From: a virus
Length of the DNA stretch: 43,071 nucleotides
IMG/VR virus record: IMGVR_UViG_3300017446_000007
Span: 1-43,071 of that record
Strand: one strand, 5' to 3'
This document shows positions 1 to 43,071 of this stretch, in pieces. Below the pieces are notes generated by a model. The model saw only the letters and a list, made by a program, of their open reading frames with translations. It had not been told where the DNA came from and did not search any database. Each line of letters begins with the position of its first letter. The first letter of the stretch is position 1. The translations under genes were made by a program, and so were the position numbers.

Positions 1-123
1 CCGACGCAGCCGCAAAGCAGACTTGGCTTGAGCGGTCGGCGCATATGTTGGGACTGCCCACATGAGTGCGTGGGAAGCGCCCGGCGTTACTGATGAGTGG
101 TACACGCCACCGGCTGTGTTTGC
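1..123 (+). repeat. Terminal direct repeat copy 1 (assembly closure overlap)
   Basis: 123/123 identity with 42949-43071. It spans the 3' end of CDS 42726-43013 and the 5' end of the methyltransferase gene. Confidence 0.95.
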
Positions 124-559
124 CGCTCTCGGCTGCTGGTTCGACATGGATGTGTGTCCGGCGCGTCACGCAGCCGGCCACGTTCCTGCGTCGAGGAACC
201 TGCAAGGCGATGGGCTCGTGGAACCATGGTTCGGCTTCGTCTGGGGTAACTTCCCTTTTGGCGGTCGGAACGGACTGGAGCCGTGGCTTACGAAATTCAT
301 GGTTCACGGGAACGGCATCGCTCTAGTGCCTGACCGGACGTCCGCACCTTGGTTTTGGAAGGCCTTCACCAAGGCGGATGCAGTCCTATTCACCCGCAAA
401 ATCCGGTTCCTGCGCCCAGATGGCACCGAGGGCAAGTCACCATCCTGTGGGACGGCGCTTATGGCTCGCGGAGAGATCGGCTTTGCATCGCTGCAACGAG
501 CCGCTGACGCCGGCTTCGGCATCATGACGCTGCCTTGGACAAGGAGGCTCGCGGCTTGA
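62..559 (+). CDS. dam: Phage-type DNA N6-adenine methyltransferase (Dam family)
   Basis: 165 aa. DEWYTPP and FDMDVCP motifs plus GNFPFG at the NPPY position. ATGA overlap with the upstream gene across the circular junction. Confidence 0.75.
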   Translation: MSAWEAPGVTDEWYTPPAVFAALGCWFDMDVCPARHAAGHVPASRNLQGDGLVEPWFGFVWGNFPFGGRNGLEPWLTKFMVHGNGIALVPDRTSAPWFWKAFTKADAVLFTRKIRFLRPDGTEGKSPSCGTALMARGEIGFASLQRAADAGFGIMTLPWTRRLAA

Positions 560-654
560 AACGCCCCCTTTGGCAGGTGCTGCTCATCTTTCCGCTGTGG
601 CTGGTCTACGTGCCCGCCCGCGCCTTCGTCTCATTCATGGACAGGCACTTATGA
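556..654 (+). CDS. Micro-ORF, 32-aa hydrophobic peptide
   Basis: TTG start 8 nt after AAGGAGG (541-547). TTGA overlap with the dam stop and ATGA overlap with the next start. Sequence MKRPLWQVLLIFPLWLVYVPARAFVSFMDRHL. Below the track cutoff. Confidence 0.4.
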   Translation: MKRPLWQVLLIFPLWLVYVPARAFVSFMDRHL

Positions 655-851
655 CCCGTATGACCTCCTCTGATACGAACTCGTCTGGGATGATGGGTGG
701 GGAGGAGCGCAAGCCGATCCCGTGCGGTGGATGCGGCGCTACGTCCGGCCGGTGCATCGGCTGCCTGCATGATTTTGGAATACCTGAGAGCGCCTGGGTC
801 CGCGAATACGCGCCCGGCCGCGCCTCCAAACCCGATCGGAGCATCCCATGA
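651..851 (+). CDS. Small Cys-rich protein (two CxxC pairs)
   Basis: 66 aa from ATG 651 (the track ORF starts at TTG 570). Contains CGGCG...CIGC. ATGA overlaps at both ends. Confidence 0.55.
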   Translation: MTRMTSSDTNSSGMMGGEERKPIPCGGCGATSGRCIGCLHDFGIPESAWVREYAPGRASKPDRSIP

Positions 852-1225
852 CCGACGCAACCCAAGAGCGCGCGGGCGACTACGAGCGCGCGTATTTCGA
901 GCGGGGCATGTTCGCAGCCTACGCATGGATGGTCACCAACCGCCGCGGCTCCCTTCTGTCCGATGCTGTCGTGGACCATGCGTGGGATAACCGCGACGCT
1001 GGAATGGGGGCGACCGAGTGCTTGCCGACGCGCGCCGAGCCGAAGCTGGCGGCTGTCGATCACCCGCTGGACAACGCCTCCCTTCGTGAAGTGTTCGACT
1101 ACGCCGCCCGCCGCTTGGCTGATGCTAGCGAGCAGGCCGAGCAGTCCCGCGAATACCGCCTTTCGATGGACCGTTTTGACGAAGCTTACATGTGGCTCGT
1201 CGCGGCCGAGGAGAAGTCCGCATGA
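848..1225 (+). CDS. Hypothetical early protein
   Basis: 125-aa ORF, ATGA-coupled at both ends, begins with the shared MTDAT junction repeat. Confidence 0.65.
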   Translation: MTDATQERAGDYERAYFERGMFAAYAWMVTNRRGSLLSDAVVDHAWDNRDAGMGATECLPTRAEPKLAAVDHPLDNASLREVFDYAARRLADASEQAEQSREYRLSMDRFDEAYMWLVAAEEKSA

Positions 1226-1416
1226 CCGACGCAACCCCGCTCGCGAACGACACTGACAAGGACATCGCCTTCTTGTTGGAAGCCGCCCGCTATTTTGAGA
1301 AGCGACCGACCAACGGTGAGGATGCTGCGCACTGGTCCAATGTGGCTAACGCCGCGAGCTGTCGCCGTATAGCTGCGAGCCTTGCCTCCACCACGATCGG
1401 AGCGCGTCATGACTGA
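1222..1416 (+). CDS. Hypothetical early protein
   Basis: 64 aa from ATG 1222 inside track ORF 1192-1416. ATGA overlap. MTDATPLA junction repeat. Confidence 0.6.
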   Translation: MTDATPLANDTDKDIAFLLEAARYFEKRPTNGEDAAHWSNVANAASCRRIAASLASTTIGARHD

Positions 1417-1738
1417 CGAAGCCCCTATCGCCCTTAGCCGACACGCTTCGTATGGCGCGCTCGTCCGCCGCGTTCGTACATTGCGGGATGCTGTCAGCGA
1501 GTATGATCGTGAAACAGCCGAGCGGAAGCGTAAGGCTGAAAGGCAAGGCGGTCCGCCTGCGCGATTTGCTGTCGATCAGCTTCGGTCTCCTGCGTTTCAC
1601 AATCTTCGCAAACGACTTCGTGTTGCCGAGCATCAATTAGCCAATTGGAAGCGGCCCGAGAAGGTCGTTGCGAAAGATGACCACCCTTTCAGCGAAGTGA
1701 TGCGCGAGGCCTTACGCCCGAAAGGATATGGCAAATGA
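1409..1738 (+). CDS. Hypothetical basic protein
   Basis: 109 aa from ATG 1409 inside track ORF 1382-1738. 8-nt overlap with the upstream stop. Confidence 0.6.
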   Translation: MTDEAPIALSRHASYGALVRRVRTLRDAVSEYDRETAERKRKAERQGGPPARFAVDQLRSPAFHNLRKRLRVAEHQLANWKRPEKVVAKDDHPFSEVMREALRPKGYGK

Positions 1739-2154
1739 CCGATGCAACCCCGCTCGCGTCTGAGCAGATTACGCAGGAAGATCGTGATGCTGCGGCTAAC
1801 CTGCGTTTCGAACGCCTTACGAAAGATCACGGCCCGCACGCGTGGATTGTCGCTGTTTGCAAGGACATTCGTGCTGGGCGGCATGATGACTGGTTTGAAG
1901 TACAAGCCTTCGCCCGCCATCGTATCGCAGCCGGTGTGGAGGTGGACGCGAAAGGCGAGGCAATGGTCTGTACGGGGTGTGGGACCACGCGCACTGTCGC
2001 GGCTATCCGTGCCAGCAGCACCACGGCCTTTACCTGCTGCCCTGAGCGCAAGATGATCGCGGTCCGCGCAGCCCTATCCGCCACCCCCGCACCTAGCGAT
2101 CAGGACGCATCGCCTCTCGACGCTGCAACTCGTTCTCCACAGCCTCGCGGATGA
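1735..2154 (+). CDS. Hypothetical early protein
   Basis: 139 aa. MTDATPLA junction repeat. The last ~20 codons overlap the convergent RHH gene. Confidence 0.65.
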   Translation: MTDATPLASEQITQEDRDAAANLRFERLTKDHGPHAWIVAVCKDIRAGRHDDWFEVQAFARHRIAAGVEVDAKGEAMVCTGCGTTRTVAAIRASSTTAFTCCPERKMIAVRAALSATPAPSDQDASPLDAATRSPQPRG

Positions 2155-2257
2155 ACTTGGCGCGGCCATACGTGCCAACCAGCGCGTCGACTTGCTCGAC
2201 CGTCTCTGGCGGCAGCCGAACCGGCACGATTTTCATGTTGAGCGGCGGGCGTCCCAT
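2093..2257 (-). CDS. Ribbon-helix-helix (Arc/Mnt/CopG-type) DNA-binding protein
   Basis: MGRPPLNMKIVPVRLPPETVEQVDALVGTYGRAKFIREAVENEL fits a beta-strand plus two helices. Start is uncertain: ATG 2257, ATG 2236 or TTG 2293. Confidence 0.7.
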   Translation of the reverse strand: MGRPPLNMKIVPVRLPPETVEQVDALVGTYGRAKFIREAVENELQRREAMRPDR

Positions 2258-2295
2258 CGGGCGGCGCGTAGCGGGGGTTGATGCCTCTGGCAAGA

Positions 2296-2356
2296 AAACG
2301 ATGCCTTTTTCTATTGACGCTATAAACGATGCCGATTATATAAACGGTATTGTTTA
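2296..2356 (+). promoter_or_regulatory. Divergent control region with a sigma70-like promoter and repeat operators
   Basis: AT-rich. TTGACG (2314-2319), 17 nt, TATATA (2337-2342). AAACGATGCC at 2296-2305 and 2324-2333. ATAAACG at 2322-2328 and 2340-2346. Inverted repeat TAAAC-N6-GTTTA at 2341-2356. TATAAT on the minus strand at 2335-2340. Confidence 0.55.
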
Positions 2357-2369
2357 CGGAGGCAAGGCC

Positions 2370-2648
2370 ATGCAGCGCTACGTTAGCCCGAATGGATACA
2401 GCGACGACTACGGCCCGAACGTGGCTCAGATTTTGAAGCACGGCAGCCGCAAGGTTGTCGGTAAGGTCCCAGCGCGTATTCGAGCAGAACTGCGGGAGGC
2501 TGTGGCGGCTGGTGTGTTGGGCCACATAAAGAAGGACGGACTGAAGCCGGAGGTCTTCTACCATCCACAGCGGCGCGCAAATGCGGTTGAAATTCGTGAA
2601 CGCCACGCCGCTTATGCGATCTCTTGCATCGCGAAGTGCGTCGCATGA
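2370..2648 (+). CDS. Hypothetical 92-aa protein (cargo of the RHH cassette; antirepressor-like position)
   Basis: ATG 2370 lies 7 nt after GGAGG (2358-2362). The upstream part of track ORF 2151-2648 lies in promoter DNA. Confidence 0.6.
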   Translation: MQRYVSPNGYSDDYGPNVAQILKHGSRKVVGKVPARIRAELREAVAAGVLGHIKKDGLKPEVFYHPQRRANAVEIRERHAAYAISCIAKCVA

Positions 2649-3343
2649 CCCGCGATCAGGACGCATCGCAGGCGCAGGCGCAGGGGGAGGTCGCGCTGTT
2701 GGCGCACGTCCGCAAGATGCAGGAGGCGTGCGCCAACTACATCGAGCCGACCACGTACATTGCTCGTCATCCCGACACCGGCAAGATCGGCGATTGCGCA
2801 TGGGTGCGTGAGTTTCCGATGCCCGATCAGAACGCCAGCGATCACGGCAAAGCGGAGGCGAATGCGCGCCGTGATGCAGCGTTCATCCGCGACATGATCT
2901 ACATGCTCGACGGGCCTGAACAGCGTGCCGCCATGCTTCCCGCCCCCGGTGCGACGGCGCAGGATGGGGCAACTGTTACAGAAACCGTAAAGGTTGCGAC
3001 GCCGACTATCCCGGCGGGCATGGTGGCGGTGCCGGTGGAGCCGACCGAGGCCATGTGCGAGGCATTCACCGCCAGCCGCTCGATACGCGATGGCGATTTC
3101 CATTCGCGCTATGCCGCCATGCTCGCCGCCGCACCCAAGCAAGCAAGCAAGCAAGCAGAGCAGCAGGGGGTGGAGGAAAGAGCGCGGCGCAAGCGTGCAA
3201 TTGAGCGCGCCAAGGCTGACGGGGCCACGGTCGACGACGTGCTGACTATGCAGATGGCGTTCCAGTATCTCGACGTTGTGGATCGCGATGCCGCCGCCCT
3301 GAACGCCCCCACAGGTGCTATCGTGAAGGGAGAAGCGATGTGA
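2645..3343 (+). CDS. Hypothetical early protein
   Basis: 232 aa from ATG 2645 (ATGA overlap). No family recognised. Confidence 0.65.
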   Translation: MTRDQDASQAQAQGEVALLAHVRKMQEACANYIEPTTYIARHPDTGKIGDCAWVREFPMPDQNASDHGKAEANARRDAAFIRDMIYMLDGPEQRAAMLPAPGATAQDGATVTETVKVATPTIPAGMVAVPVEPTEAMCEAFTASRSIRDGDFHSRYAAMLAAAPKQASKQAEQQGVEERARRKRAIERAKADGATVDDVLTMQMAFQYLDVVDRDAAALNAPTGAIVKGEAM

Positions 3344-3705
3344 GCGGGGCATTGAAGCCGTGCGTTAAGTGCGGCGGGTCAGGCAATCTCGAATGGTCAC
3401 GTGACGGCGAAGTTGCGTGGGTCCGCTGCTCAAAATGCGGACTTGAAAGCCCGCTGAAATATAGCGGAAGCGAAGCGGCAAAGTGGTGGAACGCCGGGGA
3501 GGAACGAACAGTCGCCACCACCCCCTCGCAGGGGCTGGACGCGGCTACGGTCGAGCAAGCGGCAATCAGCCTGATCGTGGACTTATGCGGCGCAGGTGCA
3601 TCGCAATCCAGCACGAACGTCCGCGTGGTCGAGGATCACCTACGCCAGTTTGCCCGCGCCCTCGCCACCGATCCGCACCAGCACGGGGGCGGACATGGCC
3701 AGTAA
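3340..3705 (+). CDS. lar: Lar-family restriction-alleviation-like zinc-ribbon protein with C-terminal extension
   Basis: GTG start in a GTGA overlap. CVKCGG...CSKCG...AAKWWN pattern is typical of the Lar family. 121 aa. Confidence 0.6.
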   Translation: MSGALKPCVKCGGSGNLEWSRDGEVAWVRCSKCGLESPLKYSGSEAAKWWNAGEERTVATTPSQGLDAATVEQAAISLIVDLCGAGASQSSTNVRVVEDHLRQFARALATDPHQHGGGHGQ

Positions 3706-3988
3706 CGGCGAACCGACTGCTATTGAGCAGATGCACGCTGCGGTCGAGCGGGCCACGCCTTTCGTTGATGCGGCGCACGATCCGGCGGGCGCGGAGTGGA
3801 AACCGTCCGAATTACTGCGGATCGGCTTCTACGCGGCATATTCCGGCGCGCGGCCCGAAAGCGCGTTCGTGTTCATCAACGACATGCTGGACGAAGCCCG
3901 CAACCGCTACGCCGCCGGGTTCTATGCGGACCCGTTCATGGAACCCGCGCGGGTTAGGCCGCACCAGCACGGGGGGAAGGGAGCGTGA
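3695..3988 (+). CDS. Hypothetical early protein
   Basis: 97 aa from ATG 3695 inside track ORF 3596-3988. Ends with the PHQHGG junction repeat. Confidence 0.55.
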   Translation: MASNGEPTAIEQMHAAVERATPFVDAAHDPAGAEWKPSELLRIGFYAAYSGARPESAFVFINDMLDEARNRYAAGFYADPFMEPARVRPHQHGGKGA

Positions 3989-4407
3989 GCTTTACCAACG
4001 AGAAAACCGTCAAGGCGGTGCGCAAGCCGGCGCAATGCTGTGCCTGTGGCAAGATGATCGAGATCGGCGAGTCCGCCGTACGCTGGGCCGGGATGACAGA
4101 CGGAGATTTCTCGTCAGTCGCCTACCACCCCGATTGCCGTCAGGCTGAGGTGGAGATCAATCGGCTGCACGACACCTATTTCGACGAATGGTTTGGTTTG
4201 TCCGAAATTGAGTGGGAAGACCATCGCTGGCTGCTTGAAACCCACCCTGCTGTCGCAGCGCGCATGGGGATCACCTTGGCCAAGATCAAGGAAACGGAGC
4301 GGGAGCGAGAGGCGTCACGTCTTGCTTGGGCTGAGATCGACCGGAAGCGCCGTGAGGCCACCCCGCACCAGCACAGCGCGGGCAACGGGGAGAAGCATGG
4401 TGGATAA
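3985..4407 (+). CDS. Hypothetical early protein
   Basis: 140 aa. GTGA overlap. Ends with a PHQH junction repeat. Confidence 0.65.
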   Translation: MSFTNEKTVKAVRKPAQCCACGKMIEIGESAVRWAGMTDGDFSSVAYHPDCRQAEVEINRLHDTYFDEWFGLSEIEWEDHRWLLETHPAVAARMGITLAKIKETEREREASRLAWAEIDRKRREATPHQHSAGNGEKHGG

Positions 4408-4741
4408 GCTGGAGAGCATCGCTGAGATCGAGGCCAGCTTCGACCGGGCGCGCGCGTATTTGCGCAGTGAGGGGTGGCCCGATGACCATGGTGCGATTGG
4501 CTACATGGCCGTCACCGCGCTTCTGGCTGGCTATGAGCGACGATCCATCACCCCCACAGAAGATGCGCGGGAGCTGGTTAAGGTGCTGGAGGAGGCGCTG
4601 GAGGCGATCGTTCGGTACGACGCCACGGTGCCGCACCTGCGCTACGAAAGCGCAGAGGCATTCCTAGGCGGTTGTGTCCGCCATGTCCAAGCCATCGCCC
4701 GCACCGCCCTCGGCAATAAGGAGACGGATCGTCATGGGTGA
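4397..4741 (+). CDS. Hypothetical early protein
   Basis: 114 aa from ATG 4397 inside track ORF 4193-4741. GGGGAGAAGC lies upstream. Confidence 0.6.
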   Translation: MVDKLESIAEIEASFDRARAYLRSEGWPDDHGAIGYMAVTALLAGYERRSITPTEDARELVKVLEEALEAIVRYDATVPHLRYESAEAFLGGCVRHVQAIARTALGNKETDRHG

Positions 4742-4973
4742 GAGCATCGCGGAGGTGGCGGCGATCGCGGCCAAGCTGACGAAGGCGCAGCGGACGTTTT
4801 TGCTGGAAGAGCGGCACTTGTTCGCGCGCGGTTACAAGCCCGGTGAGAAACTGATCGAACTCGGCTTCCTAGACCGTCACCGCGGCAATTTTGGCGACCG
4901 CATAACGCTTACCGAACGCGGCACTGAAGCGCGCAACCACCTCATCTCGCAAGGAGCAGACCATGACCGCTGA
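4734..4973 (+). CDS. Hypothetical early protein
   Basis: 79 aa from ATG 4734 preceded by AAGGAGA. Confidence 0.6.
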   Translation: MGESIAEVAAIAAKLTKAQRTFLLEERHLFARGYKPGEKLIELGFLDRHRGNFGDRITLTERGTEARNHLISQGADHDR

Positions 4974-5268
4974 AACGCAACATCCTTACGCCGCCCTGAC
5001 CGACGTAATCAACAACGATCCCGAATACGCTTGGGCTCTTTTCTGCAATATGGCGGTTCCGGTCATGGACGCCACGGGTTGTTCGCATCAAGTGGCGAAC
5101 GAGGCCGGGGCGCATCTTATGCAGCACCTATTCGGCTGCGACATAACAACGCACCCGCATTACAAATACGGCAAGAGCGGCGCGCAGTCTTATGCCGAAA
5201 TGCGGATCGCGATGGACAAGGCAGAGGACGCCGAGATCGCGGCACAGGCCACCGACCATGCCCGCTGA
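4963..5268 (+). CDS. Hypothetical early protein
   Basis: 101-aa ORF with AAGGAGCAG upstream. Confidence 0.6.
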   Translation: MTAETQHPYAALTDVINNDPEYAWALFCNMAVPVMDATGCSHQVANEAGAHLMQHLFGCDITTHPHYKYGKSGAQSYAEMRIAMDKAEDAEIAAQATDHAR

Positions 5269-5680
5269 CGCTGCGGAGATCGTGCGCTTGGCTGAAAGGG
5301 TCGAGCAGGCGGTGGGGCCGGACGCGGAGCTATCCGCACTGATCCGGTGTGCTATTTTTGCGCCTGAGGGGGCCTACGTGGCGGTATCGCCTTTCAACGG
5401 CCTTCATTGCATCTTCCTCGGAGAGACGCGTGATGGGCGACCCAAGGGCTGGGAGCCTCGCGGGCTGACCCACGAACAACGAATGGGCGATTTCACCGCC
5501 TCTCTCGACGCCGCCATGGCGCTGGTGCCGGAGGGGCAGGCCACCGAGTGCCTAAATGACGCAACCGAGACGCTTGGCGTGGCCGGCTGGAACGGCCGCT
5601 GGCGCGATGCCTTGCCGCGCTTTCTCACCGCCGCCGCCCTCCGCGCCCGAGCAGCTCAGCACGACCATGAGGTGGGGTGA
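5258..5680 (+). CDS. Hypothetical early protein
   Basis: 140 aa from ATG 5258 inside track ORF 5192-5680. Confidence 0.6.
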   Translation: MPADAAEIVRLAERVEQAVGPDAELSALIRCAIFAPEGAYVAVSPFNGLHCIFLGETRDGRPKGWEPRGLTHEQRMGDFTASLDAAMALVPEGQATECLNDATETLGVAGWNGRWRDALPRFLTAAALRARAAQHDHEVG

Positions 5681-5901
5681 TGGCACGCACGCGCGACGTC
5701 ATGGGCTACAAGCTTCAGCCGGTCTTCGATCTGTTCACCAAGGACGAGATCAAGGCAGCGAAGCGGCTGTCAAAGGCGCGAGGCTACCAGTGGGACACCG
5801 TTGGTACTGACCCGCGAGTATACGGCTGGCGGTTCCTCCGCGACGCCAAGATTGTGCTGGCCGGCAAGGATCTGGGCGACAGCTGCCCGGTGAAAGGCTG
5901 A
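5677..5901 (+). CDS. Hypothetical early protein
   Basis: 74 aa, ATGA overlap. Confidence 0.55.
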   Translation: MMARTRDVMGYKLQPVFDLFTKDEIKAAKRLSKARGYQWDTVGTDPRVYGWRFLRDAKIVLAGKDLGDSCPVKG

Positions 5902-5952
5902 CCGCATGCCCCCCTCTCTTACCCCTCCCGCCTATGTGTCGAAAGGACGAGT

Positions 5953-6138
5953 ATGACACGCGAGTATGATGCAGAAGGCTACCGATCGACCCAAGCAGCC
6001 ATCGAGCGCCGCTTCCCCTGTGGTCGCACCCGTCAGGTTGCTACGACCGATTGGGATGAGGCGAGGCGGTTGCTGGCGTCGCTGGACGCGGTGCCGGGCG
6101 TGATGGAGGATGCTGGGCGCGATGGTCTTGTCATTTAA
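5953..6138 (+). CDS. Hypothetical protein, last gene of the plus-strand unit
   Basis: 61 aa with AAGGACGAG upstream. Confidence 0.5.
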   Translation: MTREYDAEGYRSTQAAIERRFPCGRTRQVATTDWDEARRLLASLDAVPGVMEDAGRDGLVI

Positions 6139-6279
6139 GCAACGGCCCTTCGAACGTCCGCTGCCCCAGCCCGATCTTTCTACCACGCCACCCAATTGAC
6201 AGCAAGAGCGTCGTTGCTTTTCCGGCGAGTCGCGGGTAGATTATGCGGGCTGCGGCGGTCAGCGTGCTTTGCTGGTCGT

Positions 6280-6327
6280 AGGCGTGGTCTCCGGGCTTTC
6301 TCGGGGAGCGGTGCACCCACCACGCCT
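6280..6327 (+). other. Long hairpin in the convergence zone
   Basis: AGGCGTGGT (6280-6288) pairs with ACCACGCCT (6319-6327), followed by TTC. Possible weak terminator for the plus-strand unit. Confidence 0.35.
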
Positions 6328-6373
6328 TTCGCAGCAACAACCCCGCCGACCTGCCAAGCGTAGGAACGGCAAC

Positions 6374-6422
6374 GGGGCGGCGGCGCGCTTTCACCGCATG
6401 GGATCGACAACGCCGCCGCCCC
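6374..6422. repeat. Perfect 12-bp GC inverted repeat with 25-nt loop
   Basis: GGGGCGGCGGCG (6374-6385) and CGCCGCCGCCCC (6411-6422). No U-tract on either strand. Confidence 0.6.
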
Positions 6423-6483
6423 TGACACCCCTGTCCAACATCCCCCTGTACCCGCTACGTTCTCCACGACTCAGGAGAACGAC

Positions 6484-6698
6484 ATGGCAGACGAAGCACT
6501 ATGGCGCTGGCGGTTCGAGCAGGACGGGGTGCTAGATCTGGTCGACTGGCTGGCCAGAGACGCGACCGGGTCAACGCCGTCGCCGCATCCGTGCTGGCAC
6601 AGAAACTGGAGGCGATGGGCGCGCTACGGCTTCAGCGCGAGGCGACGCGGGATAAGTTCGTGTTCACTGAGGTTCCGGCTTCTGGGCCGCAGCGATGA
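6484..6698 (+). pseudogene. Possible frameshifted small gene
   Basis: ATG 6484 lies 5 nt after AGGAGA and about 27 protein-like codons follow (MADEALWRWRFEQDGVLDLVDWLA). The protein-like reading then continues in the -1 frame (track ORF 6501-6698, ...VNAVAASVLAQKLEAMGALRLQREATRDKFVF). Confidence 0.3.
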
Positions 6699-6822
6699 TG
6701 ATCGGTGCAGCCTTGGCTACCAGCTTGGGGGCAATCAGCCCCGCGACCATCAGCGCGACTTCAGGGTTGGCTTTCGCTTTGGCGACGGCGCCTTTGAGCA
6801 GCTTTCCGAGGTTGATCTTCAC
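6664..6822 (-). CDS. Micro-ORF, 52-aa Ala/Lys-rich protein at the end of the lysis cassette
   Basis: GTG start in a GTGA overlap with the upstream stop. GAAGGAGA upstream. Sequence VKINLGKLLKGAVAKAKANPEVALMVAGLIAPKLVAKAAPIIIAAAQKPEPQ. Confidence 0.4.
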   Translation of the reverse strand: MKINLGKLLKGAVAKAKANPEVALMVAGLIAPKLVAKAAPIIIAAAQKPEPQ

Positions 6823-7025
6823 GGTTCGATCTCCTTCGTTGCGATAGGATCAGATGGGGTGCCGGCGGGTTCTGGCTTCGGGCGCTCGCGCGGGCGGAAC
6901 GTGCCCAGCACGCCGATCAGGCCGGTCATGATGGCGAGGTCAGAGCCGGTCCCACCGATCAGAGCCAGCGCCACGATCGCGCAGACCACGGCGAGAAAGG
7001 CGATCAGGCTGTGGGTGTCGCTCAT
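6819..7025 (-). CDS. Small membrane protein (two hydrophobic segments, Pro-rich tail)
   Basis: 68 aa. ATGA overlap with the endolysin stop. Confidence 0.6.
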   Translation of the reverse strand: MSDTHSLIAFLAVVCAIVALALIGGTGSDLAIMTGLIGVLGTFRPRERPKPEPAGTPSDPIATKEIEP

Positions 7026-7576
7026 GACCGATACATCGCTGCTTCAGCTGCACGACGCCGCGTGAGCCCAGCCAGAACCCGCCCGCCGGAGCGGGTCCAC
7101 CGCCCGAACTGATCGGCCGCAGCGGCAAAGTTGCCTGCGTTGTGCTGCTTTAGCAGCGTGCTGTCGCGGAATGCCTGCTCTCCGATGTTATAGGCAAGCG
7201 ATGTCATCGCTCCACGCTGGTTGTCGGAAGCGACCGGCGCTGCCTTCACGACAGCCGCCATGAATTTTGCCACGTCCGCTGCCAACCGCTCATCGGCCTG
7301 CGCCTGCGTCCAGCGCACGCCCTTTACGATGCCTGCTCCCGTCGCTCCCCAGCCGATTGTCCATGGCGCACCACCCGTGCCGGGATCAGGGTACGCGTCA
7401 AGACGGCACCCTTCGAACTGCTTGATGAGCTGCAACGCAACGGTAAGCGCGCCGTCCCCATTGCGAGAGAGGCCGAAAGCGTCCGCCAGCGCGTCAATCA
7501 CTTGCACATGGCTGGCGAGGAAGCGCCGGTCGGGCGCGAACGGTCGGATGGCGTCGAATAGTGCTGCTCGGGTCAT
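7022..7576 (-). CDS. Endolysin, GH24 (T4/lambda/P22-type) lysozyme
   Basis: 184 aa from ATG 7576 (ATGA overlap). KQFEGCRLDAYPDPGTGGAPWTIGWG catalytic E/D/T signature. Confidence 0.85.
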   Translation of the reverse strand: MTRAALFDAIRPFAPDRRFLASHVQVIDALADAFGLSRNGDGALTVALQLIKQFEGCRLDAYPDPGTGGAPWTIGWGATGAGIVKGVRWTQAQADERLAADVAKFMAAVVKAAPVASDNQRGAMTSLAYNIGEQAFRDSTLLKQHNAGNFAAAADQFGRWTRSGGRVLAGLTRRRAAEAAMYRS

Positions 7577-7902
7577 AGTTTCCCCCTGCTTTGGAGATAG
7601 CCGCGAGCCTCGTCCGCCGCGGCTCGATTGGCGTTGGCGTGCTTCCTGTCGCGGATCGTGCGGCCGATCAGGAACATCAGCACGCCAAACGTCAGGATGG
7701 TCGCCGCCCACAGGTCGAACGGGCTTCCCTCTCGCTGCCAGATGACGGGGATCGTGAGAAAGCTGGTGCCCCCGACAAAGCCAAGCCCCGTGCGCTCCAG
7801 CCCGTTCATCGTCTCTCTAAAGCGGGTGATCTTGACCACGACCACAATGGTGACGAGCAGCCGCCCAAGGGTCATCATGGCAGCGATGAGGATATCGATC
7901 AT
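7573..7902 (-). CDS. Membrane protein, holin candidate
   Basis: 109 aa, about 3 hydrophobic segments, charged C-terminus, directly upstream of the endolysin. Confidence 0.55.
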   Translation of the reverse strand: MIDILIAAMMTLGRLLVTIVVVVKITRFRETMNGLERTGLGFVGGTSFLTIPVIWQREGSPFDLWAATILTFGVLMFLIGRTIRDRKHANANRAAADEARGYLQSRGKL

Positions 7903-8225
7903 GCCGCTTCCTCCGCGCCCAGCAGCTTTTCAAGACGCCCTTTTGCCCAACGGATAATGACCGGCACGAAAGCGTTGGCTCCCGTCGCGCCGATATAGGT
8001 GAAGAAGCAGATTGCACGCAGGTTTTCGATCTGGATGCCGGCAAGATCACCGACAAGATATGGGACGCCAAACGCAGCGAAGCCGGACCCTACAAAGAGG
8101 GTCATCACGATTTCGCTCCAGCGCATCGTTCGCCATGGCATGAACGACAGCGCCGTCACGGAGCCCGCCAACGCTGCCATCGCGATGTAGAGCGCGCGAT
8201 GCTCGTTCTGGTCAATCACGACCAC
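7899..8225 (-). CDS. Membrane protein, holin/antiholin candidate
   Basis: 108 aa, several hydrophobic segments, ATGA overlap. Confidence 0.5.
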   Translation of the reverse strand: MVVIDQNEHRALYIAMAALAGSVTALSFMPWRTMRWSEIVMTLFVGSGFAAFGVPYLVGDLAGIQIENLRAICFFTYIGATGANAFVPVIIRWAKGRLEKLLGAEEAA

Positions 8226-8722
8226 GCCTCAGGAACCCGGCGGGAAGCGCGGCCCATAACACGAACGCGACCCCAGCAATCAGACAAACGATCGGCACAG
8301 CCCGGCCCTCCAGCCATGAAGATGACAGCCAGCTGCACAGCCAGCCCGGCGTCGAGAACCGAAGCGTAATCGACGTATTGAAGCCCTGCGCTCCAAGCCA
8401 CTGCGTGCATCGTCAGGTCGATCAGGTAGACCGACCAGATCACCGGCGCCCACCATACCCGCCAGCAGACGCGCACCGCAGTTACCAGCGCCACCAGGTC
8501 GAACAGCGCCATGCCGTCCGTCTGCTTGCCCGGCAGCCCCCATGCGTGGACGATTGCCGAATACGACCAATCGACGTTGATCCATGGCATGTTGCACGCC
8601 AGCCAGTTCAACGCGATAATGCCCGCCACCTTCACCGCGCACGCGCGGTCATGCCGAGCGCAAGCCGCAACCGCGATCGACAGCAGGCACAGAATGCCGA
8701 AGGTGACGAGCTTGGCGCTCAC
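8216..8722 (-). CDS. Polytopic membrane protein
   Basis: 168 aa, Trp-rich hydrophobic segments. GTG start in a GTGA overlap. Confidence 0.55.
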   Translation of the reverse strand: MSAKLVTFGILCLLSIAVAACARHDRACAVKVAGIIALNWLACNMPWINVDWSYSAIVHAWGLPGKQTDGMALFDLVALVTAVRVCWRVWWAPVIWSVYLIDLTMHAVAWSAGLQYVDYASVLDAGLAVQLAVIFMAGGPGCADRLSDCWGRVRVMGRASRRVPEAWS

Positions 8723-8886
8723 TTGGGCTTGGGTTCCGGCGGGTTGCCAGTGCCACCGCCGCCGGACTGCGGCGTCGCGGTGCCGCCATCCTGACCCGGC
8801 TTCACCGGCTTCGGCGCTTCACACGCCTTCTGCTCGGCTTCCGTCGCGTCGATATCGGCCGGGCAGTGGATAGGTACGTCCTGCAT
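8719..8886 (-). CDS. Micro-ORF, 55-aa Pro/Gly-rich protein
   Basis: ATG 8886 lies 6 nt after GGGAGA (alternative ATG 8892). The stop overlaps the next GTG start. Confidence 0.35.
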   Translation of the reverse strand: MQDVPIHCPADIDATEAEQKACEAPKPVKPGQDGGTATPQSGGGGTGNPPEPKPK

Positions 8887-8917
8887 TGTCATTCTCCCAA
8901 ACTGGATAGCCGTCGCG

Positions 8918-11197
8918 TCATAGATTGGCGCCCGCGACCCAAGTACCCGGTGCCCCGGCGACCGTGCAGTATTGCGCCGTGGGCTGCCCGACTGTCGGTG
9001 TAGGCGTGCGCGTCATGGCTCCAGCTGGCCATGTTCCGATCGTAGGGGGCGATGCCGAAACGAGGGTTGGAAGGCCGGCATTCAACGCCACCTCGAATGC
9101 GATCGGGTTGCCGCCCAGCGCGCCACCACCAAACTTCTTGGTGTTGCCCGAGCTGCGATCGTTCTGGACATAAACCATGCCGGCTGATGTGGACGACCCA
9201 AAGGCGTAGGCGGTGTCGCACGCGCGGATCGCGTTCCCAGTGATCTCCGCGGCCAGAAGGCTGCCGACATAGAAAATCGGTGCGATGCCGTGCCGGAAGT
9301 TGCCAATCTCGTTGTTGCGGATCGTGAGGCCCGCCGACACCGCGTTCGCATCGAACAGGATGCCGGTGTTTTCCAAGGCAGTCGCCGTGAGGCCGGCTCC
9401 CGTCAGAACATTGCCGTCGACGATGATGCGTTCGTTACTCGCGCTGACGTTGAGGCCCAGCTGAATGGCGGGGGCCGTCGTGTTAGGACGGATGGCGCTG
9501 TTGCCCCTTAAGGTGAACGTTTCCGCGATGCTCCGAACGATGGTCTGGCTGTAATAATAGTCCGATCTCTCGGCACCGACCGACCGATTGCCTTCCACCG
9601 TGACATTGCGCGCGCCATACACGACGGCAACCGAATGCGAGGCTGATCCGACAATAGTGTTCCCGCGTACCATCGTGGAGGCCGTCTGCATCGGCTCCCC
9701 GTTCGGCTGCACGCAGATGCCCGCCGAGCCACCGAACGTGGGGTCGAGCGAGTTGATAACGAGGTTGCCCTCGACCAGATCGCCATCGCCCTGCGCAGCG
9801 AGGCAGATGCCCGACGACAGCCCCGGCTGAATGGGTCCGCCAGCCGGGATCAGACCGGTATCCGCGATGATGTTGCTCTTGATGATGACCGGATAATTGA
9901 TCGCGCCCGCCGTCTGACCAGCCTGACGGTAGATGCCGCCCGAGTTGGTGTTGCGGATCAGGTTGTCGGTGCAGATCACGGTCTTGGCGCTCTGGCCATA
10001 GCCCAGTACGATCCCCCACCGCCGCTTCAGCGTCGCCTGCGGGACAAGCGCCGCGGTCGCATAGTCCAGTGCCACGCACCAGTTGCCGTTTATGATGATG
10101 TCCTGATCCGAGCCCCCAGCCGAGACGTAAATGCCTTGGCTGTTGTTCGAGTAGCAGCGGTTGCCCGTGAGGTGCGCGCCTCGATACACATCAGTCCCAG
10201 ACGCGGACCAGACCATGATGTCCGCGGACGTGCTGCTGAGGTAGCGATTGCCGTAAAAGGTGTTATTGCGCACCGTGGCGAACAGGCAGTTCCGCAGATA
10301 AATGCCATTATGCTGGAAGTTGCTAATGCGGCAATCTTCTACAACGACATGCTCAGCGCCCTCAGCGAAGATGCCATTCGAGGTTTCAAAGGACGCGCCA
10401 TCGAGATTGCCGTTAGGTCCAATGATCGTCGCGTTGATGATCTTCGAGCCGTCACTCAGGCGGAAGGCATTCTTTCCGGGCGTGATCTGCTGGAACGTTG
10501 CGCCTCCGGCATCGAAGCAAACGCCAGCGGGAATGACGATTTCGTCGTTGATCCGGAATACCACGCCCTTCGTCGCCCACGACGGTGCGAATTTCGATCC
10601 GATCGAAATCGCGCGGGCGATGCTGTCGTTGTCTATCGCACCACTCGAAAGCAGTGCGGCCGGGCGAAGAAACAGCTCGCCTTGCCGGACCCAGGCCCCC
10701 TCCGCGGGCGGCACGTCATCCGCCGCAATGTACGTCGTGTCGTCCGCCTTGCTGGTGAAGTCGCCGGGGGTCCAATAGAAGCGCCCATCGGGAACCCCCG
10801 GCACGCCGACCAGCGATGCCGCCTTGCGGTCGATGTCCGACGCCTTGAAGGTGGCCAAGGCTGTGTAAGTGTTATCGGCTGCCCCAGCCGCACCCGTCGC
10901 GCCACCTACAGAGCCGGGCACATATGGGTCGACTTCGTCAAGCGTGGCCCCGAGCGCATCGGACAGAAGCACTCGGTACAACAGTGAAGGATCAATGTAG
11001 ATCGGAGGCCACTTCCCAGCCGCGTTTGCCTCAACGGGGTTATCAAGCGGCACCGTCAATGCAGCGTCCGCGTACACGGTCTGCGGCGTGTTCGTGCCTG
11101 AAATGAAAAACGCTAGCTTCGCGCCCGGCACCACCAGCCCATTCGGGTCCAGCGCGGGCCGAAAGGGGAGGTAGAATAGCTCGAATGGGTCAGCCAT
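8918..11197 (-). CDS. Tailspike with right-handed beta-helix (pectate-lyase-like) polysaccharide depolymerase domain
   Basis: 759 aa. Many periodic xGNxI/V repeats (NNTFYGN, LTGNRC, INGNWC, VEGNLV, VRGNTI, VEGNRS, LRGNSA, VDGNVL, IRNNEI, ITGNAI). Occupies the P22 gene 9 position. Confidence 0.75.
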   Translation of the reverse strand: MADPFELFYLPFRPALDPNGLVVPGAKLAFFISGTNTPQTVYADAALTVPLDNPVEANAAGKWPPIYIDPSLLYRVLLSDALGATLDEVDPYVPGSVGGATGAAGAADNTYTALATFKASDIDRKAASLVGVPGVPDGRFYWTPGDFTSKADDTTYIAADDVPPAEGAWVRQGELFLRPAALLSSGAIDNDSIARAISIGSKFAPSWATKGVVFRINDEIVIPAGVCFDAGGATFQQITPGKNAFRLSDGSKIINATIIGPNGNLDGASFETSNGIFAEGAEHVVVEDCRISNFQHNGIYLRNCLFATVRNNTFYGNRYLSSTSADIMVWSASGTDVYRGAHLTGNRCYSNNSQGIYVSAGGSDQDIIINGNWCVALDYATAALVPQATLKRRWGIVLGYGQSAKTVICTDNLIRNTNSGGIYRQAGQTAGAINYPVIIKSNIIADTGLIPAGGPIQPGLSSGICLAAQGDGDLVEGNLVINSLDPTFGGSAGICVQPNGEPMQTASTMVRGNTIVGSASHSVAVVYGARNVTVEGNRSVGAERSDYYYSQTIVRSIAETFTLRGNSAIRPNTTAPAIQLGLNVSASNERIIVDGNVLTGAGLTATALENTGILFDANAVSAGLTIRNNEIGNFRHGIAPIFYVGSLLAAEITGNAIRACDTAYAFGSSTSAGMVYVQNDRSSGNTKKFGGGALGGNPIAFEVALNAGLPTLVSASPPTIGTWPAGAMTRTPTPTVGQPTAQYCTVAGAPGTWVAGANL

Positions 11198-11273
11198 GTC
11201 GCTTCCGGTTCATGCACGGGAGGCGCCATCCGGGCCGATCATAAACCGCTATGCGGGGCGAGACGGGCAAGGT

Positions 11274-11282
11274 ATACTAGGC
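11274..11282 (-). promoter_or_regulatory. GCCTAGTAT motif copy 1
   Basis: Exact 9-mer on the minus strand, 77 nt upstream of the tailspike ATG 11197. Confidence 0.5.
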
Positions 11283-11284
11283 AG

Positions 11285-11470
11285 ATGATCGTAGGTCTGC
11301 TCGTCATCATCTGTGTTTTGCTTGCGGGCATCTGGTTCGACATGGCCGCAAACGCCCGCGCGACAAGGCAGCTTATTATTTCAGCCAGTGACCTAAATAT
11401 CGAAAAACAGCAGGCGACCGAACGCCGTCTAGAAACGATCGAACACAAGATCCCTTCGCGCTTCGAATGA
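11285..11470 (+). CDS. Small N-terminal-TM protein on the opposite strand (P22 sieA/immI position)
   Basis: 61 aa in a locally AT-rich stretch. TATACT (11273-11278) lies 6 nt before the ATG, suggesting a leaderless mRNA. Convergent with the upstream ejection gene. Confidence 0.45.
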   Translation: MIVGLLVIICVLLAGIWFDMAANARATRQLIISASDLNIEKQQATERRLETIEHKIPSRFE

Positions 11471-11475
11471 AGCGA

Positions 11476-13797
11476 CTACCTCCCGATGTTGCTGCCCGTG
11501 ACAGTCAGGCCCGGGATAAGACCAGCAGTGGTGTCGATGCTACGCGAGTATGCGCCGATGCGCCGAGCCTCGGCAGCCTGAACCGCAGCGTTAGCCTCTT
11601 GAACAGCTTGGCGGAGGGCCGCAGGATCAGACTCGCTGAGCAGCGAAGCAATGCTTTGACGAACGCGCTGTCCGGCCTCACCGCGGCCGAACTTACCAGC
11701 TTCAACGGCTTCGCTGAGCAGCGACAGGGCCATGCCGCTGATACCACCGCCCTGCGCGCCCCTAACCGCGACGTTGAAGGCCGTTTCCTGCAATCCGGGG
11801 TCCATCGTCTGCGCATCCGCGGCTAGGCGCTCAGCGGTCGGCGAGCCTGTCGCGACGGCCCGGAATGTGTCATTGCCCGAGCGCTCAAGGCCAAGAGACG
11901 CCTCAAAGCGTGCCAGCCCTTCGTCGCCGCCGAACAATGTTTGCAGGGCGGCGCGCTTCGCAGGTGTGCCCAGAACAGCTCGCGCCTTGTCAGCGTCATC
12001 AACGCGGCCTTCTAACGACTTTGCAAGCGCCGATCGGTAGCCGAGCGCAAATTGCTCGCGGTCTGGATCAGAGAGTGAGCCGACTTTACGGGCTAGCTCC
12101 TCATCAGACCAGCGTAGAGCGTCGCGACCTTCTTCAAGAGCAGACCGCGCTGACGCAGGACCAGCATATGCTGATCGGGCCTCGGCATAGGCGGGATTAA
12201 GACGATCGACCTCGTTGACGAGGCTCGCTCGCACATCGTTGATGGCTCGACCGGCCTCGTCAAGAACCAGCTTGCCGGTGAGCGGGTTGCGACTGGGTTC
12301 AAGTAAATCATCTAGGCCACGCTTTACGTAATCCAGCGTTTGGGTGGTGTACCCATTCTGGGTCGCAGCCGTTCCCTCTGCTAGCCGGCCATCAAGAGCG
12401 CTGGTGGCGTCGGTTAGCCCAGCACGCGCCTGAAGCAGCGCCTCTCGTGAAGCATCTGTGTCCGAGCCGGCGGTACGCAACGCAAGACGATGCGCCTCCT
12501 GAGCAGCATCGAATGCGCTTTTGGCTTCAGCCTGTTTTTGGAAGAGGTCGAGGCGGACCGGATTAAGTACGACATCGCCGTTTTCATCCAGCGCGAAGCC
12601 CATCTCGGACGGATCGCGGCGTTCGTTTGCAGCGATCGTGCGAGCGCGACTCAGCGCTTGGCGCCCCGCAGGGGTCGTCAGGATCGCATCAAGCTCAGGC
12701 GTCGAAACGACCGGCGCTGCGTAGGCCCGCTCGTAAATGGGTGCCGCTGCCTGTCGCGCTTGAGCCTGAAGCTGGTCGGAAACCTCATAAGTGTTGGCGA
12801 CAGGACCAAGATCGCGCTCGATGAACCCTCGAACGCGGTCACCTTGCTGCTGCTGACGTTCGGTAACCGCGTTGCGAACGATCGTCCGCGATGGACCAGG
12901 CTGACGCGACACTGAGGCAGCGAGGGTGCGGGCATTCTCGCCCGTGTCGGCAAGCATGAATGGCACGCCAAGGTTCCGCGCCTCATCCATCATAGCGCCT
13001 GCGCTGGCGCCTGTGTTGGCGTCAGCAGCGATAGCCTTCCCAACGATCTCGCGCGCCAGCTCATCCTGCGATTTGCCGAGCAGGCGTGACGCTCCCGCGC
13101 GGAGATTTGTTGCGACCGACCCCGCGACCGGGACCACACCTCCTAGAGCGCCGCCTAACCCGCCTCCCAAAATGCTGCCAGTGATGCTAGTTTCGGTGTC
13201 GCGTCCACCACCAAAGCCAGCCAGCGCGCCACCTAGCACACCGACCTTCGCACCGGATTTGATCGCCGATAGCGCATTCGGCACGGCGCGAACTGCGCCG
13301 GCCGGGTTCATACCAACGAAGCCACCAAGGATCGTCGCGAGCGTACCTGCGATCGGCGAGGCCGACAGTGCATCATCCGCACGCTTACGCTCGGCATCAC
13401 GGGCGTCATAATACGCCTGCTTTGGGTCGAATTCGCCGGTGAAAGGCGACTTGACGACATTCACCAGTGCGTTGCCAATGCCGGCGATTTCATCAGAGAG
13501 CCCGTAGAGCGCGCCTTGATTGATAAGCGTGCCGATACCCGAAGGAGCGCCGATCCTCTCCTGCGCGTCATAGAGCCGCTGCGCGCCCGGCGACAAAGCG
13601 TTTTCCACCGGCGTGGGAGCGATCGTTGGCGCAGCCACGGGCTTCGCGACGACGGTTTGCCGGCCGACATACTTCGACCCCCGCTGGCGAAGCTGGTCCT
13701 GTGCGAACGAGATCAGCTCGTCATCCGTCGCGTCTTCCGGCCCTTCGACCGTCATCGCTTCGCCATCAGGCGTGGTGATCTTGTACTGACGGGCCAT
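11476..13797 (-). CDS. Ejection/internal virion protein (P22 gp16 position)
   Basis: 773 aa, Ala/Gly-rich with a glycine-zipper hydrophobic block (GGALAGFGGG...GGGLGGALGG). Call is by synteny. Confidence 0.55.
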   Translation of the reverse strand: MARQYKITTPDGEAMTVEGPEDATDDELISFAQDQLRQRGSKYVGRQTVVAKPVAAPTIAPTPVENALSPGAQRLYDAQERIGAPSGIGTLINQGALYGLSDEIAGIGNALVNVVKSPFTGEFDPKQAYYDARDAERKRADDALSASPIAGTLATILGGFVGMNPAGAVRAVPNALSAIKSGAKVGVLGGALAGFGGGRDTETSITGSILGGGLGGALGGVVPVAGSVATNLRAGASRLLGKSQDELAREIVGKAIAADANTGASAGAMMDEARNLGVPFMLADTGENARTLAASVSRQPGPSRTIVRNAVTERQQQQGDRVRGFIERDLGPVANTYEVSDQLQAQARQAAAPIYERAYAAPVVSTPELDAILTTPAGRQALSRARTIAANERRDPSEMGFALDENGDVVLNPVRLDLFQKQAEAKSAFDAAQEAHRLALRTAGSDTDASREALLQARAGLTDATSALDGRLAEGTAATQNGYTTQTLDYVKRGLDDLLEPSRNPLTGKLVLDEAGRAINDVRASLVNEVDRLNPAYAEARSAYAGPASARSALEEGRDALRWSDEELARKVGSLSDPDREQFALGYRSALAKSLEGRVDDADKARAVLGTPAKRAALQTLFGGDEGLARFEASLGLERSGNDTFRAVATGSPTAERLAADAQTMDPGLQETAFNVAVRGAQGGGISGMALSLLSEAVEAGKFGRGEAGQRVRQSIASLLSESDPAALRQAVQEANAAVQAAEARRIGAYSRSIDTTAGLIPGLTVTGSNIGR

Positions 13798-15110
13798 CAG
13801 CGGACCACCTTGAAGCCGTCGCGGCGGGCGGCGGGGGCGGGCTTGCCCGCAAGATCGCGGTACCCCGATCGTGTAGCGTTGATGAGATCTCGGTAACCCG
13901 CCAGCGTCTCAGCTAAACCCTCATCCGTTTGCGCGCGGCTAGGCTGGCCTGCTTCAGCAAGCCGACTCTCGTAATCCGACATCGCGCCCTCGCCTGGGAC
14001 GCGCGTAAGCTGTCGAATAAGTGGCGCTAGTTGGCGGATAGCCGCGTCGGCTGCGCTGTCTTTACCACTGATGCCACCGGGCAATCGGCCAGCGACCGGG
14101 CCGCGGTATTTTGCGGCTTTCAGTGCCTTCTCAACGCGGTTGAGCTGATTGTCGATGGCGTCGAGGGCTGTCAGTTTGGTTTTTGCGAGTGCGACCGTTG
14201 CCGGCTTCGGAGCTTCGCGACCGGCTTGAGCCATATCCTGCCCGCGCATTGACACAGCTTGGCCAGCAGCTGCGGTCGCGGCCGACATGTCTTGCCCGCG
14301 GCGCGTAGTCGCTGCGCTAATATCCTGACCACGACGTGCGGTAGACGCGCTGACGTCCTGCCCCCGCATCGTGACCTTTTGCCCGGCTTCGGAGCGTCGA
14401 TCAGCAATGATCTTGTCAACGCCGGCTCCGATGTTGACGAGCCCACGGATGTTATCGTCAGTCGGATCGAACGCGGCAATGTCATTCGCAGTCCAGCCCG
14501 CATCTTTTAGTAGAGGGGCGCTGCTGTCGATAAATGCCGCGCGTTCAGATACGGGAAGGTCAGAAGCAGCCAAGGCCACCGCCGCGCCTACTCCCATCCG
14601 GTGGGTGAACTGCTTCTGCTCGTTATCTGTCAGCTTTCCTACATGCTCTGTTAGGTCAGCCGCAAGTTTCGGGTCGTATTCGGCAAGGTCGGCGACAGTA
14701 GGCATTGGTGCTGCTGCCTGCTGGCGCGCACCTGTGACAACGATGTCGCCACTTGCGTCGGTTGGAGAGCCTACCAACGGAACGCTGGATGATGATGCCA
14801 CAGCGGGTGCCGCACCACCCAACGCATCGGGCGTTCCGCGCAGGATGTTGGCGTAAACCCTGTTGCCCTGCATCTGACGGTTGAGAGCCCCGACCTCGCG
14901 ACTGTTCTTCGCGGCGAGAGCTGCTGCTTGAGGGTTGGCAGCCCACAATGCCGCAGGGACAGGACCGCCGGGATTGGCGCCATAAGCGGCTAGTGCATCC
15001 TCCTGCACCTGCTGCTTGCGCTGCGTCCGCGCCGTCTCGAAACCCTGCGAGAACGCCGCGCCAGCATCAGGCGCGCCGCTCAGGATGCCCCAGTTGATCT
15101 GCAACGGCAT
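13797..15110 (-). CDS. Ejection/internal virion protein (P22 gp20 position)
   Basis: 437 aa. Contains RRGQD(V/I/M)SA repeats. Call is by synteny. Confidence 0.55.
   Translation of the reverse strand: MPLQINWGILSGAPDAGAAFSQGFETARTQRKQQVQEDALAAYGANPGGPVPAALWAANPQAAALAAKNSREVGALNRQMQGNRVYANILRGTPDALGGAAPAVASSSSVPLVGSPTDASGDIVVTGARQQAAAPMPTVADLAEYDPKLAADLTEHVGKLTDNEQKQFTHRMGVGAAVALAASDLPVSERAAFIDSSAPLLKDAGWTANDIAAFDPTDDNIRGLVNIGAGVDKIIADRRSEAGQKVTMRGQDVSASTARRGQDISAATTRRGQDMSAATAAAGQAVSMRGQDMAQAGREAPKPATVALAKTKLTALDAIDNQLNRVEKALKAAKYRGPVAGRLPGGISGKDSAADAAIRQLAPLIRQLTRVPGEGAMSDYESRLAEAGQPSRAQTDEGLAETLAGYRDLINATRSGYRDLAGKPAPAARRDGFKVVR
14232..14369 (-). repeat. Imperfect 33-nt (11-aa) tandem repeats encoding (R/M)RGQDxSAxT
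   Basis: RGQD cores at 14352-14369, 14319-14336 and 14286-14303 (33-nt period), a degenerate copy, then 14232-14249. Confidence 0.7.
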
Positions 15111-15235
15111 CAGCGCTTCTCCAACTCGGCAATGCGAGCCTTGATGGCGGCGACATTCTCGCTCAGCCCGGGGCGTCCCTCACGAACAGCCAGTTTCTCA
15201 CGCAGCGATGCAAGCTCCTGCTCTACATCAGCCAC
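15110..15235 (-). CDS. Micro-ORF, 41-aa coiled-coil-like peptide
   Basis: Fills the gap exactly. GTG 15235 overlaps the upstream stop and its TGA shares one nt with the next ATG. Sequence VADVEQELASLREKLAVREGRPGLSENVAAIKARIAELEKR. Confidence 0.3.
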   Translation of the reverse strand: MADVEQELASLREKLAVREGRPGLSENVAAIKARIAELEKR

Positions 15236-16001
15236 CGAACGGGTTCCTTCCGCCGAAGTAATTGAACGGGTTTTGCTGGATCATGCCGTAGCTGTTGGTC
15301 AGCGACCCGTAGCCTGGTGAGTTATACCCGCCCGGCATGCCCAGAGCTGAAGGCGTGGTGTTACCATAGCTGCTTTGCCCGAAATAGGTGCCCGCTGCGT
15401 TGGCGATCCCAGCCAAAGCGTTCTGCTGGGACTGAGCGCCGTACAGAGCCGCGTTGGCCTGCGCGCTGGCTGCTCCCTGATTGGAATTCGTGACCTGATT
15501 GACGTAGCTGGCACCCGAGCCGGTCACCGCGCCCAAGGCATTCAGCCCCGCTCCCTGCTGGTTACCGAGCATCCCGACATACTGCCCAAAATTCTGGTTG
15601 CTGTAGTCGGTGCCGTATTTGAGCAGCGCCTTCTGCGCGGCCCCGCTCTCCAGCGCGCCACGCGCGGCATATCCGGTGTTGATAGCGTTCTGGCCTTCGT
15701 TCAAGCCGGTCTGGTAGCCGGTCGATCCTCGCCAAGCCGCTAGCGCGTCCTGTGCCGCGCCCGCGTTGCCGCCCAGCCCTAGCAGGGCGTTGATTTGCGC
15801 GCCGGCCGCGTTGCCCCGATCAACGGTCGGCTGCGCCATGCCGACGTTCTGCTGATAGATGTTCTGCGCCAGCGCGCGATCAGCCGCGGCGGACTTAGCA
15901 GCGACATCGGCTGCCTTCTTAGCACCCTTACCGCCCGTGATCCCCGAGAACAGGCTTGCTCCCGCTGAGATCGCTGATGCTGCTACAAGGGGAGCTACCA
16001 T
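15228..16001 (-). CDS. Gly/Ala/Asn/Gln-rich ejection/internal virion protein (P22 gp7 position)
   Basis: 257 aa, low-complexity. GAGGAAG lies before ATG 16001. Confidence 0.55.
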   Translation of the reverse strand: MVAPLVAASAISAGASLFSGITGGKGAKKAADVAAKSAAADRALAQNIYQQNVGMAQPTVDRGNAAGAQINALLGLGGNAGAAQDALAAWRGSTGYQTGLNEGQNAINTGYAARGALESGAAQKALLKYGTDYSNQNFGQYVGMLGNQQGAGLNALGAVTGSGASYVNQVTNSNQGAASAQANAALYGAQSQQNALAGIANAAGTYFGQSSYGNTTPSALGMPGGYNSPGYGSLTNSYGMIQQNPFNYFGGRNPFGG

Positions 16002-16425
16002 TCTGCTTCCTCAGGACGAAGCGCTGCACTTCGCCCAACACGTCATGGAAGCCGATCCCGGCACACTGAAATCCAACTCTGCGGTTAAAGCAGAGGGCAG
16101 CGCGATGAATACTAGGCGTCTCCCCCCACAGCATGTCGGCGTGGTTGGCGAGCATGAACGCAGCCATTTCCTTTGCCGCCGCGATTGCCCGCGCACCTCT
16201 CACCTCAGGCAGGAACATGGTATGACATTGCCAGACGCTAGGCGCAGACCACTCGAACAATGCGCCACAAGCCTCGCCGTCTGTCAGCACGACATAGCTA
16301 TCTGGACGGTCAACGCAGGGGCCAAAATCCAACTTGCCCTTATGTCCAAGGTCGAAATGAGGCAGCACAGCCGGGTGATTGACGATGCGGTTGATGACCG
16401 CCGCATCAGTTTCCCTCCGGATCAA
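15928..16425 (-). CDS. Hypothetical protein in the P22 gp14 position (acetyltransferase-fold-like C-terminal half)
   Basis: 165 aa, ATGA overlap upstream. The last 74 nt overlap the next gene out of frame. Confidence 0.5.
   Translation of the reverse strand: MIRRETDAAVINRIVNHPAVLPHFDLGHKGKLDFGPCVDRPDSYVVLTDGEACGALFEWSAPSVWQCHTMFLPEVRGARAIAAAKEMAAFMLANHADMLWGETPSIHRAALCFNRRVGFQCAGIGFHDVLGEVQRFVLRKQNGSSPCSSISDLSGSKPVLGDHGR
16109..16117 (-). promoter_or_regulatory. GCCTAGTAT motif copy 2
   Basis: Exact 9-mer, 108 nt upstream of ATG 16001, inside CDS 15928-16425. Confidence 0.4.
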
Positions 16426-17039
16426 TCCAGTGCCTGACGCGGCGCGACGTAGCCGGGCCGGCGGGGGCCTTCACCACCATCCTCCGTACCCGTCGCTGGA
16501 ATGCGGACGGCGCCGACAACATGGAGATCACCGCTCTGGACCGGTGGTGTGGTGCCAACCAAGTACGTCACCGTGCCTCCCGAACGGTCGGGATCTTCGT
16601 AGGCGACGTAATCGGTATCGCCAGCCGCGGTCGCGGAGACGGTCCCGCCATTTACTGCAACACTGGTCCCGTCGCCGTAATAGCGGGTGTGAGCGATGAT
16701 CGTGATCGTCGCCGTCGTGGCTGACACGACACTTGATGGCTCAATATAGCTGTTTTGCAACGCTGTCTCGCGCTTCACGCTATCGGTTTGCTCCTGAGCC
16801 TGGCTGGCGGCTTCCTGCGCGGTCTGCGCGGCTTCCTGCGCCGTTTCTATAGCCCGCTGGGCTTGCTTCAGCGCCTCGTCAAGTTGATCAGTGATGCCGA
16901 GGATTTGCGCGATGGCGTTGAATACGCGCTCGATCTGCTCGGCAAACTGTTGCCAGTAGCGCGTAAACGACAATGTGGGTCGGCCGTCTGCATCCACGAT
17001 CGGCGCACCGGACAACAGGCGGGGCAGTTTTACAGCCAT
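16422..17039 (-). CDS. Tail needle/plug-like coiled-coil protein (P22 gp26 position)
   Basis: 205 aa. Central heptad-rich LDEALKQAQRAIETAQEAAQTAQEAASQAQEQ. Confidence 0.5.
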   Translation of the reverse strand: MAVKLPRLLSGAPIVDADGRPTLSFTRYWQQFAEQIERVFNAIAQILGITDQLDEALKQAQRAIETAQEAAQTAQEAASQAQEQTDSVKRETALQNSYIEPSSVVSATTATITIIAHTRYYGDGTSVAVNGGTVSATAAGDTDYVAYEDPDRSGGTVTYLVGTTPPVQSGDLHVVGAVRIPATGTEDGGEGPRRPGYVAPRQALD

Positions 17040-18412
17040 CAGCGCGAACGACCGCCTTGCGCCTCGTTAGAGCGCACCGCAGATACTCGAAACCGCACAG
17101 GATCAGTGCATCGGAACTCGAAAATTCCACCTGGCGCGTCGAAGCTACCAAACCTGCGCCACGACGCCCGCGCACGGTATTGGCCCTGTCGACCAAGCCG
17201 AGATTGACGCCATTCGCTCCACGTCCGTCCGCCGTCGCGCGATGTACGGACTTCCACGATCGGATCAGCGCCTTGGCCGACCAACGCTGGCGTTGATCCG
17301 AAATCCGCGTCCAGATGCACCACGTCCAATGAGAACGAGCCGTCTTGAACGGGTTGGAAGGCGGTAAATACTTTGGAGATCGGCTGGGCGGCATCGTCAT
17401 AGGCGGCGGGGTCTAACGACCAAATGATGCCCGAACTATCGTCTCCAAGCAGTGGCTTACCGTGCACCTGGACAGCGCAGCGGGGGCGGAAGTTGGCGCG
17501 CTGAAAACTGTCATTCTCCGACCATTCACGGGTCGCAACATCGTAGCATACCGTTTCGGCGTCGAGCCTGACGCAGAAGAATTTATGCCCGGTCTGCTCG
17601 AACGCGTAGGCAGATACCGCCGTGGCGGCGGCGATGCGTTCCTCAATGCCCGGATCAGACAAGCCATCCGGCGCGGCACCAGAACGGTAGACACGATTGT
17701 CGTCACCGATCCAGAACAGGCTGTTGTCAAGCGCAGCCGCACAGCCGGTGCCTTTCACGCCTCGCTGGTAGTTTCGCCCCTCAACGCGAGAGAAGGGTAA
17801 GGTCGCATCCCCACTTAACGCCCATGGCTCGATCGTACTTGTGCCTAGCAACCACATGACGTCCCCGGTTACCGCTACGTCAAGCAGCGGGTCGGGGGAG
17901 CTTTCCGCAGACGCATAGTCAAGCGCGTCCCACGACGTGGCGTCACGTAACTTGGACCAGTAGAACCGTTGCGAACCGGCCCGCAACGCGATGAAGAAGC
18001 CGCCAAGGTAAGCGACAGATGTTACGCTCGCACCATCCGGGAATGTCACCGGCACAGCTGTTGTTTCACTGGCGCGCAGCATACTGGCGCCGGCCGTGAC
18101 GACAATTTCGGTCGCCGATGCAGCGAAGCTGACCGGACCTGTGCCGTTGACCGCTCCAAGATCCATACTCCCGATCAACCGGTCGCCACTTATCGCGAAC
18201 AGCGTATTGGACAGCGTACCATCTTGGTAAAATAGACCGCGAATTGGGCCGCTGCCTTTGGTCTGATCTTGGCGCAAGCCAGGCCGATTGAGCAAAACGA
18301 TGCCGTCTTGCGACGTGGCAGCGCTCTCGACGTACATGTTGACAAGCCGAAGCTCGGGCAGTCCCGCAGCCTGACGACGGTACGTTGCGCGTCCGTAAGC
18401 GAGCGAGGTCAC
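17039..18412 (-). CDS. P22 gp10-like tail hub / packaged-DNA stabilisation protein
   Basis: 457 aa from GTG 18412 (GTGA overlap; the track start TTG 18463 was rejected). N-terminal ELRLVNMYVES and the basic C-terminal beta region resemble P22 gp10 as recalled from memory. Similar length to P22 gp10 as recalled. Confidence 0.65.
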   Translation of the reverse strand: MTSLAYGRATYRRQAAGLPELRLVNMYVESAATSQDGIVLLNRPGLRQDQTKGSGPIRGLFYQDGTLSNTLFAISGDRLIGSMDLGAVNGTGPVSFAASATEIVVTAGASMLRASETTAVPVTFPDGASVTSVAYLGGFFIALRAGSQRFYWSKLRDATSWDALDYASAESSPDPLLDVAVTGDVMWLLGTSTIEPWALSGDATLPFSRVEGRNYQRGVKGTGCAAALDNSLFWIGDDNRVYRSGAAPDGLSDPGIEERIAAATAVSAYAFEQTGHKFFCVRLDAETVCYDVATREWSENDSFQRANFRPRCAVQVHGKPLLGDDSSGIIWSLDPAAYDDAAQPISKVFTAFQPVQDGSFSLDVVHLDADFGSTPALVGQGADPIVEVRTSRDGGRTWSEWRQSRLGRQGQYRARASWRRFGSFDAPGGIFEFRCTDPVRFRVSAVRSNEAQGGRSR

Positions 18413-19080
18413 GGGTACTGATCCAGATCGGGGCCAAGCTGATACGAGGCCGGACGGTCCCAATCGAGCATGTCGCGTTCCAGCTGTGCAGCGTCAGCGG
18501 CGACAACCTGTACAGTTTGCGGGTCAGCGCGCACCTTGCCGAACGTCGGCGCCAGTTTCACGGCTAGGTTCTTCCACACCGCCTCCTGAAACATCTGCGG
18601 TACGTCGACCGGATCGCTGGGCTGGATCACGTCGCCAGTGATGCGGCCATAGTCGTATGCTACCGTGACAGCCTGATCCGGCACCGGCCATAGCTGCATC
18701 ACGATGCCGGTCACGTCTTGACGCAGGATATAAATGATAGGCGTTCCGCGCTGATCCTTGGTAGGCAGCACGGCGAACTGATCAGCCTGCCATAGCTGGA
18801 GGATACGCTCGTACCCGTCCTGCACCAGCCGCGCGCTCCCGACCGACAGCGCGCCGGGTAGGATCGCTGACGAAACACCCGCGGCAAAGTCAATTGTCGA
18901 CGCGGTATCGCGCCATAGGTTCAACCCCTTTGCTGCCCAGGCCTTCAGCATCGAATTGAGCCGCACGATGCCATCAGAGATTTCGTCTGCGGTCGGCTGC
19001 TCGCCCGAGGCGATTACGCCAATCTCGCGCATGGCTTGCGTTACCATGTCGCGAGCCGTCATCGTGAAGCTGGTGACCAT
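18409..19080 (-). CDS. P22 gp4-like head-to-tail adaptor
   Basis: 223 aa from ATG 19080. ARDMVTQAMREIGV...DEISDGIVRLNSMLKAW resembles the gp4 N-terminus as recalled from memory. Confidence 0.55.
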   Translation of the reverse strand: MVTSFTMTARDMVTQAMREIGVIASGEQPTADEISDGIVRLNSMLKAWAAKGLNLWRDTASTIDFAAGVSSAILPGALSVGSARLVQDGYERILQLWQADQFAVLPTKDQRGTPIIYILRQDVTGIVMQLWPVPDQAVTVAYDYGRITGDVIQPSDPVDVPQMFQEAVWKNLAVKLAPTFGKVRADPQTVQVVAADAAQLERDMLDWDRPASYQLGPDLDQYP

Positions 19081-19304
19081 TACAAGCTGTCCTGATCGAA
19101 CGGCACGTCGGGATCGACAAAGATGGGCGCGGGTTCGGGACGCGCGTTGCGTAACGGGACGCCTTCTGCGCGAAGGTTGGGCGGGCGCATCTCGGCGGGG
19201 CGCTTGTCCCAGTCGGCATCGCAGACCATCAAGCCTGTCCACTCCTTGCGAAGGTCGGCGAGGTCGTATTCAAAGCCGCAGCGGTCGCAAATTCCCCGAG
19301 CCAT
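19080..19304 (-). CDS. Small hypothetical head/tail protein
   Basis: 74 aa. AGGAGG lies before ATG 19304. Confidence 0.5.
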   Translation of the reverse strand: MARGICDRCGFEYDLADLRKEWTGLMVCDADWDKRPAEMRPPNLRAEGVPLRNARPEPAPIFVDPDVPFDQDSL

Positions 19305-19315
19305 ACCGCCTCCTG

Positions 19316-19348
19316 AAAACTGATGCCCGGCCTATGAGGGCGCCGGGC
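19316..19348 (-). terminator. Putative partial intrinsic terminator after the major capsid gene
   Basis: On the minus strand, GCCCGGC-10 nt-GCCGGGC (19348-19325) is followed by ATCAGTTTTC. Confidence 0.4.
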
Positions 19349-19361
19349 CTTCCCCTGGGCT

Positions 19362-20258
19362 TTAGGTGCCCTGCGAGCCGTAGATGGCGCGGAAGTCCGA
19401 CCAGCCGGCGCTGTAGCGCTCGGTGGCCTTCGCCTTGACGTTCTCGGTGTCGAAATCGTCGGCCTTCTGGAATTCGACCGCACGGCGCTTGTACGTCGTG
19501 AGGCCATCGACGTTGGTCCGCAGGAACCAGGCGTCAAGGTCCGTCAGGTAGGGATTGGCAACCACTTGCGGCGCCAGACCCATCGAACGGATCGCGTTCG
19601 TGTCGTTGTTCGCGGTGCCGACGCGCATGGTCGACTTGAGAATGCGCTCGGCGTTGAACAGCTCGCTGGGATGGATGACCAGCTTGACGCCACGCAGCAC
19701 GATCGGAAGACCGCGAGCGTTCTTCGCCGACCACATGAGCTTGAAGGCGTCTTCCAGCGACGACTCCGACAGATCGGCGTCCGCCACCTTGTTCGACTGA
19801 AGCCCACCGCGGGTTGGGTGGCTGTCGGAGATGAGCGGCTGACCGTCAGCGCCAACATACTGGTTGTTGAAAGCCCGGTTGAGGATGTTGGCATGGACCA
19901 TCTCCTTCGAGGAACGCATCGAGAAGGCGAGCGCCTTCGAACGATTGCGCGACACGTAGGTGTACTGGTCGTCCTCGATCTCTTCGCGGCTGACCATGTA
20001 GCCCAGTCCGTAAGTGACGTTGGTGAAGCGCTGCTTGCGCCCTTCGCCGTCCACGTCATAGACGATCGACTGCCCTTCGGACTTGACCCGGGCCGGGCCA
20101 AAGCCGGTCTGCTCGGATACCTCCTCGTAAGCCTTGTCGCTCGTCTCTTCGGTGAAGATCTGGTTGTAGAGCGGCTCCCACTCCTCATAGGTGAGGCCGA
20201 AGAAGCTCTTGATGCCCGGCCACAGCGTGGAGGGGTGGGTTGCGCGGGTGATAAGCAT
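19362..20258 (-). CDS. Major capsid protein (HK97-fold class predicted)
   Basis: 298 aa. Position after scaffold-like genes, followed by a terminator-like hairpin. Family not verified. Confidence 0.7.
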   Translation of the reverse strand: MLITRATHPSTLWPGIKSFFGLTYEEWEPLYNQIFTEETSDKAYEEVSEQTGFGPARVKSEGQSIVYDVDGEGRKQRFTNVTYGLGYMVSREEIEDDQYTYVSRNRSKALAFSMRSSKEMVHANILNRAFNNQYVGADGQPLISDSHPTRGGLQSNKVADADLSESSLEDAFKLMWSAKNARGLPIVLRGVKLVIHPSELFNAERILKSTMRVGTANNDTNAIRSMGLAPQVVANPYLTDLDAWFLRTNVDGLTTYKRRAVEFQKADDFDTENVKAKATERYSAGWSDFRAIYGSQGT

Positions 20259-20272
20259 GTCTCAGCCCTCCC

Positions 20273-20848
20273 TTAGACGCCGGTCGAGCCGGCCGCGCCG
20301 GTTTCGCTGGTCTGGTTGATACGGACGCGGGCAATGGCGTACTGACCGAACTCGTTGTCCGGTCGGCGCGCGAGGCCGACGATGCGAAGCTGGAGCGTGG
20401 CGGTCGTGGCGATGGACGAACTGTCCAGCATCCACCCCGACATGTTGTAGGCGTTGCCGCCCGTGCCAGCGATCAGGTTGGCGTTGGCGCCGATATCAGT
20501 CGCGGCGAGATTGCCGCTGCACATGATCTCATATTCGGCGTCAGGGTTGTGCTCGACTAGCGCGTGCACCTCGTTGCCGCCAAGGCGATAGCCCGCAGCG
20601 ACAATGCCGGGGTTCGGCGTAAAGCCCACCACGACACCGGTGACGCGGTTACCCGCACCCGCACTAGCGAGAACGACACTAGAGACGCCAACGGCATCGG
20701 CGGTGCCAGAGATGACCACCGGGTCGCCCCGGTAGACGGCGGTGTTGTCGGCGGCGAGCAGCGCGTACGGGTCGGTCCCGTCGTTGTAGGGTGCGCTGGC
20801 GCCGTCGCGAACGGGCATGAGCCCGAACGGAGCATTGGCGTTCGGCAT
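20273..20848 (-). CDS. Head-associated protein (possible decoration/cement protein)
   Basis: 191 aa, Gly/Ala/Asn-rich beta-type sequence directly upstream of the capsid gene. Confidence 0.4.
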   Translation of the reverse strand: MPNANAPFGLMPVRDGASAPYNDGTDPYALLAADNTAVYRGDPVVISGTADAVGVSSVVLASAGAGNRVTGVVVGFTPNPGIVAAGYRLGGNEVHALVEHNPDAEYEIMCSGNLAATDIGANANLIAGTGGNAYNMSGWMLDSSSIATTATLQLRIVGLARRPDNEFGQYAIARVRINQTSETGAAGSTGV

Positions 20849-20860
20849 GACTGCGGTTCC

Positions 20861-21316
20861 TTACGGAGAATAGGTCGAAGCGGTGAGCCGGTTGCCTGCG
20901 TCAGCGAAACGCTTGTCAGCGTCGGTCGCGTCCCGGCCTTCCGGGTCGGTGGATGCGCCGTGAAGCGCCGCCTGTTCGAGTTCTCGCCGCTGCACATCCT
21001 TGCGCGCCTGATCGTCTTCATCGAACTGGCGTGGCTTCATCAGGAGGTGCGCCATGATCGGCTTACCATGCTCATTGGTGCCGACAGGCCGCGGGTCGAC
21101 GCCGGGCACCTTGTCCCAGTCGTCGCGCTCGGTGGCGTTGTAAAGCCGAGGGCCAACGTCGTTGAACCAGCGAAGGCGGTGAGACTGGCCATGCTGCGCC
21201 TCGATCGCGGGCGGAACGGCAAGCTTCATGTCCATCGACTGGTCAAGCGTGCCATCCATGCGACGGCGGCGCTGTACGGCTTCCTCGGTGACGCGATCCC
21301 GCGGGGCCTGAGCCAT
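20861..21316 (-). CDS. Hypothetical head-module protein
   Basis: 151-aa charged protein between the scaffold-like and capsid genes. Confidence 0.5.
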   Translation of the reverse strand: MAQAPRDRVTEEAVQRRRRMDGTLDQSMDMKLAVPPAIEAQHGQSHRLRWFNDVGPRLYNATERDDWDKVPGVDPRPVGTNEHGKPIMAHLLMKPRQFDEDDQARKDVQRRELEQAALHGASTDPEGRDATDADKRFADAGNRLTASTYSP

Positions 21317-22116
21317 TATGCGTTCTCCTCGAAGTAGAGCTTGGAGTAATCCTCCAAGGTCTTGACCATACCGCGCTTGACGAAATCCCGTCCTGCGGCT
21401 TGGGCATTCGCCGGGAGATCAGCGAAGCCCTTGGCACGCGCGCTCGGCTGAGCAGCGCGGGTCTGCGGCGCCGACACACTGGCCGGCTGCTTGGCAGGAG
21501 CTTGCCCCTGCCCGAAAAGGTGCGGCATCTCGGCGCGGACAGCTTCTTCGGCCGCGCGTAGCTGCTCGCTGACGCTGACGCCCTGCTGCGCGAGCTGGGC
21601 GGTGACGCCCTGCGCGATCAGAGTGGCGCCGCGGTTCTGGTTGAACCATGAGTTGCGAGCAATGAAGGACTGCACCTCATCCTGAGCCGGCGCGGAGGCC
21701 TCGCGATCAATGCGCGTCAGTTCCTCGCGAGCGGCGCGGGCGCCCTCATGGTCCTTCTGCTCGACCGCATCGGCAAAGCGCTGCTCTACCTCGCGGCGGG
21801 CATCCTCAACGGCGCGGCGCTGGATCACCTCGGCAACGCGCCCGATGCTTTTTACCTCGGAACGCAAAGACTTCATCTCGTCAGCGCTCTCGCGGCTGCG
21901 CTTCATGCCGTAGGCGACGAATTCGCGCGGGTCGCGCCAATCATCCGGCTTGCCGCGCCATTCTTCCTTTGGCGTCCAGCCGTGTTCGCGGGCTACATCT
22001 TCGAAAGGATCTGCTTGCGACTGCGGCTCTGCGCCGCCTTCAGCACCCGGCTGCTGCTCTGCGCCGATCTGCGCAGTTTCTTCAGCTTGCTGCTGGCCTT
22101 CCACGAACTCGGTCAT
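21316..22116 (-). CDS. Scaffolding-like protein
   Basis: 266 aa, highly charged and helical (Glu/Arg/Ala/Gln-rich). AGGAGG before ATG 22116. Confidence 0.6.
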   Translation of the reverse strand: MTEFVEGQQQAEETAQIGAEQQPGAEGGAEPQSQADPFEDVAREHGWTPKEEWRGKPDDWRDPREFVAYGMKRSRESADEMKSLRSEVKSIGRVAEVIQRRAVEDARREVEQRFADAVEQKDHEGARAAREELTRIDREASAPAQDEVQSFIARNSWFNQNRGATLIAQGVTAQLAQQGVSVSEQLRAAEEAVRAEMPHLFGQGQAPAKQPASVSAPQTRAAQPSARAKGFADLPANAQAAGRDFVKRGMVKTLEDYSKLYFEENA

Positions 22117-22167
22117 CGGACCTCCTGCATCATCGCAGAAGGTGATGGATCAAGCCGGTATGCCTAA

Positions 22168-22176
22168 ATACTAGGC
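22168..22176 (-). promoter_or_regulatory. GCCTAGTAT motif copy 3
   Basis: Exact 9-mer in the 65-nt gap, 52 nt upstream of scaffold ATG 22116. Confidence 0.5.
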
Positions 22177-22181
22177 AAATG

Positions 22182-23432
22182 CTACGGGCGAGCTGGGACA
22201 GGGACAAGCCGCGGTTCGGCCTTCCACGTCACCCGGCTCACTTCCTTCATCTGGCGCCCATTGCCGAGGTCACCAGAGCTGCACGAGAGCAGCTTGTCGA
22301 TACAGTTCGCGATCCACATCGCCATCACGTCGTCGTCCCACGCGCCGAACCAGTCGGCGTGGATCGTCGAGCCCGCGGGCATGCGGGGCATCCCGGGCAT
22401 CTCGTCCGATGACAGATACCAGCTGTCCGCGCGCGCTTCGTCCACGGTGTACCATGCGCCCATCGTGAACGAAGGAATGACGTACGGGTGCGTCGCCGGG
22501 CACTTTAGGTAGCCCCACGACCCGTAGCCGGCGTCGGCGATGTGGTCGCGGTGGTTCGGGCTGTCGAGCCGCACGCCGTCCCAGCACGGCGGGGCGACAA
22601 TGATCCCGCCCAGCCGGTTGCCCGCGGGGCAGTTGGCCGCAGCCTCGGTGATCGTCTCGTAATGACCGGGCTTCGCGGTGGGGCCGTCGCAGTTGAAGTA
22701 GCCGCCCCCGGTCGCGGGCTTGCCGGTCATCGCGTCGTGGCCGAAGATGAAGCGCAGGCCGCGGGGCAGCGCGACGCACGCCTTGCCCTGACGCTGGCAC
22801 TCGGCGGCGTCCGCTGGCAGCCGCTTGTAATAGACGTTGATGAAGTCCGGCCGGACGACGTGGCCCTTGCCGTCGAGCATCGCCGGCATCCAGTATGCCG
22901 AGCGGTTCAAGACGTTGACGCAGGTGCTGTCGCCGGTCTTGCGCAGGCTGTCGTAGGTGCTGTTCGCGTTCGCCGCGGTGTTGCCGAACCACTGGTGCAG
23001 GTGGCTCTTGCCCGGCTGCTTCGGATAGACGAGCGGGTCGTCGTAGCTGACGGGCCCGGGGTTGCAGACGAACCGGAACGCGCCGACGGTATCCGGGCGG
23101 CCGGTCGGCGCGATCGCCCCCTTCTGCCCGCCGGTATAATCCTGCGTCCAGCCGATCAGCGAGGCGACATCCTCCTTCGTTGGGACGATCGCGGGCACCT
23201 TCGTGAAGTCGACGCCCAGCTCGGGCACCTCGATGTCGCCGACCGGCTTCGTGATCTTGCCTAGCGCGCGCAGATACTGCTCACGCCAGACCGGCCAGCT
23301 CTTCGCCACAGGCTCGCCCAGGGCCGACGCCACCGGCGGGGCGTCGCGCTTCAGCGTCGGCGTCTGGGCCGACACTGGCGCCGCGATGAAAGATGCGACC
23401 ACTGCCAATATGGTGCTAATCAGAATACGCAT
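22182..23432 (-). CDS. Secreted DUF1996-family protein
   Basis: 416 aa. Sec signal MRILISTILAVVASFIAAPVSA/QT. FRFVCNPGPVSYDDPLVYPKQPGKSHLHQWFGN matches the DUF1996 signature as recalled. Confidence 0.65.
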   Translation of the reverse strand: MRILISTILAVVASFIAAPVSAQTPTLKRDAPPVASALGEPVAKSWPVWREQYLRALGKITKPVGDIEVPELGVDFTKVPAIVPTKEDVASLIGWTQDYTGGQKGAIAPTGRPDTVGAFRFVCNPGPVSYDDPLVYPKQPGKSHLHQWFGNTAANANSTYDSLRKTGDSTCVNVLNRSAYWMPAMLDGKGHVVRPDFINVYYKRLPADAAECQRQGKACVALPRGLRFIFGHDAMTGKPATGGGYFNCDGPTAKPGHYETITEAAANCPAGNRLGGIIVAPPCWDGVRLDSPNHRDHIADAGYGSWGYLKCPATHPYVIPSFTMGAWYTVDEARADSWYLSSDEMPGMPRMPAGSTIHADWFGAWDDDVMAMWIANCIDKLLSCSSGDLGNGRQMKEVSRVTWKAEPRLVPVPARP

Positions 23433-23446
23433 CTCTCGACTTCCTG

Positions 23447-23452
23447 ATTATA
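23447..23452 (-). promoter_or_regulatory. Candidate -10 element for the DUF1996 gene
   Basis: Perfect TATAAT on the minus strand, 14 nt before ATG 23432. No convincing -35. A hairpin (23464-23481) lies just upstream. Confidence 0.35.
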
Positions 23453-23498
23453 GCTGAGAGCGACAGCCGCGGACACGGCTGCAACAGGGAGAGATTGG

Positions 23499-23678
23499 GT
23501 GTACGTGCCACGGGAACAGCTACGCGACATTCGCGTCGCCAAAGGCCAGATCGAAGCCGCCACGTCGGTAGATGAACTACGCGCCCCGCTGCTCGCGATA
23601 TGTCGCATCATCGAGCATGAACTCGCCGAGGATGTGGCTGATACCGACCTGATATTAGGTCGTCCGCGAGGCAGTTGA
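23499..23678 (+). CDS. Micro-ORF, 59 aa, opposite strand, divergent from the DUF1996 gene
   Basis: GTG lies 5 nt after GGGAGAG. Helical-looking VYVPREQLRDIRVAKGQIEAATSVDELRAPLLAICRIIEHELAEDVADTDLILGRPRGS. Confidence 0.35.
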   Translation: MYVPREQLRDIRVAKGQIEAATSVDELRAPLLAICRIIEHELAEDVADTDLILGRPRGS

Positions 23679-23685
23679 CCGGACA

Positions 23686-24861
23686 TCAAATGCCTCGCAA
23701 GCGGCGGAACAGCTCAGCGTAGGAAGCGGCCTCCAGACCATAGCCGAGCGCGGTCGGGTGAACGGTATCGCTGACCATGCCCGCAGCGCTCGATGCCGCG
23801 AACGAAACCCACGATGCGCGAACGTCAAGCACCGGAACGTCAGCCGCGAGCGCTGTTGCGATCGTTGCCGCGGCGTAGGCGTCCTGTTGCGGCGTAGCGC
23901 CGCTCGTCACGCTGTCGTAGATGGGTGTCGCTACGATCACGTCGCCCGACAGCTTGCCCTGCGCGATACCGGCCGCAAGGTTTGCCTGGAATACGCCGAT
24001 GTCGGTCGACTGACGCCAGTCGTTGATCGCCCAGTCACCGAGGATTGAGAGATCCGGTGCGATTGCTGTCCAAGCCTTCAGCGTCGAGGCGTTGGCGTCC
24101 GTGTCGTTGAGGAACTGTGCCGAGCGCTGCCCGCTGGCTCCCCAATTGAGCAAGCTGATTTCGCGGCGATTGCCTGCATCATCATAGGCCGTGACGCCGA
24201 CCAAACGAGGCGTTCCTGCCACCCAAGAGAGAGTGAGTGCATGCGTTCCAGAAGCACCTGCGCTGACAGTCGTCTTGGCGACTTGGATCGTGCCGCTGGT
24301 GGCGAGGTTCGTGGCTGCACCTCCATCCACCGCATACGAGAATGTATTGCCAGCTGCCCCATCACGCCACCAGATATCGAACTTGGTGACCGGTCCCTGC
24401 GGTGTGAATACGATCGTGCCTGCGGAACCGGCCCCGACAGCGAAGCCGTTGCCGCCGACCGTTGCGAAACTCGTCGGCGCTGCGCTGCCCGTGAACACCA
24501 GCCGCCCGTCAGCCGCTGCGATGGCGGCGCCCGTCTGCGCGCCGCCGTAACCTACCTTGTCGCCGAAGAAGTTGTTGGCTCCAGCCGGTATGCCCTGTGC
24601 CTGCAACATGCGGGCAAGCTGCATCGGCCACGAGTTGACTGCCTGCGTCGCCCCACCGCCGGTCGACTGTCCTGCTACGGTCGAAGGGCCGATGCACGCC
24701 ACAAGGGCGTTGCGGCTCGGGTTGGCCATCGCAGCACGGATGCGAAGCGTGTTCGACGGCTTCAGGTTGATGATGTTGACGCCGAGGTTGGCTGCCACAG
24801 CGTTGGAGGTCTTCGGCCCAGCGCTATTGAATTCCACGGCATCGAAGTTGGTAACGCCCAT
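23686..24861 (-). CDS. SGNH/GDSL-family hydrolase (esterase/deacetylase-like)
   Basis: 391 aa. Block I-like CIGPSTVAG, block III-like WAINDW, block V DTVHPT. GGGAG before the ATG. Confidence 0.6.
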   Translation of the reverse strand: MGVTNFDAVEFNSAGPKTSNAVAANLGVNIINLKPSNTLRIRAAMANPSRNALVACIGPSTVAGQSTGGGATQAVNSWPMQLARMLQAQGIPAGANNFFGDKVGYGGAQTGAAIAAADGRLVFTGSAAPTSFATVGGNGFAVGAGSAGTIVFTPQGPVTKFDIWWRDGAAGNTFSYAVDGGAATNLATSGTIQVAKTTVSAGASGTHALTLSWVAGTPRLVGVTAYDDAGNRREISLLNWGASGQRSAQFLNDTDANASTLKAWTAIAPDLSILGDWAINDWRQSTDIGVFQANLAAGIAQGKLSGDVIVATPIYDSVTSGATPQQDAYAAATIATALAADVPVLDVRASWVSFAASSAAGMVSDTVHPTALGYGLEAASYAELFRRLRGI

Positions 24862-24873
24862 GATCTAACTCCC

Positions 24874-25401
24874 CTACGAAGCAGGCAGAGCCAGAACGTC
24901 GAACGTGACGCCGGCTGCTGCGGTGGTGATGGGCGCGACGACAGCGCCAAGGATTGAGACGGTGACGCTCTGCGTCGTGAAGCACTTGATCGTGGCACCG
25001 GTGACGGTAACCGTACCAGCAACAGGGAAGCACAGCGGCGCACTCGCGGCGCTTGTCGACGTGACATAGGGCGTCACGGTCAGGCGCGGCGGACTGGGCA
25101 TCGCAGGCCACGCCACAGCGCCAGTGCCGCCCGTTGCAGTGACACCCTGCACTGTGCGGCTGATGCGCGGCTGCACGGCGTTCGCGAGCCGACACGCGTC
25201 GCCGCTGCCCGCAGCGCCCCCGACCGTCTCCATGGGCGGGATCGTGGCGCTAGGCTGGCATGCCGCCGCAGCAGCGTCAGCGGCTTGTTGCGCCTTCTGC
25301 GCGGCCGTTTGGACCTCCAGCTTGGTGGCGAGGTTCGTCGTATCGACACCAACTGGGTTAAGCGGCGTCACGACTTGCGCGAGAAGCAGCGCGGCGATCA
25401 T
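24874..25401 (-). CDS. Hypothetical protein, hydrophobic N-terminus, fibre-like coiled segment plus beta-rich C-terminus
   Basis: 175 aa, ATGA overlap upstream. Confidence 0.55.
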   Translation of the reverse strand: MIAALLLAQVVTPLNPVGVDTTNLATKLEVQTAAQKAQQAADAAAAACQPSATIPPMETVGGAAGSGDACRLANAVQPRISRTVQGVTATGGTGAVAWPAMPSPPRLTVTPYVTSTSAASAPLCFPVAGTVTVTGATIKCFTTQSVTVSILGAVVAPITTAAAGVTFDVLALPAS

Positions 25402-25781
25402 TGGATATCGCCCGCGAGGTATGCCGTCGCGCTTGCCGTCTTCGTGAAACAGCCAGTGGACGAGAACACGACCACCACGCCATTATCGAACCGGAGCGGT
25501 GACCCGCGGAAGTTCAGATCCAGCCCGGTATTGGCCGCGATCGGGAGGCATCGAGCCGGGGTAACAGCACCATCAGCCGGCACCGTCGTGGCATCGAACA
25601 ACATCACATAGCCAGCCGATGCACCAGTGGTGATGCTCAGGCCGGCGAGGTTACTCGTGCCAGCGCGGAGTACGAAGCCAGCCGACACGGCGGTCGTCGC
25701 GCGGGTCTTCGACAGAGTTTGTGCCGACACGGGAGCGGCGAGACAGAATACGGCAAGCGCCGCCAGCAGGTAGCACTTCAT
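25398..25781 (-). CDS. Secreted hypothetical protein
   Basis: 127 aa from ATG 25781 (ATGA overlap). Sec signal MKCYLLAALAVFCLAAPVSA/QT shares AAPVSAQT with the DUF1996 protein. Confidence 0.6.
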   Translation of the reverse strand: MKCYLLAALAVFCLAAPVSAQTLSKTRATTAVSAGFVLRAGTSNLAGLSITTGASAGYVMLFDATTVPADGAVTPARCLPIAANTGLDLNFRGSPLRFDNGVVVVFSSTGCFTKTASATAYLAGDIQ

Positions 25782-26122
25782 GCCGCCTCTCCATGGAAGA
25801 TCGCCGCCACGTCCTTGTCGCGGCACAGCCGGTAGGTTTTGCCATCGGCACCCTCGATCAACGAGCCGGCATAGCGGCCGAACAGCACCACATCGCCCGG
25901 CTTGCCGCGATGATCGTCACCCTCGGCGAACGTCCACGCCAGCGGCGACTGCGCCACGATCCGCCCGCGCTGCGTCGCGACCTCATCCGTTTCGCGCTTG
26001 GCCTGCGGGATGTAGATGCCGCCGGCCGTGCGCTCCTCGGTCGCCTCAGGGGCGATCAGCACGTAGTATTCGACCGGACGCAGGCCGGGGTTGCAGTCAT
26101 TCAGGCTGGGGATCGTTCCCAT
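25778..26122 (-). CDS. GroES/Cpn10-like co-chaperonin
   Basis: 114 aa. LRPVEYYVLIAPE..EERTAGGIYIP...GRIVA...PGDVVLFGRYAG...DKDVAAI aligns by eye with the GroES pattern. Confidence 0.65.
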   Translation of the reverse strand: MGTIPSLNDCNPGLRPVEYYVLIAPEATEERTAGGIYIPQAKRETDEVATQRGRIVAQSPLAWTFAEGDDHRGKPGDVVLFGRYAGSLIEGADGKTYRLCRDKDVAAIFHGEAA

Positions 26123-26348
26123 GAGCGCTCATCCAATCTTCGTAGGTTGTGTCGGGGATGGCGCGGTACGCATCCGCGCGAGTGCGAAGCTCCGAGAGCA
26201 AAACCGGGTCAGGCGGCTCTCCGTTGTCGAAGGTGCGCGTGATCCACTCATCACGCTGCAAGCCGGCGAAGGAGGCCATCGCTCCCATAACCCAGCGCGT
26301 CACCGGGTCCGTTCTCCATGCCTGGAACTCCTCCTGCGAGGGGGTCAA
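26097..26348 (-). CDS. Hypothetical protein
   Basis: 83 aa. TTG start 5 nt after GGGAGG. Overlaps the last 98 nt of the portal gene out of frame. Confidence 0.5.
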   Translation of the reverse strand: MTPSQEEFQAWRTDPVTRWVMGAMASFAGLQRDEWITRTFDNGEPPDPVLLSELRTRADAYRAIPDTTYEDWMSAHGNDPQPE

Positions 26349-28332
26349 CGGCGCCTCCCATCATCATGCCGGCTTCCGCGGCTGTGCGGATGGCCTGCGC
26401 TTGGTCCTTCTGGGCCGAAGCGCTGTTGCGCTCGGTTTCGGATGCAGTCTTGGCCAGCTCGGCCTGGGCGCCAGCCGCGGCCATCGGGTCAGGCTGCGGG
26501 GGCGGCGCGAACAGCTCGTCCGCATCCTCGACATCAGCCGCCTCAAGCACGCGCTGGTGAACCTTGCGCTGGTCGTAGAGCGGGTTGTTTGCCGCCACGG
26601 ACATAACGAACTGCGCACGCGCCAGCTTCTGCATCCGCGTCACGCTGGTGGGGTCAGACACGGGCCGAATGTCGAAATCGGACGCGTTGAAATCCGCCTC
26701 GAAGTCGGCCGACTGATCGTCAAGCACCTCAAGGTAATCAGCCGCAGCCTTCTCGCCGCCGAAGCGCGAGATATTCGAGTAGAGGAGAGCAAACTCCTCA
26801 CGCAGCGAGCGATAGATGCGCTTGTAGATCGCGGTGAAGACCTGCAATCCCTGCTCGATCAACGCCAGCGTGGTGCCGACCTGCCCGTTGTTCGATGCTT
26901 CACCGGTGATGACATCCTTCACGCTGGAGATGTCGCGAGCCGCCGACAGCATCATGTCGAGAATGGACACCATCACCTGCGAAGGGCCGGGGAAGGTGCG
27001 CTCGTAAATGCCGTTTCGCAGCTGGTCACCGGTCGCGCCGTTGACGGTCTTGTACTCGCCCGGCGCGAAGCGCAGCGACGACGTGCGGCCCTGACCCTGC
27101 AACCGGATGCCGGAAGCGATAAACCCGCCCCCCGCTACCTGAGCATGACCCGCGTCAATGAGCTGGTTGATCGACGTGTTGACGACATCGCCGATTTGCT
27201 CAAGCAGATGCCCGAGCCCGATGTCGTAGAACTTGCCCTGTGGATGCGGGAAGAAGCTATACTTGATGTAGAACTGTTGGCGCTTGATCGACAGCACGTC
27301 GCCGTTGTCGTTCATGGCGACATCGCGCGGGCTGTAATTCGCCTCGATGCGCAGCACCTTCGCTGTCGAGTGGTCAACCGTGACGATGTACGGCTCTTGG
27401 ATGCCGTCACCATCCACGTCGATCAAGCGGTGTTGTTCCAAGAGCAGACGGGGCGATTGGTCGTCATCACCCTCAGGCAGCAATTCAGTGGTGCGGTATT
27501 CGCCTAGCCGCATCCGCTCTTGGATCTGATATGGGAAGACGTCCGGCACTTCTTCGGTGAGCCGCGGCGTCGTATCGCAGGACCGCGCGCCCGAAGGCAC
27601 GATGATGCGCAGGGCGGAGACGAGCGCGGCACGCTGCTCCTGCTTGGCCACATCGTACCAGACCTTGCGGAAAGCGCAGCCGTCGATCGGAAGCTGAAGC
27701 AACAGTGCGTCTGTGTCGCTCTCCCAATCTTCCATGCGGTAGAACAGGACGGTGTTGAGGTAGTCGCGCACGCGCTGAGCCCGAGCGGCCTTCGCGCCCG
27801 GCGGCACAGCCCACACCATCTGCGGCTGTCCGTCCGGCCCCATGATCGGACCCTGCGGCCCCATCATCGGCAAAGGGATCATACCTTGCGGCGTCTGGAT
27901 CATCACCGGCCGGCCCTTGTCGGCACCGACGACCTTAACGCTGACTGCCTCGTCGCCCTTCACGATCGCGGGATAGGCGCGAGCGTTGAACTGGGTCGCG
28001 GCCACCGTCAGCAACGGGTAGTGAACGTTGGACGCCCGGTTCCAGGGATAGTCCTTCTGCCCCTTGGCTTCCTGCGCCGCCGACCGCTGCGCCTTCTCGA
28101 CCACTCGCTTCCAGTCAGCGCGGTCGGCATCATCCTTCGTGTAGTCGGCAACCACGTCCGCTCCCAGCCGGGACAGATCACCTTCACTCCACGCCGCGGA
28201 GATGTCGCCTACACTGTTGGCCAGCGAGAGCAGCTTTTCGATCGCAGGCGGCTCCCCCAAAACGACATCGACCGGCTCGCCTGCGAAAGCGTCCGGTTCG
28301 ATCATCAGCGCGTCTTGGGGGAGCGTCGCCAT
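26251..28332 (-). CDS. Portal protein
   Basis: 693 aa, shortly downstream of the terminase genes. Size and position fit; family not verified. Confidence 0.7.
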   Translation of the reverse strand: MATLPQDALMIEPDAFAGEPVDVVLGEPPAIEKLLSLANSVGDISAAWSEGDLSRLGADVVADYTKDDADRADWKRVVEKAQRSAAQEAKGQKDYPWNRASNVHYPLLTVAATQFNARAYPAIVKGDEAVSVKVVGADKGRPVMIQTPQGMIPLPMMGPQGPIMGPDGQPQMVWAVPPGAKAARAQRVRDYLNTVLFYRMEDWESDTDALLLQLPIDGCAFRKVWYDVAKQEQRAALVSALRIIVPSGARSCDTTPRLTEEVPDVFPYQIQERMRLGEYRTTELLPEGDDDQSPRLLLEQHRLIDVDGDGIQEPYIVTVDHSTAKVLRIEANYSPRDVAMNDNGDVLSIKRQQFYIKYSFFPHPQGKFYDIGLGHLLEQIGDVVNTSINQLIDAGHAQVAGGGFIASGIRLQGQGRTSSLRFAPGEYKTVNGATGDQLRNGIYERTFPGPSQVMVSILDMMLSAARDISSVKDVITGEASNNGQVGTTLALIEQGLQVFTAIYKRIYRSLREEFALLYSNISRFGGEKAAADYLEVLDDQSADFEADFNASDFDIRPVSDPTSVTRMQKLARAQFVMSVAANNPLYDQRKVHQRVLEAADVEDADELFAPPPQPDPMAAAGAQAELAKTASETERNSASAQKDQAQAIRTAAEAGMMMGGAVDPLAGGVPGMENGPGDALGYGSDGLLRRLAA

Positions 28333-28339
28333 CAGGCGA

Positions 28340-28549
28340 TCACTCGTCGCCCTTGGCTTCGTCAGCCTTTTTCGGCTTGGCAGTGAAAGTGCCAGCGATC
28401 AGCGTACTGTCGCCAGTGGCCAGCGCTTCCTTGATCGCAGCCACGTCAGCTTCGAGCGCGTCGATACGATCGCCCTGCGTCGGAGCCTTCGCCTCAGGCT
28501 TCTTCTCGGTCGTCATGAACCCGTCTCCTGAATGGACGGGTTCGGACAT
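28340..28549 (-). CDS. Small acidic hypothetical protein
   Basis: 69-aa ORF between terminase and portal. Confidence 0.5.
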   Translation of the reverse strand: MSEPVHSGDGFMTTEKKPEAKAPTQGDRIDALEADVAAIKEALATGDSTLIAGTFTAKPKKADEAKGDE

Positions 28550-28570
28550 TAGGCAGGTTCGGCGGGGATA

Positions 28571-28579
28571 ATACTAGGC
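28571..28579 (-). promoter_or_regulatory. GCCTAGTAT motif copy 4
   Basis: Exact 9-mer in the 31-nt gap after the terminase stop, 22 nt upstream of ATG 28549. Confidence 0.5.
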
Positions 28580-28580
28580 G

Positions 28581-29315
28581 TTAGTACCCAGTGGTTTCGT
28601 AGCGATCAGACGGACGAGCCCGCTCATCGTCATACCGCTCCACCGGCTTTGTCATTGCACGACCCATGCCGGACATCACCAGATAGCGCTCAGCGTCCAT
28701 GAGGTGATCGCGCTCTTTGACGATCTTACCCTTCTCGTCTCGGCGATATAGTCGGCGCTCCGATCGCAGGTTTTGAAGCGTGGAGAACGCGCGGAGCCGG
28801 CGAGACTGTAAGCGACGATAGACCGCGAAGATGCCGGCCTCGACCTCATTATTGGCGAGATGCAGGTCGAGCCCCATCGTCGCGTACTCGTCCCGTAACG
28901 CCCGCCCGTCGACCTGACTGCGGCCCCGCGAGGCAGGATCGATTACCCCTGGGATCCAGTCGCCCCGTGCGCGGATCGCCTCGGCGTGGACCTGCGGAGG
29001 GGCCTCGCCGACGTAGTATTCGTCGTACTCGTAGATCGTATCTGTCTCGCGGTCCCAAGCGCCCCAAATGACAGCCGTGCGGTTCCATCCGACGTCAAGC
29101 GCATAGGCTCGTGGCCAGTATGCCGGGATCTGGAACGGCTCAACGATCCAGTCGTCTTCGCTCACCGGGTAGATCACCCCTGAGCCCAGCGCCGGTATGC
29201 CCTTGGATCGCGCATCGCGCTGGTGTGGGGGGATCGACGCCATCAACTCGGCTTTGTCGTTCGCCGAGAGATGGGGCACGTCGTCCCAATCGATCTGGAT
29301 GGACCACTTGCTCAC
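28581..29315 (-). CDS. Terminase large subunit, nuclease (C-terminal) part
   Basis: 244 aa. YALDVGWNRTAVIW...IYEYDEY...ERDHLMDAERY nuclease-domain signature. GTG start in a GTGA overlap. Confidence 0.8.
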   Translation of the reverse strand: MSKWSIQIDWDDVPHLSANDKAELMASIPPHQRDARSKGIPALGSGVIYPVSEDDWIVEPFQIPAYWPRAYALDVGWNRTAVIWGAWDRETDTIYEYDEYYVGEAPPQVHAEAIRARGDWIPGVIDPASRGRSQVDGRALRDEYATMGLDLHLANNEVEAGIFAVYRRLQSRRLRAFSTLQNLRSERRLYRRDEKGKIVKERDHLMDAERYLVMSGMGRAMTKPVERYDDERARPSDRYETTGY

Positions 29316-30004
29316 GCGACAGGTGCCAGATTAGGCAGAAACGACAGCGCAACGTCGGTCAGGCCAGACAGCGGTGTGAAGGTGGCGATCACCATGCCGC
29401 GCGTCGTCATCGTGCGGATCAGCGCCTCGGTGTAAATGTCCATTGGCGGCTCCTCGTCCAGCCAGATGCCGTCGCGCTCGGTGCCCTGCCACTTGGCGCG
29501 GCCCTGATCGTAGCTACGAAACTGGCACACGCTGTTGCCGCCGCTGACGTGTCGAACGGTGCCAATGTCGATCAGCCCCGGCACACCCGATGCCGTCGTC
29601 ATGCCGAGGATCGTGTCGCGCGGGATCATGCCGGTGCCGCGATCCTCCACCGGGCCGAACAGCTTCCGACAAGGCACGTCGCGTGTCGTGGTAGAGGTGT
29701 CGCCGCCGCACAGCCAGTTGGTCGGGTGGTCAAAGCGATAGCCTGGCCACCAGTCGGGATACAGCCCCGTCAGGTGCAAGGTGACCTCGTAGGCTCCGAT
29801 ACCCTCGCTCTTGCCGACGCGGTTGGCAGCGACCGCAGCGCGCTCACGGTGCTGGAGGCCAGCCGCGAAAAACTGCATATGCTTTCCGTACAGCTCGCGG
29901 CGCAACGGGCCTTCATCAGGGTAATAAGTCCATAGCCGGCGACCAGCTTGGCGGCGTTCCTTCTCTTCGAGCAACGCCAGCAATTCGAGCTTATCCGCGA
30001 TCAC
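29312..30004 (-). CDS. Terminase large subunit, ATPase (N-terminal) part
   Basis: 230 aa. Walker A AANRVGKSEG, Walker B GIWLDEEP, coupling motif ATFTP. Confidence 0.8.
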   Translation of the reverse strand: MIADKLELLALLEEKERRQAGRRLWTYYPDEGPLRRELYGKHMQFFAAGLQHRERAAVAANRVGKSEGIGAYEVTLHLTGLYPDWWPGYRFDHPTNWLCGGDTSTTTRDVPCRKLFGPVEDRGTGMIPRDTILGMTTASGVPGLIDIGTVRHVSGGNSVCQFRSYDQGRAKWQGTERDGIWLDEEPPMDIYTEALIRTMTTRGMVIATFTPLSGLTDVALSFLPNLAPVA

Positions 30005-30402
30005 CCCAGCGCCTTCAGCTTGGAAGCGATGCGGGCATCCAGCATGTCGTCGGATAGCTGCTGGATAGGCTGGTTGCCGGACGTCAGATCGACCTTATCG
30101 CCATAGCGTTTGGGGTGCAGCTTCGACAGATACCAACGCTCAGCGTCGAAGGCCAAGCGCCCCCGCTGCGGGTCAGTAGCCTCTTTGGCTGCCTCGACGG
30201 CACGATCAGCCCGAGCATCGAACCCTACCTCGCGTGCGCGCGCGATAGCGGCGGCAAACTCAGGGTCATCGTTCGCCCATCTCTCCACGGTGCGACGATC
30301 AGGCATTCGCTCATCACCGGAGATTGTGCGCAGACTGTCCCCGTCTTCTAAGCGCTCAAGGATTTCCTCTCGCACCTCGGGTCCAAAACGGCTCTCGATC
30401 AC
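30001..30402 (-). CDS. Terminase small subunit
   Basis: 133 aa. HTH-type N-terminus (SLRTISGDERMPDRRTVERWANDDPEF) and RWYLSKLHPKRYGDK motif. ATGA overlaps. Confidence 0.65.
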   Translation of the reverse strand: MIESRFGPEVREEILERLEDGDSLRTISGDERMPDRRTVERWANDDPEFAAAIARAREVGFDARADRAVEAAKEATDPQRGRLAFDAERWYLSKLHPKRYGDKVDLTSGNQPIQQLSDDMLDARIASKLKALG

Positions 30403-30677
30403 AAGTCTCGTCCCATCTTGATCTTCGTCGTGTCCGCCTCGCTGGGCAGGCCGAAGCGGATGCGTGGCGTGTTCCCGGAGCCCCGCCCGCCGCGGTACTC
30501 GCCGAGCGTCAGGAGCCCAGCCGCCTCGGCTTGCTTCACGTAGCGGCGCACCGTCCCGTCATGCTCGATACCTAGCTCATGCCGGATCATGGAATAACTA
30601 GGCGCGCGGCCTTGCTGAGCGACAACACGCTGGCAGAAGTCGACTACCTGGCTCATGCGAGAGACACGCGCTGCCAT
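30399..30677 (-). CDS. Winged-helix DNA-binding protein (LexA-N-terminal-like)
   Basis: 92 aa from ATG 30677, 5 nt after GGGGAG. GRAPSYSMIRHELGIEHDGTVRRYVKQAEAAGLL. Confidence 0.5.
   Translation of the reverse strand: MAARVSRMSQVVDFCQRVVAQQGRAPSYSMIRHELGIEHDGTVRRYVKQAEAAGLLTLGEYRGGRGSGNTPRIRFGLPSEADTTKIKMGRDL
30594..30603 (-). promoter_or_regulatory. GCCTAGTTAT variant of the motif
   Basis: One-base-insertion variant, 192 nt upstream of the small terminase ATG, inside a CDS. Confidence 0.3.
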
Positions 30678-30907
30678 TACAACTCCCCTAGGTTGCGTGC
30701 GTGTTGGATGGGATCGTAGACACCGGGCGCTGGCTGGTGCGATACGCGCCCACGTGGATAGTTGGGATTGCATGCAGCCACGCCACCAGCATTGAGCCAC
30801 GTCCACGACAGCGAAGCGGCGATCAGGAGGACGCCGGCAATCAGATGCTCGACCGCGAGCGATCCACCAGCAGCCGATAGCAACCATGCAGGAAGGTTAC
30901 GGCTCAC
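30677..30907 (-). CDS. Small membrane protein
   Basis: 76 aa. GTG start in a GTGA overlap. The stop shares one nt with the next ATG. Confidence 0.45.
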   Translation of the reverse strand: MSRNLPAWLLSAAGGSLAVEHLIAGVLLIAASLSWTWLNAGGVAACNPNYPRGRVSHQPAPGVYDPIQHARNLGEL

Positions 30908-31197
30908 TCTCCTTCTCCTATGAGAGGGATGAGCATGGCTTTGTGCATATCTCGGATCAGGTCGCCCAGTACTACAAGCCCATTGCTACCTTCTGGCCAA
31001 GCTTCAGCTGCCGCTTCCACCATCCCCTCATCCGGCTCTATCAGCGCTTGGATTGCGACGCGGGCTTTCTCCAACCACAAATCACGCAGGTAGCCGTCTT
31101 GGACTTCCCACGCGCCGTTATCAGGGAAATCGCGTGCGGTTCGCTCCCACATCGCCCGCGCCACACGCTCCAGCATCGGGTGGATTGGCTGGGTCAT
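30904..31197 (-). CDS. Hypothetical protein
   Basis: 97 aa, ATGA overlap. Confidence 0.55.
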   Translation of the reverse strand: MTQPIHPMLERVARAMWERTARDFPDNGAWEVQDGYLRDLWLEKARVAIQALIEPDEGMVEAAAEAWPEGSNGLVVLGDLIRDMHKAMLIPLIGEGE

Positions 31198-31481
31198 GCT
31201 GCCTCCCGCTTGCTAAGAATACGCCGCCCGAGCTGAGCCTTCTTCTCGCGGTGGCGAGCCTCTTTCATCTCTTGCGTTTCGGGCCAGTTGAGGAACTTGG
31301 CCGCATCCCAAACCCAGAAACGACGCACCATGACATCGTAGTCAGGCAGCGACAGATACGCTGCAAAGTCCGCATAGAGGATCGCGGTGCGCACTTGGTA
31401 AACCCAGTGGTTGCGCACAATCATCAAGCATAAGAAGCTGAAGAACGCCGCAAATACGGCTAAGCCTATGTATCCCATCAC
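31194..31481 (-). CDS. N-terminal-TM hypothetical protein
   Basis: 95 aa with GGAGG upstream. Confidence 0.55.
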   Translation of the reverse strand: MMGYIGLAVFAAFFSFLCLMIVRNHWVYQVRTAILYADFAAYLSLPDYDVMVRRFWVWDAAKFLNWPETQEMKEARHREKKAQLGRRILSKREAA

Positions 31482-31648
31482 TCACGCCCTCCAAAATCTG
31501 ACAACATCGCCGGGATGCTCAGCGCACCAGTCCCAAGGCTTCCATCGAAGCTGCTTGGCGAGGTATTGGCCTGTGGTGCCGTTGCGGAACTCGACGCCGA
31601 CAAGGGTGTCTTCTGGCCAGCGGGCTGGTGCGCGAACGGGGTTCTCAT
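31478..31648 (-). CDS. Micro-ORF, 56-aa Ser/Ala/Pro-rich
   Basis: Bridges the apparent 163-nt gap exactly, with an ATGA overlap at its start and a GTGA overlap at its end. Confidence 0.3.
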   Translation of the reverse strand: MRTPFAHQPAGQKTPLSASSSATAPQANTSPSSFDGSLGTGALSIPAMLSDFGGRE

Positions 31649-32277
31649 GCCGCGTCGCCACGATCGGCCTGCGCGACGTAAGGCTTGTAGGGTCCCTGAT
31701 AGAGCGCCCGGCTGACGAAGGCTCCGCTCTCTAACCGGCGCATATGGCCGCGCTCCACGGCGATCCGCAGCCAGTGTTCGGGAACGTCGCCGATCGGCTG
31801 GCCATCAGCGAGGTTCGCGAGCCATCGGTCGAACTGATTGCCGGTGTAATCCTGGCACAGTCGCAGCGCCGTTTCTTGTGCGCTGATCGGGGGGCGATAC
31901 TCGGCGATCAGGTCAAGGCACTGGCGCGGCGTTGGGAACCAGTCGAGCGTCATGCACGCCTTGCGGGCCATGAAGGCCAGCGCCTCGTTGCAGTAGCTGC
32001 CCAGCAGGTTGGCATAGACCGCGGTTCGCATCTTGCCGGTCAGGTCGTCCACGTTCTTCGACGGGAGCGCCGCGGCCATGAACGACAGGTGCTTGGCAAG
32101 TTGCTCCTGCGATGCGGCCGGGCGCGGCTGCACCGGGGTGTTCTGCGCCCACTCGCGGAGCGCGTTGCACTCAGTGTCGGTAGTCGGCAGCCGAATATCC
32201 GGACATTTCGTTGAGGGCGTTGAGGAAACCGTCTCGGGATTGCGGAGCCGTTCCACGATTGCGCTGAACTGGGTCAT
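31645..32277 (-). CDS. Hypothetical replication-module protein
   Basis: 210 aa. The first 107 nt overlap the initiator gene out of frame. Confidence 0.55.
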   Translation of the reverse strand: MTQFSAIVERLRNPETVSSTPSTKCPDIRLPTTDTECNALREWAQNTPVQPRPAASQEQLAKHLSFMAAALPSKNVDDLTGKMRTAVYANLLGSYCNEALAFMARKACMTLDWFPTPRQCLDLIAEYRPPISAQETALRLCQDYTGNQFDRWLANLADGQPIGDVPEHWLRIAVERGHMRRLESGAFVSRALYQGPYKPYVAQADRGDAA

Positions 32278-32920
32278 TTCGGAGATCCTTCGGGGCGAAG
32301 AGGCCCTGCCATGAGTTGAAAATCGAGTTGTTCAGCACCTCGCCCGGGGGGAACCCGCTCTCGGCAAACTCGCGCAACTTCTTGATCGCGAGGTCGCGGG
32401 CTTTCGGGGTCATGGGCTTGCCGATCCGGCGCCGCATTTCCTCGTAACCCTCCCATTCCGCTTCCGGGATGTCGCTTGGCGGAACGAAAGCGGGCGAAGC
32501 CGCGCGCTTCTTCGGAGAAGGCGTAGCCTTCGTAGAAGTGGTGGATACTGGCTGTTTGGGTGCCACTGTGACGGGGGTAGGCGTCACAGTGACGGGGGTG
32601 TCAGCCTGACGGGGCGTCACCGTGACGGGAGGGGTGTCACTGTGACGGGGGTGCACGGTATAAATCCGGCCTTTCCCGCTAATTTCTTCGCAGGTGATAT
32701 GCCCTGCATCACGGAGCGACTGCACGGCGCGCTGCACCGTCCGCTCCGACAGCTTGGTCTTGCCAGTCAGTCCGGCCGTGCCGTTGATCCCTGGCCAGCA
32801 TTGCGCTTTGTCATTCGCCATGATGGCGAGCGTGGTCAGGACGCTCTGCTCGGGCGCGGTGATACCAGCGACATTCATCGCTGCGCGGCAAAGGTCAAAG
32901 CCGGTCAGGGGGGCGGTCAC
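32171..32920 (-). CDS. Replication initiator (lambda O-like organisation, N-terminal wHTH)
   Basis: 249 aa. wHTH LSERTVQRAVQSLRDAGHI. Iteron array inside the gene encodes TPPVTVTPRQADTPVTVTPTPVTV. Confidence 0.65.
   Translation of the reverse strand: MTAPLTGFDLCRAAMNVAGITAPEQSVLTTLAIMANDKAQCWPGINGTAGLTGKTKLSERTVQRAVQSLRDAGHITCEEISGKGRIYTVHPRHSDTPPVTVTPRQADTPVTVTPTPVTVAPKQPVSTTSTKATPSPKKRAASPAFVPPSDIPEAEWEGYEEMRRRIGKPMTPKARDLAIKKLREFAESGFPPGEVLNNSIFNSWQGLFAPKDLRNDPVQRNRGTAPQSRDGFLNALNEMSGYSAADYRH
32568..32652. repeat. Iteron array / candidate origin of replication
   Basis: GTGACGGGGGT at 32568, 32589 and 32642, with degenerate copies near 32606 and 32622. Three GTCAC-N-GTGAC palindromes. Confidence 0.65.
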
Positions 32921-33288
32921 AGTGCCGTCTCCGCATGGTCAGGGGTGATGGTGACCTCAACACGCCCGCCCTTGACCGGCTCGCCACGAGCGATCGTGTA
33001 GGCAAAGCCGTAGTCATCAATTCCGATGGCCTCAGCGACGGCATCAATGCCGTGCTTGAAGCTGGCGAACATGTTGTCGAGGTCGCGGCGTCGGCGGTCA
33101 GGCGGGCAGAAGCGAAGAGTTAGGTGGGCGCGCTCGCCGTCGACCCGGCCCACGGCTGACGCACGACAGACAATCGCGCAGTCTGCCTTGTAGGCAGCGG
33201 CGGCTGTCTGCTTTATGCGCCACGCGCCAGGCGACCGCGCGTTAGGCAGCAGCTTGGACGAAGGCCATGGGAGGTCGACGCGTAGCAC
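32917..33288 (-). CDS. rusA: RusA-family Holliday junction resolvase
   Basis: 123 aa. LPWP...PPDRRRRDLDN...KGGRVEVTI matches E. coli RusA motifs. Confidence 0.85.
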   Translation of the reverse strand: MLRVDLPWPSSKLLPNARSPGAWRIKQTAAAAYKADCAIVCRASAVGRVDGERAHLTLRFCPPDRRRRDLDNMFASFKHGIDAVAEAIGIDDYGFAYTIARGEPVKGGRVEVTITPDHAETAL

Positions 33289-33291
33289 CGA

Positions 33292-33564
33292 TCAGAGCAT
33301 CCCAAGGGCCTGCATGTAGACCTCCAGAATGGATTGCTCCTCTTGGTACTCCTCGCGCTTCTTCTTGCGGATCGCGAGGATCTTCCGGATCGCCTTGGCA
33401 TCATAGCCCCGGCTTTTCGCCTCGCTCATGACATCCTTGATGTCGTCTGCGATGCCCTTCTTCTCTTCCTCCAAACGCTCCGCGCGCTCGATCAGAAGCC
33501 GCAGCTCGTCTTCCGCAATGCGACCACCACCCATGCCTTCTCCGCGAGTTTCAGTATCGGTCAT
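33292..33564 (-). CDS. GapR-like DUF2312 DNA-binding protein
   Basis: 90 aa from ATG 33564 after AGGAGA. LRLLIERAERLEEEKKGIADDIKDVMSEAKSRGYDAKAIRKILAIRKK...LEVYMQALGML. Confidence 0.85.
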   Translation of the reverse strand: MTDTETRGEGMGGGRIAEDELRLLIERAERLEEEKKGIADDIKDVMSEAKSRGYDAKAIRKILAIRKKKREEYQEEQSILEVYMQALGML

Positions 33565-33677
33565 TTCTTGTCTCCTGAAGGGATGCTGATGACGGGGTGA
33601 AAGCCCAAAACAATGACGCGATCGTTCTGGATGAAAGGCCGAAGGTGCACGGGCGTTTCCAAGATGATGTGGCTCAC
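33561..33677 (-). CDS. Micro-ORF, 38 aa
   Basis: Bridges a 109-nt gap, with a GTGA overlap at its start and an ATGA overlap with the GapR start. Sequence VSHIILETPVHLRPFIQNDRVIVLGFHPVISIPSGDKK. Confidence 0.3.
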   Translation of the reverse strand: MSHIILETPVHLRPFIQNDRVIVLGFHPVISIPSGDKK

Positions 33678-34018
33678 GCAGCCCTCCGCATCTTGGCAAT
33701 TTGAGCCGGCGAATAGTTGAGCAGGATCGCCGCTGTTTCGAGCTTGCATCCGCGCTGCTTGGCGGTCTTGGCGTAGAGCGCGCACATCGCCTCCTCCAGC
33801 TTGGCACTGGCTTTGGCAGCGGTGAGGGAGGGATCGGCGACGGCGCCGCGAAAGCGCGATGCAGCAAAGCGGGGATTGCTCCTGACCACCTGCGCCCGCG
33901 CTTGCCGGCACCGCGATTGCGTGATCTCGTAACCCATGCCGATCAGGGCGGCGTGAGCCTTGTTGCCGTCCATCTCGGTGACGAGCGACGTCAGCAGGCT
34001 TTTGGGAGGGGCCTTCAT
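33674..34018 (-). CDS. Hypothetical protein
   Basis: 114 aa, ATGA overlap. Confidence 0.55.
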   Translation of the reverse strand: MKAPPKSLLTSLVTEMDGNKAHAALIGMGYEITQSRCRQARAQVVRSNPRFAASRFRGAVADPSLTAAKASAKLEEAMCALYAKTAKQRGCKLETAAILLNYSPAQIAKMRRAA

Positions 34019-34173
34019 GCCGGCTCTCCCCGACGCTGAATCTGCGCGGCCCGGTTCTTGCGATAAGCTGCGATCTCAGGGCTGTTGCGCTTGGCTTCGA
34101 CCATGGCGGTCAGGATGCCGTGCGGGTCACGACGGACGGGCTTGCCGCCGAGGATGGCGCGGAGCAGGTTCAT
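34015..34173 (-). CDS. Micro-ORF, 52-aa basic protein
   Basis: ATGA overlaps at both ends. Sequence MNLLRAILGGKPVRRDPHGILTAMVEAKRNSPEIAAYRKNRAAQIQRRGEPA. Confidence 0.4.
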   Translation of the reverse strand: MNLLRAILGGKPVRRDPHGILTAMVEAKRNSPEIAAYRKNRAAQIQRRGEPA

Positions 34174-34589
34174 GCCGCCCTCAGCGCAACGACCTTGCTA
34201 TCCAGCAGGTCACGTTCGCAGTCGGCGATCTCACGCCCGCCGGGACTGTCAGGATGATGCGCCTTGCCCTTGGCGGCGAGGTAATCGCGGGCGATCGTTT
34301 CGAACTCGTCGTGGTCGACGCCCTCCGGGACGCGAACCATCTGCAACCCCTCAGGGAGCAGCATCGAAAGCAGATCGAGCGGAAGGGCGTTGCTCGCCGC
34401 CAGCATGAACACCGCCGGCATTCCGATCGCCGAGGGCTCCTTATCCCTCTCGTTTGAGAAGTAGGAGACGATGGTTGAATAACCGATGCCGCTGTCGAAC
34501 GAGACAGCCTTCAGGCTGATGCCGCGGCGATCCATCTCTCGACGGATGACCCGCTGGCGGTCGCGCATAATCTTGGCAGTGTCGTACAT
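34170..34589 (-). CDS. HTH DNA-binding regulator (cII position)
   Basis: 139 aa. RGISLKAVSFDSGIGYSTIVSYFS helix-turn-helix. Confidence 0.6.
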   Translation of the reverse strand: MYDTAKIMRDRQRVIRREMDRRGISLKAVSFDSGIGYSTIVSYFSNERDKEPSAIGMPAVFMLAASNALPLDLLSMLLPEGLQMVRVPEGVDHDEFETIARDYLAAKGKAHHPDSPGGREIADCERDLLDSKVVALRAA

Positions 34590-34607
34590 GATCCTGCTCC
34601 GATTTTG

Positions 34608-34835
34608 TTAGACTAAGGTCGAATGATCGATGTTATTGATTTCAGCGCCTACCGAGACGCCCCGAAGCCAGTCAGGCTGCACCTCGCTCGCGTGCTGATG
34701 CTGGTCGAAGCTGCGAAGAAGCTCGGCATCGAGGATATCGACGTCGGACCATTCTTCACGGCCGGCGGCACTGGCGCAGACGAGGACGATCGCCGCGAAG
34801 CATGCAGCGCCGCCGAGGGCGGTGGCGATAATCAT
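34608..34835 (-). CDS. Small N-terminal-TM protein
   Basis: 75 aa. ATGA overlap with the cro-like gene. Confidence 0.5.
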   Translation of the reverse strand: MIIATALGGAACFAAIVLVCASAAGREEWSDVDILDAELLRSFDQHQHASEVQPDWLRGVSVGAEINNIDHSTLV

Positions 34836-35035
34836 GCCCTCACCCCGCTCTGGTCGGGGCGATAAGTGGCCATGAAGCTGCGCACTTTAGCGACAGTTCG
34901 GCGGCGGGGTTCACGATCTTGCTCGCGGACCTGACGGACGAAATGTCGATCCGACAGCGCCAGCTCACCAAACTTCCACTCGCTGAGGCCATGAGCCTGT
35001 ACGAAGGTTTCGATGTCCGATAGCAGCGTGCTCAT
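34832..35035 (-). CDS. Cro-like early repressor
   Basis: 67 aa, divergent from cI. The promoter and operator sit immediately upstream. Confidence 0.6.
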   Translation of the reverse strand: MSTLLSDIETFVQAHGLSEWKFGELALSDRHFVRQVREQDREPRRRTVAKVRSFMATYRPDQSGVRA

Positions 35036-35043
35036 GCCACGAT

Positions 35044-35135
35044 CTTATATGTGGGAAATATCCCACATGCAAGCCGGGTCGCGTGGGATATTTCGCGAGT
35101 CGTCCTTCGCACCTGCGGTGTGGGATATAGCGCGC
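35044..35135. promoter_or_regulatory. OR-like region with three operators and divergent promoters
   Basis: O1 GTGGGAAATATCCCAC 35051-35066 (palindromic). O2 35083-35098. O3 35120-35135. On the minus strand, TTGCAT (35072-35067), 17 nt, TATAAG (35049-35044), then 8 nt before cro ATG 35035. Confidence 0.7.
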
Positions 35136-35729
35136 ATGGCTGGCACGTTCGACATCAAGGCAATCCGCGACGCGATCGCGGCGGAGATGGAGCGCAAAGG
35201 CTTCAGCAAGCGGAAGCTCTCTCTTCAGGCTGGCATAGGTCAGACCGCTGTTCGCGATCTTCTTGAGCGCACGGACAACCCCGGCATCGGTACGCTCTAC
35301 AAAGTCGCTGAAGCCCTCGACATGCCCTTCGAAGCCATCAGCGGGACCGCAGCAGTACCACTTTTGGGTACGATCGGGGCTGGTGGTGCTGTTGCTTTTT
35401 TCGCGGAAGATCAACAGTATGAGACGGTGCCGCGTCCGCCTCTCGCTCCTGGTCCGCTTATGGCCCTCCGGGTTTCCGGAGAGTCCATGCTTCCGAAATA
35501 CGAACCGGGTGACGTCGTGTACGTCCGTCGCGATCACGACGGCGTGCTGCCCGAGTACATAGGCGCATACTGCGCGGTACACTTGGCGGATGGGGGCACC
35601 TACCTAAAGAAGCTGGCAGCCGGGAGCGAACCGGGCCGCTACACCCTGCTTTCCTTGAACGCTGCGGACATGCCGAACGTGGAGGTTATATGGGCCGCGC
35701 CAGTGCTGTTCATTATGCCGCGGCGCTAG
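35136..35729 (+). CDS. cI: CI-type repressor (HTH_XRE plus S24 LexA-like autopeptidase)
   Basis: 197 aa from ATG 35136. HTH KRKLSLQAGIGQTAVRDLL. Catalytic GESM...KKL. Internal AGG possible cleavage site. Confidence 0.85.
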   Translation: MAGTFDIKAIRDAIAAEMERKGFSKRKLSLQAGIGQTAVRDLLERTDNPGIGTLYKVAEALDMPFEAISGTAAVPLLGTIGAGGAVAFFAEDQQYETVPRPPLAPGPLMALRVSGESMLPKYEPGDVVYVRRDHDGVLPEYIGAYCAVHLADGGTYLKKLAAGSEPGRYTLLSLNAADMPNVEVIWAAPVLFIMPRR

Positions 35730-36052
35730 CGTTCGTAGCCGCTTCCGTTGCGCCTGCATCAGCTGCGGAATTTGCCAACGGTAATCAATTGCTCGCTGCC
35801 TGCTCGTCCGAAAATGCGAGCGAAGGTCTGCAATGCATCGCCTTCTTGGACGGCGTACTGATGGGCGCGCTGGTCATATCTGAGCGCGAAAAAACCAGCC
35901 CTCCTTTCTGCATACCGCCAACCGCCACAAACGGGCAGCTCAAGGACGTAGTGACGGCCTTTTTGCGCGATCGCCCGGCCGTTCGTCATTACGGCGGCGG
36001 GGCCTTGACGGTTGTGGCCCTGATCGACGCATTTCCCTGCGCGTCAAAATAA
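35690..36052 (+). CDS. Periplasmic Rap1a/Tai4-like (T6SS amidase-immunity-like) protein
   Basis: 120 aa. GGAGG lies 4 nt before the ATG. Signal peptide ...APASA/AEF. Pattern GNQLLAAC...LQCIAFLDGV...FCIPPTATNGQLKDVVTAFLRDRP...ALIDAFPC. Confidence 0.6.
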   Translation: MGRASAVHYAAALAFVAASVAPASAAEFANGNQLLAACSSENASEGLQCIAFLDGVLMGALVISEREKTSPPFCIPPTATNGQLKDVVTAFLRDRPAVRHYGGGALTVVALIDAFPCASK

Positions 36053-36105
36053 ATGTGAAATATCCCACGGCATGGATTGACGCCGTGTGAAATATCCCAC
36101 ATAAA
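36053..36105 (+). promoter_or_regulatory. OL-like region with two operators overlapping a PL-like promoter
   Basis: Operators ATGTGAAATATCCCAC 36053-36068 and GTGTGAAATATCCCAC 36085-36100. TTGACG 36077-36082, 17 nt, CATAAA 36100-36105. Confidence 0.65.
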
Positions 36106-36143
36106 GCTCCCATACCGGCGATCACCGCCGACAGGGAGCCGAC

Positions 36144-36407
36144 ATGGTCAATCTCAGCAAGTCGAACGCTCAGGGCATCAAGACCGCCCGCCAGCACCTG
36201 ATGCTCGGCAATGCCGGTGCCTACACCCGCTCGATGGCCGGTCTGCACCGCGCCGCTTCCGCCGCTCAGCAGTCGCTGATCTGGTCGGAGGTGCTGCGCG
36301 ACGAGATGCAGCACCATTTCACCCGCATTCACGACGGCAAGACGCTGCTGACGATCGAGCCGGCCCGTGAGGACGACGACCTCGTGCTGGTGGAGATGGC
36401 GGCATGA
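36144..36407 (+). CDS. Hypothetical early protein
   Basis: 87 aa. GGGAG upstream. First gene after the PL-like promoter. Confidence 0.6.
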   Translation: MVNLSKSNAQGIKTARQHLMLGNAGAYTRSMAGLHRAASAAQQSLIWSEVLRDEMQHHFTRIHDGKTLLTIEPAREDDDLVLVEMAA

Positions 36408-36658
36408 GCGCCCTCACTGAACAGCTTGATGCGTTGCTCGCCGAACACGGTTTGAGCAGCATCACCCTTACCCGCATCGCGCGAGCCAACGGCGACGGTT
36501 GCTTCTGGTCTATCAACGCGCAGGACAATGGTCAGATCGGCGGCAACGGTCTGCGCGGCGGCGACAATCCGGCAGCGGAAATCGCTGTCGCTATCGAAGA
36601 GCTGAACGCCAAGCGTCACGCGCCGGTCGTTGTGCCTGAGCTGGAGCAGGTGGCATGA
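36404..36658 (+). CDS. Hypothetical early protein
   Basis: 84 aa, ATGA overlap. Confidence 0.6.
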   Translation: MSALTEQLDALLAEHGLSSITLTRIARANGDGCFWSINAQDNGQIGGNGLRGGDNPAAEIAVAIEELNAKRHAPVVVPELEQVA

Positions 36659-37089
36659 GCGCGCGTTGTGGCATGCCGCCTGCCGGTTGGACCTGCATGC
36701 GCAGCGCGGGACACGAAGGCCCGTGTGCCGCTATCTCGTCCGCTGACAACTTGACGCCGCTTTTAGACAAGCTCGAACGGCTTCTCTCCAAAGCGACACC
36801 TGGACCGTGGGAAAGCGACAGTGAGCGGAACGAGGACGGCGCTTACGGCTCCGGCCCTGACCACGGCACCGGCTACGACGATTTCCTGATCGGTGCCAAC
36901 GTTCGTGGAAAGTGGGCGACGCTTCTTACCAGTGAGAACGCTACCGAAAAGCTGATCGATGAGGATCACGACGAAGACTATCATCGCGCGTGGGATAGCG
37001 TCGGGGAAGCCAACGTCGCGCTGGTCGTAGAGGCCGTCAATGCGCTCCCCATCCTTCTGGCAGCGCTGCGCACACAGGTGCAGGCATGA
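36655..37089 (+). CDS. Ead/Ea22-like protein
   Basis: 144 aa. ATPGPW...NVALVVEAVNALPILLAAL pattern. Confidence 0.55.
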   Translation: MSARCGMPPAGWTCMRSAGHEGPCAAISSADNLTPLLDKLERLLSKATPGPWESDSERNEDGAYGSGPDHGTGYDDFLIGANVRGKWATLLTSENATEKLIDEDHDEDYHRAWDSVGEANVALVVEAVNALPILLAALRTQVQA

Positions 37090-37319
37090 ACGCCTACACC
37101 CCCATGCTCAGCGCCGACATCGCCCGCACGGTCGATGCGCTCGGAGAGCGACAGGCGGCGGCGATCGCGCGCTTTGGCCTGAACGGCCCGAACCAACCGC
37201 TGACCCGCGTCGAGTGCGCCCGCCTCGCTGACGGCAGCGCCACCCGCATTAGCGCGCTGTTCTCCGCAACCGACGAGCAGGTCGCCGACCGGCTGTACCA
37301 GATGTTCGGGGGCCGCTGA
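37086..37319 (+). CDS. Hypothetical early protein
   Basis: 77 aa, ATGA overlap. Confidence 0.55.
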   Translation: MNAYTPMLSADIARTVDALGERQAAAIARFGLNGPNQPLTRVECARLADGSATRISALFSATDEQVADRLYQMFGGR

Positions 37320-37320
37320 G

Positions 37321-37770
37321 ATGGGTATCATCCTCACCGGAGCCGAGGCAGTCAGCGCGTATAGCAGCCGCTGGCCTGCCTTCCTCCCGTTGGCGTTGTC
37401 GGATCGCACCGCGCCTGACGCCGCTCAGCGTCTGGAACAGGCAAGCCGCTGGACGGATACCGCCGCCCCGCTGCTCGCCGCATACCTCGCCATCTACGAC
37501 GCCCACGATCGCGCCTACAGCACCGAGCATCAGGCAAGCCGTGACGTGCTGCTGCGCATGTACGCTGGCAACCTGTCGGACCTGCACGACGAGATTGAGG
37601 CGGTTCGCGACGAGGCGCTATCGGAGGCGGGTGTGACCGCGCACCACGTTCTCGATACGCCGGAAGCCATCGAGATCGCCGACGCGACCAACGACTGGCT
37701 GGCGGACGAGGTGGTATCGGTCAGGGATGCGATCGACGCTGCTTTCCGTCAGCGGAGCCGAGCGCTGTGA
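37321..37770 (+). CDS. Hypothetical early protein
   Basis: 149-aa ORF. Confidence 0.6.
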   Translation: MGIILTGAEAVSAYSSRWPAFLPLALSDRTAPDAAQRLEQASRWTDTAAPLLAAYLAIYDAHDRAYSTEHQASRDVLLRMYAGNLSDLHDEIEAVRDEALSEAGVTAHHVLDTPEAIEIADATNDWLADEVVSVRDAIDAAFRQRSRAL

Positions 37771-38018
37771 CCCCCGTCCACGTCACCCACCACGCAGCGC
37801 TTCGCTATGTCGAGCGGGTCAACGCCAAGCTGACGATCGAGGAAGCCGCCGAGGCAATTCGCGGTCACGCCAGCGCGATTGAGGCCGCGGCGAAGTTCCG
37901 GTGCTGCACCGTCATCATGGGCGAGGGCGGCAAGCTGCTGCTGGCCGGCACGCGGGTCGTGACGGTGTTGCCCCGATCGTCGCGGTACATGCCGCGCGGG
38001 CTGGAGGCACTGCTGTGA
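37767..38018 (+). CDS. Hypothetical early protein
   Basis: 83 aa. GTG start in a GTGA overlap. Confidence 0.5.
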   Translation: MTPVHVTHHAALRYVERVNAKLTIEEAAEAIRGHASAIEAAAKFRCCTVIMGEGGKLLLAGTRVVTVLPRSSRYMPRGLEALL

Positions 38019-38143
38019 CCGAAGCTCTCGCCGCAACCCTCATGCTGTGCCTGCTTACCAGCGCACTCTGGGTCACTCTCCCCATCATTGCTGACGGTAT
38101 CGTTGCTGCTGTCGGCGTACTGTTCCCGAGGAAGGGTCTGTAA
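38015..38143 (+). CDS. Micro-ORF, 42-aa single-TM peptide
   Basis: GTG lies 7 nt after GGAGG (38003-38007). GTGA overlap upstream and TAATG junction downstream. Confidence 0.45.
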   Translation: MTEALAATLMLCLLTSALWVTLPIIADGIVAAVGVLFPRKGL

Positions 38144-38892
38144 TGAACGCTGTGACAAAGACCGAAGCCGCTGGTGAAGTTCAGGACTTCAATGGCGGGC
38201 TGCTGTCCGTGATCGAGCGCGCCGCACGCGACCCAAACATTGATGTTGACAAGATGGAGCGGCTGTTCGCGCTGCAAGAGCGTGTCCAGGAGCGCGCCGC
38301 CAAACAGGCGTTTGTCGAAGCCAAGGTCGCGATGCGGGCTGAATTGCCCGAAATCACCATGAAGGGCTCCATCCGCATCGTCAAAGACAGCAAGCTGATC
38401 CAAGAGACGCCGTTCGCGCGGTTCGAGGATATCCACGAGGCTGTCACGCCAGTGCTGACAGAGTACGGCTTCGACCTGTCCTACCGCAACGGTCTGTCTC
38501 CGGACGGTAAGGTGCGCGTAACCACAATCCTGTCGCACATCGCTGGCCATCAGGAGGAAACTTCGTTCGACCTGCCGCACGATAGCAGTGGCAGTAAGAA
38601 CAGCGTGCAGGCTGTTGGCTCGTCCACCAGCTACGGCAAGCGATATGGCACGCTGTCGATCCTCAACATCAAGGTGTCCGGCGAGGATGACGACGCCAAC
38701 AGCGCCGTGCCCGAGGCGTGCATCAGCAAAGCGCAGCGCGACCAGATCAACAGTGCCCTGGACGAGCTTGCAGCCGACAAACCAGCTTTCTGTCGCTACC
38801 TGAAGGTCGAGGCCGTCGCCGACATTCTTGCCCGCGACTTTGACAAGGCGTGGAAGGCTGTTGAGGCCAAGCGTCGACAGGCCGCAAAGTGA
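38143..38892 (+). CDS. erf: ERF-family single-strand annealing protein
   Basis: 249 aa. QAVGSSTSYGKRYGTLSILNIKVSGEDDDA matches the ERF signature (P22 Erf-like). Confidence 0.7.
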   Translation: MNAVTKTEAAGEVQDFNGGLLSVIERAARDPNIDVDKMERLFALQERVQERAAKQAFVEAKVAMRAELPEITMKGSIRIVKDSKLIQETPFARFEDIHEAVTPVLTEYGFDLSYRNGLSPDGKVRVTTILSHIAGHQEETSFDLPHDSSGSKNSVQAVGSSTSYGKRYGTLSILNIKVSGEDDDANSAVPEACISKAQRDQINSALDELAADKPAFCRYLKVEAVADILARDFDKAWKAVEAKRRQAAK

Positions 38893-39497
38893 TGGAGATC
38901 GTCACCTGTGAGCAGGGCACGCCTGAATGGCTGGCTGCCCGTGCTGGCATCCCCACGGCCAGCATGTTTGCCACCGTCCTCGCTAAGGGCAAGGGCGCTG
39001 AGGCCAGCAAGACGCGTTCGACCTACATGCGCAAGCTGGCTGGCGAAATCATCACTGGCGAGCCAATGGATAGCTTCAGCAACGCGCACATGGAGCGCGG
39101 CCATGTCATGGAGAGCGAGGCTCGCGACGCCTACGCCTTCCTGCACGACACTCGGCCCGAACAGATCGGCTTCATTCGCAACGGCACAAAGGGGTGCAGC
39201 CCCGATAGCCTGATCGGCGGTGCTGGCATGGTCGAGATCAAGACCAAGTTGCCCCACCTCCAGATCGAGGTGCTGGAACGCGGGACGCTGCCCCCGGAAC
39301 ACAAGGCGCAATGCCAAGGCGCGCTGTGGGTAGCCGAGCGCGAGTGGATCGATTTCGTATCCTACTGGCCTAAGATGCCGCTGTTTGTGTGCCGGGTCAC
39401 TCGGGACGAGGAATACATTGCCACTCTGTCGGATGCAGTCGACGCTTTTAACGATGAGCTGGCCATGCTGGTCGACCGAGTGAGGGCTTACGCATGA
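38889..39497 (+). CDS. YqaJ/lambda-exonuclease-like recombination exonuclease
   Basis: 202 aa. QGTPEWLAARAGIPTAS...MVEIK PD-(D/E)xK pattern. Confidence 0.8.
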   Translation: MMEIVTCEQGTPEWLAARAGIPTASMFATVLAKGKGAEASKTRSTYMRKLAGEIITGEPMDSFSNAHMERGHVMESEARDAYAFLHDTRPEQIGFIRNGTKGCSPDSLIGGAGMVEIKTKLPHLQIEVLERGTLPPEHKAQCQGALWVAEREWIDFVSYWPKMPLFVCRVTRDEEYIATLSDAVDAFNDELAMLVDRVRAYA

Positions 39498-39661
39498 CGC
39501 TCAGCCAACACCCCCGCGCTATCCGCCGTCGCGAGCTTTACGCAGCCGACCCGCTGTATCGGCTTTCCGCGCTCAAGGCACTGTGGGAGGCGCGTGAGAC
39601 GATGCGCCGCGCCGGCCTGCGCAATCGCCGGGTCGACGGCGCTCGCGAGTGGAGGCCCTGA
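39494..39661 (+). CDS. Micro-ORF, 55-aa basic protein
   Basis: ATGA overlap upstream. Its TGA shares one nt with the next ATG. Confidence 0.4.
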   Translation: MTLSQHPRAIRRRELYAADPLYRLSALKALWEARETMRRAGLRNRRVDGAREWRP

Positions 39662-40008
39662 TGCTCCCCGCTCGCCTCGCCAAACCACAAAAGCGCGCCA
39701 CTCGCTGGCGGTCGCAGGCTCATTGCTCATTCGTCCGCGGCTTTGCGTGCAGCATGTGTGGGGCGACGGCTCCGATCGAGGTGGCGCATGTCCGCCTCGG
39801 CTCGGGCGCTGGCATGGGGCAGAAGCCTGACGACTGGCGCACGGTCAGTTTGTGCGGCGGTGTGGACGGCTGCCACGCTCGCCAGCATCGCGTCGGCGAG
39901 GCGACGTTCTGGCGCGGAAAGAACGTCGAGGCGCTTATTGCCGCGTTCATTGAGGCGAGCCCCCGAAAGCAGCAGATCAAGATGGCACAGCGGGAGCGCG
40001 GGCTATGA
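39661..40008 (+). CDS. DUF968-like Cys/His protein (HNH-related)
   Basis: 115 aa from ATG 39661, 5 nt after GGAGG. C..MCG...AHVR...KPDDW..VSLC...CH..QH pattern. Confidence 0.55.
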   Translation: MLPARLAKPQKRATRWRSQAHCSFVRGFACSMCGATAPIEVAHVRLGSGAGMGQKPDDWRTVSLCGGVDGCHARQHRVGEATFWRGKNVEALIAAFIEASPRKQQIKMAQRERGL

Positions 40009-40406
40009 ACGGCCAAACCATCATCCTCCGCGGCACCAGCCAGCGTGATTTCGCCAAGCAGTTGATCGACCGCGCGCCGGCCGATGCTGTGGTCAACATC
40101 CAAGCCGCACGCCGCACGATCGACCAGAACGCTCGCATGTGGGCAATGCTGTCGGACGTGAGCCGCTCCAAGCCGGAAGGCCGCAGCGCCACGCCCGAGG
40201 TATGGAAGGCGCTGTTCATGCACGCCTGCGGCCATGCGGTGCAGTTCGAGATCGGCTTGAACGGCCAGCCATTCCCGACCGGGTTCCGCTCCAGCGCCAT
40301 GACAAAGGCGCAGATGAGCGACCTGATCGAGACAATCTACGAGTACGGCGCGCGGTTTGACGTGCGCTGGTCTGATCCCACTATTCAGCAGGAGCGAGCA
40401 GCATGA
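40005..40406 (+). CDS. ninB: NinB/Orf recombination mediator
   Basis: 133 aa. RTIDQNARMWAMLSDVS...EVWKALF...RWSDP closely parallels lambda NinB. Confidence 0.8.
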   Translation: MNGQTIILRGTSQRDFAKQLIDRAPADAVVNIQAARRTIDQNARMWAMLSDVSRSKPEGRSATPEVWKALFMHACGHAVQFEIGLNGQPFPTGFRSSAMTKAQMSDLIETIYEYGARFDVRWSDPTIQQERAA

Positions 40407-40570
40407 GTATCGTGTCGATTTACATCCTCGCATCGACCGTCGCCCTGGCGTTTATCGCAGCTATCTGGAGCAACAACGGCGTCGCGAACATCCTGATGAA
40501 GCTGGCGCTCGTAGGCTTAGCTGTCGTCGGGGCGATCTGCTCGGCGAGTGTGTTGGGTATCGCCGCATGA
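40403..40570 (+). CDS. Micro-ORF, 55-aa two-TM peptide
   Basis: ATGA overlaps at both ends. Confidence 0.45.
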   Translation: MSIVSIYILASTVALAFIAAIWSNNGVANILMKLALVGLAVVGAICSASVLGIAA

Positions 40571-40701
40571 CCCCCGCCAAGAGCTACCGCGACCGTCTGG
40601 AGCCGCGCCCCGGCTTCCCGATCCGCCGTCCTACGATCGACGGTGAGCCTGTCGAGAAGAAGCGGACGGTGCTGGGGCTGTTCGGGAGGGGGCAGGCATG
40701 A
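40567..40701 (+). CDS. Micro-ORF, 44-aa basic peptide
   Basis: ATGA overlaps at both ends. Confidence 0.35.
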   Translation: MTPAKSYRDRLEPRPGFPIRRPTIDGEPVEKKRTVLGLFGRGQA

Positions 40702-41045
40702 CCAGCGATGTTCTGACCCGCGGCAAATCGCCGGCCGCATGGTGCGCAGCGTTCAAGGAGAAAGGGCTGATCCTTTCTGAACGCACGCTGCGCTCCCGCG
40801 CGCGCGAACTCAACGAGTGCTATATTGTCGGCGCAGCGATGCTGATCCTGCCCGAACAGATTGATCGAATATTGGAGGAAAGCGCGTGCCGCTCGAAGCA
40901 TACCCCCGCGGCAAAACCTGGTGGGCGCGGGGCAAGGTCGAATACGACGGCCTCCCTATCACCGGCTACATCCGCGAAAGCACTGGCGCATCTACAGAAG
41001 CAGGCGCGCAAGAGTGGATCCGCACACGGACGACGCTCGAATTAA
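40698..41045 (+). CDS. Excisionase-position DNA-binding-like protein
   Basis: 115 aa. The first ~60 aa look like a real protein. The last 160 nt overlap int out of frame and are low-complexity. Confidence 0.4.
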   Translation: MTSDVLTRGKSPAAWCAAFKEKGLILSERTLRSRARELNECYIVGAAMLILPEQIDRILEESACRSKHTPAAKPGGRGARSNTTASLSPATSAKALAHLQKQARKSGSAHGRRSN

Positions 41046-41989
41046 GGCGCTACCACCTCGGCGAGGATGCCGAGGAAAAGGAATACACATTCGCCGCTGC
41101 TGTCATGGAATACGAGGCATCGCCCGATATGGCAAAGCATCTGATCCCGATCGTCGGCCGTCTTGGCTCCGTACCGGTGAGCAAGATCACGCCGGAACAG
41201 GTCCGCGACCTTGCACGCCAGCTATACCCAAACAACTCTACTGACACTTGGCGTCGGTGGGTCATCACCCCTACTCGCGCCGTCATTAACAAGGCGAACC
41301 AGCTTGGCCGCTGCCCGCCGATCCGCATTGCCGGGTTCACCCAGCGTGAGCGCATCGAGCAGGACAAGCGCCGCGGGACAACGAGCCGGAAGAAGAAAAC
41401 GCCGGGGTCGTGGGATTGGCTGCTGGCGTTCCGAGAGAAGGCTGGTCGATATCATGCCGCCCTCGCCTTCTTCATGTTCGCGACCGGCGCGCGCGTTGGT
41501 CAGGCTGTTACGATGACCCCGAAGCATCTGGACCTTGCCGCCGGCACCGCGACCATCCCCGGCGCTAAGGGGCATGACGATCGTATTGTGCGCCTCCCAC
41601 CCGAGCTGGTGGAGGAACTTAAGGTCCTGCCTCCCAAGCACCCGAAAGATTGGGAGCGAAAACCGAGGAACCTGCGCGTGTTCGGGTTTGCCTCACGAAC
41701 CGGCCCGCTGTCGGGTTGGAAGACGGCTTGCAAGCGCGCTGGTATCGAATACCTCCCTCCCCACTCGTCCGGCCGGCACGGCTTCGGACAGGAGATGCGC
41801 GTCCGCCAAGGCGTCGACACGAAGGCGATCGAAGCCGTGGGCGGTTGGTCCGCGCAGAGCAATCTCATCGACCGCACATACAGCCACGCAGAGGACGCTG
41901 ACGCCAAGATTTTGGAGGCTCTTCGTACAGGACGCGTACAAGCAGAAAAAAGGATTGGACTTAAACCCGCAGAAAAGGTAGAAGAATAG
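40886..41989 (+). CDS. int: Tyrosine integrase
   Basis: 367 aa. GTG lies 7 nt after GGAGG. ATGARVGQ (Arg), HSSGRHGFG (His-x-x-Arg), GGW, RTYSH (Tyr). Confidence 0.85.
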   Translation: MPLEAYPRGKTWWARGKVEYDGLPITGYIRESTGASTEAGAQEWIRTRTTLELRRYHLGEDAEEKEYTFAAAVMEYEASPDMAKHLIPIVGRLGSVPVSKITPEQVRDLARQLYPNNSTDTWRRWVITPTRAVINKANQLGRCPPIRIAGFTQRERIEQDKRRGTTSRKKKTPGSWDWLLAFREKAGRYHAALAFFMFATGARVGQAVTMTPKHLDLAAGTATIPGAKGHDDRIVRLPPELVEELKVLPPKHPKDWERKPRNLRVFGFASRTGPLSGWKTACKRAGIEYLPPHSSGRHGFGQEMRVRQGVDTKAIEAVGGWSAQSNLIDRTYSHAEDADAKILEALRTGRVQAEKRIGLKPAEKVEE

Positions 41990-42002
41990 CTATGTTTGAT
42001 GC

Positions 42003-42052
42003 CTTCCCTCCGAAGGCAGAGGCCACTGGTTCGAATCCAGTCGGGTGCACCA
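42003..42052 (+). other. attP core = 3' half of a tRNA-Arg(CCG) gene
   Basis: Anticodon loop CTCCGAA (42008-42014). T-arm ACTGG-TTCGAAT-CCAGT. Acceptor 3' strand CGGGTGC, then A, then CCA ending at 42052. No 5' half is present. A terminator-like hairpin follows at 42053-42069. Confidence 0.7.
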
Positions 42053-42164
42053 GCTTTTCCGGCAAAAGCACTCCCCGCCCCTGCCAATCCCTGCAAGAAC
42101 ATGCAGGAACATGCGCGCTCAAACCGGGAACGCTCGTTCAAAGCGCGTACAGGCAGGTGTCCGT

Positions 42165-42488
42165 ATGACCCGCCCGACCGCAATGGCGCCTGACGCCTCT
42201 ACGTCTCCCGTCGGACATACGCCGGGGCCGCACAACGTTGATGGTGTGAATAAGACCACCGAAGTTGGCGGTTTCTACCTCGTGTGGGGTGGAGGTGAAC
42301 TCCTCGCGTACGTCGCGAGGCGGGGCGACGCGAAGCTCTATGCCGCCGCGCCTGAGTTGTTGGTCGCGCTGGTGGACGTGGTCGCCGCGCTGGATGCGTC
42401 GCGTGGGAACGGCATCTATCCAGATTTCAAAGCGTGGGAGATTGCCGCCCGCGCCGCCATCGCCAAAGCCTGGGGAGAGGTCGCATGA
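42165..42488 (+). CDS. Ead/Ea22-like protein
   Basis: 107 aa from ATG 42165 (track start 42045 lies inside attP). DAKLYAAAPELLVALVDVV motif. Confidence 0.55.
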   Translation: MTRPTAMAPDASTSPVGHTPGPHNVDGVNKTTEVGGFYLVWGGGELLAYVARRGDAKLYAAAPELLVALVDVVAALDASRGNGIYPDFKAWEIAARAAIAKAWGEVA

Positions 42489-42736
42489 CCTCTCCCCTCG
42501 TAAGCCAGTGGCAGCCGATTGAGACTGCGCCGGGTCCGAGCGACGAGTTTGCATCGTATGGCCCGTTGATCCTTGTGTGGGACGGCAAAAACGTCTCGGC
42601 GGCGAAGAAAGATCGTGGCGGGTATTTTGCCGATCTTGAGAGCGTCGATCGCGATGGTGAGTGGCTGGATATCTGGCCAGCGCCCACCTACTGGATGCCG
42701 CTTCCTCCCGCCCCGGAGGTGTCCCATGTCGGGTAA
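42485..42736 (+). CDS. DUF551-like protein
   Basis: 83 aa. WQPIETAP...YWMPLPPAP pattern. ATGA overlap. Confidence 0.6.
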   Translation: MTSPLVSQWQPIETAPGPSDEFASYGPLILVWDGKNVSAAKKDRGGYFADLESVDRDGEWLDIWPAPTYWMPLPPAPEVSHVG

Positions 42737-43013
42737 CTCTCCCCTCGACCAAGATGAAGGCGGCACGGTTGCGCTGACTGAGGTGTACCCGAACTTACGC
42801 GTCCCGGTGCCGGGTGCTGGCGAATGGCTGGACTTCTTCGTCGCCCCCAAGAAGTCGAGGGCCAGCCTCTACTGGCGGCTGAGCGATGGCGAGCGCAGTG
42901 ACCCAGAAACGGTCGAGTTTGGCTTCATCTCGTCGCACAAAACCGTCGCCGACGCAGCCGCAAAGCAGACTTGGCTTGAGCGGTCGGCGCATATGTTGGG
43001 ACTGCCCACATGA
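42726..43013 (+). CDS. Hypothetical early protein (spans the circular junction)
   Basis: 95 aa from ATG 42726. The stop overlaps the dam ATG (ATGA). The 3' end is duplicated at 1-65. Confidence 0.55.
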   Translation: MSGNSPLDQDEGGTVALTEVYPNLRVPVPGAGEWLDFFVAPKKSRASLYWRLSDGERSDPETVEFGFISSHKTVADAAAKQTWLERSAHMLGLPT

Positions 43014-43071
43014 GTGCGTGGGAAGCGCCCGGCGTTACTGATGAGTGGTACACGCCACCGGCTGTGTTTGC
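42949..43071 (+). repeat. Terminal direct repeat copy 2
   Basis: Identical to 1-123. Confidence 0.95.

Follow-up and report, generated by a model that had tools for sequence, protein, structure and literature searches.

The late region and its repeated box

The window, by which we mean the whole 43,071-nucleotide stretch of viral DNA analysed here, is a complete circular temperate podovirus genome of 42,948 bp. Its relatives are Sphingomonas prophages, one of them in the sequenced strain Sphingomonas melonis AS2.3, and when the late region was compared with 50,697 deposited phage records by megablast, no close relative appeared. The portal and the adaptor belong to SU10-type Pfam families. 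The immunity region carries palindromic operators (GTGGGA-N4-TCCCAC) together with a CI-type repressor (HTH_3 plus S24 peptidase), and the early promoters, TTGCAT-N17-TATAAG and TTGACG-N17-CATAAA, resemble ordinary sigma-70-type promoters. Neither tRNA genes nor matches to the Rfam 15 covariance models at gathering score were found in the whole window, and no sigma-like or RNA polymerase gene was present among the proteins scanned.

The 9-mer GCCTAGTAT occurs at 11274-11282, 16109-16117, 22168-22176 and 28571-28579, always on the minus strand. Recounting gave the same four exact copies as the preliminary description, with none in the other orientation. The number expected from 100 dinucleotide shuffles was 0.06, and none of these shuffles reached four copies. 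Moreover, in an unbiased scan against an order-3 Markov background, the same word ranked first among the 9-mers of the window (Poisson p ~1e-8). The base composition estimated earlier was right (G and C make up 31-32% each, A and T 18.5-18.7% each), and the tetranucleotide CTAG, said to be usually avoided in bacteria, is indeed scarce: base composition predicts 147 occurrences in the window, and there are 37. Neither the 9-mer nor an 8-mer was enriched in copies with one mismatch. The sequence CCTAATAT at 23652 is part of a small hairpin. When the 11-31 kb region was scanned for consensus promoters and terminators, matches were no commoner than in shuffled sequences and none fell at the minus-strand boxes. 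A sigma-54 reading was rejected, TGGCAC-N5-TTGC being absent from genomes of the window's type and seen only in the distant relative L019 (L numbers designate the compared loci). A literature search on the motif strings and on Sphingomonas prophage late promoters returned nothing relevant. The four boxes, termed classes A to D, and the associated features are listed in Table 1.

Table 1. Boxes, predicted promoter and leader elements, and associated genes in the window
Feature	Position	Strand	Remarks
92-aa basic winged-helix gene	30399..30677	-	Last gene before terS; candidate box-recognising factor
Near-copy GCCTAGTTAT with one extra T	30594..30603	-	Inside winged-helix gene; encodes A-P-S-Y
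Class A box ..ACG-CCTAGTAT-T	28570..28583	-	1 nt past stop of TerL C-terminal ORF, upstream of small pre-portal gene
Class A predicted -10-like CCTAATGTC	28545..28553	-	A+29, T+30, C+33; positional conservation, 46 sites
Class A hairpin GAACCCGTC...GACGGGTTC	28517..28543	-	Overlaps Shine-Dalgarno of pre-portal ATG 28516; alignment and consensus fold
Class B box TTG-CCTAGTAT-T	22167..22180	-	65-nt gap upstream of 266-aa scaffold-like gene
Class B predicted -10-like ATCCATCAC	22142-22150	-	Positional conservation
Class B anti-SD/SD hairpin CCTTCTGC (22135-22142) / GCAGGAGG (22121-22128)	22121..22150 region	-	
Class C box ACG-CCTAGTAT-T	16108..16121	-	Inside 165-aa gene 15928-16425; 115 nt upstream of ejection-protein ATG 16001
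Class D box CTG-CCTAGTAT-A	11273..11286	-	Upstream of tailspike gene, ATG 11197
Class D predicted -10-like CCGCATAGC	11248-11256	-	Conserved leader downstream, region 11198..11256
61-aa membrane-protein gene	11285..11470	+	Antisense to late genes; starts 2 nt from class D box

Conservation of the box in related prophages

The motif is conserved in related phages: CCTA[CG]TAT is found 21 times in the forward orientation and never in reverse across 394 kb of related loci, a count in which orthologous sites are non-independent observations. The relatives define an asymmetric site of ~14 bp with the consensus (A)AnCG-CCTA[G/C]TAT-T. This box holds four orthologous positions, ahead of the pre-portal, scaffold-like, ejection and tailspike genes, in flanks that are otherwise scrambled, and it keeps a fixed distance to the gene that follows it, but not to the stop codon that precedes it. 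Each genome uses a single box variant at all its sites, which is the G-type, the C-type or, in L038, GCCCACTATT; the latter genome has CACTAT at both of its sites. The earlier view that the 9-mer is non-random, keeps to one strand and precedes late gene blocks agrees with both the counts and these comparative data.

The class A box has orthologues in 12 related loci, in which a variable 16-nt stretch is followed by CCTAAT, GCTAAT, GTTAAT, CCGCAT or CATATT. The start of the pre-portal gene had been placed at 28549, but it is most likely ATG 28516, which is preceded by a Shine-Dalgarno sequence and agrees with all homologues; the box therefore lies ~55 nt upstream of the start and not 22 nt. For class B, orthologues exist in 10 related loci with the start codon always 58-60 nt off, and in the window the scaffold-like ATG 22116 and the box's first C are 59 nt apart. 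For classes A and B together, the distance between box and start codon is 56-62 nt. The class C copy at 16109 is not intergenic and lies in the reading frame (T-P-S-I) of a conserved minus-strand gene, and the ejection-gene box of the relatives is also inside coding sequence. It is retained in L029 and L030-L032 despite changed residues (TPSI, TPTI, PLLL) and a 2-nt register shift; TTTAAC follows downstream of it at 16084-16089. A plus-strand ORF across this site (15859-16437) was discarded, the substitutions tracking the minus-strand frame.

Downstream of the class D box, the leader GATCGGCCCGGATGGCGCC begins at the predicted transcription start, G at 11240, and the same leader is found 3' of the box in L025, L030, L032, L039-L041, L043, L049 and L050. 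It was considered as a structured RNA and rejected, its fold z-scores being unremarkable in most cases and not significant. An antisense leaderless promoter on the plus strand had been put forward for two of the copies. This stands for class D only, where TATACT lies 7 nt before the ATG of the 61-aa membrane-protein gene, the first 14 codons of which differ from those of L025 only synonymously. It fails at class B: the neighbouring plus-strand ORF (22179-22412) is not conserved in L005 or L025 and was discarded as a gene.

Promoter-like geometry and predicted leader hairpins

Positional conservation was computed over 46 non-redundant box sites. The box is flanked by A at -5 in 36 and by T at +8 in 40 of them. 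Further downstream, a spacer variable in sequence and fixed at 20 nt separates the box from a conserved A-T-n-n-C (A+29 in 37/46, T+30 in 29/46 and C+33 in 33/46 sites), and position +41 is a purine in 37 sites. From -40 to -6 relative to the box, the information content is ~0 outside the box's own extension, and the earlier remark that no -35 is shared upstream of TAGTAT holds across sites. Moreover, the ATG of the regulator gene described below falls exactly at +40 in four unrelated elements (L039, L041, L049 and L050) without a Shine-Dalgarno sequence, which fits a leaderless mRNA made from the predicted start. The A+29/T+30/C+33 element, the purine at +41, this ATG and the pyrimidines after TAGTAT together place the core box at ~-40 to -32. 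The 46 sites fit the layout of class II-like promoters, with an activator site overlapping -35 at a fixed distance from a -10 element and no -35 consensus, better than they fit TAGTAT as a -10. The -10-like element is weak; a T at -12 is lacking, and class C as well as some class D sites match it badly. A -10 consensus, GCtANAWC, has been described in Caulobacter (PMC13004042), and the A and the final C of our element match positions -11 and -7 of this sigma-73 sequence. Transcription is predicted to start near 28537-28538 in class A and, in class B, at the G at 22134, directly 3' of the anti-SD arm.

The leaders may add a layer of translational control. When 25 sites were folded, the mean unpaired probability of the ribosome-binding region was ~0.3 in long transcripts versus ~0.55 in transcripts beginning at +41. 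In the anti-SD/SD helix, 73.8% of cells were paired versus 41-58% in slid controls, and three pairs vary on both sides; the covariation is modest, 42 of 500 shuffles attaining the observed score. In class A, the predicted start lies inside the 5' arm of the hairpin. We infer that the 5' arm of a hairpin masking the ribosome-binding site (RBS) lies upstream of the predicted start, in a manner similar to T4 gene e.

A candidate box-recognising protein

In the window, as in several relatives, the winged-helix gene ends with a stop codon that overlaps the start of terS; in L034 the two genes are 120 nt apart. The 92-aa product has a pI of 10.25. Three of the four members scanned matched Pfam LexA_DNA_bind (PF01726) with 13.8-20.4 bits against a cut-off of 23.7, and one homologue has a precomputed PF01726 match marked as weak. 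The other profiles gave only weak HTH_29 and HTH_36 matches in Pfam and nothing in PHROGs. The best PDB sequence matches (phmmer) were to LexA, with E values of 0.5-0.7. Using a structure model (pLDDT 68, with the wing and tail at low confidence), seven of the eight top Foldseek matches were E. coli LexA (3jso, 3jsp, 1jhh, 1jhf, 1lea, 3k3r; E 0.017-0.1, TMq 0.55-0.61), the very top ones being LexA-DNA complexes (E 0.017, TMq 0.58). According to these profiles and this model, the protein looks like a DNA binder of the LexA DNA-binding domain (DBD) type.

The gene is present in every box-bearing relative, whatever the terminase type, and absent from distant box-less relatives, although much of this co-occurrence of box and protein belongs to a single phage clade. 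In 361 kb of loci that carry the gene, the composite CC[TC]A[CG]TAT[TA]-N20-A was counted 31 times in the forward and 4 times in the reverse orientation; 379 kb of loci that lack the gene contained no copy. In unrelated contexts, divergent or back-to-back boxes flank the winged-helix gene. The box is missing where the homologue is more distant and its recognition helix differs. A simple recognition-helix code for the G versus C variant was sought and rejected, as proteins with RRYVKQ go with both (L041, L043). The metagenome scan for the protein family, made with a smaller alignment, returned only four loci.

The one-base-insertion variant GCCTAGTTAT reported earlier does exist. It sits within the winged-helix coding sequence. 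Its rare codons CCT-AGT-TAT are kept in 8/8 distinct G-type sequences and in 0/9 others, which mostly use CCC or CCG, then AGC, TCC or TCG, then TAC. Our guess is that this near-copy serves autoregulation.

Proposed circuit and alternative explanations

Among the roles listed in the preliminary description, activator-dependent late promoters and binding sites for the winged-helix protein appear to fit the comparative data best. We think it rather probable that the boxes mark four internal late promoters switched on by the phage 92-aa protein, with RBS masking as a further layer. In this scenario, the box would stand in for the -35 element, spanning ~-45 to -32, a weak -10-like A(-11)-T-n-n-C(-7) would lie ~20 nt downstream, and transcription would begin at a purine ~40-41 nt after the box's first C. 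The winged-helix gene would be the last of the early rightward operon, directly before terS, and its LexA-DBD-like product, recognising the box, would once made recruit host RNA polymerase to the four promoters. Activation would raise four blocks, namely pre-portal/portal, scaffold/capsid/connector, ejection proteins and tailspike; the terminase genes, with no upstream box, would be expressed by read-through only. In longer RNAs the 5' hairpin arm, located between the -10 element and the predicted start, would mask the RBS, so that read-through transcripts would be poorly translated, and box-dependent transcripts would carry a short open leader of ~18-20 nt.

Other readings of the same sites have to be weighed against this activator scheme. 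TAGTAT, TACTAT or CACTAT might be the -10 of late promoters that have no other element and that host RNA polymerase would recognise together with a phage factor, comparable to the T4 gp55 and phiEco32 gp36 promoters; the start would then lie ~7 nt past the box and the 45-100-nt leaders would contain hairpins. This we consider unlikely. TAsTAT does retain the A in position 2 and the T in position 6, no upstream -35 is shared, and the portal and adaptor families point to SU10, a phiEco32-like phage from a group that uses a single-element promoter. However, the L038 box has C for the first T, breaking the invariant T at -12, GCC and not TGn precedes TAGTAT, and the region from +13 to +16 where the start would fall is pyrimidine-rich (mostly C); together with the missing -35, this speaks against the earlier suggestion of TAGTAT as a -10 hexamer. 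Such promoters would also leave unexplained the fixed A+29, T+30 and C+33, the purine at +41 and the regulator ATG at +40 lacking a Shine-Dalgarno sequence, and the scanned proteins include no sigma-like or RNA polymerase gene.

Alternatively, a protein sitting at -40 to -32 might repress transcription instead of activating it. As a repressor or roadblock at the boxes, comparable to LexA at its operators or to the L5 'stoperators', it would damp the late genes and its own gene, for which the LexA-like fold, the sites flanking its own gene (consistent with autoregulation) and the near-copy within its coding sequence could be quoted. We give this explanation a small chance. Although the sites are asymmetric, in one orientation and often near stop codons, it is the distance to the downstream gene that is fixed and not that to the upstream stop. 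Moreover, the promoters have no -35 of their own and would need help to fire, the gene is placed like that of a late activator, last before terS, and the prophage already has its CI-type repressor (HTH_3 plus S24) with different operators. It is very improbable, finally, that the element acts in RNA, with GCCUAsUAUU serving for RNase E-type processing or for protein binding, and so segmenting and stabilising the long late transcript. A strand-specific, A/U-rich island within a GC-rich transcript, upstream of structured leaders, would suit that role; yet the window has no Rfam match, the conserved partner lies at a fixed 20 nt and the co-occurring protein is of a DNA-binding type. Neither RNA processing nor antitermination, both named earlier, explains the back-to-back, both-orientation copies in divergent promoter regions beside the regulator gene.

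The activator scheme can be extended in a way that we advance only tentatively and with considerable doubt. The stand-alone LexA-type 92-aa domain would be a monomeric -35 replacement and represent a new family of alphaproteobacterial phage late activators, co-evolving with a genome-specific 10-14-bp box, with hairpin gating that silences translation of the structural genes on early read-through RNA, the whole forming a portable cassette. The protein-box cassette is also found in a chromosomal island (L041) as well as in phages that are unrelated, and satellites or islands might therefore sense the late signal of a helper phage.

Late-gene control is well worked out for few model phages and hardly for temperate phages of Alphaproteobacteria. 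If our proposal is true, one 92-aa protein and one 10-14-bp box, with three natural specificity variants, would make a compact and testable circuit; it would explain the unequal expression of terminase and structural genes from one co-directional array, provide orthogonal activator-promoter pairs for sphingomonad engineering, and add a second, independent case in which, as with T4 gene e, the ribosome-binding site is unmasked through the choice of transcription start. The box could serve to annotate late promoters across a whole group of Sphingomonas prophages, and experiments may be feasible with the S. melonis AS2.3 prophage, provided that the strain is obtainable.

Comparison with known systems

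The proposed circuit would be of a well-known phage type, assembled from components that had no earlier description. In mycobacteriophage L5, the immunity repressor binds the stoperators, which have the same sequence as its operator. Like them, the boxes are many asymmetric sites in one orientation to transcription, located in short gaps of the structural operon; unlike them, they are tied to the downstream start codon, and the CI-type repressor of this prophage has different, palindromic operators. The T4 MotA box is centred near -30 and replaces the -35 element, and MotA, a double-wing protein, needs the co-activator AsiA. The asymmetric 9-10-bp box, a phage protein in place of the -35 and the fixed distance to the -10 would be common to both systems, as far as the geometry of our sites indicates, whereas the box here lies at ~-45 to -32, no AsiA-like partner was identified, and the predicted fold is a winged helix resembling that of LexA. 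With the N-terminal domain of LexA itself (PF01726; 1lea, 3jso), the protein appears to share the three-helix winged-helix core and the G-x-P-P-[ST] turn, at scores below the family thresholds. However, it has neither the S24 peptidase nor the dimerisation domain, it has a conserved C-terminal tail, GGRG...RIRLG...IKMGRDL, and its putative site is single and asymmetric where the SOS box is palindromic.

A parallel in gene order concerns the Ltr superfamily (RinA, ArpU and others), late transcriptional regulators of temperate Gram-positive siphoviruses, which act on a repeat region ahead of terS and switch on one late promoter there (PMC3753634, PMC3152322). Here too a small basic protein, last in the early cluster and just upstream of terS, may activate morphogenetic genes via a cognate DNA element. 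No sequence relationship with the Ltr proteins was detected, with no Ltr-family match in Pfam or PHROGs; instead of a box before the regulator gene or terS, there are four single boxes, scattered beyond the terminase genes on their downstream side, and the phage is a podovirus of an alphaproteobacterial host. As to the leaders, in T4 gene e, I-TevI and soc the late promoter lies within a hairpin that sequesters the RBS, and the late transcripts, lacking the 5' arm, are translatable (PMC3014915). According to geometry and folding, long transcripts of our phage may likewise form an RBS-masking hairpin. The promoter is of another type, and the putative arrangement recurs at whole structural gene blocks, not at single genes.

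The box in the window and its genomic setting

The preliminary description had reported four minus-strand copies of GCCTAGTAT, and exact counting bears this out: the 43,071-nt window holds exactly four, all on that strand, which define four box classes, A to D (see the table). Dinucleotide-preserving shuffles averaged 0.06 copies and never reached four, and in an unbiased count of all 9-mers in the window this word was the most over-represented under an order-3 Markov model (Poisson p ~1e-8). Copies with one mismatch were not enriched. CTAG, suspected to be avoided, is indeed four-fold under-represented in the window (37 observed, 147 expected). A fifth, variant copy, GCCTAGTTAT, is present at 30594 as described earlier, but it lies within the coding sequence of the gene for the 92-aa winged-helix protein. 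In this near-copy, GCCTAGTTATTC, three rare codons occur in 8/8 distinct sequences from genomes with G-type (CCTAGTAT-like) boxes and in 0/9 others, a retention that suggests some function. Two annotations required revision: the site at 16109 is not intergenic but lies inside a conserved minus-strand gene of 165 aa, in which it encodes T-P-S-I, and the pre-portal gene most likely starts not at 28549 but at 28516, behind a Shine-Dalgarno sequence and at the same place in all homologues.

The first 123 nt of the window repeat exactly at its end (1-123 and 42949-43071); the contig is therefore circular, and the assembled genome measures 42,948 bp. One minus-strand gene array runs from ~35.0 kb down to ~6.8 kb, in the order GapR-like protein, RusA and O-like replication protein; the winged-helix protein; terS and then TerL as two ORFs; a small pre-portal gene, an SU10-type portal and Cpn10; accessory genes, a scaffold-like gene and the major capsid protein; and finally adaptor, head-closure proteins, ejection proteins and tailspike. 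The relatives of the window are prophages of Sphingomonas strains such as Sphingomonas sp. Leaf32 and S. melonis AS2.3, the latter represented by related locus L029; no close relative was found among deposited phages. The early promoters are ordinary in appearance (TTGCAT-N17-TATAAG and TTGACG-N17-CATAAA), and the genome carries palindromic operators of the form GTGGGA-N4-TCCCAC. The repeated words GTGGGA(A)ATATCCCAC and GAAATATCCCAC stand on both sides of the divergent CI-type and cro-like genes, overlap sigma-70-like promoters and are probably the immunity operators. The cro-like gene itself looks nearly leaderless (TATAAG-N8-ATG).

Coordinates of the features discussed (window positions unless a related locus is named)
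Feature	Position	Strand	Remarks
Class A box	28571	-	before pre-portal gene
Class B box	22168	-	before scaffold-like gene
Class C box	16109	-	within 165-aa gene, ahead of ejection genes
Class D box	11274	-	before tailspike gene
Class D leader, GAUCGGCCCGGAUGGCGCC	11198-11240	-	starts at or near predicted start site
61-aa membrane-protein gene	11285-11470	+	conserved, hydrophobic, moron-like; antisense, between ejection and tailspike genes
DUF1996 protein gene	22182-23432	-	accessory, head-module insertion
GDSL-lipase-like protein gene	23686-24861	-	accessory, head-module insertion
Cpn10 (GroES-like) co-chaperonin gene	25778-26122	-	follows portal gene
Large terminase, two ORFs	28581-30004	-	230 aa (Terminase_6N, ATPase) and 244 aa (nuclease half), overlapping
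Winged-helix protein gene	30399-30677	-	92 aa, basic, pI 10.25; stop codon overlaps terS start
cro-like gene	34832-35035	-	
CI-type repressor gene	35013-35729	+	HTH_3 and S24 peptidase domains
Probable immunity operator words	35051-35096, 36056-36100, 980-989, 36988-36997		
Winged-helix homologue, locus L041	9961-10350		88 aa; Sphingomonadales-like MAG GCA_942647945.1, chromosomal island
Sigma-54-type sequences, locus L019	11467-11483, 14079-14095		3' part of portal gene; upstream of scaffold homologue

Several features of the array recur in the related loci (numbered L001 to L050). The TerL split is likewise called in L034, L035, L037, L038 and L042, the two halves in L035 being separated by an additional ORF of 85 aa, and a single 494-aa ORF occupies the position in L036; the split may be genuine or the product of a programmed frameshift. 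A Cpn10 gene after the portal gene is also called in L034-L038 and L042. Both accessory genes are missing from most relatives; the DUF1996 gene has an unusually high third-position GC content (0.90), and a small hairpin upstream of it, CGACCTAATATCAGGTCG, includes the one-mismatch word CCTAATAT.

Conservation of the box

Loci were retrieved through their portal, ejection, head-closure and winged-helix proteins, and in 394 kb of them CCTA[CG]TAT occurs 21 times in the forward orientation and never in reverse, so that the box is conserved in relatives. These copies sort into four orthologous classes corresponding to the four sites of the window. Around them the sequence is scrambled between relatives and the neighbour genes are sometimes different. 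In class C the box is retained despite residue changes (TPSI, TPTI, PLLL) and a 2-nt register shift against the reading frame, and it is therefore the DNA word, not the peptide, that is selected.

Each genome uses a single variant at all its sites: CCTAGTAT in the window, L001 with L026, L005, L006 and L034-L037; CCTACTAT in L003/L029, L002 with L030, L004 with L032, L010, L031 and L042; and GCCCACTATT in L038. A position that is constant inside genomes and different between them points to a genome-specific reader of the box. In the C-type (CCTACTAT-like) genomes L002, L003, L004 and L010, an inverted repeat, (G)TGTCCGA-N9-12-TCGGACA(C), lies 20-50 nt upstream of the class A box, between it and the TerL stop codon; it is not found in G-type genomes and may serve as a second protein site or form a terminator-like stem.

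Promoter geometry, hairpins and leaders

Forty-six non-redundant sites were aligned on the box, the first C of CCTAsTAT being position 0. The box extends upstream (A at -5 in 36/46, A at -4, C or T at -2, G at -1) and downstream (T at +8, 40/46), and is followed by a spacer with almost no information, beyond which A+29 (37/46), T+30 (29/46), C+33 (33/46) and a purine at +41 (37/46) stand out. Taking A+29 as -11 and C+33 as -7 brings both into agreement with the Caulobacter sigma-73 -10 consensus, GCtANAWC (PMC13004042), at its A and its final C; the box would then lie at about -45 to -32 and the predicted start at +40 or +41. This start is consistent with two independent facts. The class A and B start codons are 56-62 nt from the box at 24 sites, giving leaders of ~18-20 nt, and in L039, L041, L049 and L050, four elements whose organisation is unrelated, the winged-helix gene lacks a Shine-Dalgarno sequence and has its ATG precisely at +40, a layout that fits a leaderless mRNA from the predicted start site.

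At class A and B sites a predicted hairpin has the Shine-Dalgarno sequence as its 3' arm (CCTTCTGC/GCAGGAGG for the window, CCCCTCGC/GCGAGGGG for L005, CCTTCGTG/CACGAGGGG for L038). Its 5' arm is placed after the -10-like element and before the predicted start, ending one base short of it in class B. The mean unpaired probability of the ribosome-binding region is ~0.3 in long transcripts and ~0.55 in transcripts from +41. For the class B helix, pairing reaches 73.8%, compared with 41-58% in slid controls, and covariation is modest; the class A helix hardly varies. The same arrangement is known from T4 gene e and I-TevI (PMC3014915); here it is predicted from sequence and folding.

Class D sites have a conserved leader, also found in L025, L030, L032, L039-L041, L043, L049 and L050, with the form GGCCGGAUGGC in the distant elements. 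It precedes the tailspike N-terminal or a ~100-aa tail gene, and its 5' part is able to pair with codons 2-3 (GGCUGA); it had no Rfam match, and its folding z-scores were weak. On the opposite strand, an antisense leaderless reading had been proposed for two copies; it holds only for the window's class D site, at the 61-aa gene. Synonymous changes account for every difference from L025 in the first 14 codons of that gene, which is therefore real. TATACT, read from the class D box in reverse complement, precedes its ATG by 7 nt, and this box is among the few with A, not T, at +8.

The winged-helix protein

The thirty homologues of the winged-helix protein are unnamed or 'hypothetical', except for one UniRef name that cites a LexA DNA-binding domain. 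Pfam LexA_DNA_bind was matched below threshold in 3/4 members scanned, and LexA gave the best matches in a PDB sequence search. The AlphaFold model (pLDDT 68; helices 7-22, 28-35 and 40-52) placed the LexA-DNA complexes 3jso and 3jsp on top in Foldseek (E 0.017, TMq 0.58). Together these predictions are weak but consistent indications of a LexA-like fold.

The gene is present in every box-bearing relative, including those with another terminase type, and more distant relatives have neither gene nor box. In 361 kb of loci that carry the gene, the composite CC[TC]A[CG]TAT[TA]-N20-A has 31 forward and 4 reverse occurrences; the 379 kb of loci lacking the gene contain none. All four reverse matches fall in loci with divergent promoter regions (L039, L040, L043, L049, L050), where the winged-helix gene lies in the divergent intergenic region with boxes in both directions; between boxes, some of these regions contain a palindromic CCTAsTAGG, and L043 has two boxes back to back, AATAGTAGGC|GCCTACATTA. 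The L041 homologue, located in a chromosomal island, is flanked by boxes, one 40 nt before its ATG and another at its 3' end, the latter followed by the class D leader. Genes for a serine recombinase, an HTH plus Peptidase_M78 protein and a RelA_SpoT protein lie in the same island, which may be a satellite- or island-type element using the same switch. No box accompanies the more distant homologues, which have a different recognition helix and lack the C-terminal tail. The recognition helix RRYV[KR]Q is common to all G-type genomes and the other proteins differ; no clean residue-to-base code between helix and box variant was found.

Discussion

The data show a conserved motif, the geometry of its sites and an association with the winged-helix protein; from them we infer that this protein probably binds the boxes and activates four late promoters, and that the choice of start would unmask ribosome-binding sites. 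According to this scenario, the early rightward operon would supply the winged-helix protein, and its binding sites, the boxes, would stand in for the -35 element at four internal late promoters, so that the four structural blocks would be transcribed more strongly. Having no box, the terminase genes would rely on read-through, and start-site choice would additionally free the ribosome-binding sites of classes A and B. In the distant relative L019, which has neither box nor winged-helix gene, two near-perfect sigma-54-type sequences, TTGGCACG(A/C)CCCTTGCA, are present; the same internal positions therefore seem to hold another promoter class.

Other readings of the box are possible. It might be a -10-only promoter, and TAGTAT had indeed been likened to a -10 hexamer; across the 46 sites, there is no conservation at the would-be -35 and the would-be start region is pyrimidine-rich, and we consider a -10-only promoter unlikely. 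The winged-helix protein might instead be a repressor or roadblock, which is similarly unlikely. An RNA-level element seems still less probable. A stoperator system was ruled out for the boxes, because the immunity repressor and its operators differ.

Activation of four late promoters by the winged-helix protein would have parallels elsewhere. At T4 MotA promoters a box replaces the -35 element, and the predicted late promoters resemble them in this respect. In Gram-positive phages, late activators of the Ltr superfamily are encoded just before terS (PMC3753634), and the circuit proposed here would work alike, its regulator gene also lying just before terS. No sequence relationship with either system was detected. 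The present circuit has no site upstream of terS, has four dispersed single sites and would rely on a LexA-type domain without the peptidase half; it belongs to neither the Ltr superfamily nor the T4 MotA type.

Follow-up and report, generated by a model that had tools for sequence, protein, structure and literature searches.

A hypervariable cargo slot between the co-chaperonin and scaffold genes of temperate Sphingomonas phages carries two mobile gene sets with a possible role in host-surface-glycan interaction

The window, that is, the whole analysed stretch of 43,071 nucleotides (IMG/VR record IMGVR_UViG_3300017446_000007), comes from a temperate, P22-like-tailed lineage of Sphingomonas phages (prophages) and encodes a Phage_lysozyme endolysin. 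The P22 gene order ascribed to its late genes in the initial annotation is approximate: a Phage_stabilise (gp10-like) protein and a beta-helix tailspike (8918-11197) agree with it, whereas the portal matches SU10_portal and the capsid protein is Mu gpT-like. The left landmark of the head module is the portal gene (26251-28332, minus strand; SU10_portal 5e-8, phrog_1216 3e-17), 48-94% identical in 24 IMG/VR loci, and the right one is a scaffold-like gene of 266 aa (21316-22116, minus strand), kept after the GroES-like gene or the cargo in all relatives. Both lie outside the stretch originally described as one 4-kb island of seven extra genes. All seven open reading frames exist at the coordinates first given, and the family assignments made for three of them (Cpn10, GDSL_2 and DUF1996) hold, but two of the seven belong to the lineage core. 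The first, p83 (83 aa; 26097-26348, minus strand), has tblastn matches right after the portal in L004-L025; because its reading frame shares 98 nt with the 3' end of the portal gene, its true start is probably Met21. Small open reading frames occupy this position in MW202785, OK172329 and MW202796 (55-74 aa), and the gene calls there in L034 measure 60 and 62 aa.

The second core gene, which bounds the variable slot on the left, encodes a GroES/Cpn10-like co-chaperonin (25778-26122, minus strand) that matches PF00166 over residues 14-109 of 114 (4.2e-13, 49.6 bits, cut-off 21.1) and phrog_3188 (6e-13); it misses the cut-offs of the NCBIfam GroES equivalogs (47 vs 96 bits and above) and therefore represents a divergent, phage-type Cpn10 member. 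It adjoins the portal in all relatives whose sequence covers this site (dN/dS 0.13), and together with p83 it follows the portal even in distant relatives devoid of any slot cargo, these two being the only genes of the seven found at this position in most relatives. Like the phage co-chaperonins of the T4 gp31 type, the present protein is a phage-encoded GroES homologue tied to head genes, a likeness that covers only 25778-26122 and not the variable cargo.

Positions 22117-25777, from the GroES-like gene to the scaffold gene, form a hypervariable cargo slot. Its right edge is a pre-scaffold spacer (22117-22181) with a TGCCTA-GTATT-TAGGCA hairpin immediately past the DUF1996 stop codon and the scaffold ribosome-binding site GGAGG. 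Comparison with relatives demonstrated that the supposed island does not come and go as one block. It combines the core genes p83 and GroES with a variable slot in which two gene sets move independently, namely a pair from exported protein families (sig127 and p175) and a cassette consisting of the esterase SGNH391, a convergent 59-aa ORF and a DUF1996 protein. The recombination breakpoints coincide exactly with the p175 stop codon (24873), which is the left breakpoint of the subclade, and with 23247 or 22011, the latter being where homology to the window resumes in L005 and L006. In the closest relative, L050, whose capsid is 98% identical to that of the window, p175 is followed by a fibre of 553 aa whose N-terminal anchor is conserved, then by DUF1996 (69%) and the scaffold gene, so that the anchor-bearing fibre stands at the position of the window's esterase. 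The dN/dS values of the island genes (0.08-0.37) all indicate purifying selection, and no PADLOC family matched any of the seven island products at E <= 0.01. The set was at first taken to be co-transcribed; this fits GroES, sig127, p175 and SGNH391, which are translationally coupled through ATGA overlaps and a 12-nt spacer, whereas a convergent gene, together with a divergent spacer of 66 bp, stands between them and DUF1996.

The sig127 gene (25398-25781, minus strand) starts with an ATG overlapping the GroES stop codon (ATGA) and encodes a protein of 127 aa with a Sec-type leader, MKCYLLAALAVFCLAAPVSA followed by QT, that has a positive n-region, an h-region of 10-15 residues and an A-x-A type c-region. 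A hydrophobic leader is present in 104 of the 120 best of its 560 homologues, Cys78 and Cys111 are conserved, dN/dS is 0.09-0.18, and there was no match in Pfam, PHROG, NCBIfam, PADLOC or PDB. The next gene, p175 (24874-25401, minus strand), had been called fibre-like; its alignment with 62 family representatives, most of which have full leaders, places it instead in a family of exported proteins of about 170-200 aa. In the window the leader is shortened to MIAALLLAQ, followed by VV, and no in-frame start lies upstream. The Mu-like L044 likewise has a p175 homologue paired with a sig127 homologue, and elsewhere the pair sits before a long fibre-like gene, often one with an esterase domain. Judged from sequence, sig127 and p175 constitute a subclade-conserved pair, each from a family of exported proteins.

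The DUF1996 protein (22182-23432, minus strand) covers the full PF09362 model (positions 1-237; 7.9e-34, 118 bits, cut-off 27). The family is characterized by a DPIxxP head and a HxDxxxGW tail signature (PMC4738358); the window protein has D132-P-L-V-Y-P137 at the head, and its tail, H358-A-D-W-F-G-A-W365, differs from the fungal signature by one residue. Ten cysteines and five histidines are invariant. Its leader, MRILISTILAVVASFIAAPVSA followed by QT, has Sec-type n-, h- and c-regions, and such a leader is kept in every phage copy examined (window, L034, L040, L039, L028, L045, L050 and L051). As annotated, the leaders of sig127 and DUF1996 both end in AAPVSA before QT; both are of the classical type. 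A duplication of this segment was considered and rejected, as only 18 of 24 nucleotides are identical, the differences lie at wobble sites and each of the two families conserves a leader of its own; the resemblance thus reflects ordinary Sphingomonas signal-peptide usage. Since the leaders persist in homologues and conserved cysteines occur in the mature parts, the earlier proposal of periplasmic targeting rather than virion incorporation is supported, as a prediction, for sig127, for DUF1996 and for the p175 family in general.

The best matches of DUF1996 are chromosomal Sphingomonas proteins (65% identity), and its sequence marks it as a host-derived gene. At 0.90 its GC3 exceeds that of every other late gene measured (0.63-0.85), and the allele is 65-69% identical to the copies in relatives, in which capsid gene identity to the window reaches 98%. 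DUF1996 occurs in 51 IMG/VR contigs. Between it and the esterase lies the opposite-strand 59-aa ORF, as59 (23499-23678, plus strand), which converges with SGNH391 and diverges from DUF1996. It has no family match in Pfam, PHROG, NCBIfam or PADLOC. Protein homologues at the corresponding place, and facing the same way, occur in L034 (65 aa) and in L045 (64 aa; 43% identity, E 6e-9) and indicate that it is, as had been supposed, a genuine gene. The 66-bp spacer separating it from DUF1996 (23433-23498) is a candidate promoter/operator of the latter, with TATAAT 16 nt upstream of the ATG, the ribosome-binding site AGGAAG and a CAGCCG-N6-CGGCTG hairpin, although a consensus scan gave no full sigma-70 site. 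On the unrelated backbone of L045 the cassette consists of the SGNH gene (78%), the antisense 64-aa ORF, a GH26-like gene and DUF1996, and L034 has all four of these genes in a window-type slot. Both catalytic glutamates of the GH26-like protein are invariant (PDB profile match, E 1.7e-9), and its gene is directly upstream of DUF1996 in L051, L053, L054 and L060.

SGNH391 (391 aa; 23686-24861, minus strand) is a predicted SGNH O-acetylesterase (GDSL_2 2.4e-8, 35.1 bits, cut-off 32.9) in which block I (G58-P-S60), block II (G241/G244), block III (N280) and block V (D365-x-x-H368) are recognizable; the catalytic set is intact, with Ser60, Gly241, Asn280, Asp365 and His368 invariant in 25 homologues. 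In the AF2 model (pLDDT 89) the strands of residues 121-226, between Ser60 and Gly241, are predicted to form an inserted CBM35-like beta-sandwich that separates block I from block II, which is the architecture of Ape1. The best PDB matches found by Foldseek were the Ape1 structures of Campylobacter jejuni (8gld) and Neisseria meningitidis (4k3u) over the full length (E 1e-15, TM 0.65-0.73), with the same insert and catalytic residues; CBM35/CBM6 domain matches were obtained as well. Bacterial Ape1 is a periplasmic enzyme; unlike it, SGNH391 carries no signal peptide at its N-terminus (MGVTNFDAVEFNSAG...). Its 31 homologues are distributed over four other phage backbones; every one of them appears to be carried by a phage, and there is no chromosomal ape1 orthologue among them. 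The fold is common among phage tail-fibre and 'hydrolase' proteins, and for prophage proteins with an Ape1-type fold a role as capsule-modifying tailspike esterases has been predicted (PMC12115436). The fibre anchor of the lineage, MA[KR]TD[IV]TAINAKTISVNGVP..., found in L005-L008 and L050, is absent from SGNH391 and from the entire window.

With a probability of roughly 0.45, we tentatively favour the reading that the two-set slot is a host-surface-glycan interaction module that edits the surface glycan of the host. The esterase, produced late, would arrive at the envelope upon lysis, or possibly on the virion, and remove O-acetyl groups from Sphingomonas exopolysaccharide or capsule; the exported DUF1996 protein may work in the periplasm on the polymer that the esterase deacetylates, presumably like its chromosomal paralogue in a Wzy-type locus. 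Overall this would amount to receptor editing, by which progeny could be released from debris or matrix and infected or lysogenic cells might become poor targets for related phages, with sig127 and p175 as periplasmic partners, possibly exclusion or receptor-masking factors.

The envelope or surface-glycan role, already suggested in the initial annotation, fits the gene context. A chromosomal DUF1996 protein (P0081, 58%) is flanked by Wzy_C and Acyl_transf_3/Bac_transf genes of a polysaccharide locus, DUF1996 has a GH26-like partner, the esterase has the Ape1 fold, and cargo related to glycans recurs in the slots of relatives, such as the anchor fused to a SASA acetylesterase in L006 and an antisense Acyl_transf_3 O-acetyltransferase in L021. 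The 1970-aa protein after the pair in L044 shows a weak GDSL_2 match, and the GroES-to-scaffold gap, varying from 0 to 6.8 kb in 17 relatives, also speaks for this reading. Fungal DUF1996 co-occurs with CBM1, CBM6 or WSC modules (PMC7679414). Several observations count against it. The tie of DUF1996 to exopolysaccharide is one locus type in three samples, another chromosomal copy lies in an integrase-flanked island without glycan genes, and the AF2 model of DUF1996 (pLDDT 87) found no fold match in PDB. The top structural match of SGNH391 is a peptidoglycan esterase and not a polysaccharide esterase, the window lacks the GH26-like partner, and its p175 leader is truncated. No tie of sig127 and p175 to glycans was detectable except gene neighbourhood, and a consensus scan of the slot found neither promoter nor terminator.

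An unlikely alternative casts SGNH391 as a phage analogue of Ape1 that would de-O-acetylate MurNAc and so make the wall cleavable by lysozyme, with DUF1996 and the remaining genes as unrelated morons. Ape1 is the top structural match by a wide margin (the next class, CE2, has a TM of about 0.3), but sequence identity to it is only 13-14%, and phage fibre esterases acting on capsule or O-antigen share the fold. The lack of a signal peptide agrees with this reading, under which the enzyme would therefore enter the periplasm via holin lesions. In three other backbones the homologue adjoins lysis genes, coming after lysozyme and two small ORFs in the P2-like L035, immediately before a PG_binding_1 protein in the siphovirus L041, and after a GH19 endolysin and two small ORFs in L045; the end of the lysis cassette is, however, a generic moron site, where DUF1996 too is found in about 10 loci, and the homologue of L037 is located among head and tail genes. 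Although the window phage encodes a lysozyme of its own, the esterase gene lies 16 kb from it, in a slot holding fibres in sister phages, and travels with a GH26-like glycanase.

Doubtful as well is the proposal that SGNH391 takes the place of the anchor-bearing fibre on the virion and deacetylates the receptor glycan at adsorption, as do gp63.1 of E. coli phage G7C and gp66 of Pectobacterium phage Possum, which are SGNH deacetylases of tail fibres and tailspikes (PMC9569702). Sister phages have a fibre-type gene exactly there, with a conserved N-terminal module of about 80 aa and a variable C-terminus, in one case with an acetylesterase domain; no gene of the window bears this anchor. Docking would have to proceed through the variable first 30 or so residues, perhaps via p175 or another adaptor. 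Residues 1-25 are predicted to be disordered, and in homologues whose enzyme part is 78% identical the first ~30 residues are unrelated and meet that part at a conserved NLKPSNTL junction. In P0129 the enzyme is fused to a tail-tube-like N-terminus, a match under the Pfam threshold (19.0 vs 24.2 bits), and the neighbours in BFVD bear minor tail or tail fibre annotations. In L037 the enzyme is preceded by a small phrog_22789-like protein, a family that also comes first in the slot of distant clade members; p175-family proteins are unlikely adaptors because they are exported. Near-full-length homologues, moreover, occur in myovirus, siphovirus and two podovirus backbones, a spread that sits poorly with a specific docking site. 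SGNH391 shares with the fibre deacetylases the SGNH catalytic domain, the late operon and horizontal mobility among unrelated phages, and with the Klebsiella prophage tailspike esterases the Ape1/CBM35-like architecture; it differs from both in being stand-alone, without a trimeric fibre shaft or the lineage anchor, and in its location in the head module instead of beside the tailspike.

Less probable still is a non-enzymatic role, in which sig127 and p175 would be periplasmic superinfection-exclusion or receptor-masking proteins like T5 Llp or Cor, accompanying whichever receptor-binding gene the phage has, with the esterase and DUF1996 incidental. The two families are overwhelmingly Sec-exported and under strong purifying selection, and, paired or single, they lie just upstream of long fibre-like genes in the myovirus L042 and in L044. 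Yet the mature domain of sig127 is about 50% identical across very different phages in which the adjacent large genes are unrelated, and cognate receptor masking is therefore disfavoured. The window copy of p175 has a degenerate leader, neither protein resembles a known exclusion protein or PADLOC model, and coupling in the late operon poorly fits exclusion expressed by a lysogen. That GroES and the downstream genes jointly help capsid or fibre folding, as also once proposed, is very improbable despite the core position of GroES inside the head module and its translational coupling to the next three genes, as distant relatives assemble with GroES alone, exported proteins cannot work in cytoplasmic assembly and the cargo is exchanged between near-identical capsid backgrounds; the idea applies to GroES at most.

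Among other prophage-encoded proteins, NanS-p of Stx prophages (PMC10462455) is similar to SGNH391 in being a late esterase with SGNH-type blocks and a carbohydrate-binding beta-sandwich, and its gene adjoins lysis genes as do the homologues in L035, L041 and L045. It belongs, however, to the SASA/DUF1737 sequence family, has another domain order and, unlike the cassette family of the window, no partner DUF1996 or GH26 gene; its substrate, the sialic acid of host-animal mucin, is irrelevant for Sphingomonas. NanS-p is not known to be a virion protein. Known morons and glycan modifiers include O-antigen acetylases, e.g. Oac of Sf6, and exported morons of the lambda lom/bor type. The slot differs from these in lying between co-chaperonin and scaffold genes and not near att/int or tail fibres, and the window cargo differs from known glycan modifiers in being an uncharacterised DUF1996 protein. 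It resembles them in being host-derived, of different composition, inserted in the late region and predicted to be exported or envelope-acting, a likeness extended by the upstream spacer of DUF1996 itself and by the acetylase that fills the L021 slot.

Seven extra genes had been assigned by the initial annotation to a 4-kb accessory island (22182-26250) between the portal and scaffold genes. All seven ORFs are present, and the family calls for GroES, the SGNH esterase and the DUF1996 protein were borne out by Pfam (Cpn10, 4e-13; GDSL_2, 2e-8; DUF1996, 8e-34). Purifying selection acts on all island genes (dN/dS 0.08-0.37), and no deposited phage matched the island at the DNA level. A tblastn comparison of the late proteins with 24 IMG/VR loci demonstrated that p83 (26097-26348, minus strand), encoding an 83-aa protein, and the GroES/Cpn10-like gene (25778-26122, minus strand) lie directly behind the portal gene (26251-28332) wherever sequence is available; in the three deposited relatives examined (MW202785, Alcaligenes phage QDWS535 and MW202796), the portal gene is followed without a gap by a small ORF and then by the genes for GroES, scaffold, two small proteins and capsid. 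Since this post-portal position is constant and the distance from GroES to the scaffold gene (21316-22116) is variable, p83 and GroES belong to the core of the lineage, and the true variable region is a slot at 25777-22117. The slot measures about 0 kb in L001-L003, 0.45-0.65 kb in L015, L017 and L018, 0.8-1.0 kb in L024 and L025, about 1.6 kb in L011 and L022, 2.6 kb in L012, 2.8 kb in L005, 3.3-3.4 kb in L006, L020 and L021, 3.66 kb in the window and 6.8 kb in L008. The p83 ORF overlaps the 3' end of the portal gene by 98 nt in another frame (26251-26348); its real start is probably Met21, since gene callers place ORFs of 60 and 62 aa there in L034.

The slot is a recombination hot spot within the head module. 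The closest subclade, with portals of 76% identity or more, also conserves the genes sig127 (25398-25781, minus strand) and p175 (24874-25401, minus strand), and DNA homology ends exactly at the p175 stop codon (24873); it resumes at 22011 relative to L005 and L006 and at 23247, inside the DUF1996 gene, relative to L050, the closest relative. Cargo has thus been exchanged among phages with capsid proteins up to 98% identical (L050), and it comprises at least two independently mobile sets. The block does not behave as one unit. The initial observation is partly confirmed and its interpretation partly supported.

In L005-L008 and L050, the gene following p175 opens with a conserved module of about 80 aa, MA[KR]TD[IV]TAINAKTISVNGVP..., which continues into unrelated C-termini; for four of these genes the lengths are 553 aa, 679 aa, 949 aa or more, and 1373 aa. 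In L008 the module is encoded separately, by a 206-aa ORF immediately before the 1373-aa gene, in L005 a short ORF with the anchor comes ahead of a 453-aa protein, and the 679-aa protein of L006 bears a SASA acetylesterase domain. A conserved N-terminal module with unrelated C-termini is the classical architecture of receptor-binding fibres, as which these products are predicted to serve. In the same slot L021 carries an antisense Acyl_transf_3 O-acetyltransferase gene (10913-11968, minus strand; phrog_3333), a typical serotype-conversion moron. In more distant members of the clade the slot begins with a gene for a small phrog_22789-like protein of about 120-157 aa without a leader (L012, 12255-12653; L024, 4692-5084; L018, 13134-13607; L022, 12608-13003), and such a protein (9635-9997) directly precedes the SGNH esterase in L037, an unrelated phage with a P22-type portal.

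In the window the corresponding cargo consists of the esterase gene SGNH391 (23686-24861, minus strand), the small ORF as59 (23499-23678, plus strand) and the DUF1996 gene (22182-23432, minus strand). L045, which has no other gene in common with the window, bears a cassette of four genes: an SGNH gene whose product is 78% identical, a 64-aa ORF that faces it in convergent orientation and shares 43% identity with as59, a gene for a GH26-like protein, and a DUF1996 gene. L034 has all four in its slot; in the window the GH26-like gene is missing. Both catalytic glutamates are retained in the family of GH26-like proteins, which matches GH26 mannanases and a lichenase (profile E 1.7e-9). As59, seen only together with the esterase/DUF1996 cassette, runs convergently towards SGNH391, the two stop codons being 7 nt apart, and is separated from the divergent DUF1996 gene by a 66-bp spacer (23433-23498). 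This spacer contains a CAGCCG-N6-CGGCTG hairpin and, 16 nt ahead of the ATG of DUF1996, a TATAAT, so that DUF1996 may have its own regulation; a second hairpin, TGCCTA-GTATT-TAGGCA, lies behind the DUF1996 stop codon (22150-22181). A promoter and terminator consensus scan of the slot was at or below shuffle expectation and did not pick up the spacer TATAAT or the hairpins.

The DUF1996 gene has a GC3 of 0.90, as against 0.63-0.85 in the other late genes measured, and its best matches (65% identity) come from Sphingomonas chromosomes, where the protein has several paralogues. A Wzx/Wzy polysaccharide locus with PEP-CTERM and XrtV genes contains one paralogue (58% identical), flanked by Wzy_C on one side and Acyl_transf_3/Bac_transf on the other. 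The closest chromosomal copy (65%), on a 3.67-Mb contig of a Sphingomonas phyllosphaerae MAG (L033), is located in an island flanked by integrase and AlpA genes, adjoining a 1244-aa protein with a FAD_oxidored match; the contig carries two further paralogues. Among phages, DUF1996 is encoded on 51 IMG/VR contigs and on further phage contigs, where it often closes the late operon behind the lysozyme gene, directly follows a GH26-like gene (L051, L053, L054, L060) or stands behind a large beta-helix or fibre-like protein. The examined phage copies all keep the leader, and ten cysteines and five histidines are invariant. Searches of the sequence against the PDB gave nothing significant, and Foldseek found no PDB neighbour of the AF2 model (pLDDT 87; best E 0.058, TM about 0.1), the copper amine oxidase rows being noise. 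Tblastn against deposited phages returned only one uncultivated phage and Salmonella records, and the plasmid collection offered annotated DUF1996 contexts from distant taxa only, which were uninformative. Nothing was found in the literature on this phage lineage or on bacterial DUF1996 function; the sole experimental work concerns a fungal vacuolar stress phenotype (PMC4738358), and a fungal secretome study reported co-occurrence with CBM1, CBM6 and WSC and suggested a polysaccharide role (PMC7679414).

The common theme of the slot appears to be the host surface glycan, because sister phages place fibres, a SASA esterase or an O-acetyltransferase there, because the cassette travels with a glycanase, and because a DUF1996 paralogue sits in a polysaccharide locus. 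The mechanism judged most likely, at a probability of roughly 45%, is receptor editing by glycan deacetylation through SGNH391 combined with periplasmic action of DUF1996. SGNH391, freed at lysis or possibly virion-borne, would deacetylate exopolysaccharide or capsule, DUF1996 would act on the same polymer from the periplasm, and the edited receptor would aid progeny release and limit re-adsorption or superinfection. DUF1996 is a large family without known function in bacteria and fungi, and the phage context supplies a testable hypothesis, namely that it acts on surface polysaccharide, as suggested by its leader, by the company of a carbohydrate esterase and a GH26-like glycanase and by the paralogue in a Wzy-type locus.

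The catalytic site of SGNH391 is intact as judged from the alignment, Ser60, Gly241, Asn280, Asp365 and His368 being invariant; the family has only 31 homologues. Neither tblastn against deposited phages (zero matches) nor a sequence search of the PDB (nothing significant) identified further relatives. Its AF2 model (pLDDT 89), in which an inserted beta-sandwich separates block I from block II, is matched far better by the peptidoglycan O-acetylesterase Ape1 (E 1e-15, TM 0.65-0.73) than by any other class (CE2, TM about 0.3). This likeness, the missing leader and the adjacency of homologues to lysis genes in three backbones would suit a peptidoglycan de-O-acetylase that assists lysis; in the P2-like prophage L035, for example, a homologue comes after lysozyme and two small genes, in L045 one stands behind a GH19 endolysin gene, and in siphovirus L041 one is flanked by the genes for a tail fibre and a PG_binding_1 protein. 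Such a role is nevertheless unlikely; against it speak the position of SGNH391 in the window, its co-mobility with a glycanase and the fact that the Ape1-type fold is in generic use among fibre esterases. Many phage proteins that carry the annotation tail fibre, minor tail or hydrolase have the fold, and Klebsiella prophage proteins sharing it are predicted tailspike esterases (PMC12115436), so that the fold alone leaves the substrate unfixed.

That SGNH391 is an enzyme carried by the virion is likewise doubtful. Sister phages carry a fibre at its position, N-termini of homologues are swapped at a conserved junction, and one homologue (P0129) is a fusion of a siphovirus tail-tube-like N-terminus to the esterase, with a Pfam TTP match below threshold. 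However, the lineage anchor is absent, no anchor-bearing fibre being found in the whole window, and near-full-length homologues occur in four other virion architectures; besides the same slot in L034, they are placed, for instance, amid head-completion and tail genes in podovirus L037. Tail-tube-like N-termini with a long extension are also encoded in L060 (4783-6777) and L053 (4667-6615); GH26-like and DUF1996 genes come next.

Upstream of the cassette, sig127 encodes 127 and not 142 aa, its ATG overlapping the GroES stop codon as ATGA, and all homologues begin at this methionine. At least 560 homologues were found, mostly on phage-sized contigs, and 104 of the best 120 have a hydrophobic leader. 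The p175 family comprises 62 cluster representatives, nearly all of 170-200 aa; 30 were inspected, of which most possess a complete leader. The signal peptide is complete in L006, L008, L044 and most representatives, and is reduced to nine residues, MIAALLLAQ/VV, in the window (25375-25401), L034, L005 and L007; a hidden upstream start was rejected for the window gene, none being present. Mature p175 is under strong purifying selection. Sec-type leaders are thus borne by sig127, DUF1996 and most p175-family members, which are predicted to be exported, and conserved cysteines in both the sig127 and p175 families fit a periplasmic location. The two leaders noted initially as ending in AAPVSA/QT, those of sig127 and DUF1996, are of textbook form. 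Their AAPVSAQT octapeptides are identical at 18 of 24 bases, with differences at wobble positions, on which ground duplication or recombination was rejected; given also that each family has its own conserved leader, the likeness reflects normal Sphingomonas signal-peptide usage.

Neither the sig127 nor the p175 family matched Pfam, PHROGs, NCBIfam, PADLOC or, by sequence or profile, the PDB. Among the island products GroES was the sole match in PADLOC and NCBIfam together, and the idea of a defence island was rejected, PADLOC having given zero matches. A spanin pair was also rejected, as sig127 lacks a lipobox cysteine at +1, the C-terminal two-thirds of p175 are beta-rich and the lysozyme gene lies elsewhere (7022-7711). 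In a Mu-like phage (L044) a sig127 homologue, sig173, and a p175 homologue precede a 1970-aa protein with a weak GDSL_2 match, and in the tail-fibre region of myovirus L042 a sig127 homologue stands immediately ahead of a 974-aa protein. Both families are numerous, unannotated and predicted to be exported, and may prove to have new roles in exclusion or at the envelope. It is possible, but rather improbable, that two undescribed phage-borne systems meet in the slot and jointly edit the host surface glycan from the periplasm. The first would be a widespread triad made up of members of the sig127 and p175 families and a long, often esterase-bearing fibre-like protein, and the second the mobile esterase/GH26-like/DUF1996 cassette; DUF1996 would then represent a new disulfide-rich, His-rich polysaccharide-active enzyme fold, and the first biochemical handle would be gained on a domain also found in fungal secretomes. 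Non-enzymatic exclusion by sig127 and p175 is quite improbable, and an assembly-assist role is very hard to credit.

It is well known that phages can have a GroES gene beside the portal gene, SGNH esterases and mosaic hot spots; new in detail are the position of the slot, the recurrent esterase/GH26/DUF1996 cassette and the two large unannotated phage families of predicted exported proteins. As the slot lies between co-chaperonin and scaffold genes, host-interaction cargo can sit inside a head module, a point relevant to automated annotation and to host-range prediction of Sphingomonas phages.

The window covers 43,071 of the 43,089 bp of a metagenomic contig and encodes an integrase (40886-41989), the lysozyme, a beta-helix tailspike (8918-11197) and a P22 gp10-like Phage_stabilise protein, and it therefore represents a near-complete temperate phage. 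Prophages in Sphingomonas melonis AS2.3 and Sphingomonas sp. Leaf32 are its relatives, and Sphingomonas is the source of the nearest homologues of three island proteins. The P22 order ascribed to the late genes is an approximation only, since the tail genes resemble those of P22 but the head components do not (the portal matches SU10_portal and the capsid is Mu gpT-like), and the small terminase is Sf6-like. Between scaffold and capsid (20273-21316), two conserved genes of 151 and 191 aa, without a match in Pfam or NCBIfam, are present in all relatives. The large terminase is encoded by two overlapping ORFs (28581-30004, minus strand), an ATPase (29312-30004, Terminase_6N) and a nuclease (28581-29315, Terminase_6C) joined by GTGA; L006, L009 and MW202785 as annotated in its deposited record show the same split, which is therefore a conserved trait of the lineage and not a sequencing error.

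Follow-up and report, generated by a model that had tools for sequence, protein, structure and literature searches.

A Rap1a-family gene between the cI-type repressor gene and the OL-type operators of a P22-like temperate phage

A Rap1a-family gene lying between a phage repressor gene and the OL-type operators raises the question of which enzyme its product would inhibit, and to whose benefit. The gene, an open reading frame of 120 codons with an ATG start (35690-36052, + strand), was found in a window of 43,071 nucleotides, the whole stretch of viral DNA that was analysed; it comes from a temperate, P22-like phage whose host is probably an alphaproteobacterium. A preliminary description, made from the letters alone, regarded it as an orphan immunity gene. 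No report of a cI-linked Rap1a gene was found in the literature searched, nor anything specific on Rap1a or Tai4 proteins in phages and prophages.

The gene upstream encodes a cI-type repressor of 197 residues (35136-35729, + strand) with Pfam matches to HTH_3 (E 1.5e-6) and Peptidase_S24 (E 8e-11) and a match to PHROG 4, 'transcriptional repressor' (E 1e-20). Its start was placed at the ATG at 35136 because the longest open reading frame, which begins at 35013, would cross three operators. These operators are 16-bp sites resembling GTG(G/T)GA-N4-TCCCAC; in a pattern search of the window all seven strand-matches (0.33 were expected from shuffling) fell within the two intergenic regions flanking cI and the Rap1a-like gene. 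Three sites (35051-35066, 35083-35098 and 35120-35135) form an OR-type cluster before cI (35051-35135), and two (36053-36068 and 36085-36100) directly follow the stop codon of the Rap1a-like gene, so that the gene indeed lies between cI and OL-like operators, as had been described. On the other side of the OR-type cluster, a 67-residue open reading frame on the minus strand (34832-35035), starting 16 nt from the first operator, is the first of the divergent, rightward-type early operon and would, from its position only, be cro-like; a promoter-like TTGCAT-17 nt-TATAAG, read from the sequence on the minus strand, contains the operator 35051-35066 within its spacer. The OL-type operators are combined with a PL-like promoter (36053-36105, + strand), the hexamers of which, also read from the sequence, are a -35 TTGACG (36077-36082) and a -10 CATAAA (36100-36105) separated by 17 nt, and the segment 36077-36105 probably functions as a PL-type promoter. 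The same OL/PL block follows the Rap1a stop codon in the loci L003, L004, L043 and L044. Further downstream, PHROG matches define an early-left (PL-type) operon (36144-41989, + strand) of small open reading frames, an Erf-like annealing protein (38143-38892, E 6e-35), an exonuclease (38889-39497, E 3e-37) and an integrase (40886-41989, E 6e-26). The layout is therefore lambda-like, with the Rap1a-like gene upstream of PL, on the cI strand and between cI and the OL/PL control region, the operators bracketing the cI-Rap1a unit.

The last 40 nt of cI, which ends at 35729, overlap the Rap1a-like open reading frame, and a GGAGG ribosome-binding site (35681-35685, + strand) lies within the 3' end of cI, 4 nt upstream of the ATG; both features had been pointed out before. 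The junction at the ribosome-binding site, GTGGAGGT...ATGGG, is conserved in L003, L004, L043 and L044. Its place between cI and OL on the cI strand, the 40-nt overlap with cI and a scan of positions 34700-36500 that revealed neither promoter-like nor terminator-like sites together allow its expression in the lysogen to be soundly inferred, and co-transcription with cI appears likely. In phage lambda, rexA and rexB are co-transcribed with cI and lie between cI and OL/PL. The Rap1a-like gene has the position and orientation of rexAB in a lambda-type immunity region and is therefore expected to be expressed in lysogens in the same way. The two are not homologous: Rex consists of a cytoplasmic and a membrane protein that act in abortive infection, and the Rap1a-like product is a single soluble protein, predicted to be exported. 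Downstream of rexB lambda has the terminator timm, the equivalent of which was not detected 3' of the Rap1a-like gene. Neither an intrinsic terminator nor significant RNA structure was found between the open reading frame and PL to account for the end of the lysogenic transcript, a point which we count against the T6SS reading discussed below.

The N-terminus of the product, MGRASAVHYAAALAFVAASVAPASA followed by AE, combines a basic n-region with a hydrophobic core, whose best 10-residue stretch averages 2.32 on the Kyte-Doolittle scale, and with an A-S-A site of the AXA type; from these features a Sec signal peptide of residues 1-25 (35690-35764, + strand) is predicted with cleavage after A-S-A. 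A comparable N-terminal extension is present in 79 of the 81 aligned homologues, and in the AlphaFold (AF2) model the segment forms a separate helix (residues 6-18) of lower pLDDT. These sequence features agree with the export signal previously noticed and predict that the protein reaches the periplasm via a cleavable N-terminal signal. The mature Rap1a-fold domain comprises residues 26-120 (35765-36052 with the stop codon, + strand). Each of the cysteine-spaced motifs quoted in the preliminary description was recovered in it, namely N32..LL..C38, C49..F..GV, F73-C74-I-P...T80-N-G-Q-L-K-D-V-V..F-L...P96 and F115-P116-C117. The cysteines C38, C49, C74 and C117 are invariant or nearly so among the 81 homologues, and four conserved cysteines would be consistent with an oxidising compartment.

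What is established for this gene, besides its position, is its family and fold. The product matches the Pfam Rap1a family (PF18602) with E 5.9e-18 and 65.6 bits (cutoff 27.7), residues 30-117 covering profile positions 1-90 of 90, and the family numbers 5023 matching cluster representatives at E <= 1e-3 (50% clustering); the gene is not a chance open reading frame. Single-sequence phmmer gave no match among the PDB sequences, and the profile of the homologues reached Agrobacterium tumefaciens Tai4 (6IJF, E 3e-4, the strongest connection that the profile makes between the family and a PDB sequence) and Rap1a (4BI8, E 3e-3), with the C...FPC pattern aligned. The AF2 single-chain model (pLDDT 91.9, pTM 0.78) has helices at residues 31-38, 43-67, 81-94 and 103-114 in the mature part. 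In the Foldseek search against the PDB, hits 1-7 are exclusively Rap1a and A. tumefaciens Tai4 (4BI8, 3ZFI, 6IJE and 6IJF), with probability 1.00 and TM 0.61-0.74 (0.66-0.74 for the resemblance of the model to the two proteins) at an identity of only 18-22%, and the match following these seven has E 1.7. The earlier assignment to 'Rap1a/Tai4' thus stands for Rap1a and falls for Tai4 proper: the Rap1a fold and that of Rap2a, EcTai4 and StTai4 have been described as distinct (PMC3852654), Rap1a was the sole Pfam family reported at E <= 1, with no Pfam Tai4 match at that threshold, and no Enterobacter, Salmonella or Rap2 Tai4 structure appeared among the Foldseek hits listed. By these matches the fold is not that of Tai4 proper (Rap2a, Rap1b, EcTai4, StTai4) but the Rap1a ('Tai4a') one, found also in A. 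tumefaciens Tai4. PHROG 3870 and five BFVD viral structures have the same fold. The open reading frame had no match in NCBIfam or PADLOC.

Only two members of the family have been characterised experimentally, and both neutralise Tae4-family effectors as active-site-plugging dimers (PMC3852654, PMC6277958). Rap1a of Serratia marcescens (SMA2260), the 'Tai4a' protein that confers immunity to Ssp1, a T6SS effector (3ZFI, 4BI8), shares with the phage protein the PF18602 domain, a fold of five helices (TM 0.73-0.74 in Foldseek, with normalisation to the target), a similar size and an N-terminal signal, cleaved in Rap1a and predicted in the phage protein. The fold-stabilising C78-C122 disulfide of Rap1a, which ties the loop ahead of helix 4 to the F-P-C at the C-terminus, aligns with C74/C117 (PMC3852654), both at least 95% conserved in the homologues. 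On the other hand, the identity is about 21%, the phage protein has an extra conserved pair, C38/C49, and the residue with which Rap1a touches the catalytic His of Ssp1, Gln84, is matched in the alignment by Thr80, part of the T-N-G-Q specific to the phage protein's clade (PMC3852654). Indeed, the protein falls in a large four-cysteine clade with a T-x-G-Q-x-x-D motif that is absent from both characterised members. Tai4 of A. tumefaciens (6IJE, 6IJF), an alphaproteobacterial, Rap1a-fold immunity protein to Tae4, retains an acidic residue at the position of D86 and the F-P-C end, and is a dimer with one disulfide, C80-C124 (PMC6277958), which likewise aligns with C74 and C117; it differs from the phage protein by its 18-20% identity, by lacking the C38/C49 pair and TNGQ, and by being encoded with its effector. 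The Rap1a gene, too, adjoins that of its own effector in a T6SS cluster, whereas the phage gene adjoins cI.

By analogy with these two proteins we tentatively favour, at somewhat less than an even chance, the interpretation that the target is a T6SS effector of the Tae4 type and that the gene is an orphan immunity gene carried as lysogenic-conversion cargo. The five-helix protein, presumably exported by Sec and stabilised by disulfides, would be encoded on the cI transcript that starts at the maintenance promoter, would have its own GGAGG for translation and would so be produced continuously in lysogens; in the periplasm it may dimerise, homodimerisation through helix 2 being a trait of the family, and the dimer would bind a papain-like peptidoglycan endopeptidase of the Tae4 class arriving from outside and obstruct its active site sterically, as Rap1a and A. 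tumefaciens Tai4 do. Dimerisation and the inhibition of a peptidoglycan hydrolase are suggested by the characterised relatives, and the likeliest source of the enzyme would be the T6SS of a neighbouring bacterium. In a wider sense, lysogens probably gain protection from wall-cutting toxins of neighbouring bacteria or of other phages.

The sampled genomic contexts of the gene and its relatives do not contain a partner for this function. Among the window ORFs scanned, none showed a Tae4, NlpC/P60 or T6SS domain, and about 20 sampled homologue contexts had no T6SS or Tae4 gene; as no effector adjoins it, the gene is an orphan at best. The Rap1a family as a whole is mostly orphan. For 12 representatives sampled from the top 150, every informative context proved to be phage or mobile-element DNA, with no T6SS context among them. 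Relatives lie in the early regions of two virulent-looking phages, L028 (with N4 gp2 and RNA-polymerase homologues) and L031 (with its own DNA polymerase), copies for which lysogenic conversion cannot be the rationale, and among the early genes of a group of virulent-looking IMG/VR phages (L007-L025) and of phage DSL-LC04. Copies on rhizobial megaplasmids have no T6SS nearby, orphan copies are scattered near IS elements, and the sole match in a search of genome contigs was a truncated remnant adjoining an integrase in an Ensifer MAG.

Because the identity to the characterised proteins is about 20%, Tae4 and T6SS neighbours are lacking and relatives occur in virulent-looking phages, superinfection exclusion has to be weighed as the leading alternative, possible if rather unlikely in our estimation. 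The protein would then inhibit a peptidoglycan hydrolase carried in the virions of incoming phages or by gene transfer agents, and the blocked enzyme would leave the cell wall unpenetrated and the DNA outside; it would be made with cI in lysogens and early in infection in the virulent relatives. NlpC/P60-class peptidases, which occur at lambda-like tail tips and gene transfer agent baseplates, are candidate targets. The cI-adjacent slot classically houses phage-exclusion genes, lambda rexAB being an example, and the contexts sampled and the fold common to viral proteins point in the same direction. To our knowledge, no member of the Rap1a family inhibits a phage enzyme, which argues against exclusion, as does the lack of a PADLOC match; moreover, no NlpC/P60, CHAP or Tae4 domain was detected in the virion proteins of this phage, so that a self-type target in the manner of T4 is absent. 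The precedent is T4 Spackle, an early periplasmic inhibitor that binds the gp5 tail lysozyme (PMC7677548), likewise phage-encoded and directed at a peptidoglycan hydrolase entering from outside; it supplies a rationale for relatives in the early regions of virulent phages. The analogy is functional only: neither the Foldseek PDB hits listed nor the PDB sequence matches include Spackle, and Spackle acts on a muramidase, the enzymes targeted by the Rap1a family being cysteine endopeptidases. That the protein inhibits enzymes which this phage itself uses for lysis or entry was considered and rejected, the endolysin being a GH24 lysozyme and no cysteine-peptidase domain being found by Pfam or PHROG in the ejection, tail and large virion proteins.

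The coupling of repressor and Rap1a recurs in eight further phage loci, with an S24 repressor in L003, L004, L005, L037/L038, L043/L045 and L044 and with a short HTH repressor in L039 and the Microcystis phages Mwe-JY25 and Mwe-JY07; a query with the Rap1a protein as single sequence found no IMG/VR relative. Between phages that have these operators in common, the identity of cI is 58-91%, as against 35-50% for the Rap1a alleles, all of which score above the Pfam threshold (49-74 bits in the related phages). The comparison of the window with L003 is the most telling: cI has 91% amino-acid identity (dN 0.06, dS 0.80) and OL/PL 87-92% nucleotide identity, whereas the mature part of Rap1a has 47% amino-acid identity with dN 0.53 and saturated dS. 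From this contrast it follows that the slot holds a variable cassette. Fast evolution in situ was rejected as its origin, dS being saturated in the cassette against 0.8 in the adjacent cI, and an exchange of old alleles fits better. Hypervariable alleles would suit an inhibitor whose sequence sets specificity in an arms race; under the T6SS interpretation, phages that are alike in other respects would, by exchanging such divergent alleles, change the effector to be neutralised, and the hypervariability fits phage-phage conflict equally well. Along the latter line, a broader and doubtful proposal is that Rap1a-fold proteins are mainly a phage tool, that is, widespread and rapidly exchanged periplasmic inhibitors directed at the peptidoglycan-cutting enzymes of competing phages, tailocins or gene transfer agents, which temperate phages would express from the repressor operon and virulent phages early in infection; the Rap1a/Tai4 proteins of the T6SS would then be one recruited branch, and the cI-OL cassette would set an exclusion specificity independent of repressor immunity.

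The same variability bears on a further explanation, improbable in our view, in which the protein modulates a periplasmic peptidoglycan endopeptidase or another envelope protein of the host, the wall of the lysogen or infected cell being stabilised (for instance by delayed lysis or an altered receptor) with no incoming toxin involved. A very large, mostly orphan family that includes megaplasmid copies remote from any T6SS would suit such a role, and the equivalent of the active-site plug of Rap1a, C74-x-P...T80-x-G-Q-x-x-D86, is strongly conserved across the clade, which could mean a conserved target, but the T-x-x-Q in it could simply be a helix-capping box of structural significance. A hypervariable cassette between near-identical immunity regions is unexpected for a conserved host target, the allele of L043 even lacking the TNGQ and FPC motifs; a constant block of growth-linked host endopeptidases would be costly in the lysogen, and the phage's own endolysin, a muramidase, belongs to another enzyme class. 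That the gene is merely neutral or decaying cargo, a hitch-hiking orphan without current function here, for which the truncated Ensifer remnant and the scattered copies near IS elements might speak, is very improbable given the intact open reading frame with conserved ribosome-binding site and signal peptide, the retention of every family-invariant residue, and an intact Pfam-positive allele in the slot of every related phage examined.

Returning to the T6SS interpretation, mobile orphan immunity genes that protect against the effectors of neighbours are known as a concept from the arrays of V. cholerae, an islet of Salmonella Typhi and phiRSY1-like prophages of Ralstonia (PMC5361080, PMC7400221, PMC11481896). 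The Ralstonia prophages carry whole vgrG-effector-immunity clusters and the other orphan examples reside in chromosomal arrays or islets, whereas the phage studied here has a lone immunity-type gene wired into the repressor operon. The acquired interbacterial defence systems of Bacteroidales are ICE-borne. They offer a further example (PMC10470768). If the target is a T6SS effector, alphaproteobacterial temperate phages would routinely arm their hosts against the wall toxins of neighbours via a swappable, repressor-wired cassette; lysogeny would be linked directly to contact-dependent bacterial warfare, and the large, mostly orphan Rap1a family would be explained. If instead the protein acts on an enzyme of incoming phages, the Rap1a family would show the Spackle principle at work a second time, and widely, in proteins of another fold directed at another class of enzyme. 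Either interpretation is testable with a small protein, a confident model and natural alleles 35-50% identical in otherwise similar immunity regions. The automatic annotation of UniProt already gives some phage proteins a Rap1a domain.

The ORF at 35690–36052 (+) encodes 120 aa, is preceded by GGAGG at 35681–35685 (+), 4 nt ahead of its ATG, and shares 40 nt with the upstream ORF, which ends at 35729. The latter (35136–35729, +, 197 aa) is a cI-type repressor by profile, with matches to HTH_3 (E 1.5e-6), Peptidase_S24 (E 8e-11) and PHROG 4 'transcriptional repressor' (E 1e-20). The arrangement given in the preliminary description, a cI gene overlapped by an ORF with its own ribosome-binding site, can be read directly in the sequence, as can every motif quoted for the encoded protein. 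The longest ORF for cI starts at 35013 and would run through three operator sites, and therefore the ATG at 35136 was taken as its start.

The protein matches the Pfam family Rap1a (PF18602) over the full profile (positions 1–90 of 90, residues 30–117; E 5.9e-18, 65.6 bits vs. a cutoff of 27.7), with no other Pfam family at E ≤ 1; in PHROGs it is assigned to phrog_3870, function unknown. Exhaustive phmmer screening of 1.84 billion cluster representatives yielded 5023 relatives (E ≤ 1e-3), almost all of them 105–135 aa long. Alignment of 81 relatives showed no variation at G31, C38 and C49, and at least 90% conservation at N32, G55, C74, Q83, D86, P96, R99, P116 and C117. Searching the PDB sequences with the single window sequence gave no match; the family profile recovered Agrobacterium tumefaciens Tai4 (AtTai4, 6IJF, E 3e-4) and Serratia Rap1a (4BI8, E 3e-3), pairing C74 and the F-P-C117 end. 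The AlphaFold2 model built from the 81-relative alignment is confident (mean pLDDT 91.9, pTM 0.78), and its best seven Foldseek matches in the PDB are Rap1a and AtTai4 chains only (probability 1.00, target-normalised TM 0.61–0.74), the match after these having an E of 1.7. Rap1a is a five-helix dimer that needs its C78–C122 disulfide to fold and closes the active site of the effector Ssp1 with Gln84; Rap2a, EcTai4 and StTai4 have a different fold, Tai4, and the authors named the Rap1a fold 'Tai4a' (PMC3852654). AtTai4 has the Rap1a fold, with a C80–C124 disulfide (PMC6277958). Given the profile and fold matches and this division of folds, the window protein is a Rap1a/Tai4a family member and not Tai4 proper, and the earlier 'Rap1a/Tai4' label, which covers two folds, is narrowed accordingly. 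Unlike both characterised proteins, the large clade to which it belongs has an additional conserved cysteine pair, C38/C49, and the motif T80-x-G-Q83-x-x-D86; the position of Rap1a Gln84 is Thr80 in the window protein (ungapped alignment). Six longer family members of 170–209 aa (P0008, P0013, P0037, P0046, P0080, P0130) carry the Rap1a domain C-terminally, have either extra N-terminal sequence or a pair of matched stretches, and may be tandem or fused forms.

The N-terminus, MGRASAVHYAAALAFVAASVAPASA/AE, shows a basic residue, a hydrophobic core and an A-S-A site, in agreement with the signal peptide first proposed, and a comparable extension precedes the conserved G-N motif in 79 of the 81 aligned relatives. 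These signal-type features, together with the four conserved cysteines, suggest that the protein is exported.

A 16-bp operator motif occurs in the window only at 35051, 35083 and 35120, ahead of cI, and at 36053 and 36085, after the Rap1a-like gene (7 strand-matches vs. 0.33 expected). The right-hand pair flanks TTGACG (36077–36082), followed after 17 nt by CATAAA. Because of the operators on both sides and the bracketed TTGACG…CATAAA element, the layout is OR, cI, Rap1a-like gene, OL/PL, recombination and integration operon, which places the gene between cI and the OL-like operators, as originally described. Its position equals that of rexAB in lambda, which occupies the slot between cI and OL/PL. 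Scanning 34700–36500 revealed no promoter-like or terminator-like site, so that the gene is naturally inferred to share a transcript with cI. From the Rap1a stop codon to the PL-like promoter (36050–36143), the RNA has no intrinsic terminator and no significant structure (z -1.4); in the lysogen, the cI-Rap1a transcript may be kept out of the Erf/exonuclease/integrase operon by bound repressor acting as a roadblock or by Rho-dependent termination. Both switch genes look leaderless (35036–35138): a minus-strand TTGCAT-17 nt-TATAAG holds operator 35051–35066 exactly within its spacer, its -10 ends 8 nt ahead of the cro-like ATG, and operator 35120–35135 abuts the cI ATG at 35136, where there is no Shine-Dalgarno sequence.

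The same operators, TGTGAAATATCCCAC, and the same TTGACG element directly 3' of the Rap1a stop codon are found in four related phages, L003, L004, L043 and L044 (the first site in L043 being a close variant). Amino acid identities to the window are 91% for cI and 50% for the Rap1a allele in L003 (47% in its mature part), 73% and 35% in L043, 60% and 43% in L004, and 58% and 41% in L044; in L005, outside this same-operator comparison, they are 55% and 46%. Between the window and L003, nucleotide identity is 87–92% in the OL/PL block vs. 56–60% in the cassette interior, and Nei-Gojobori estimates are dN 0.06 and dS 0.80 for cI vs. dN 0.53 and saturated dS for the cassette. From this difference in dS and the drop in identity, the Rap1a alleles appear to be older than the flanking DNA, and exchanged. 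The L043 allele has neither TNGQ nor FPC, yet remains a Pfam Rap1a match at 49 bits. Such a pattern would be expected of a specificity-determining inhibitor in an arms race. The first PL genes of the window and L003 are unrelated; with L004 included, near-identical OL/PL blocks precede wholly unrelated genes (window 36144–36407, L003 935–1255, L004 6459–6773), the mosaic breakpoint of the PL operon lying just past the promoter.

Among 12 representatives sampled for context from the top 150 (P0010, P0020, P0069, P0090, P0100, P0157, P0164 and the following), five are repressor-coupled: P0002 (50% identity), P0003 (42%) and P0004 (45%) lie directly 3' of an S24 repressor gene and overlap it, P0030 does likewise (55 nt) and has a TTGACA promoter 3' of it, where the palindrome is a different one, and P0120 follows a short HTH_31 repressor, the pair being flanked on both sides by CCTCG…CGAGG sites. 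Outside this sample, an HTH regulator overlaps the Rap1a-family gene in Microcystis phages Mwe-JY25 and Mwe-JY07, and a DNA pattern search for the cI/Rap1a junction recovered two further phages (L043/L045 and L044). The lysogeny operon encodes an intact, exported-type Rap1a-fold protein, and among related phages its position is occupied repeatedly, with differing alleles. Further relatives lie among the early genes of virulent-looking phages: one contig encoding homologues of N4 gp2 and RNA polymerase, a phage that encodes a DNA polymerase of its own, phage DSL-LC04, and 19–20 low-GC uncultured IMG/VR contigs (L007–L025). In the last, the gene has no adjoining repressor and lies among early and DNA-modification genes, a cytosine methyltransferase-like ORF adjoining it in several contigs; its product (110–111 aa, e.g. 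L008 3956–4291) has two cysteines and, like Rap1a itself, no C38/C49 pair. The fold is common to five BFVD viral models. One relative resides within a resolvase/excisionase element, orphan copies named 'Rap1a/Tai family immunity protein' by NCBI occur on rhizobial megaplasmids, and an Ensifer MAG contains a truncated Rap1a remnant next to an integrase.

By homology, a periplasmic dimer would bind an incoming papain-like peptidoglycan endopeptidase and block it sterically. Were this enzyme delivered by a T6SS, the gene would be an orphan T6SS immunity gene, the reading we tentatively place first because the only characterised family members neutralise T6SS Tae4 effectors (PMC3852654, PMC6277958); no T6SS or Tae4 gene was found in any sampled context of the relatives. 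Superinfection exclusion, for which the T4 tail-lysozyme inhibitor Spackle is a precedent as outlined in PMC7677548, is rather doubtful and stays alive because the relatives are phage-rich, virulent phages among them. A host-directed role seems improbable, and neutral cargo highly improbable. Inhibition of the phage's own enzymes was rejected, since the endolysin (GH24 lysozyme, 7022–7711) belongs to the muramidases and neither Pfam nor PHROG profiles showed a cysteine-peptidase domain in the ejection, tail and large virion proteins.

Precedents exist for T6SS immunity genes that are mobile or orphan (PMC5361080, PMC7400221) and for T6SS effector clusters on prophages (PMC11481896), and automatic annotation already recognises the Rap1a domain in some phages. 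In the literature searched, neither a Rap1a-family gene coupled to a phage repressor nor this variable cassette was described. A bolder reading, in which the family serves mainly phages, is less likely than not.

The window represents a temperate phage of the P22 type. Its minus strand carries a putative cro-like gene (34832–35035), an HTH gene (34170–34589), a GapR-like gene (within 33292–33867, E 1.8e-28), an O-like replication gene, and terminase, portal, capsid, head-closure, ejection and tailspike genes; small ORFs, an Erf-like protein, exonuclease and integrase follow the Rap1a-like gene on the plus strand. The GapR-like DNA-binding domain, the C-terminal 72 residues of ORF 33292–33867 (-), is also encoded by L004 and suggests that the phage supplies a nucleoid-associated protein of its own from the early operon. 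This domain and the best repressor matches, to phages of Paracoccus, Komagataeibacter and Mesorhizobium, suggest an alphaproteobacterial host. Among isolated phages, the head-closure protein (17039–18463, -) has its nearest relatives in Pseudanabaena phages Pan3 (45% identity) and Pam1 (40%), in contrast to the repressor with its alphaproteobacterial phage matches, so that structural and regulatory modules differ in affinity. The large terminase (28581–30004, -) appears split into two adjoining ORFs with a 4-nt overlap, 29312–30004 (-) matching the ATPase half of phrog_2 (profile positions 265–404) and 28581–29315 (-) the nuclease half (424–601), which could reflect a frameshift, a sequencing error or a genuine split. 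The interval separating the capsid genes from the portal gene encodes a DUF1996 protein (22182–23432, -, E 8e-34) and a GDSL-lipase/acylhydrolase-like protein (23686–24861, -, E 2e-8), unusual for a head module, which may be cargo or virion-associated enzymes.
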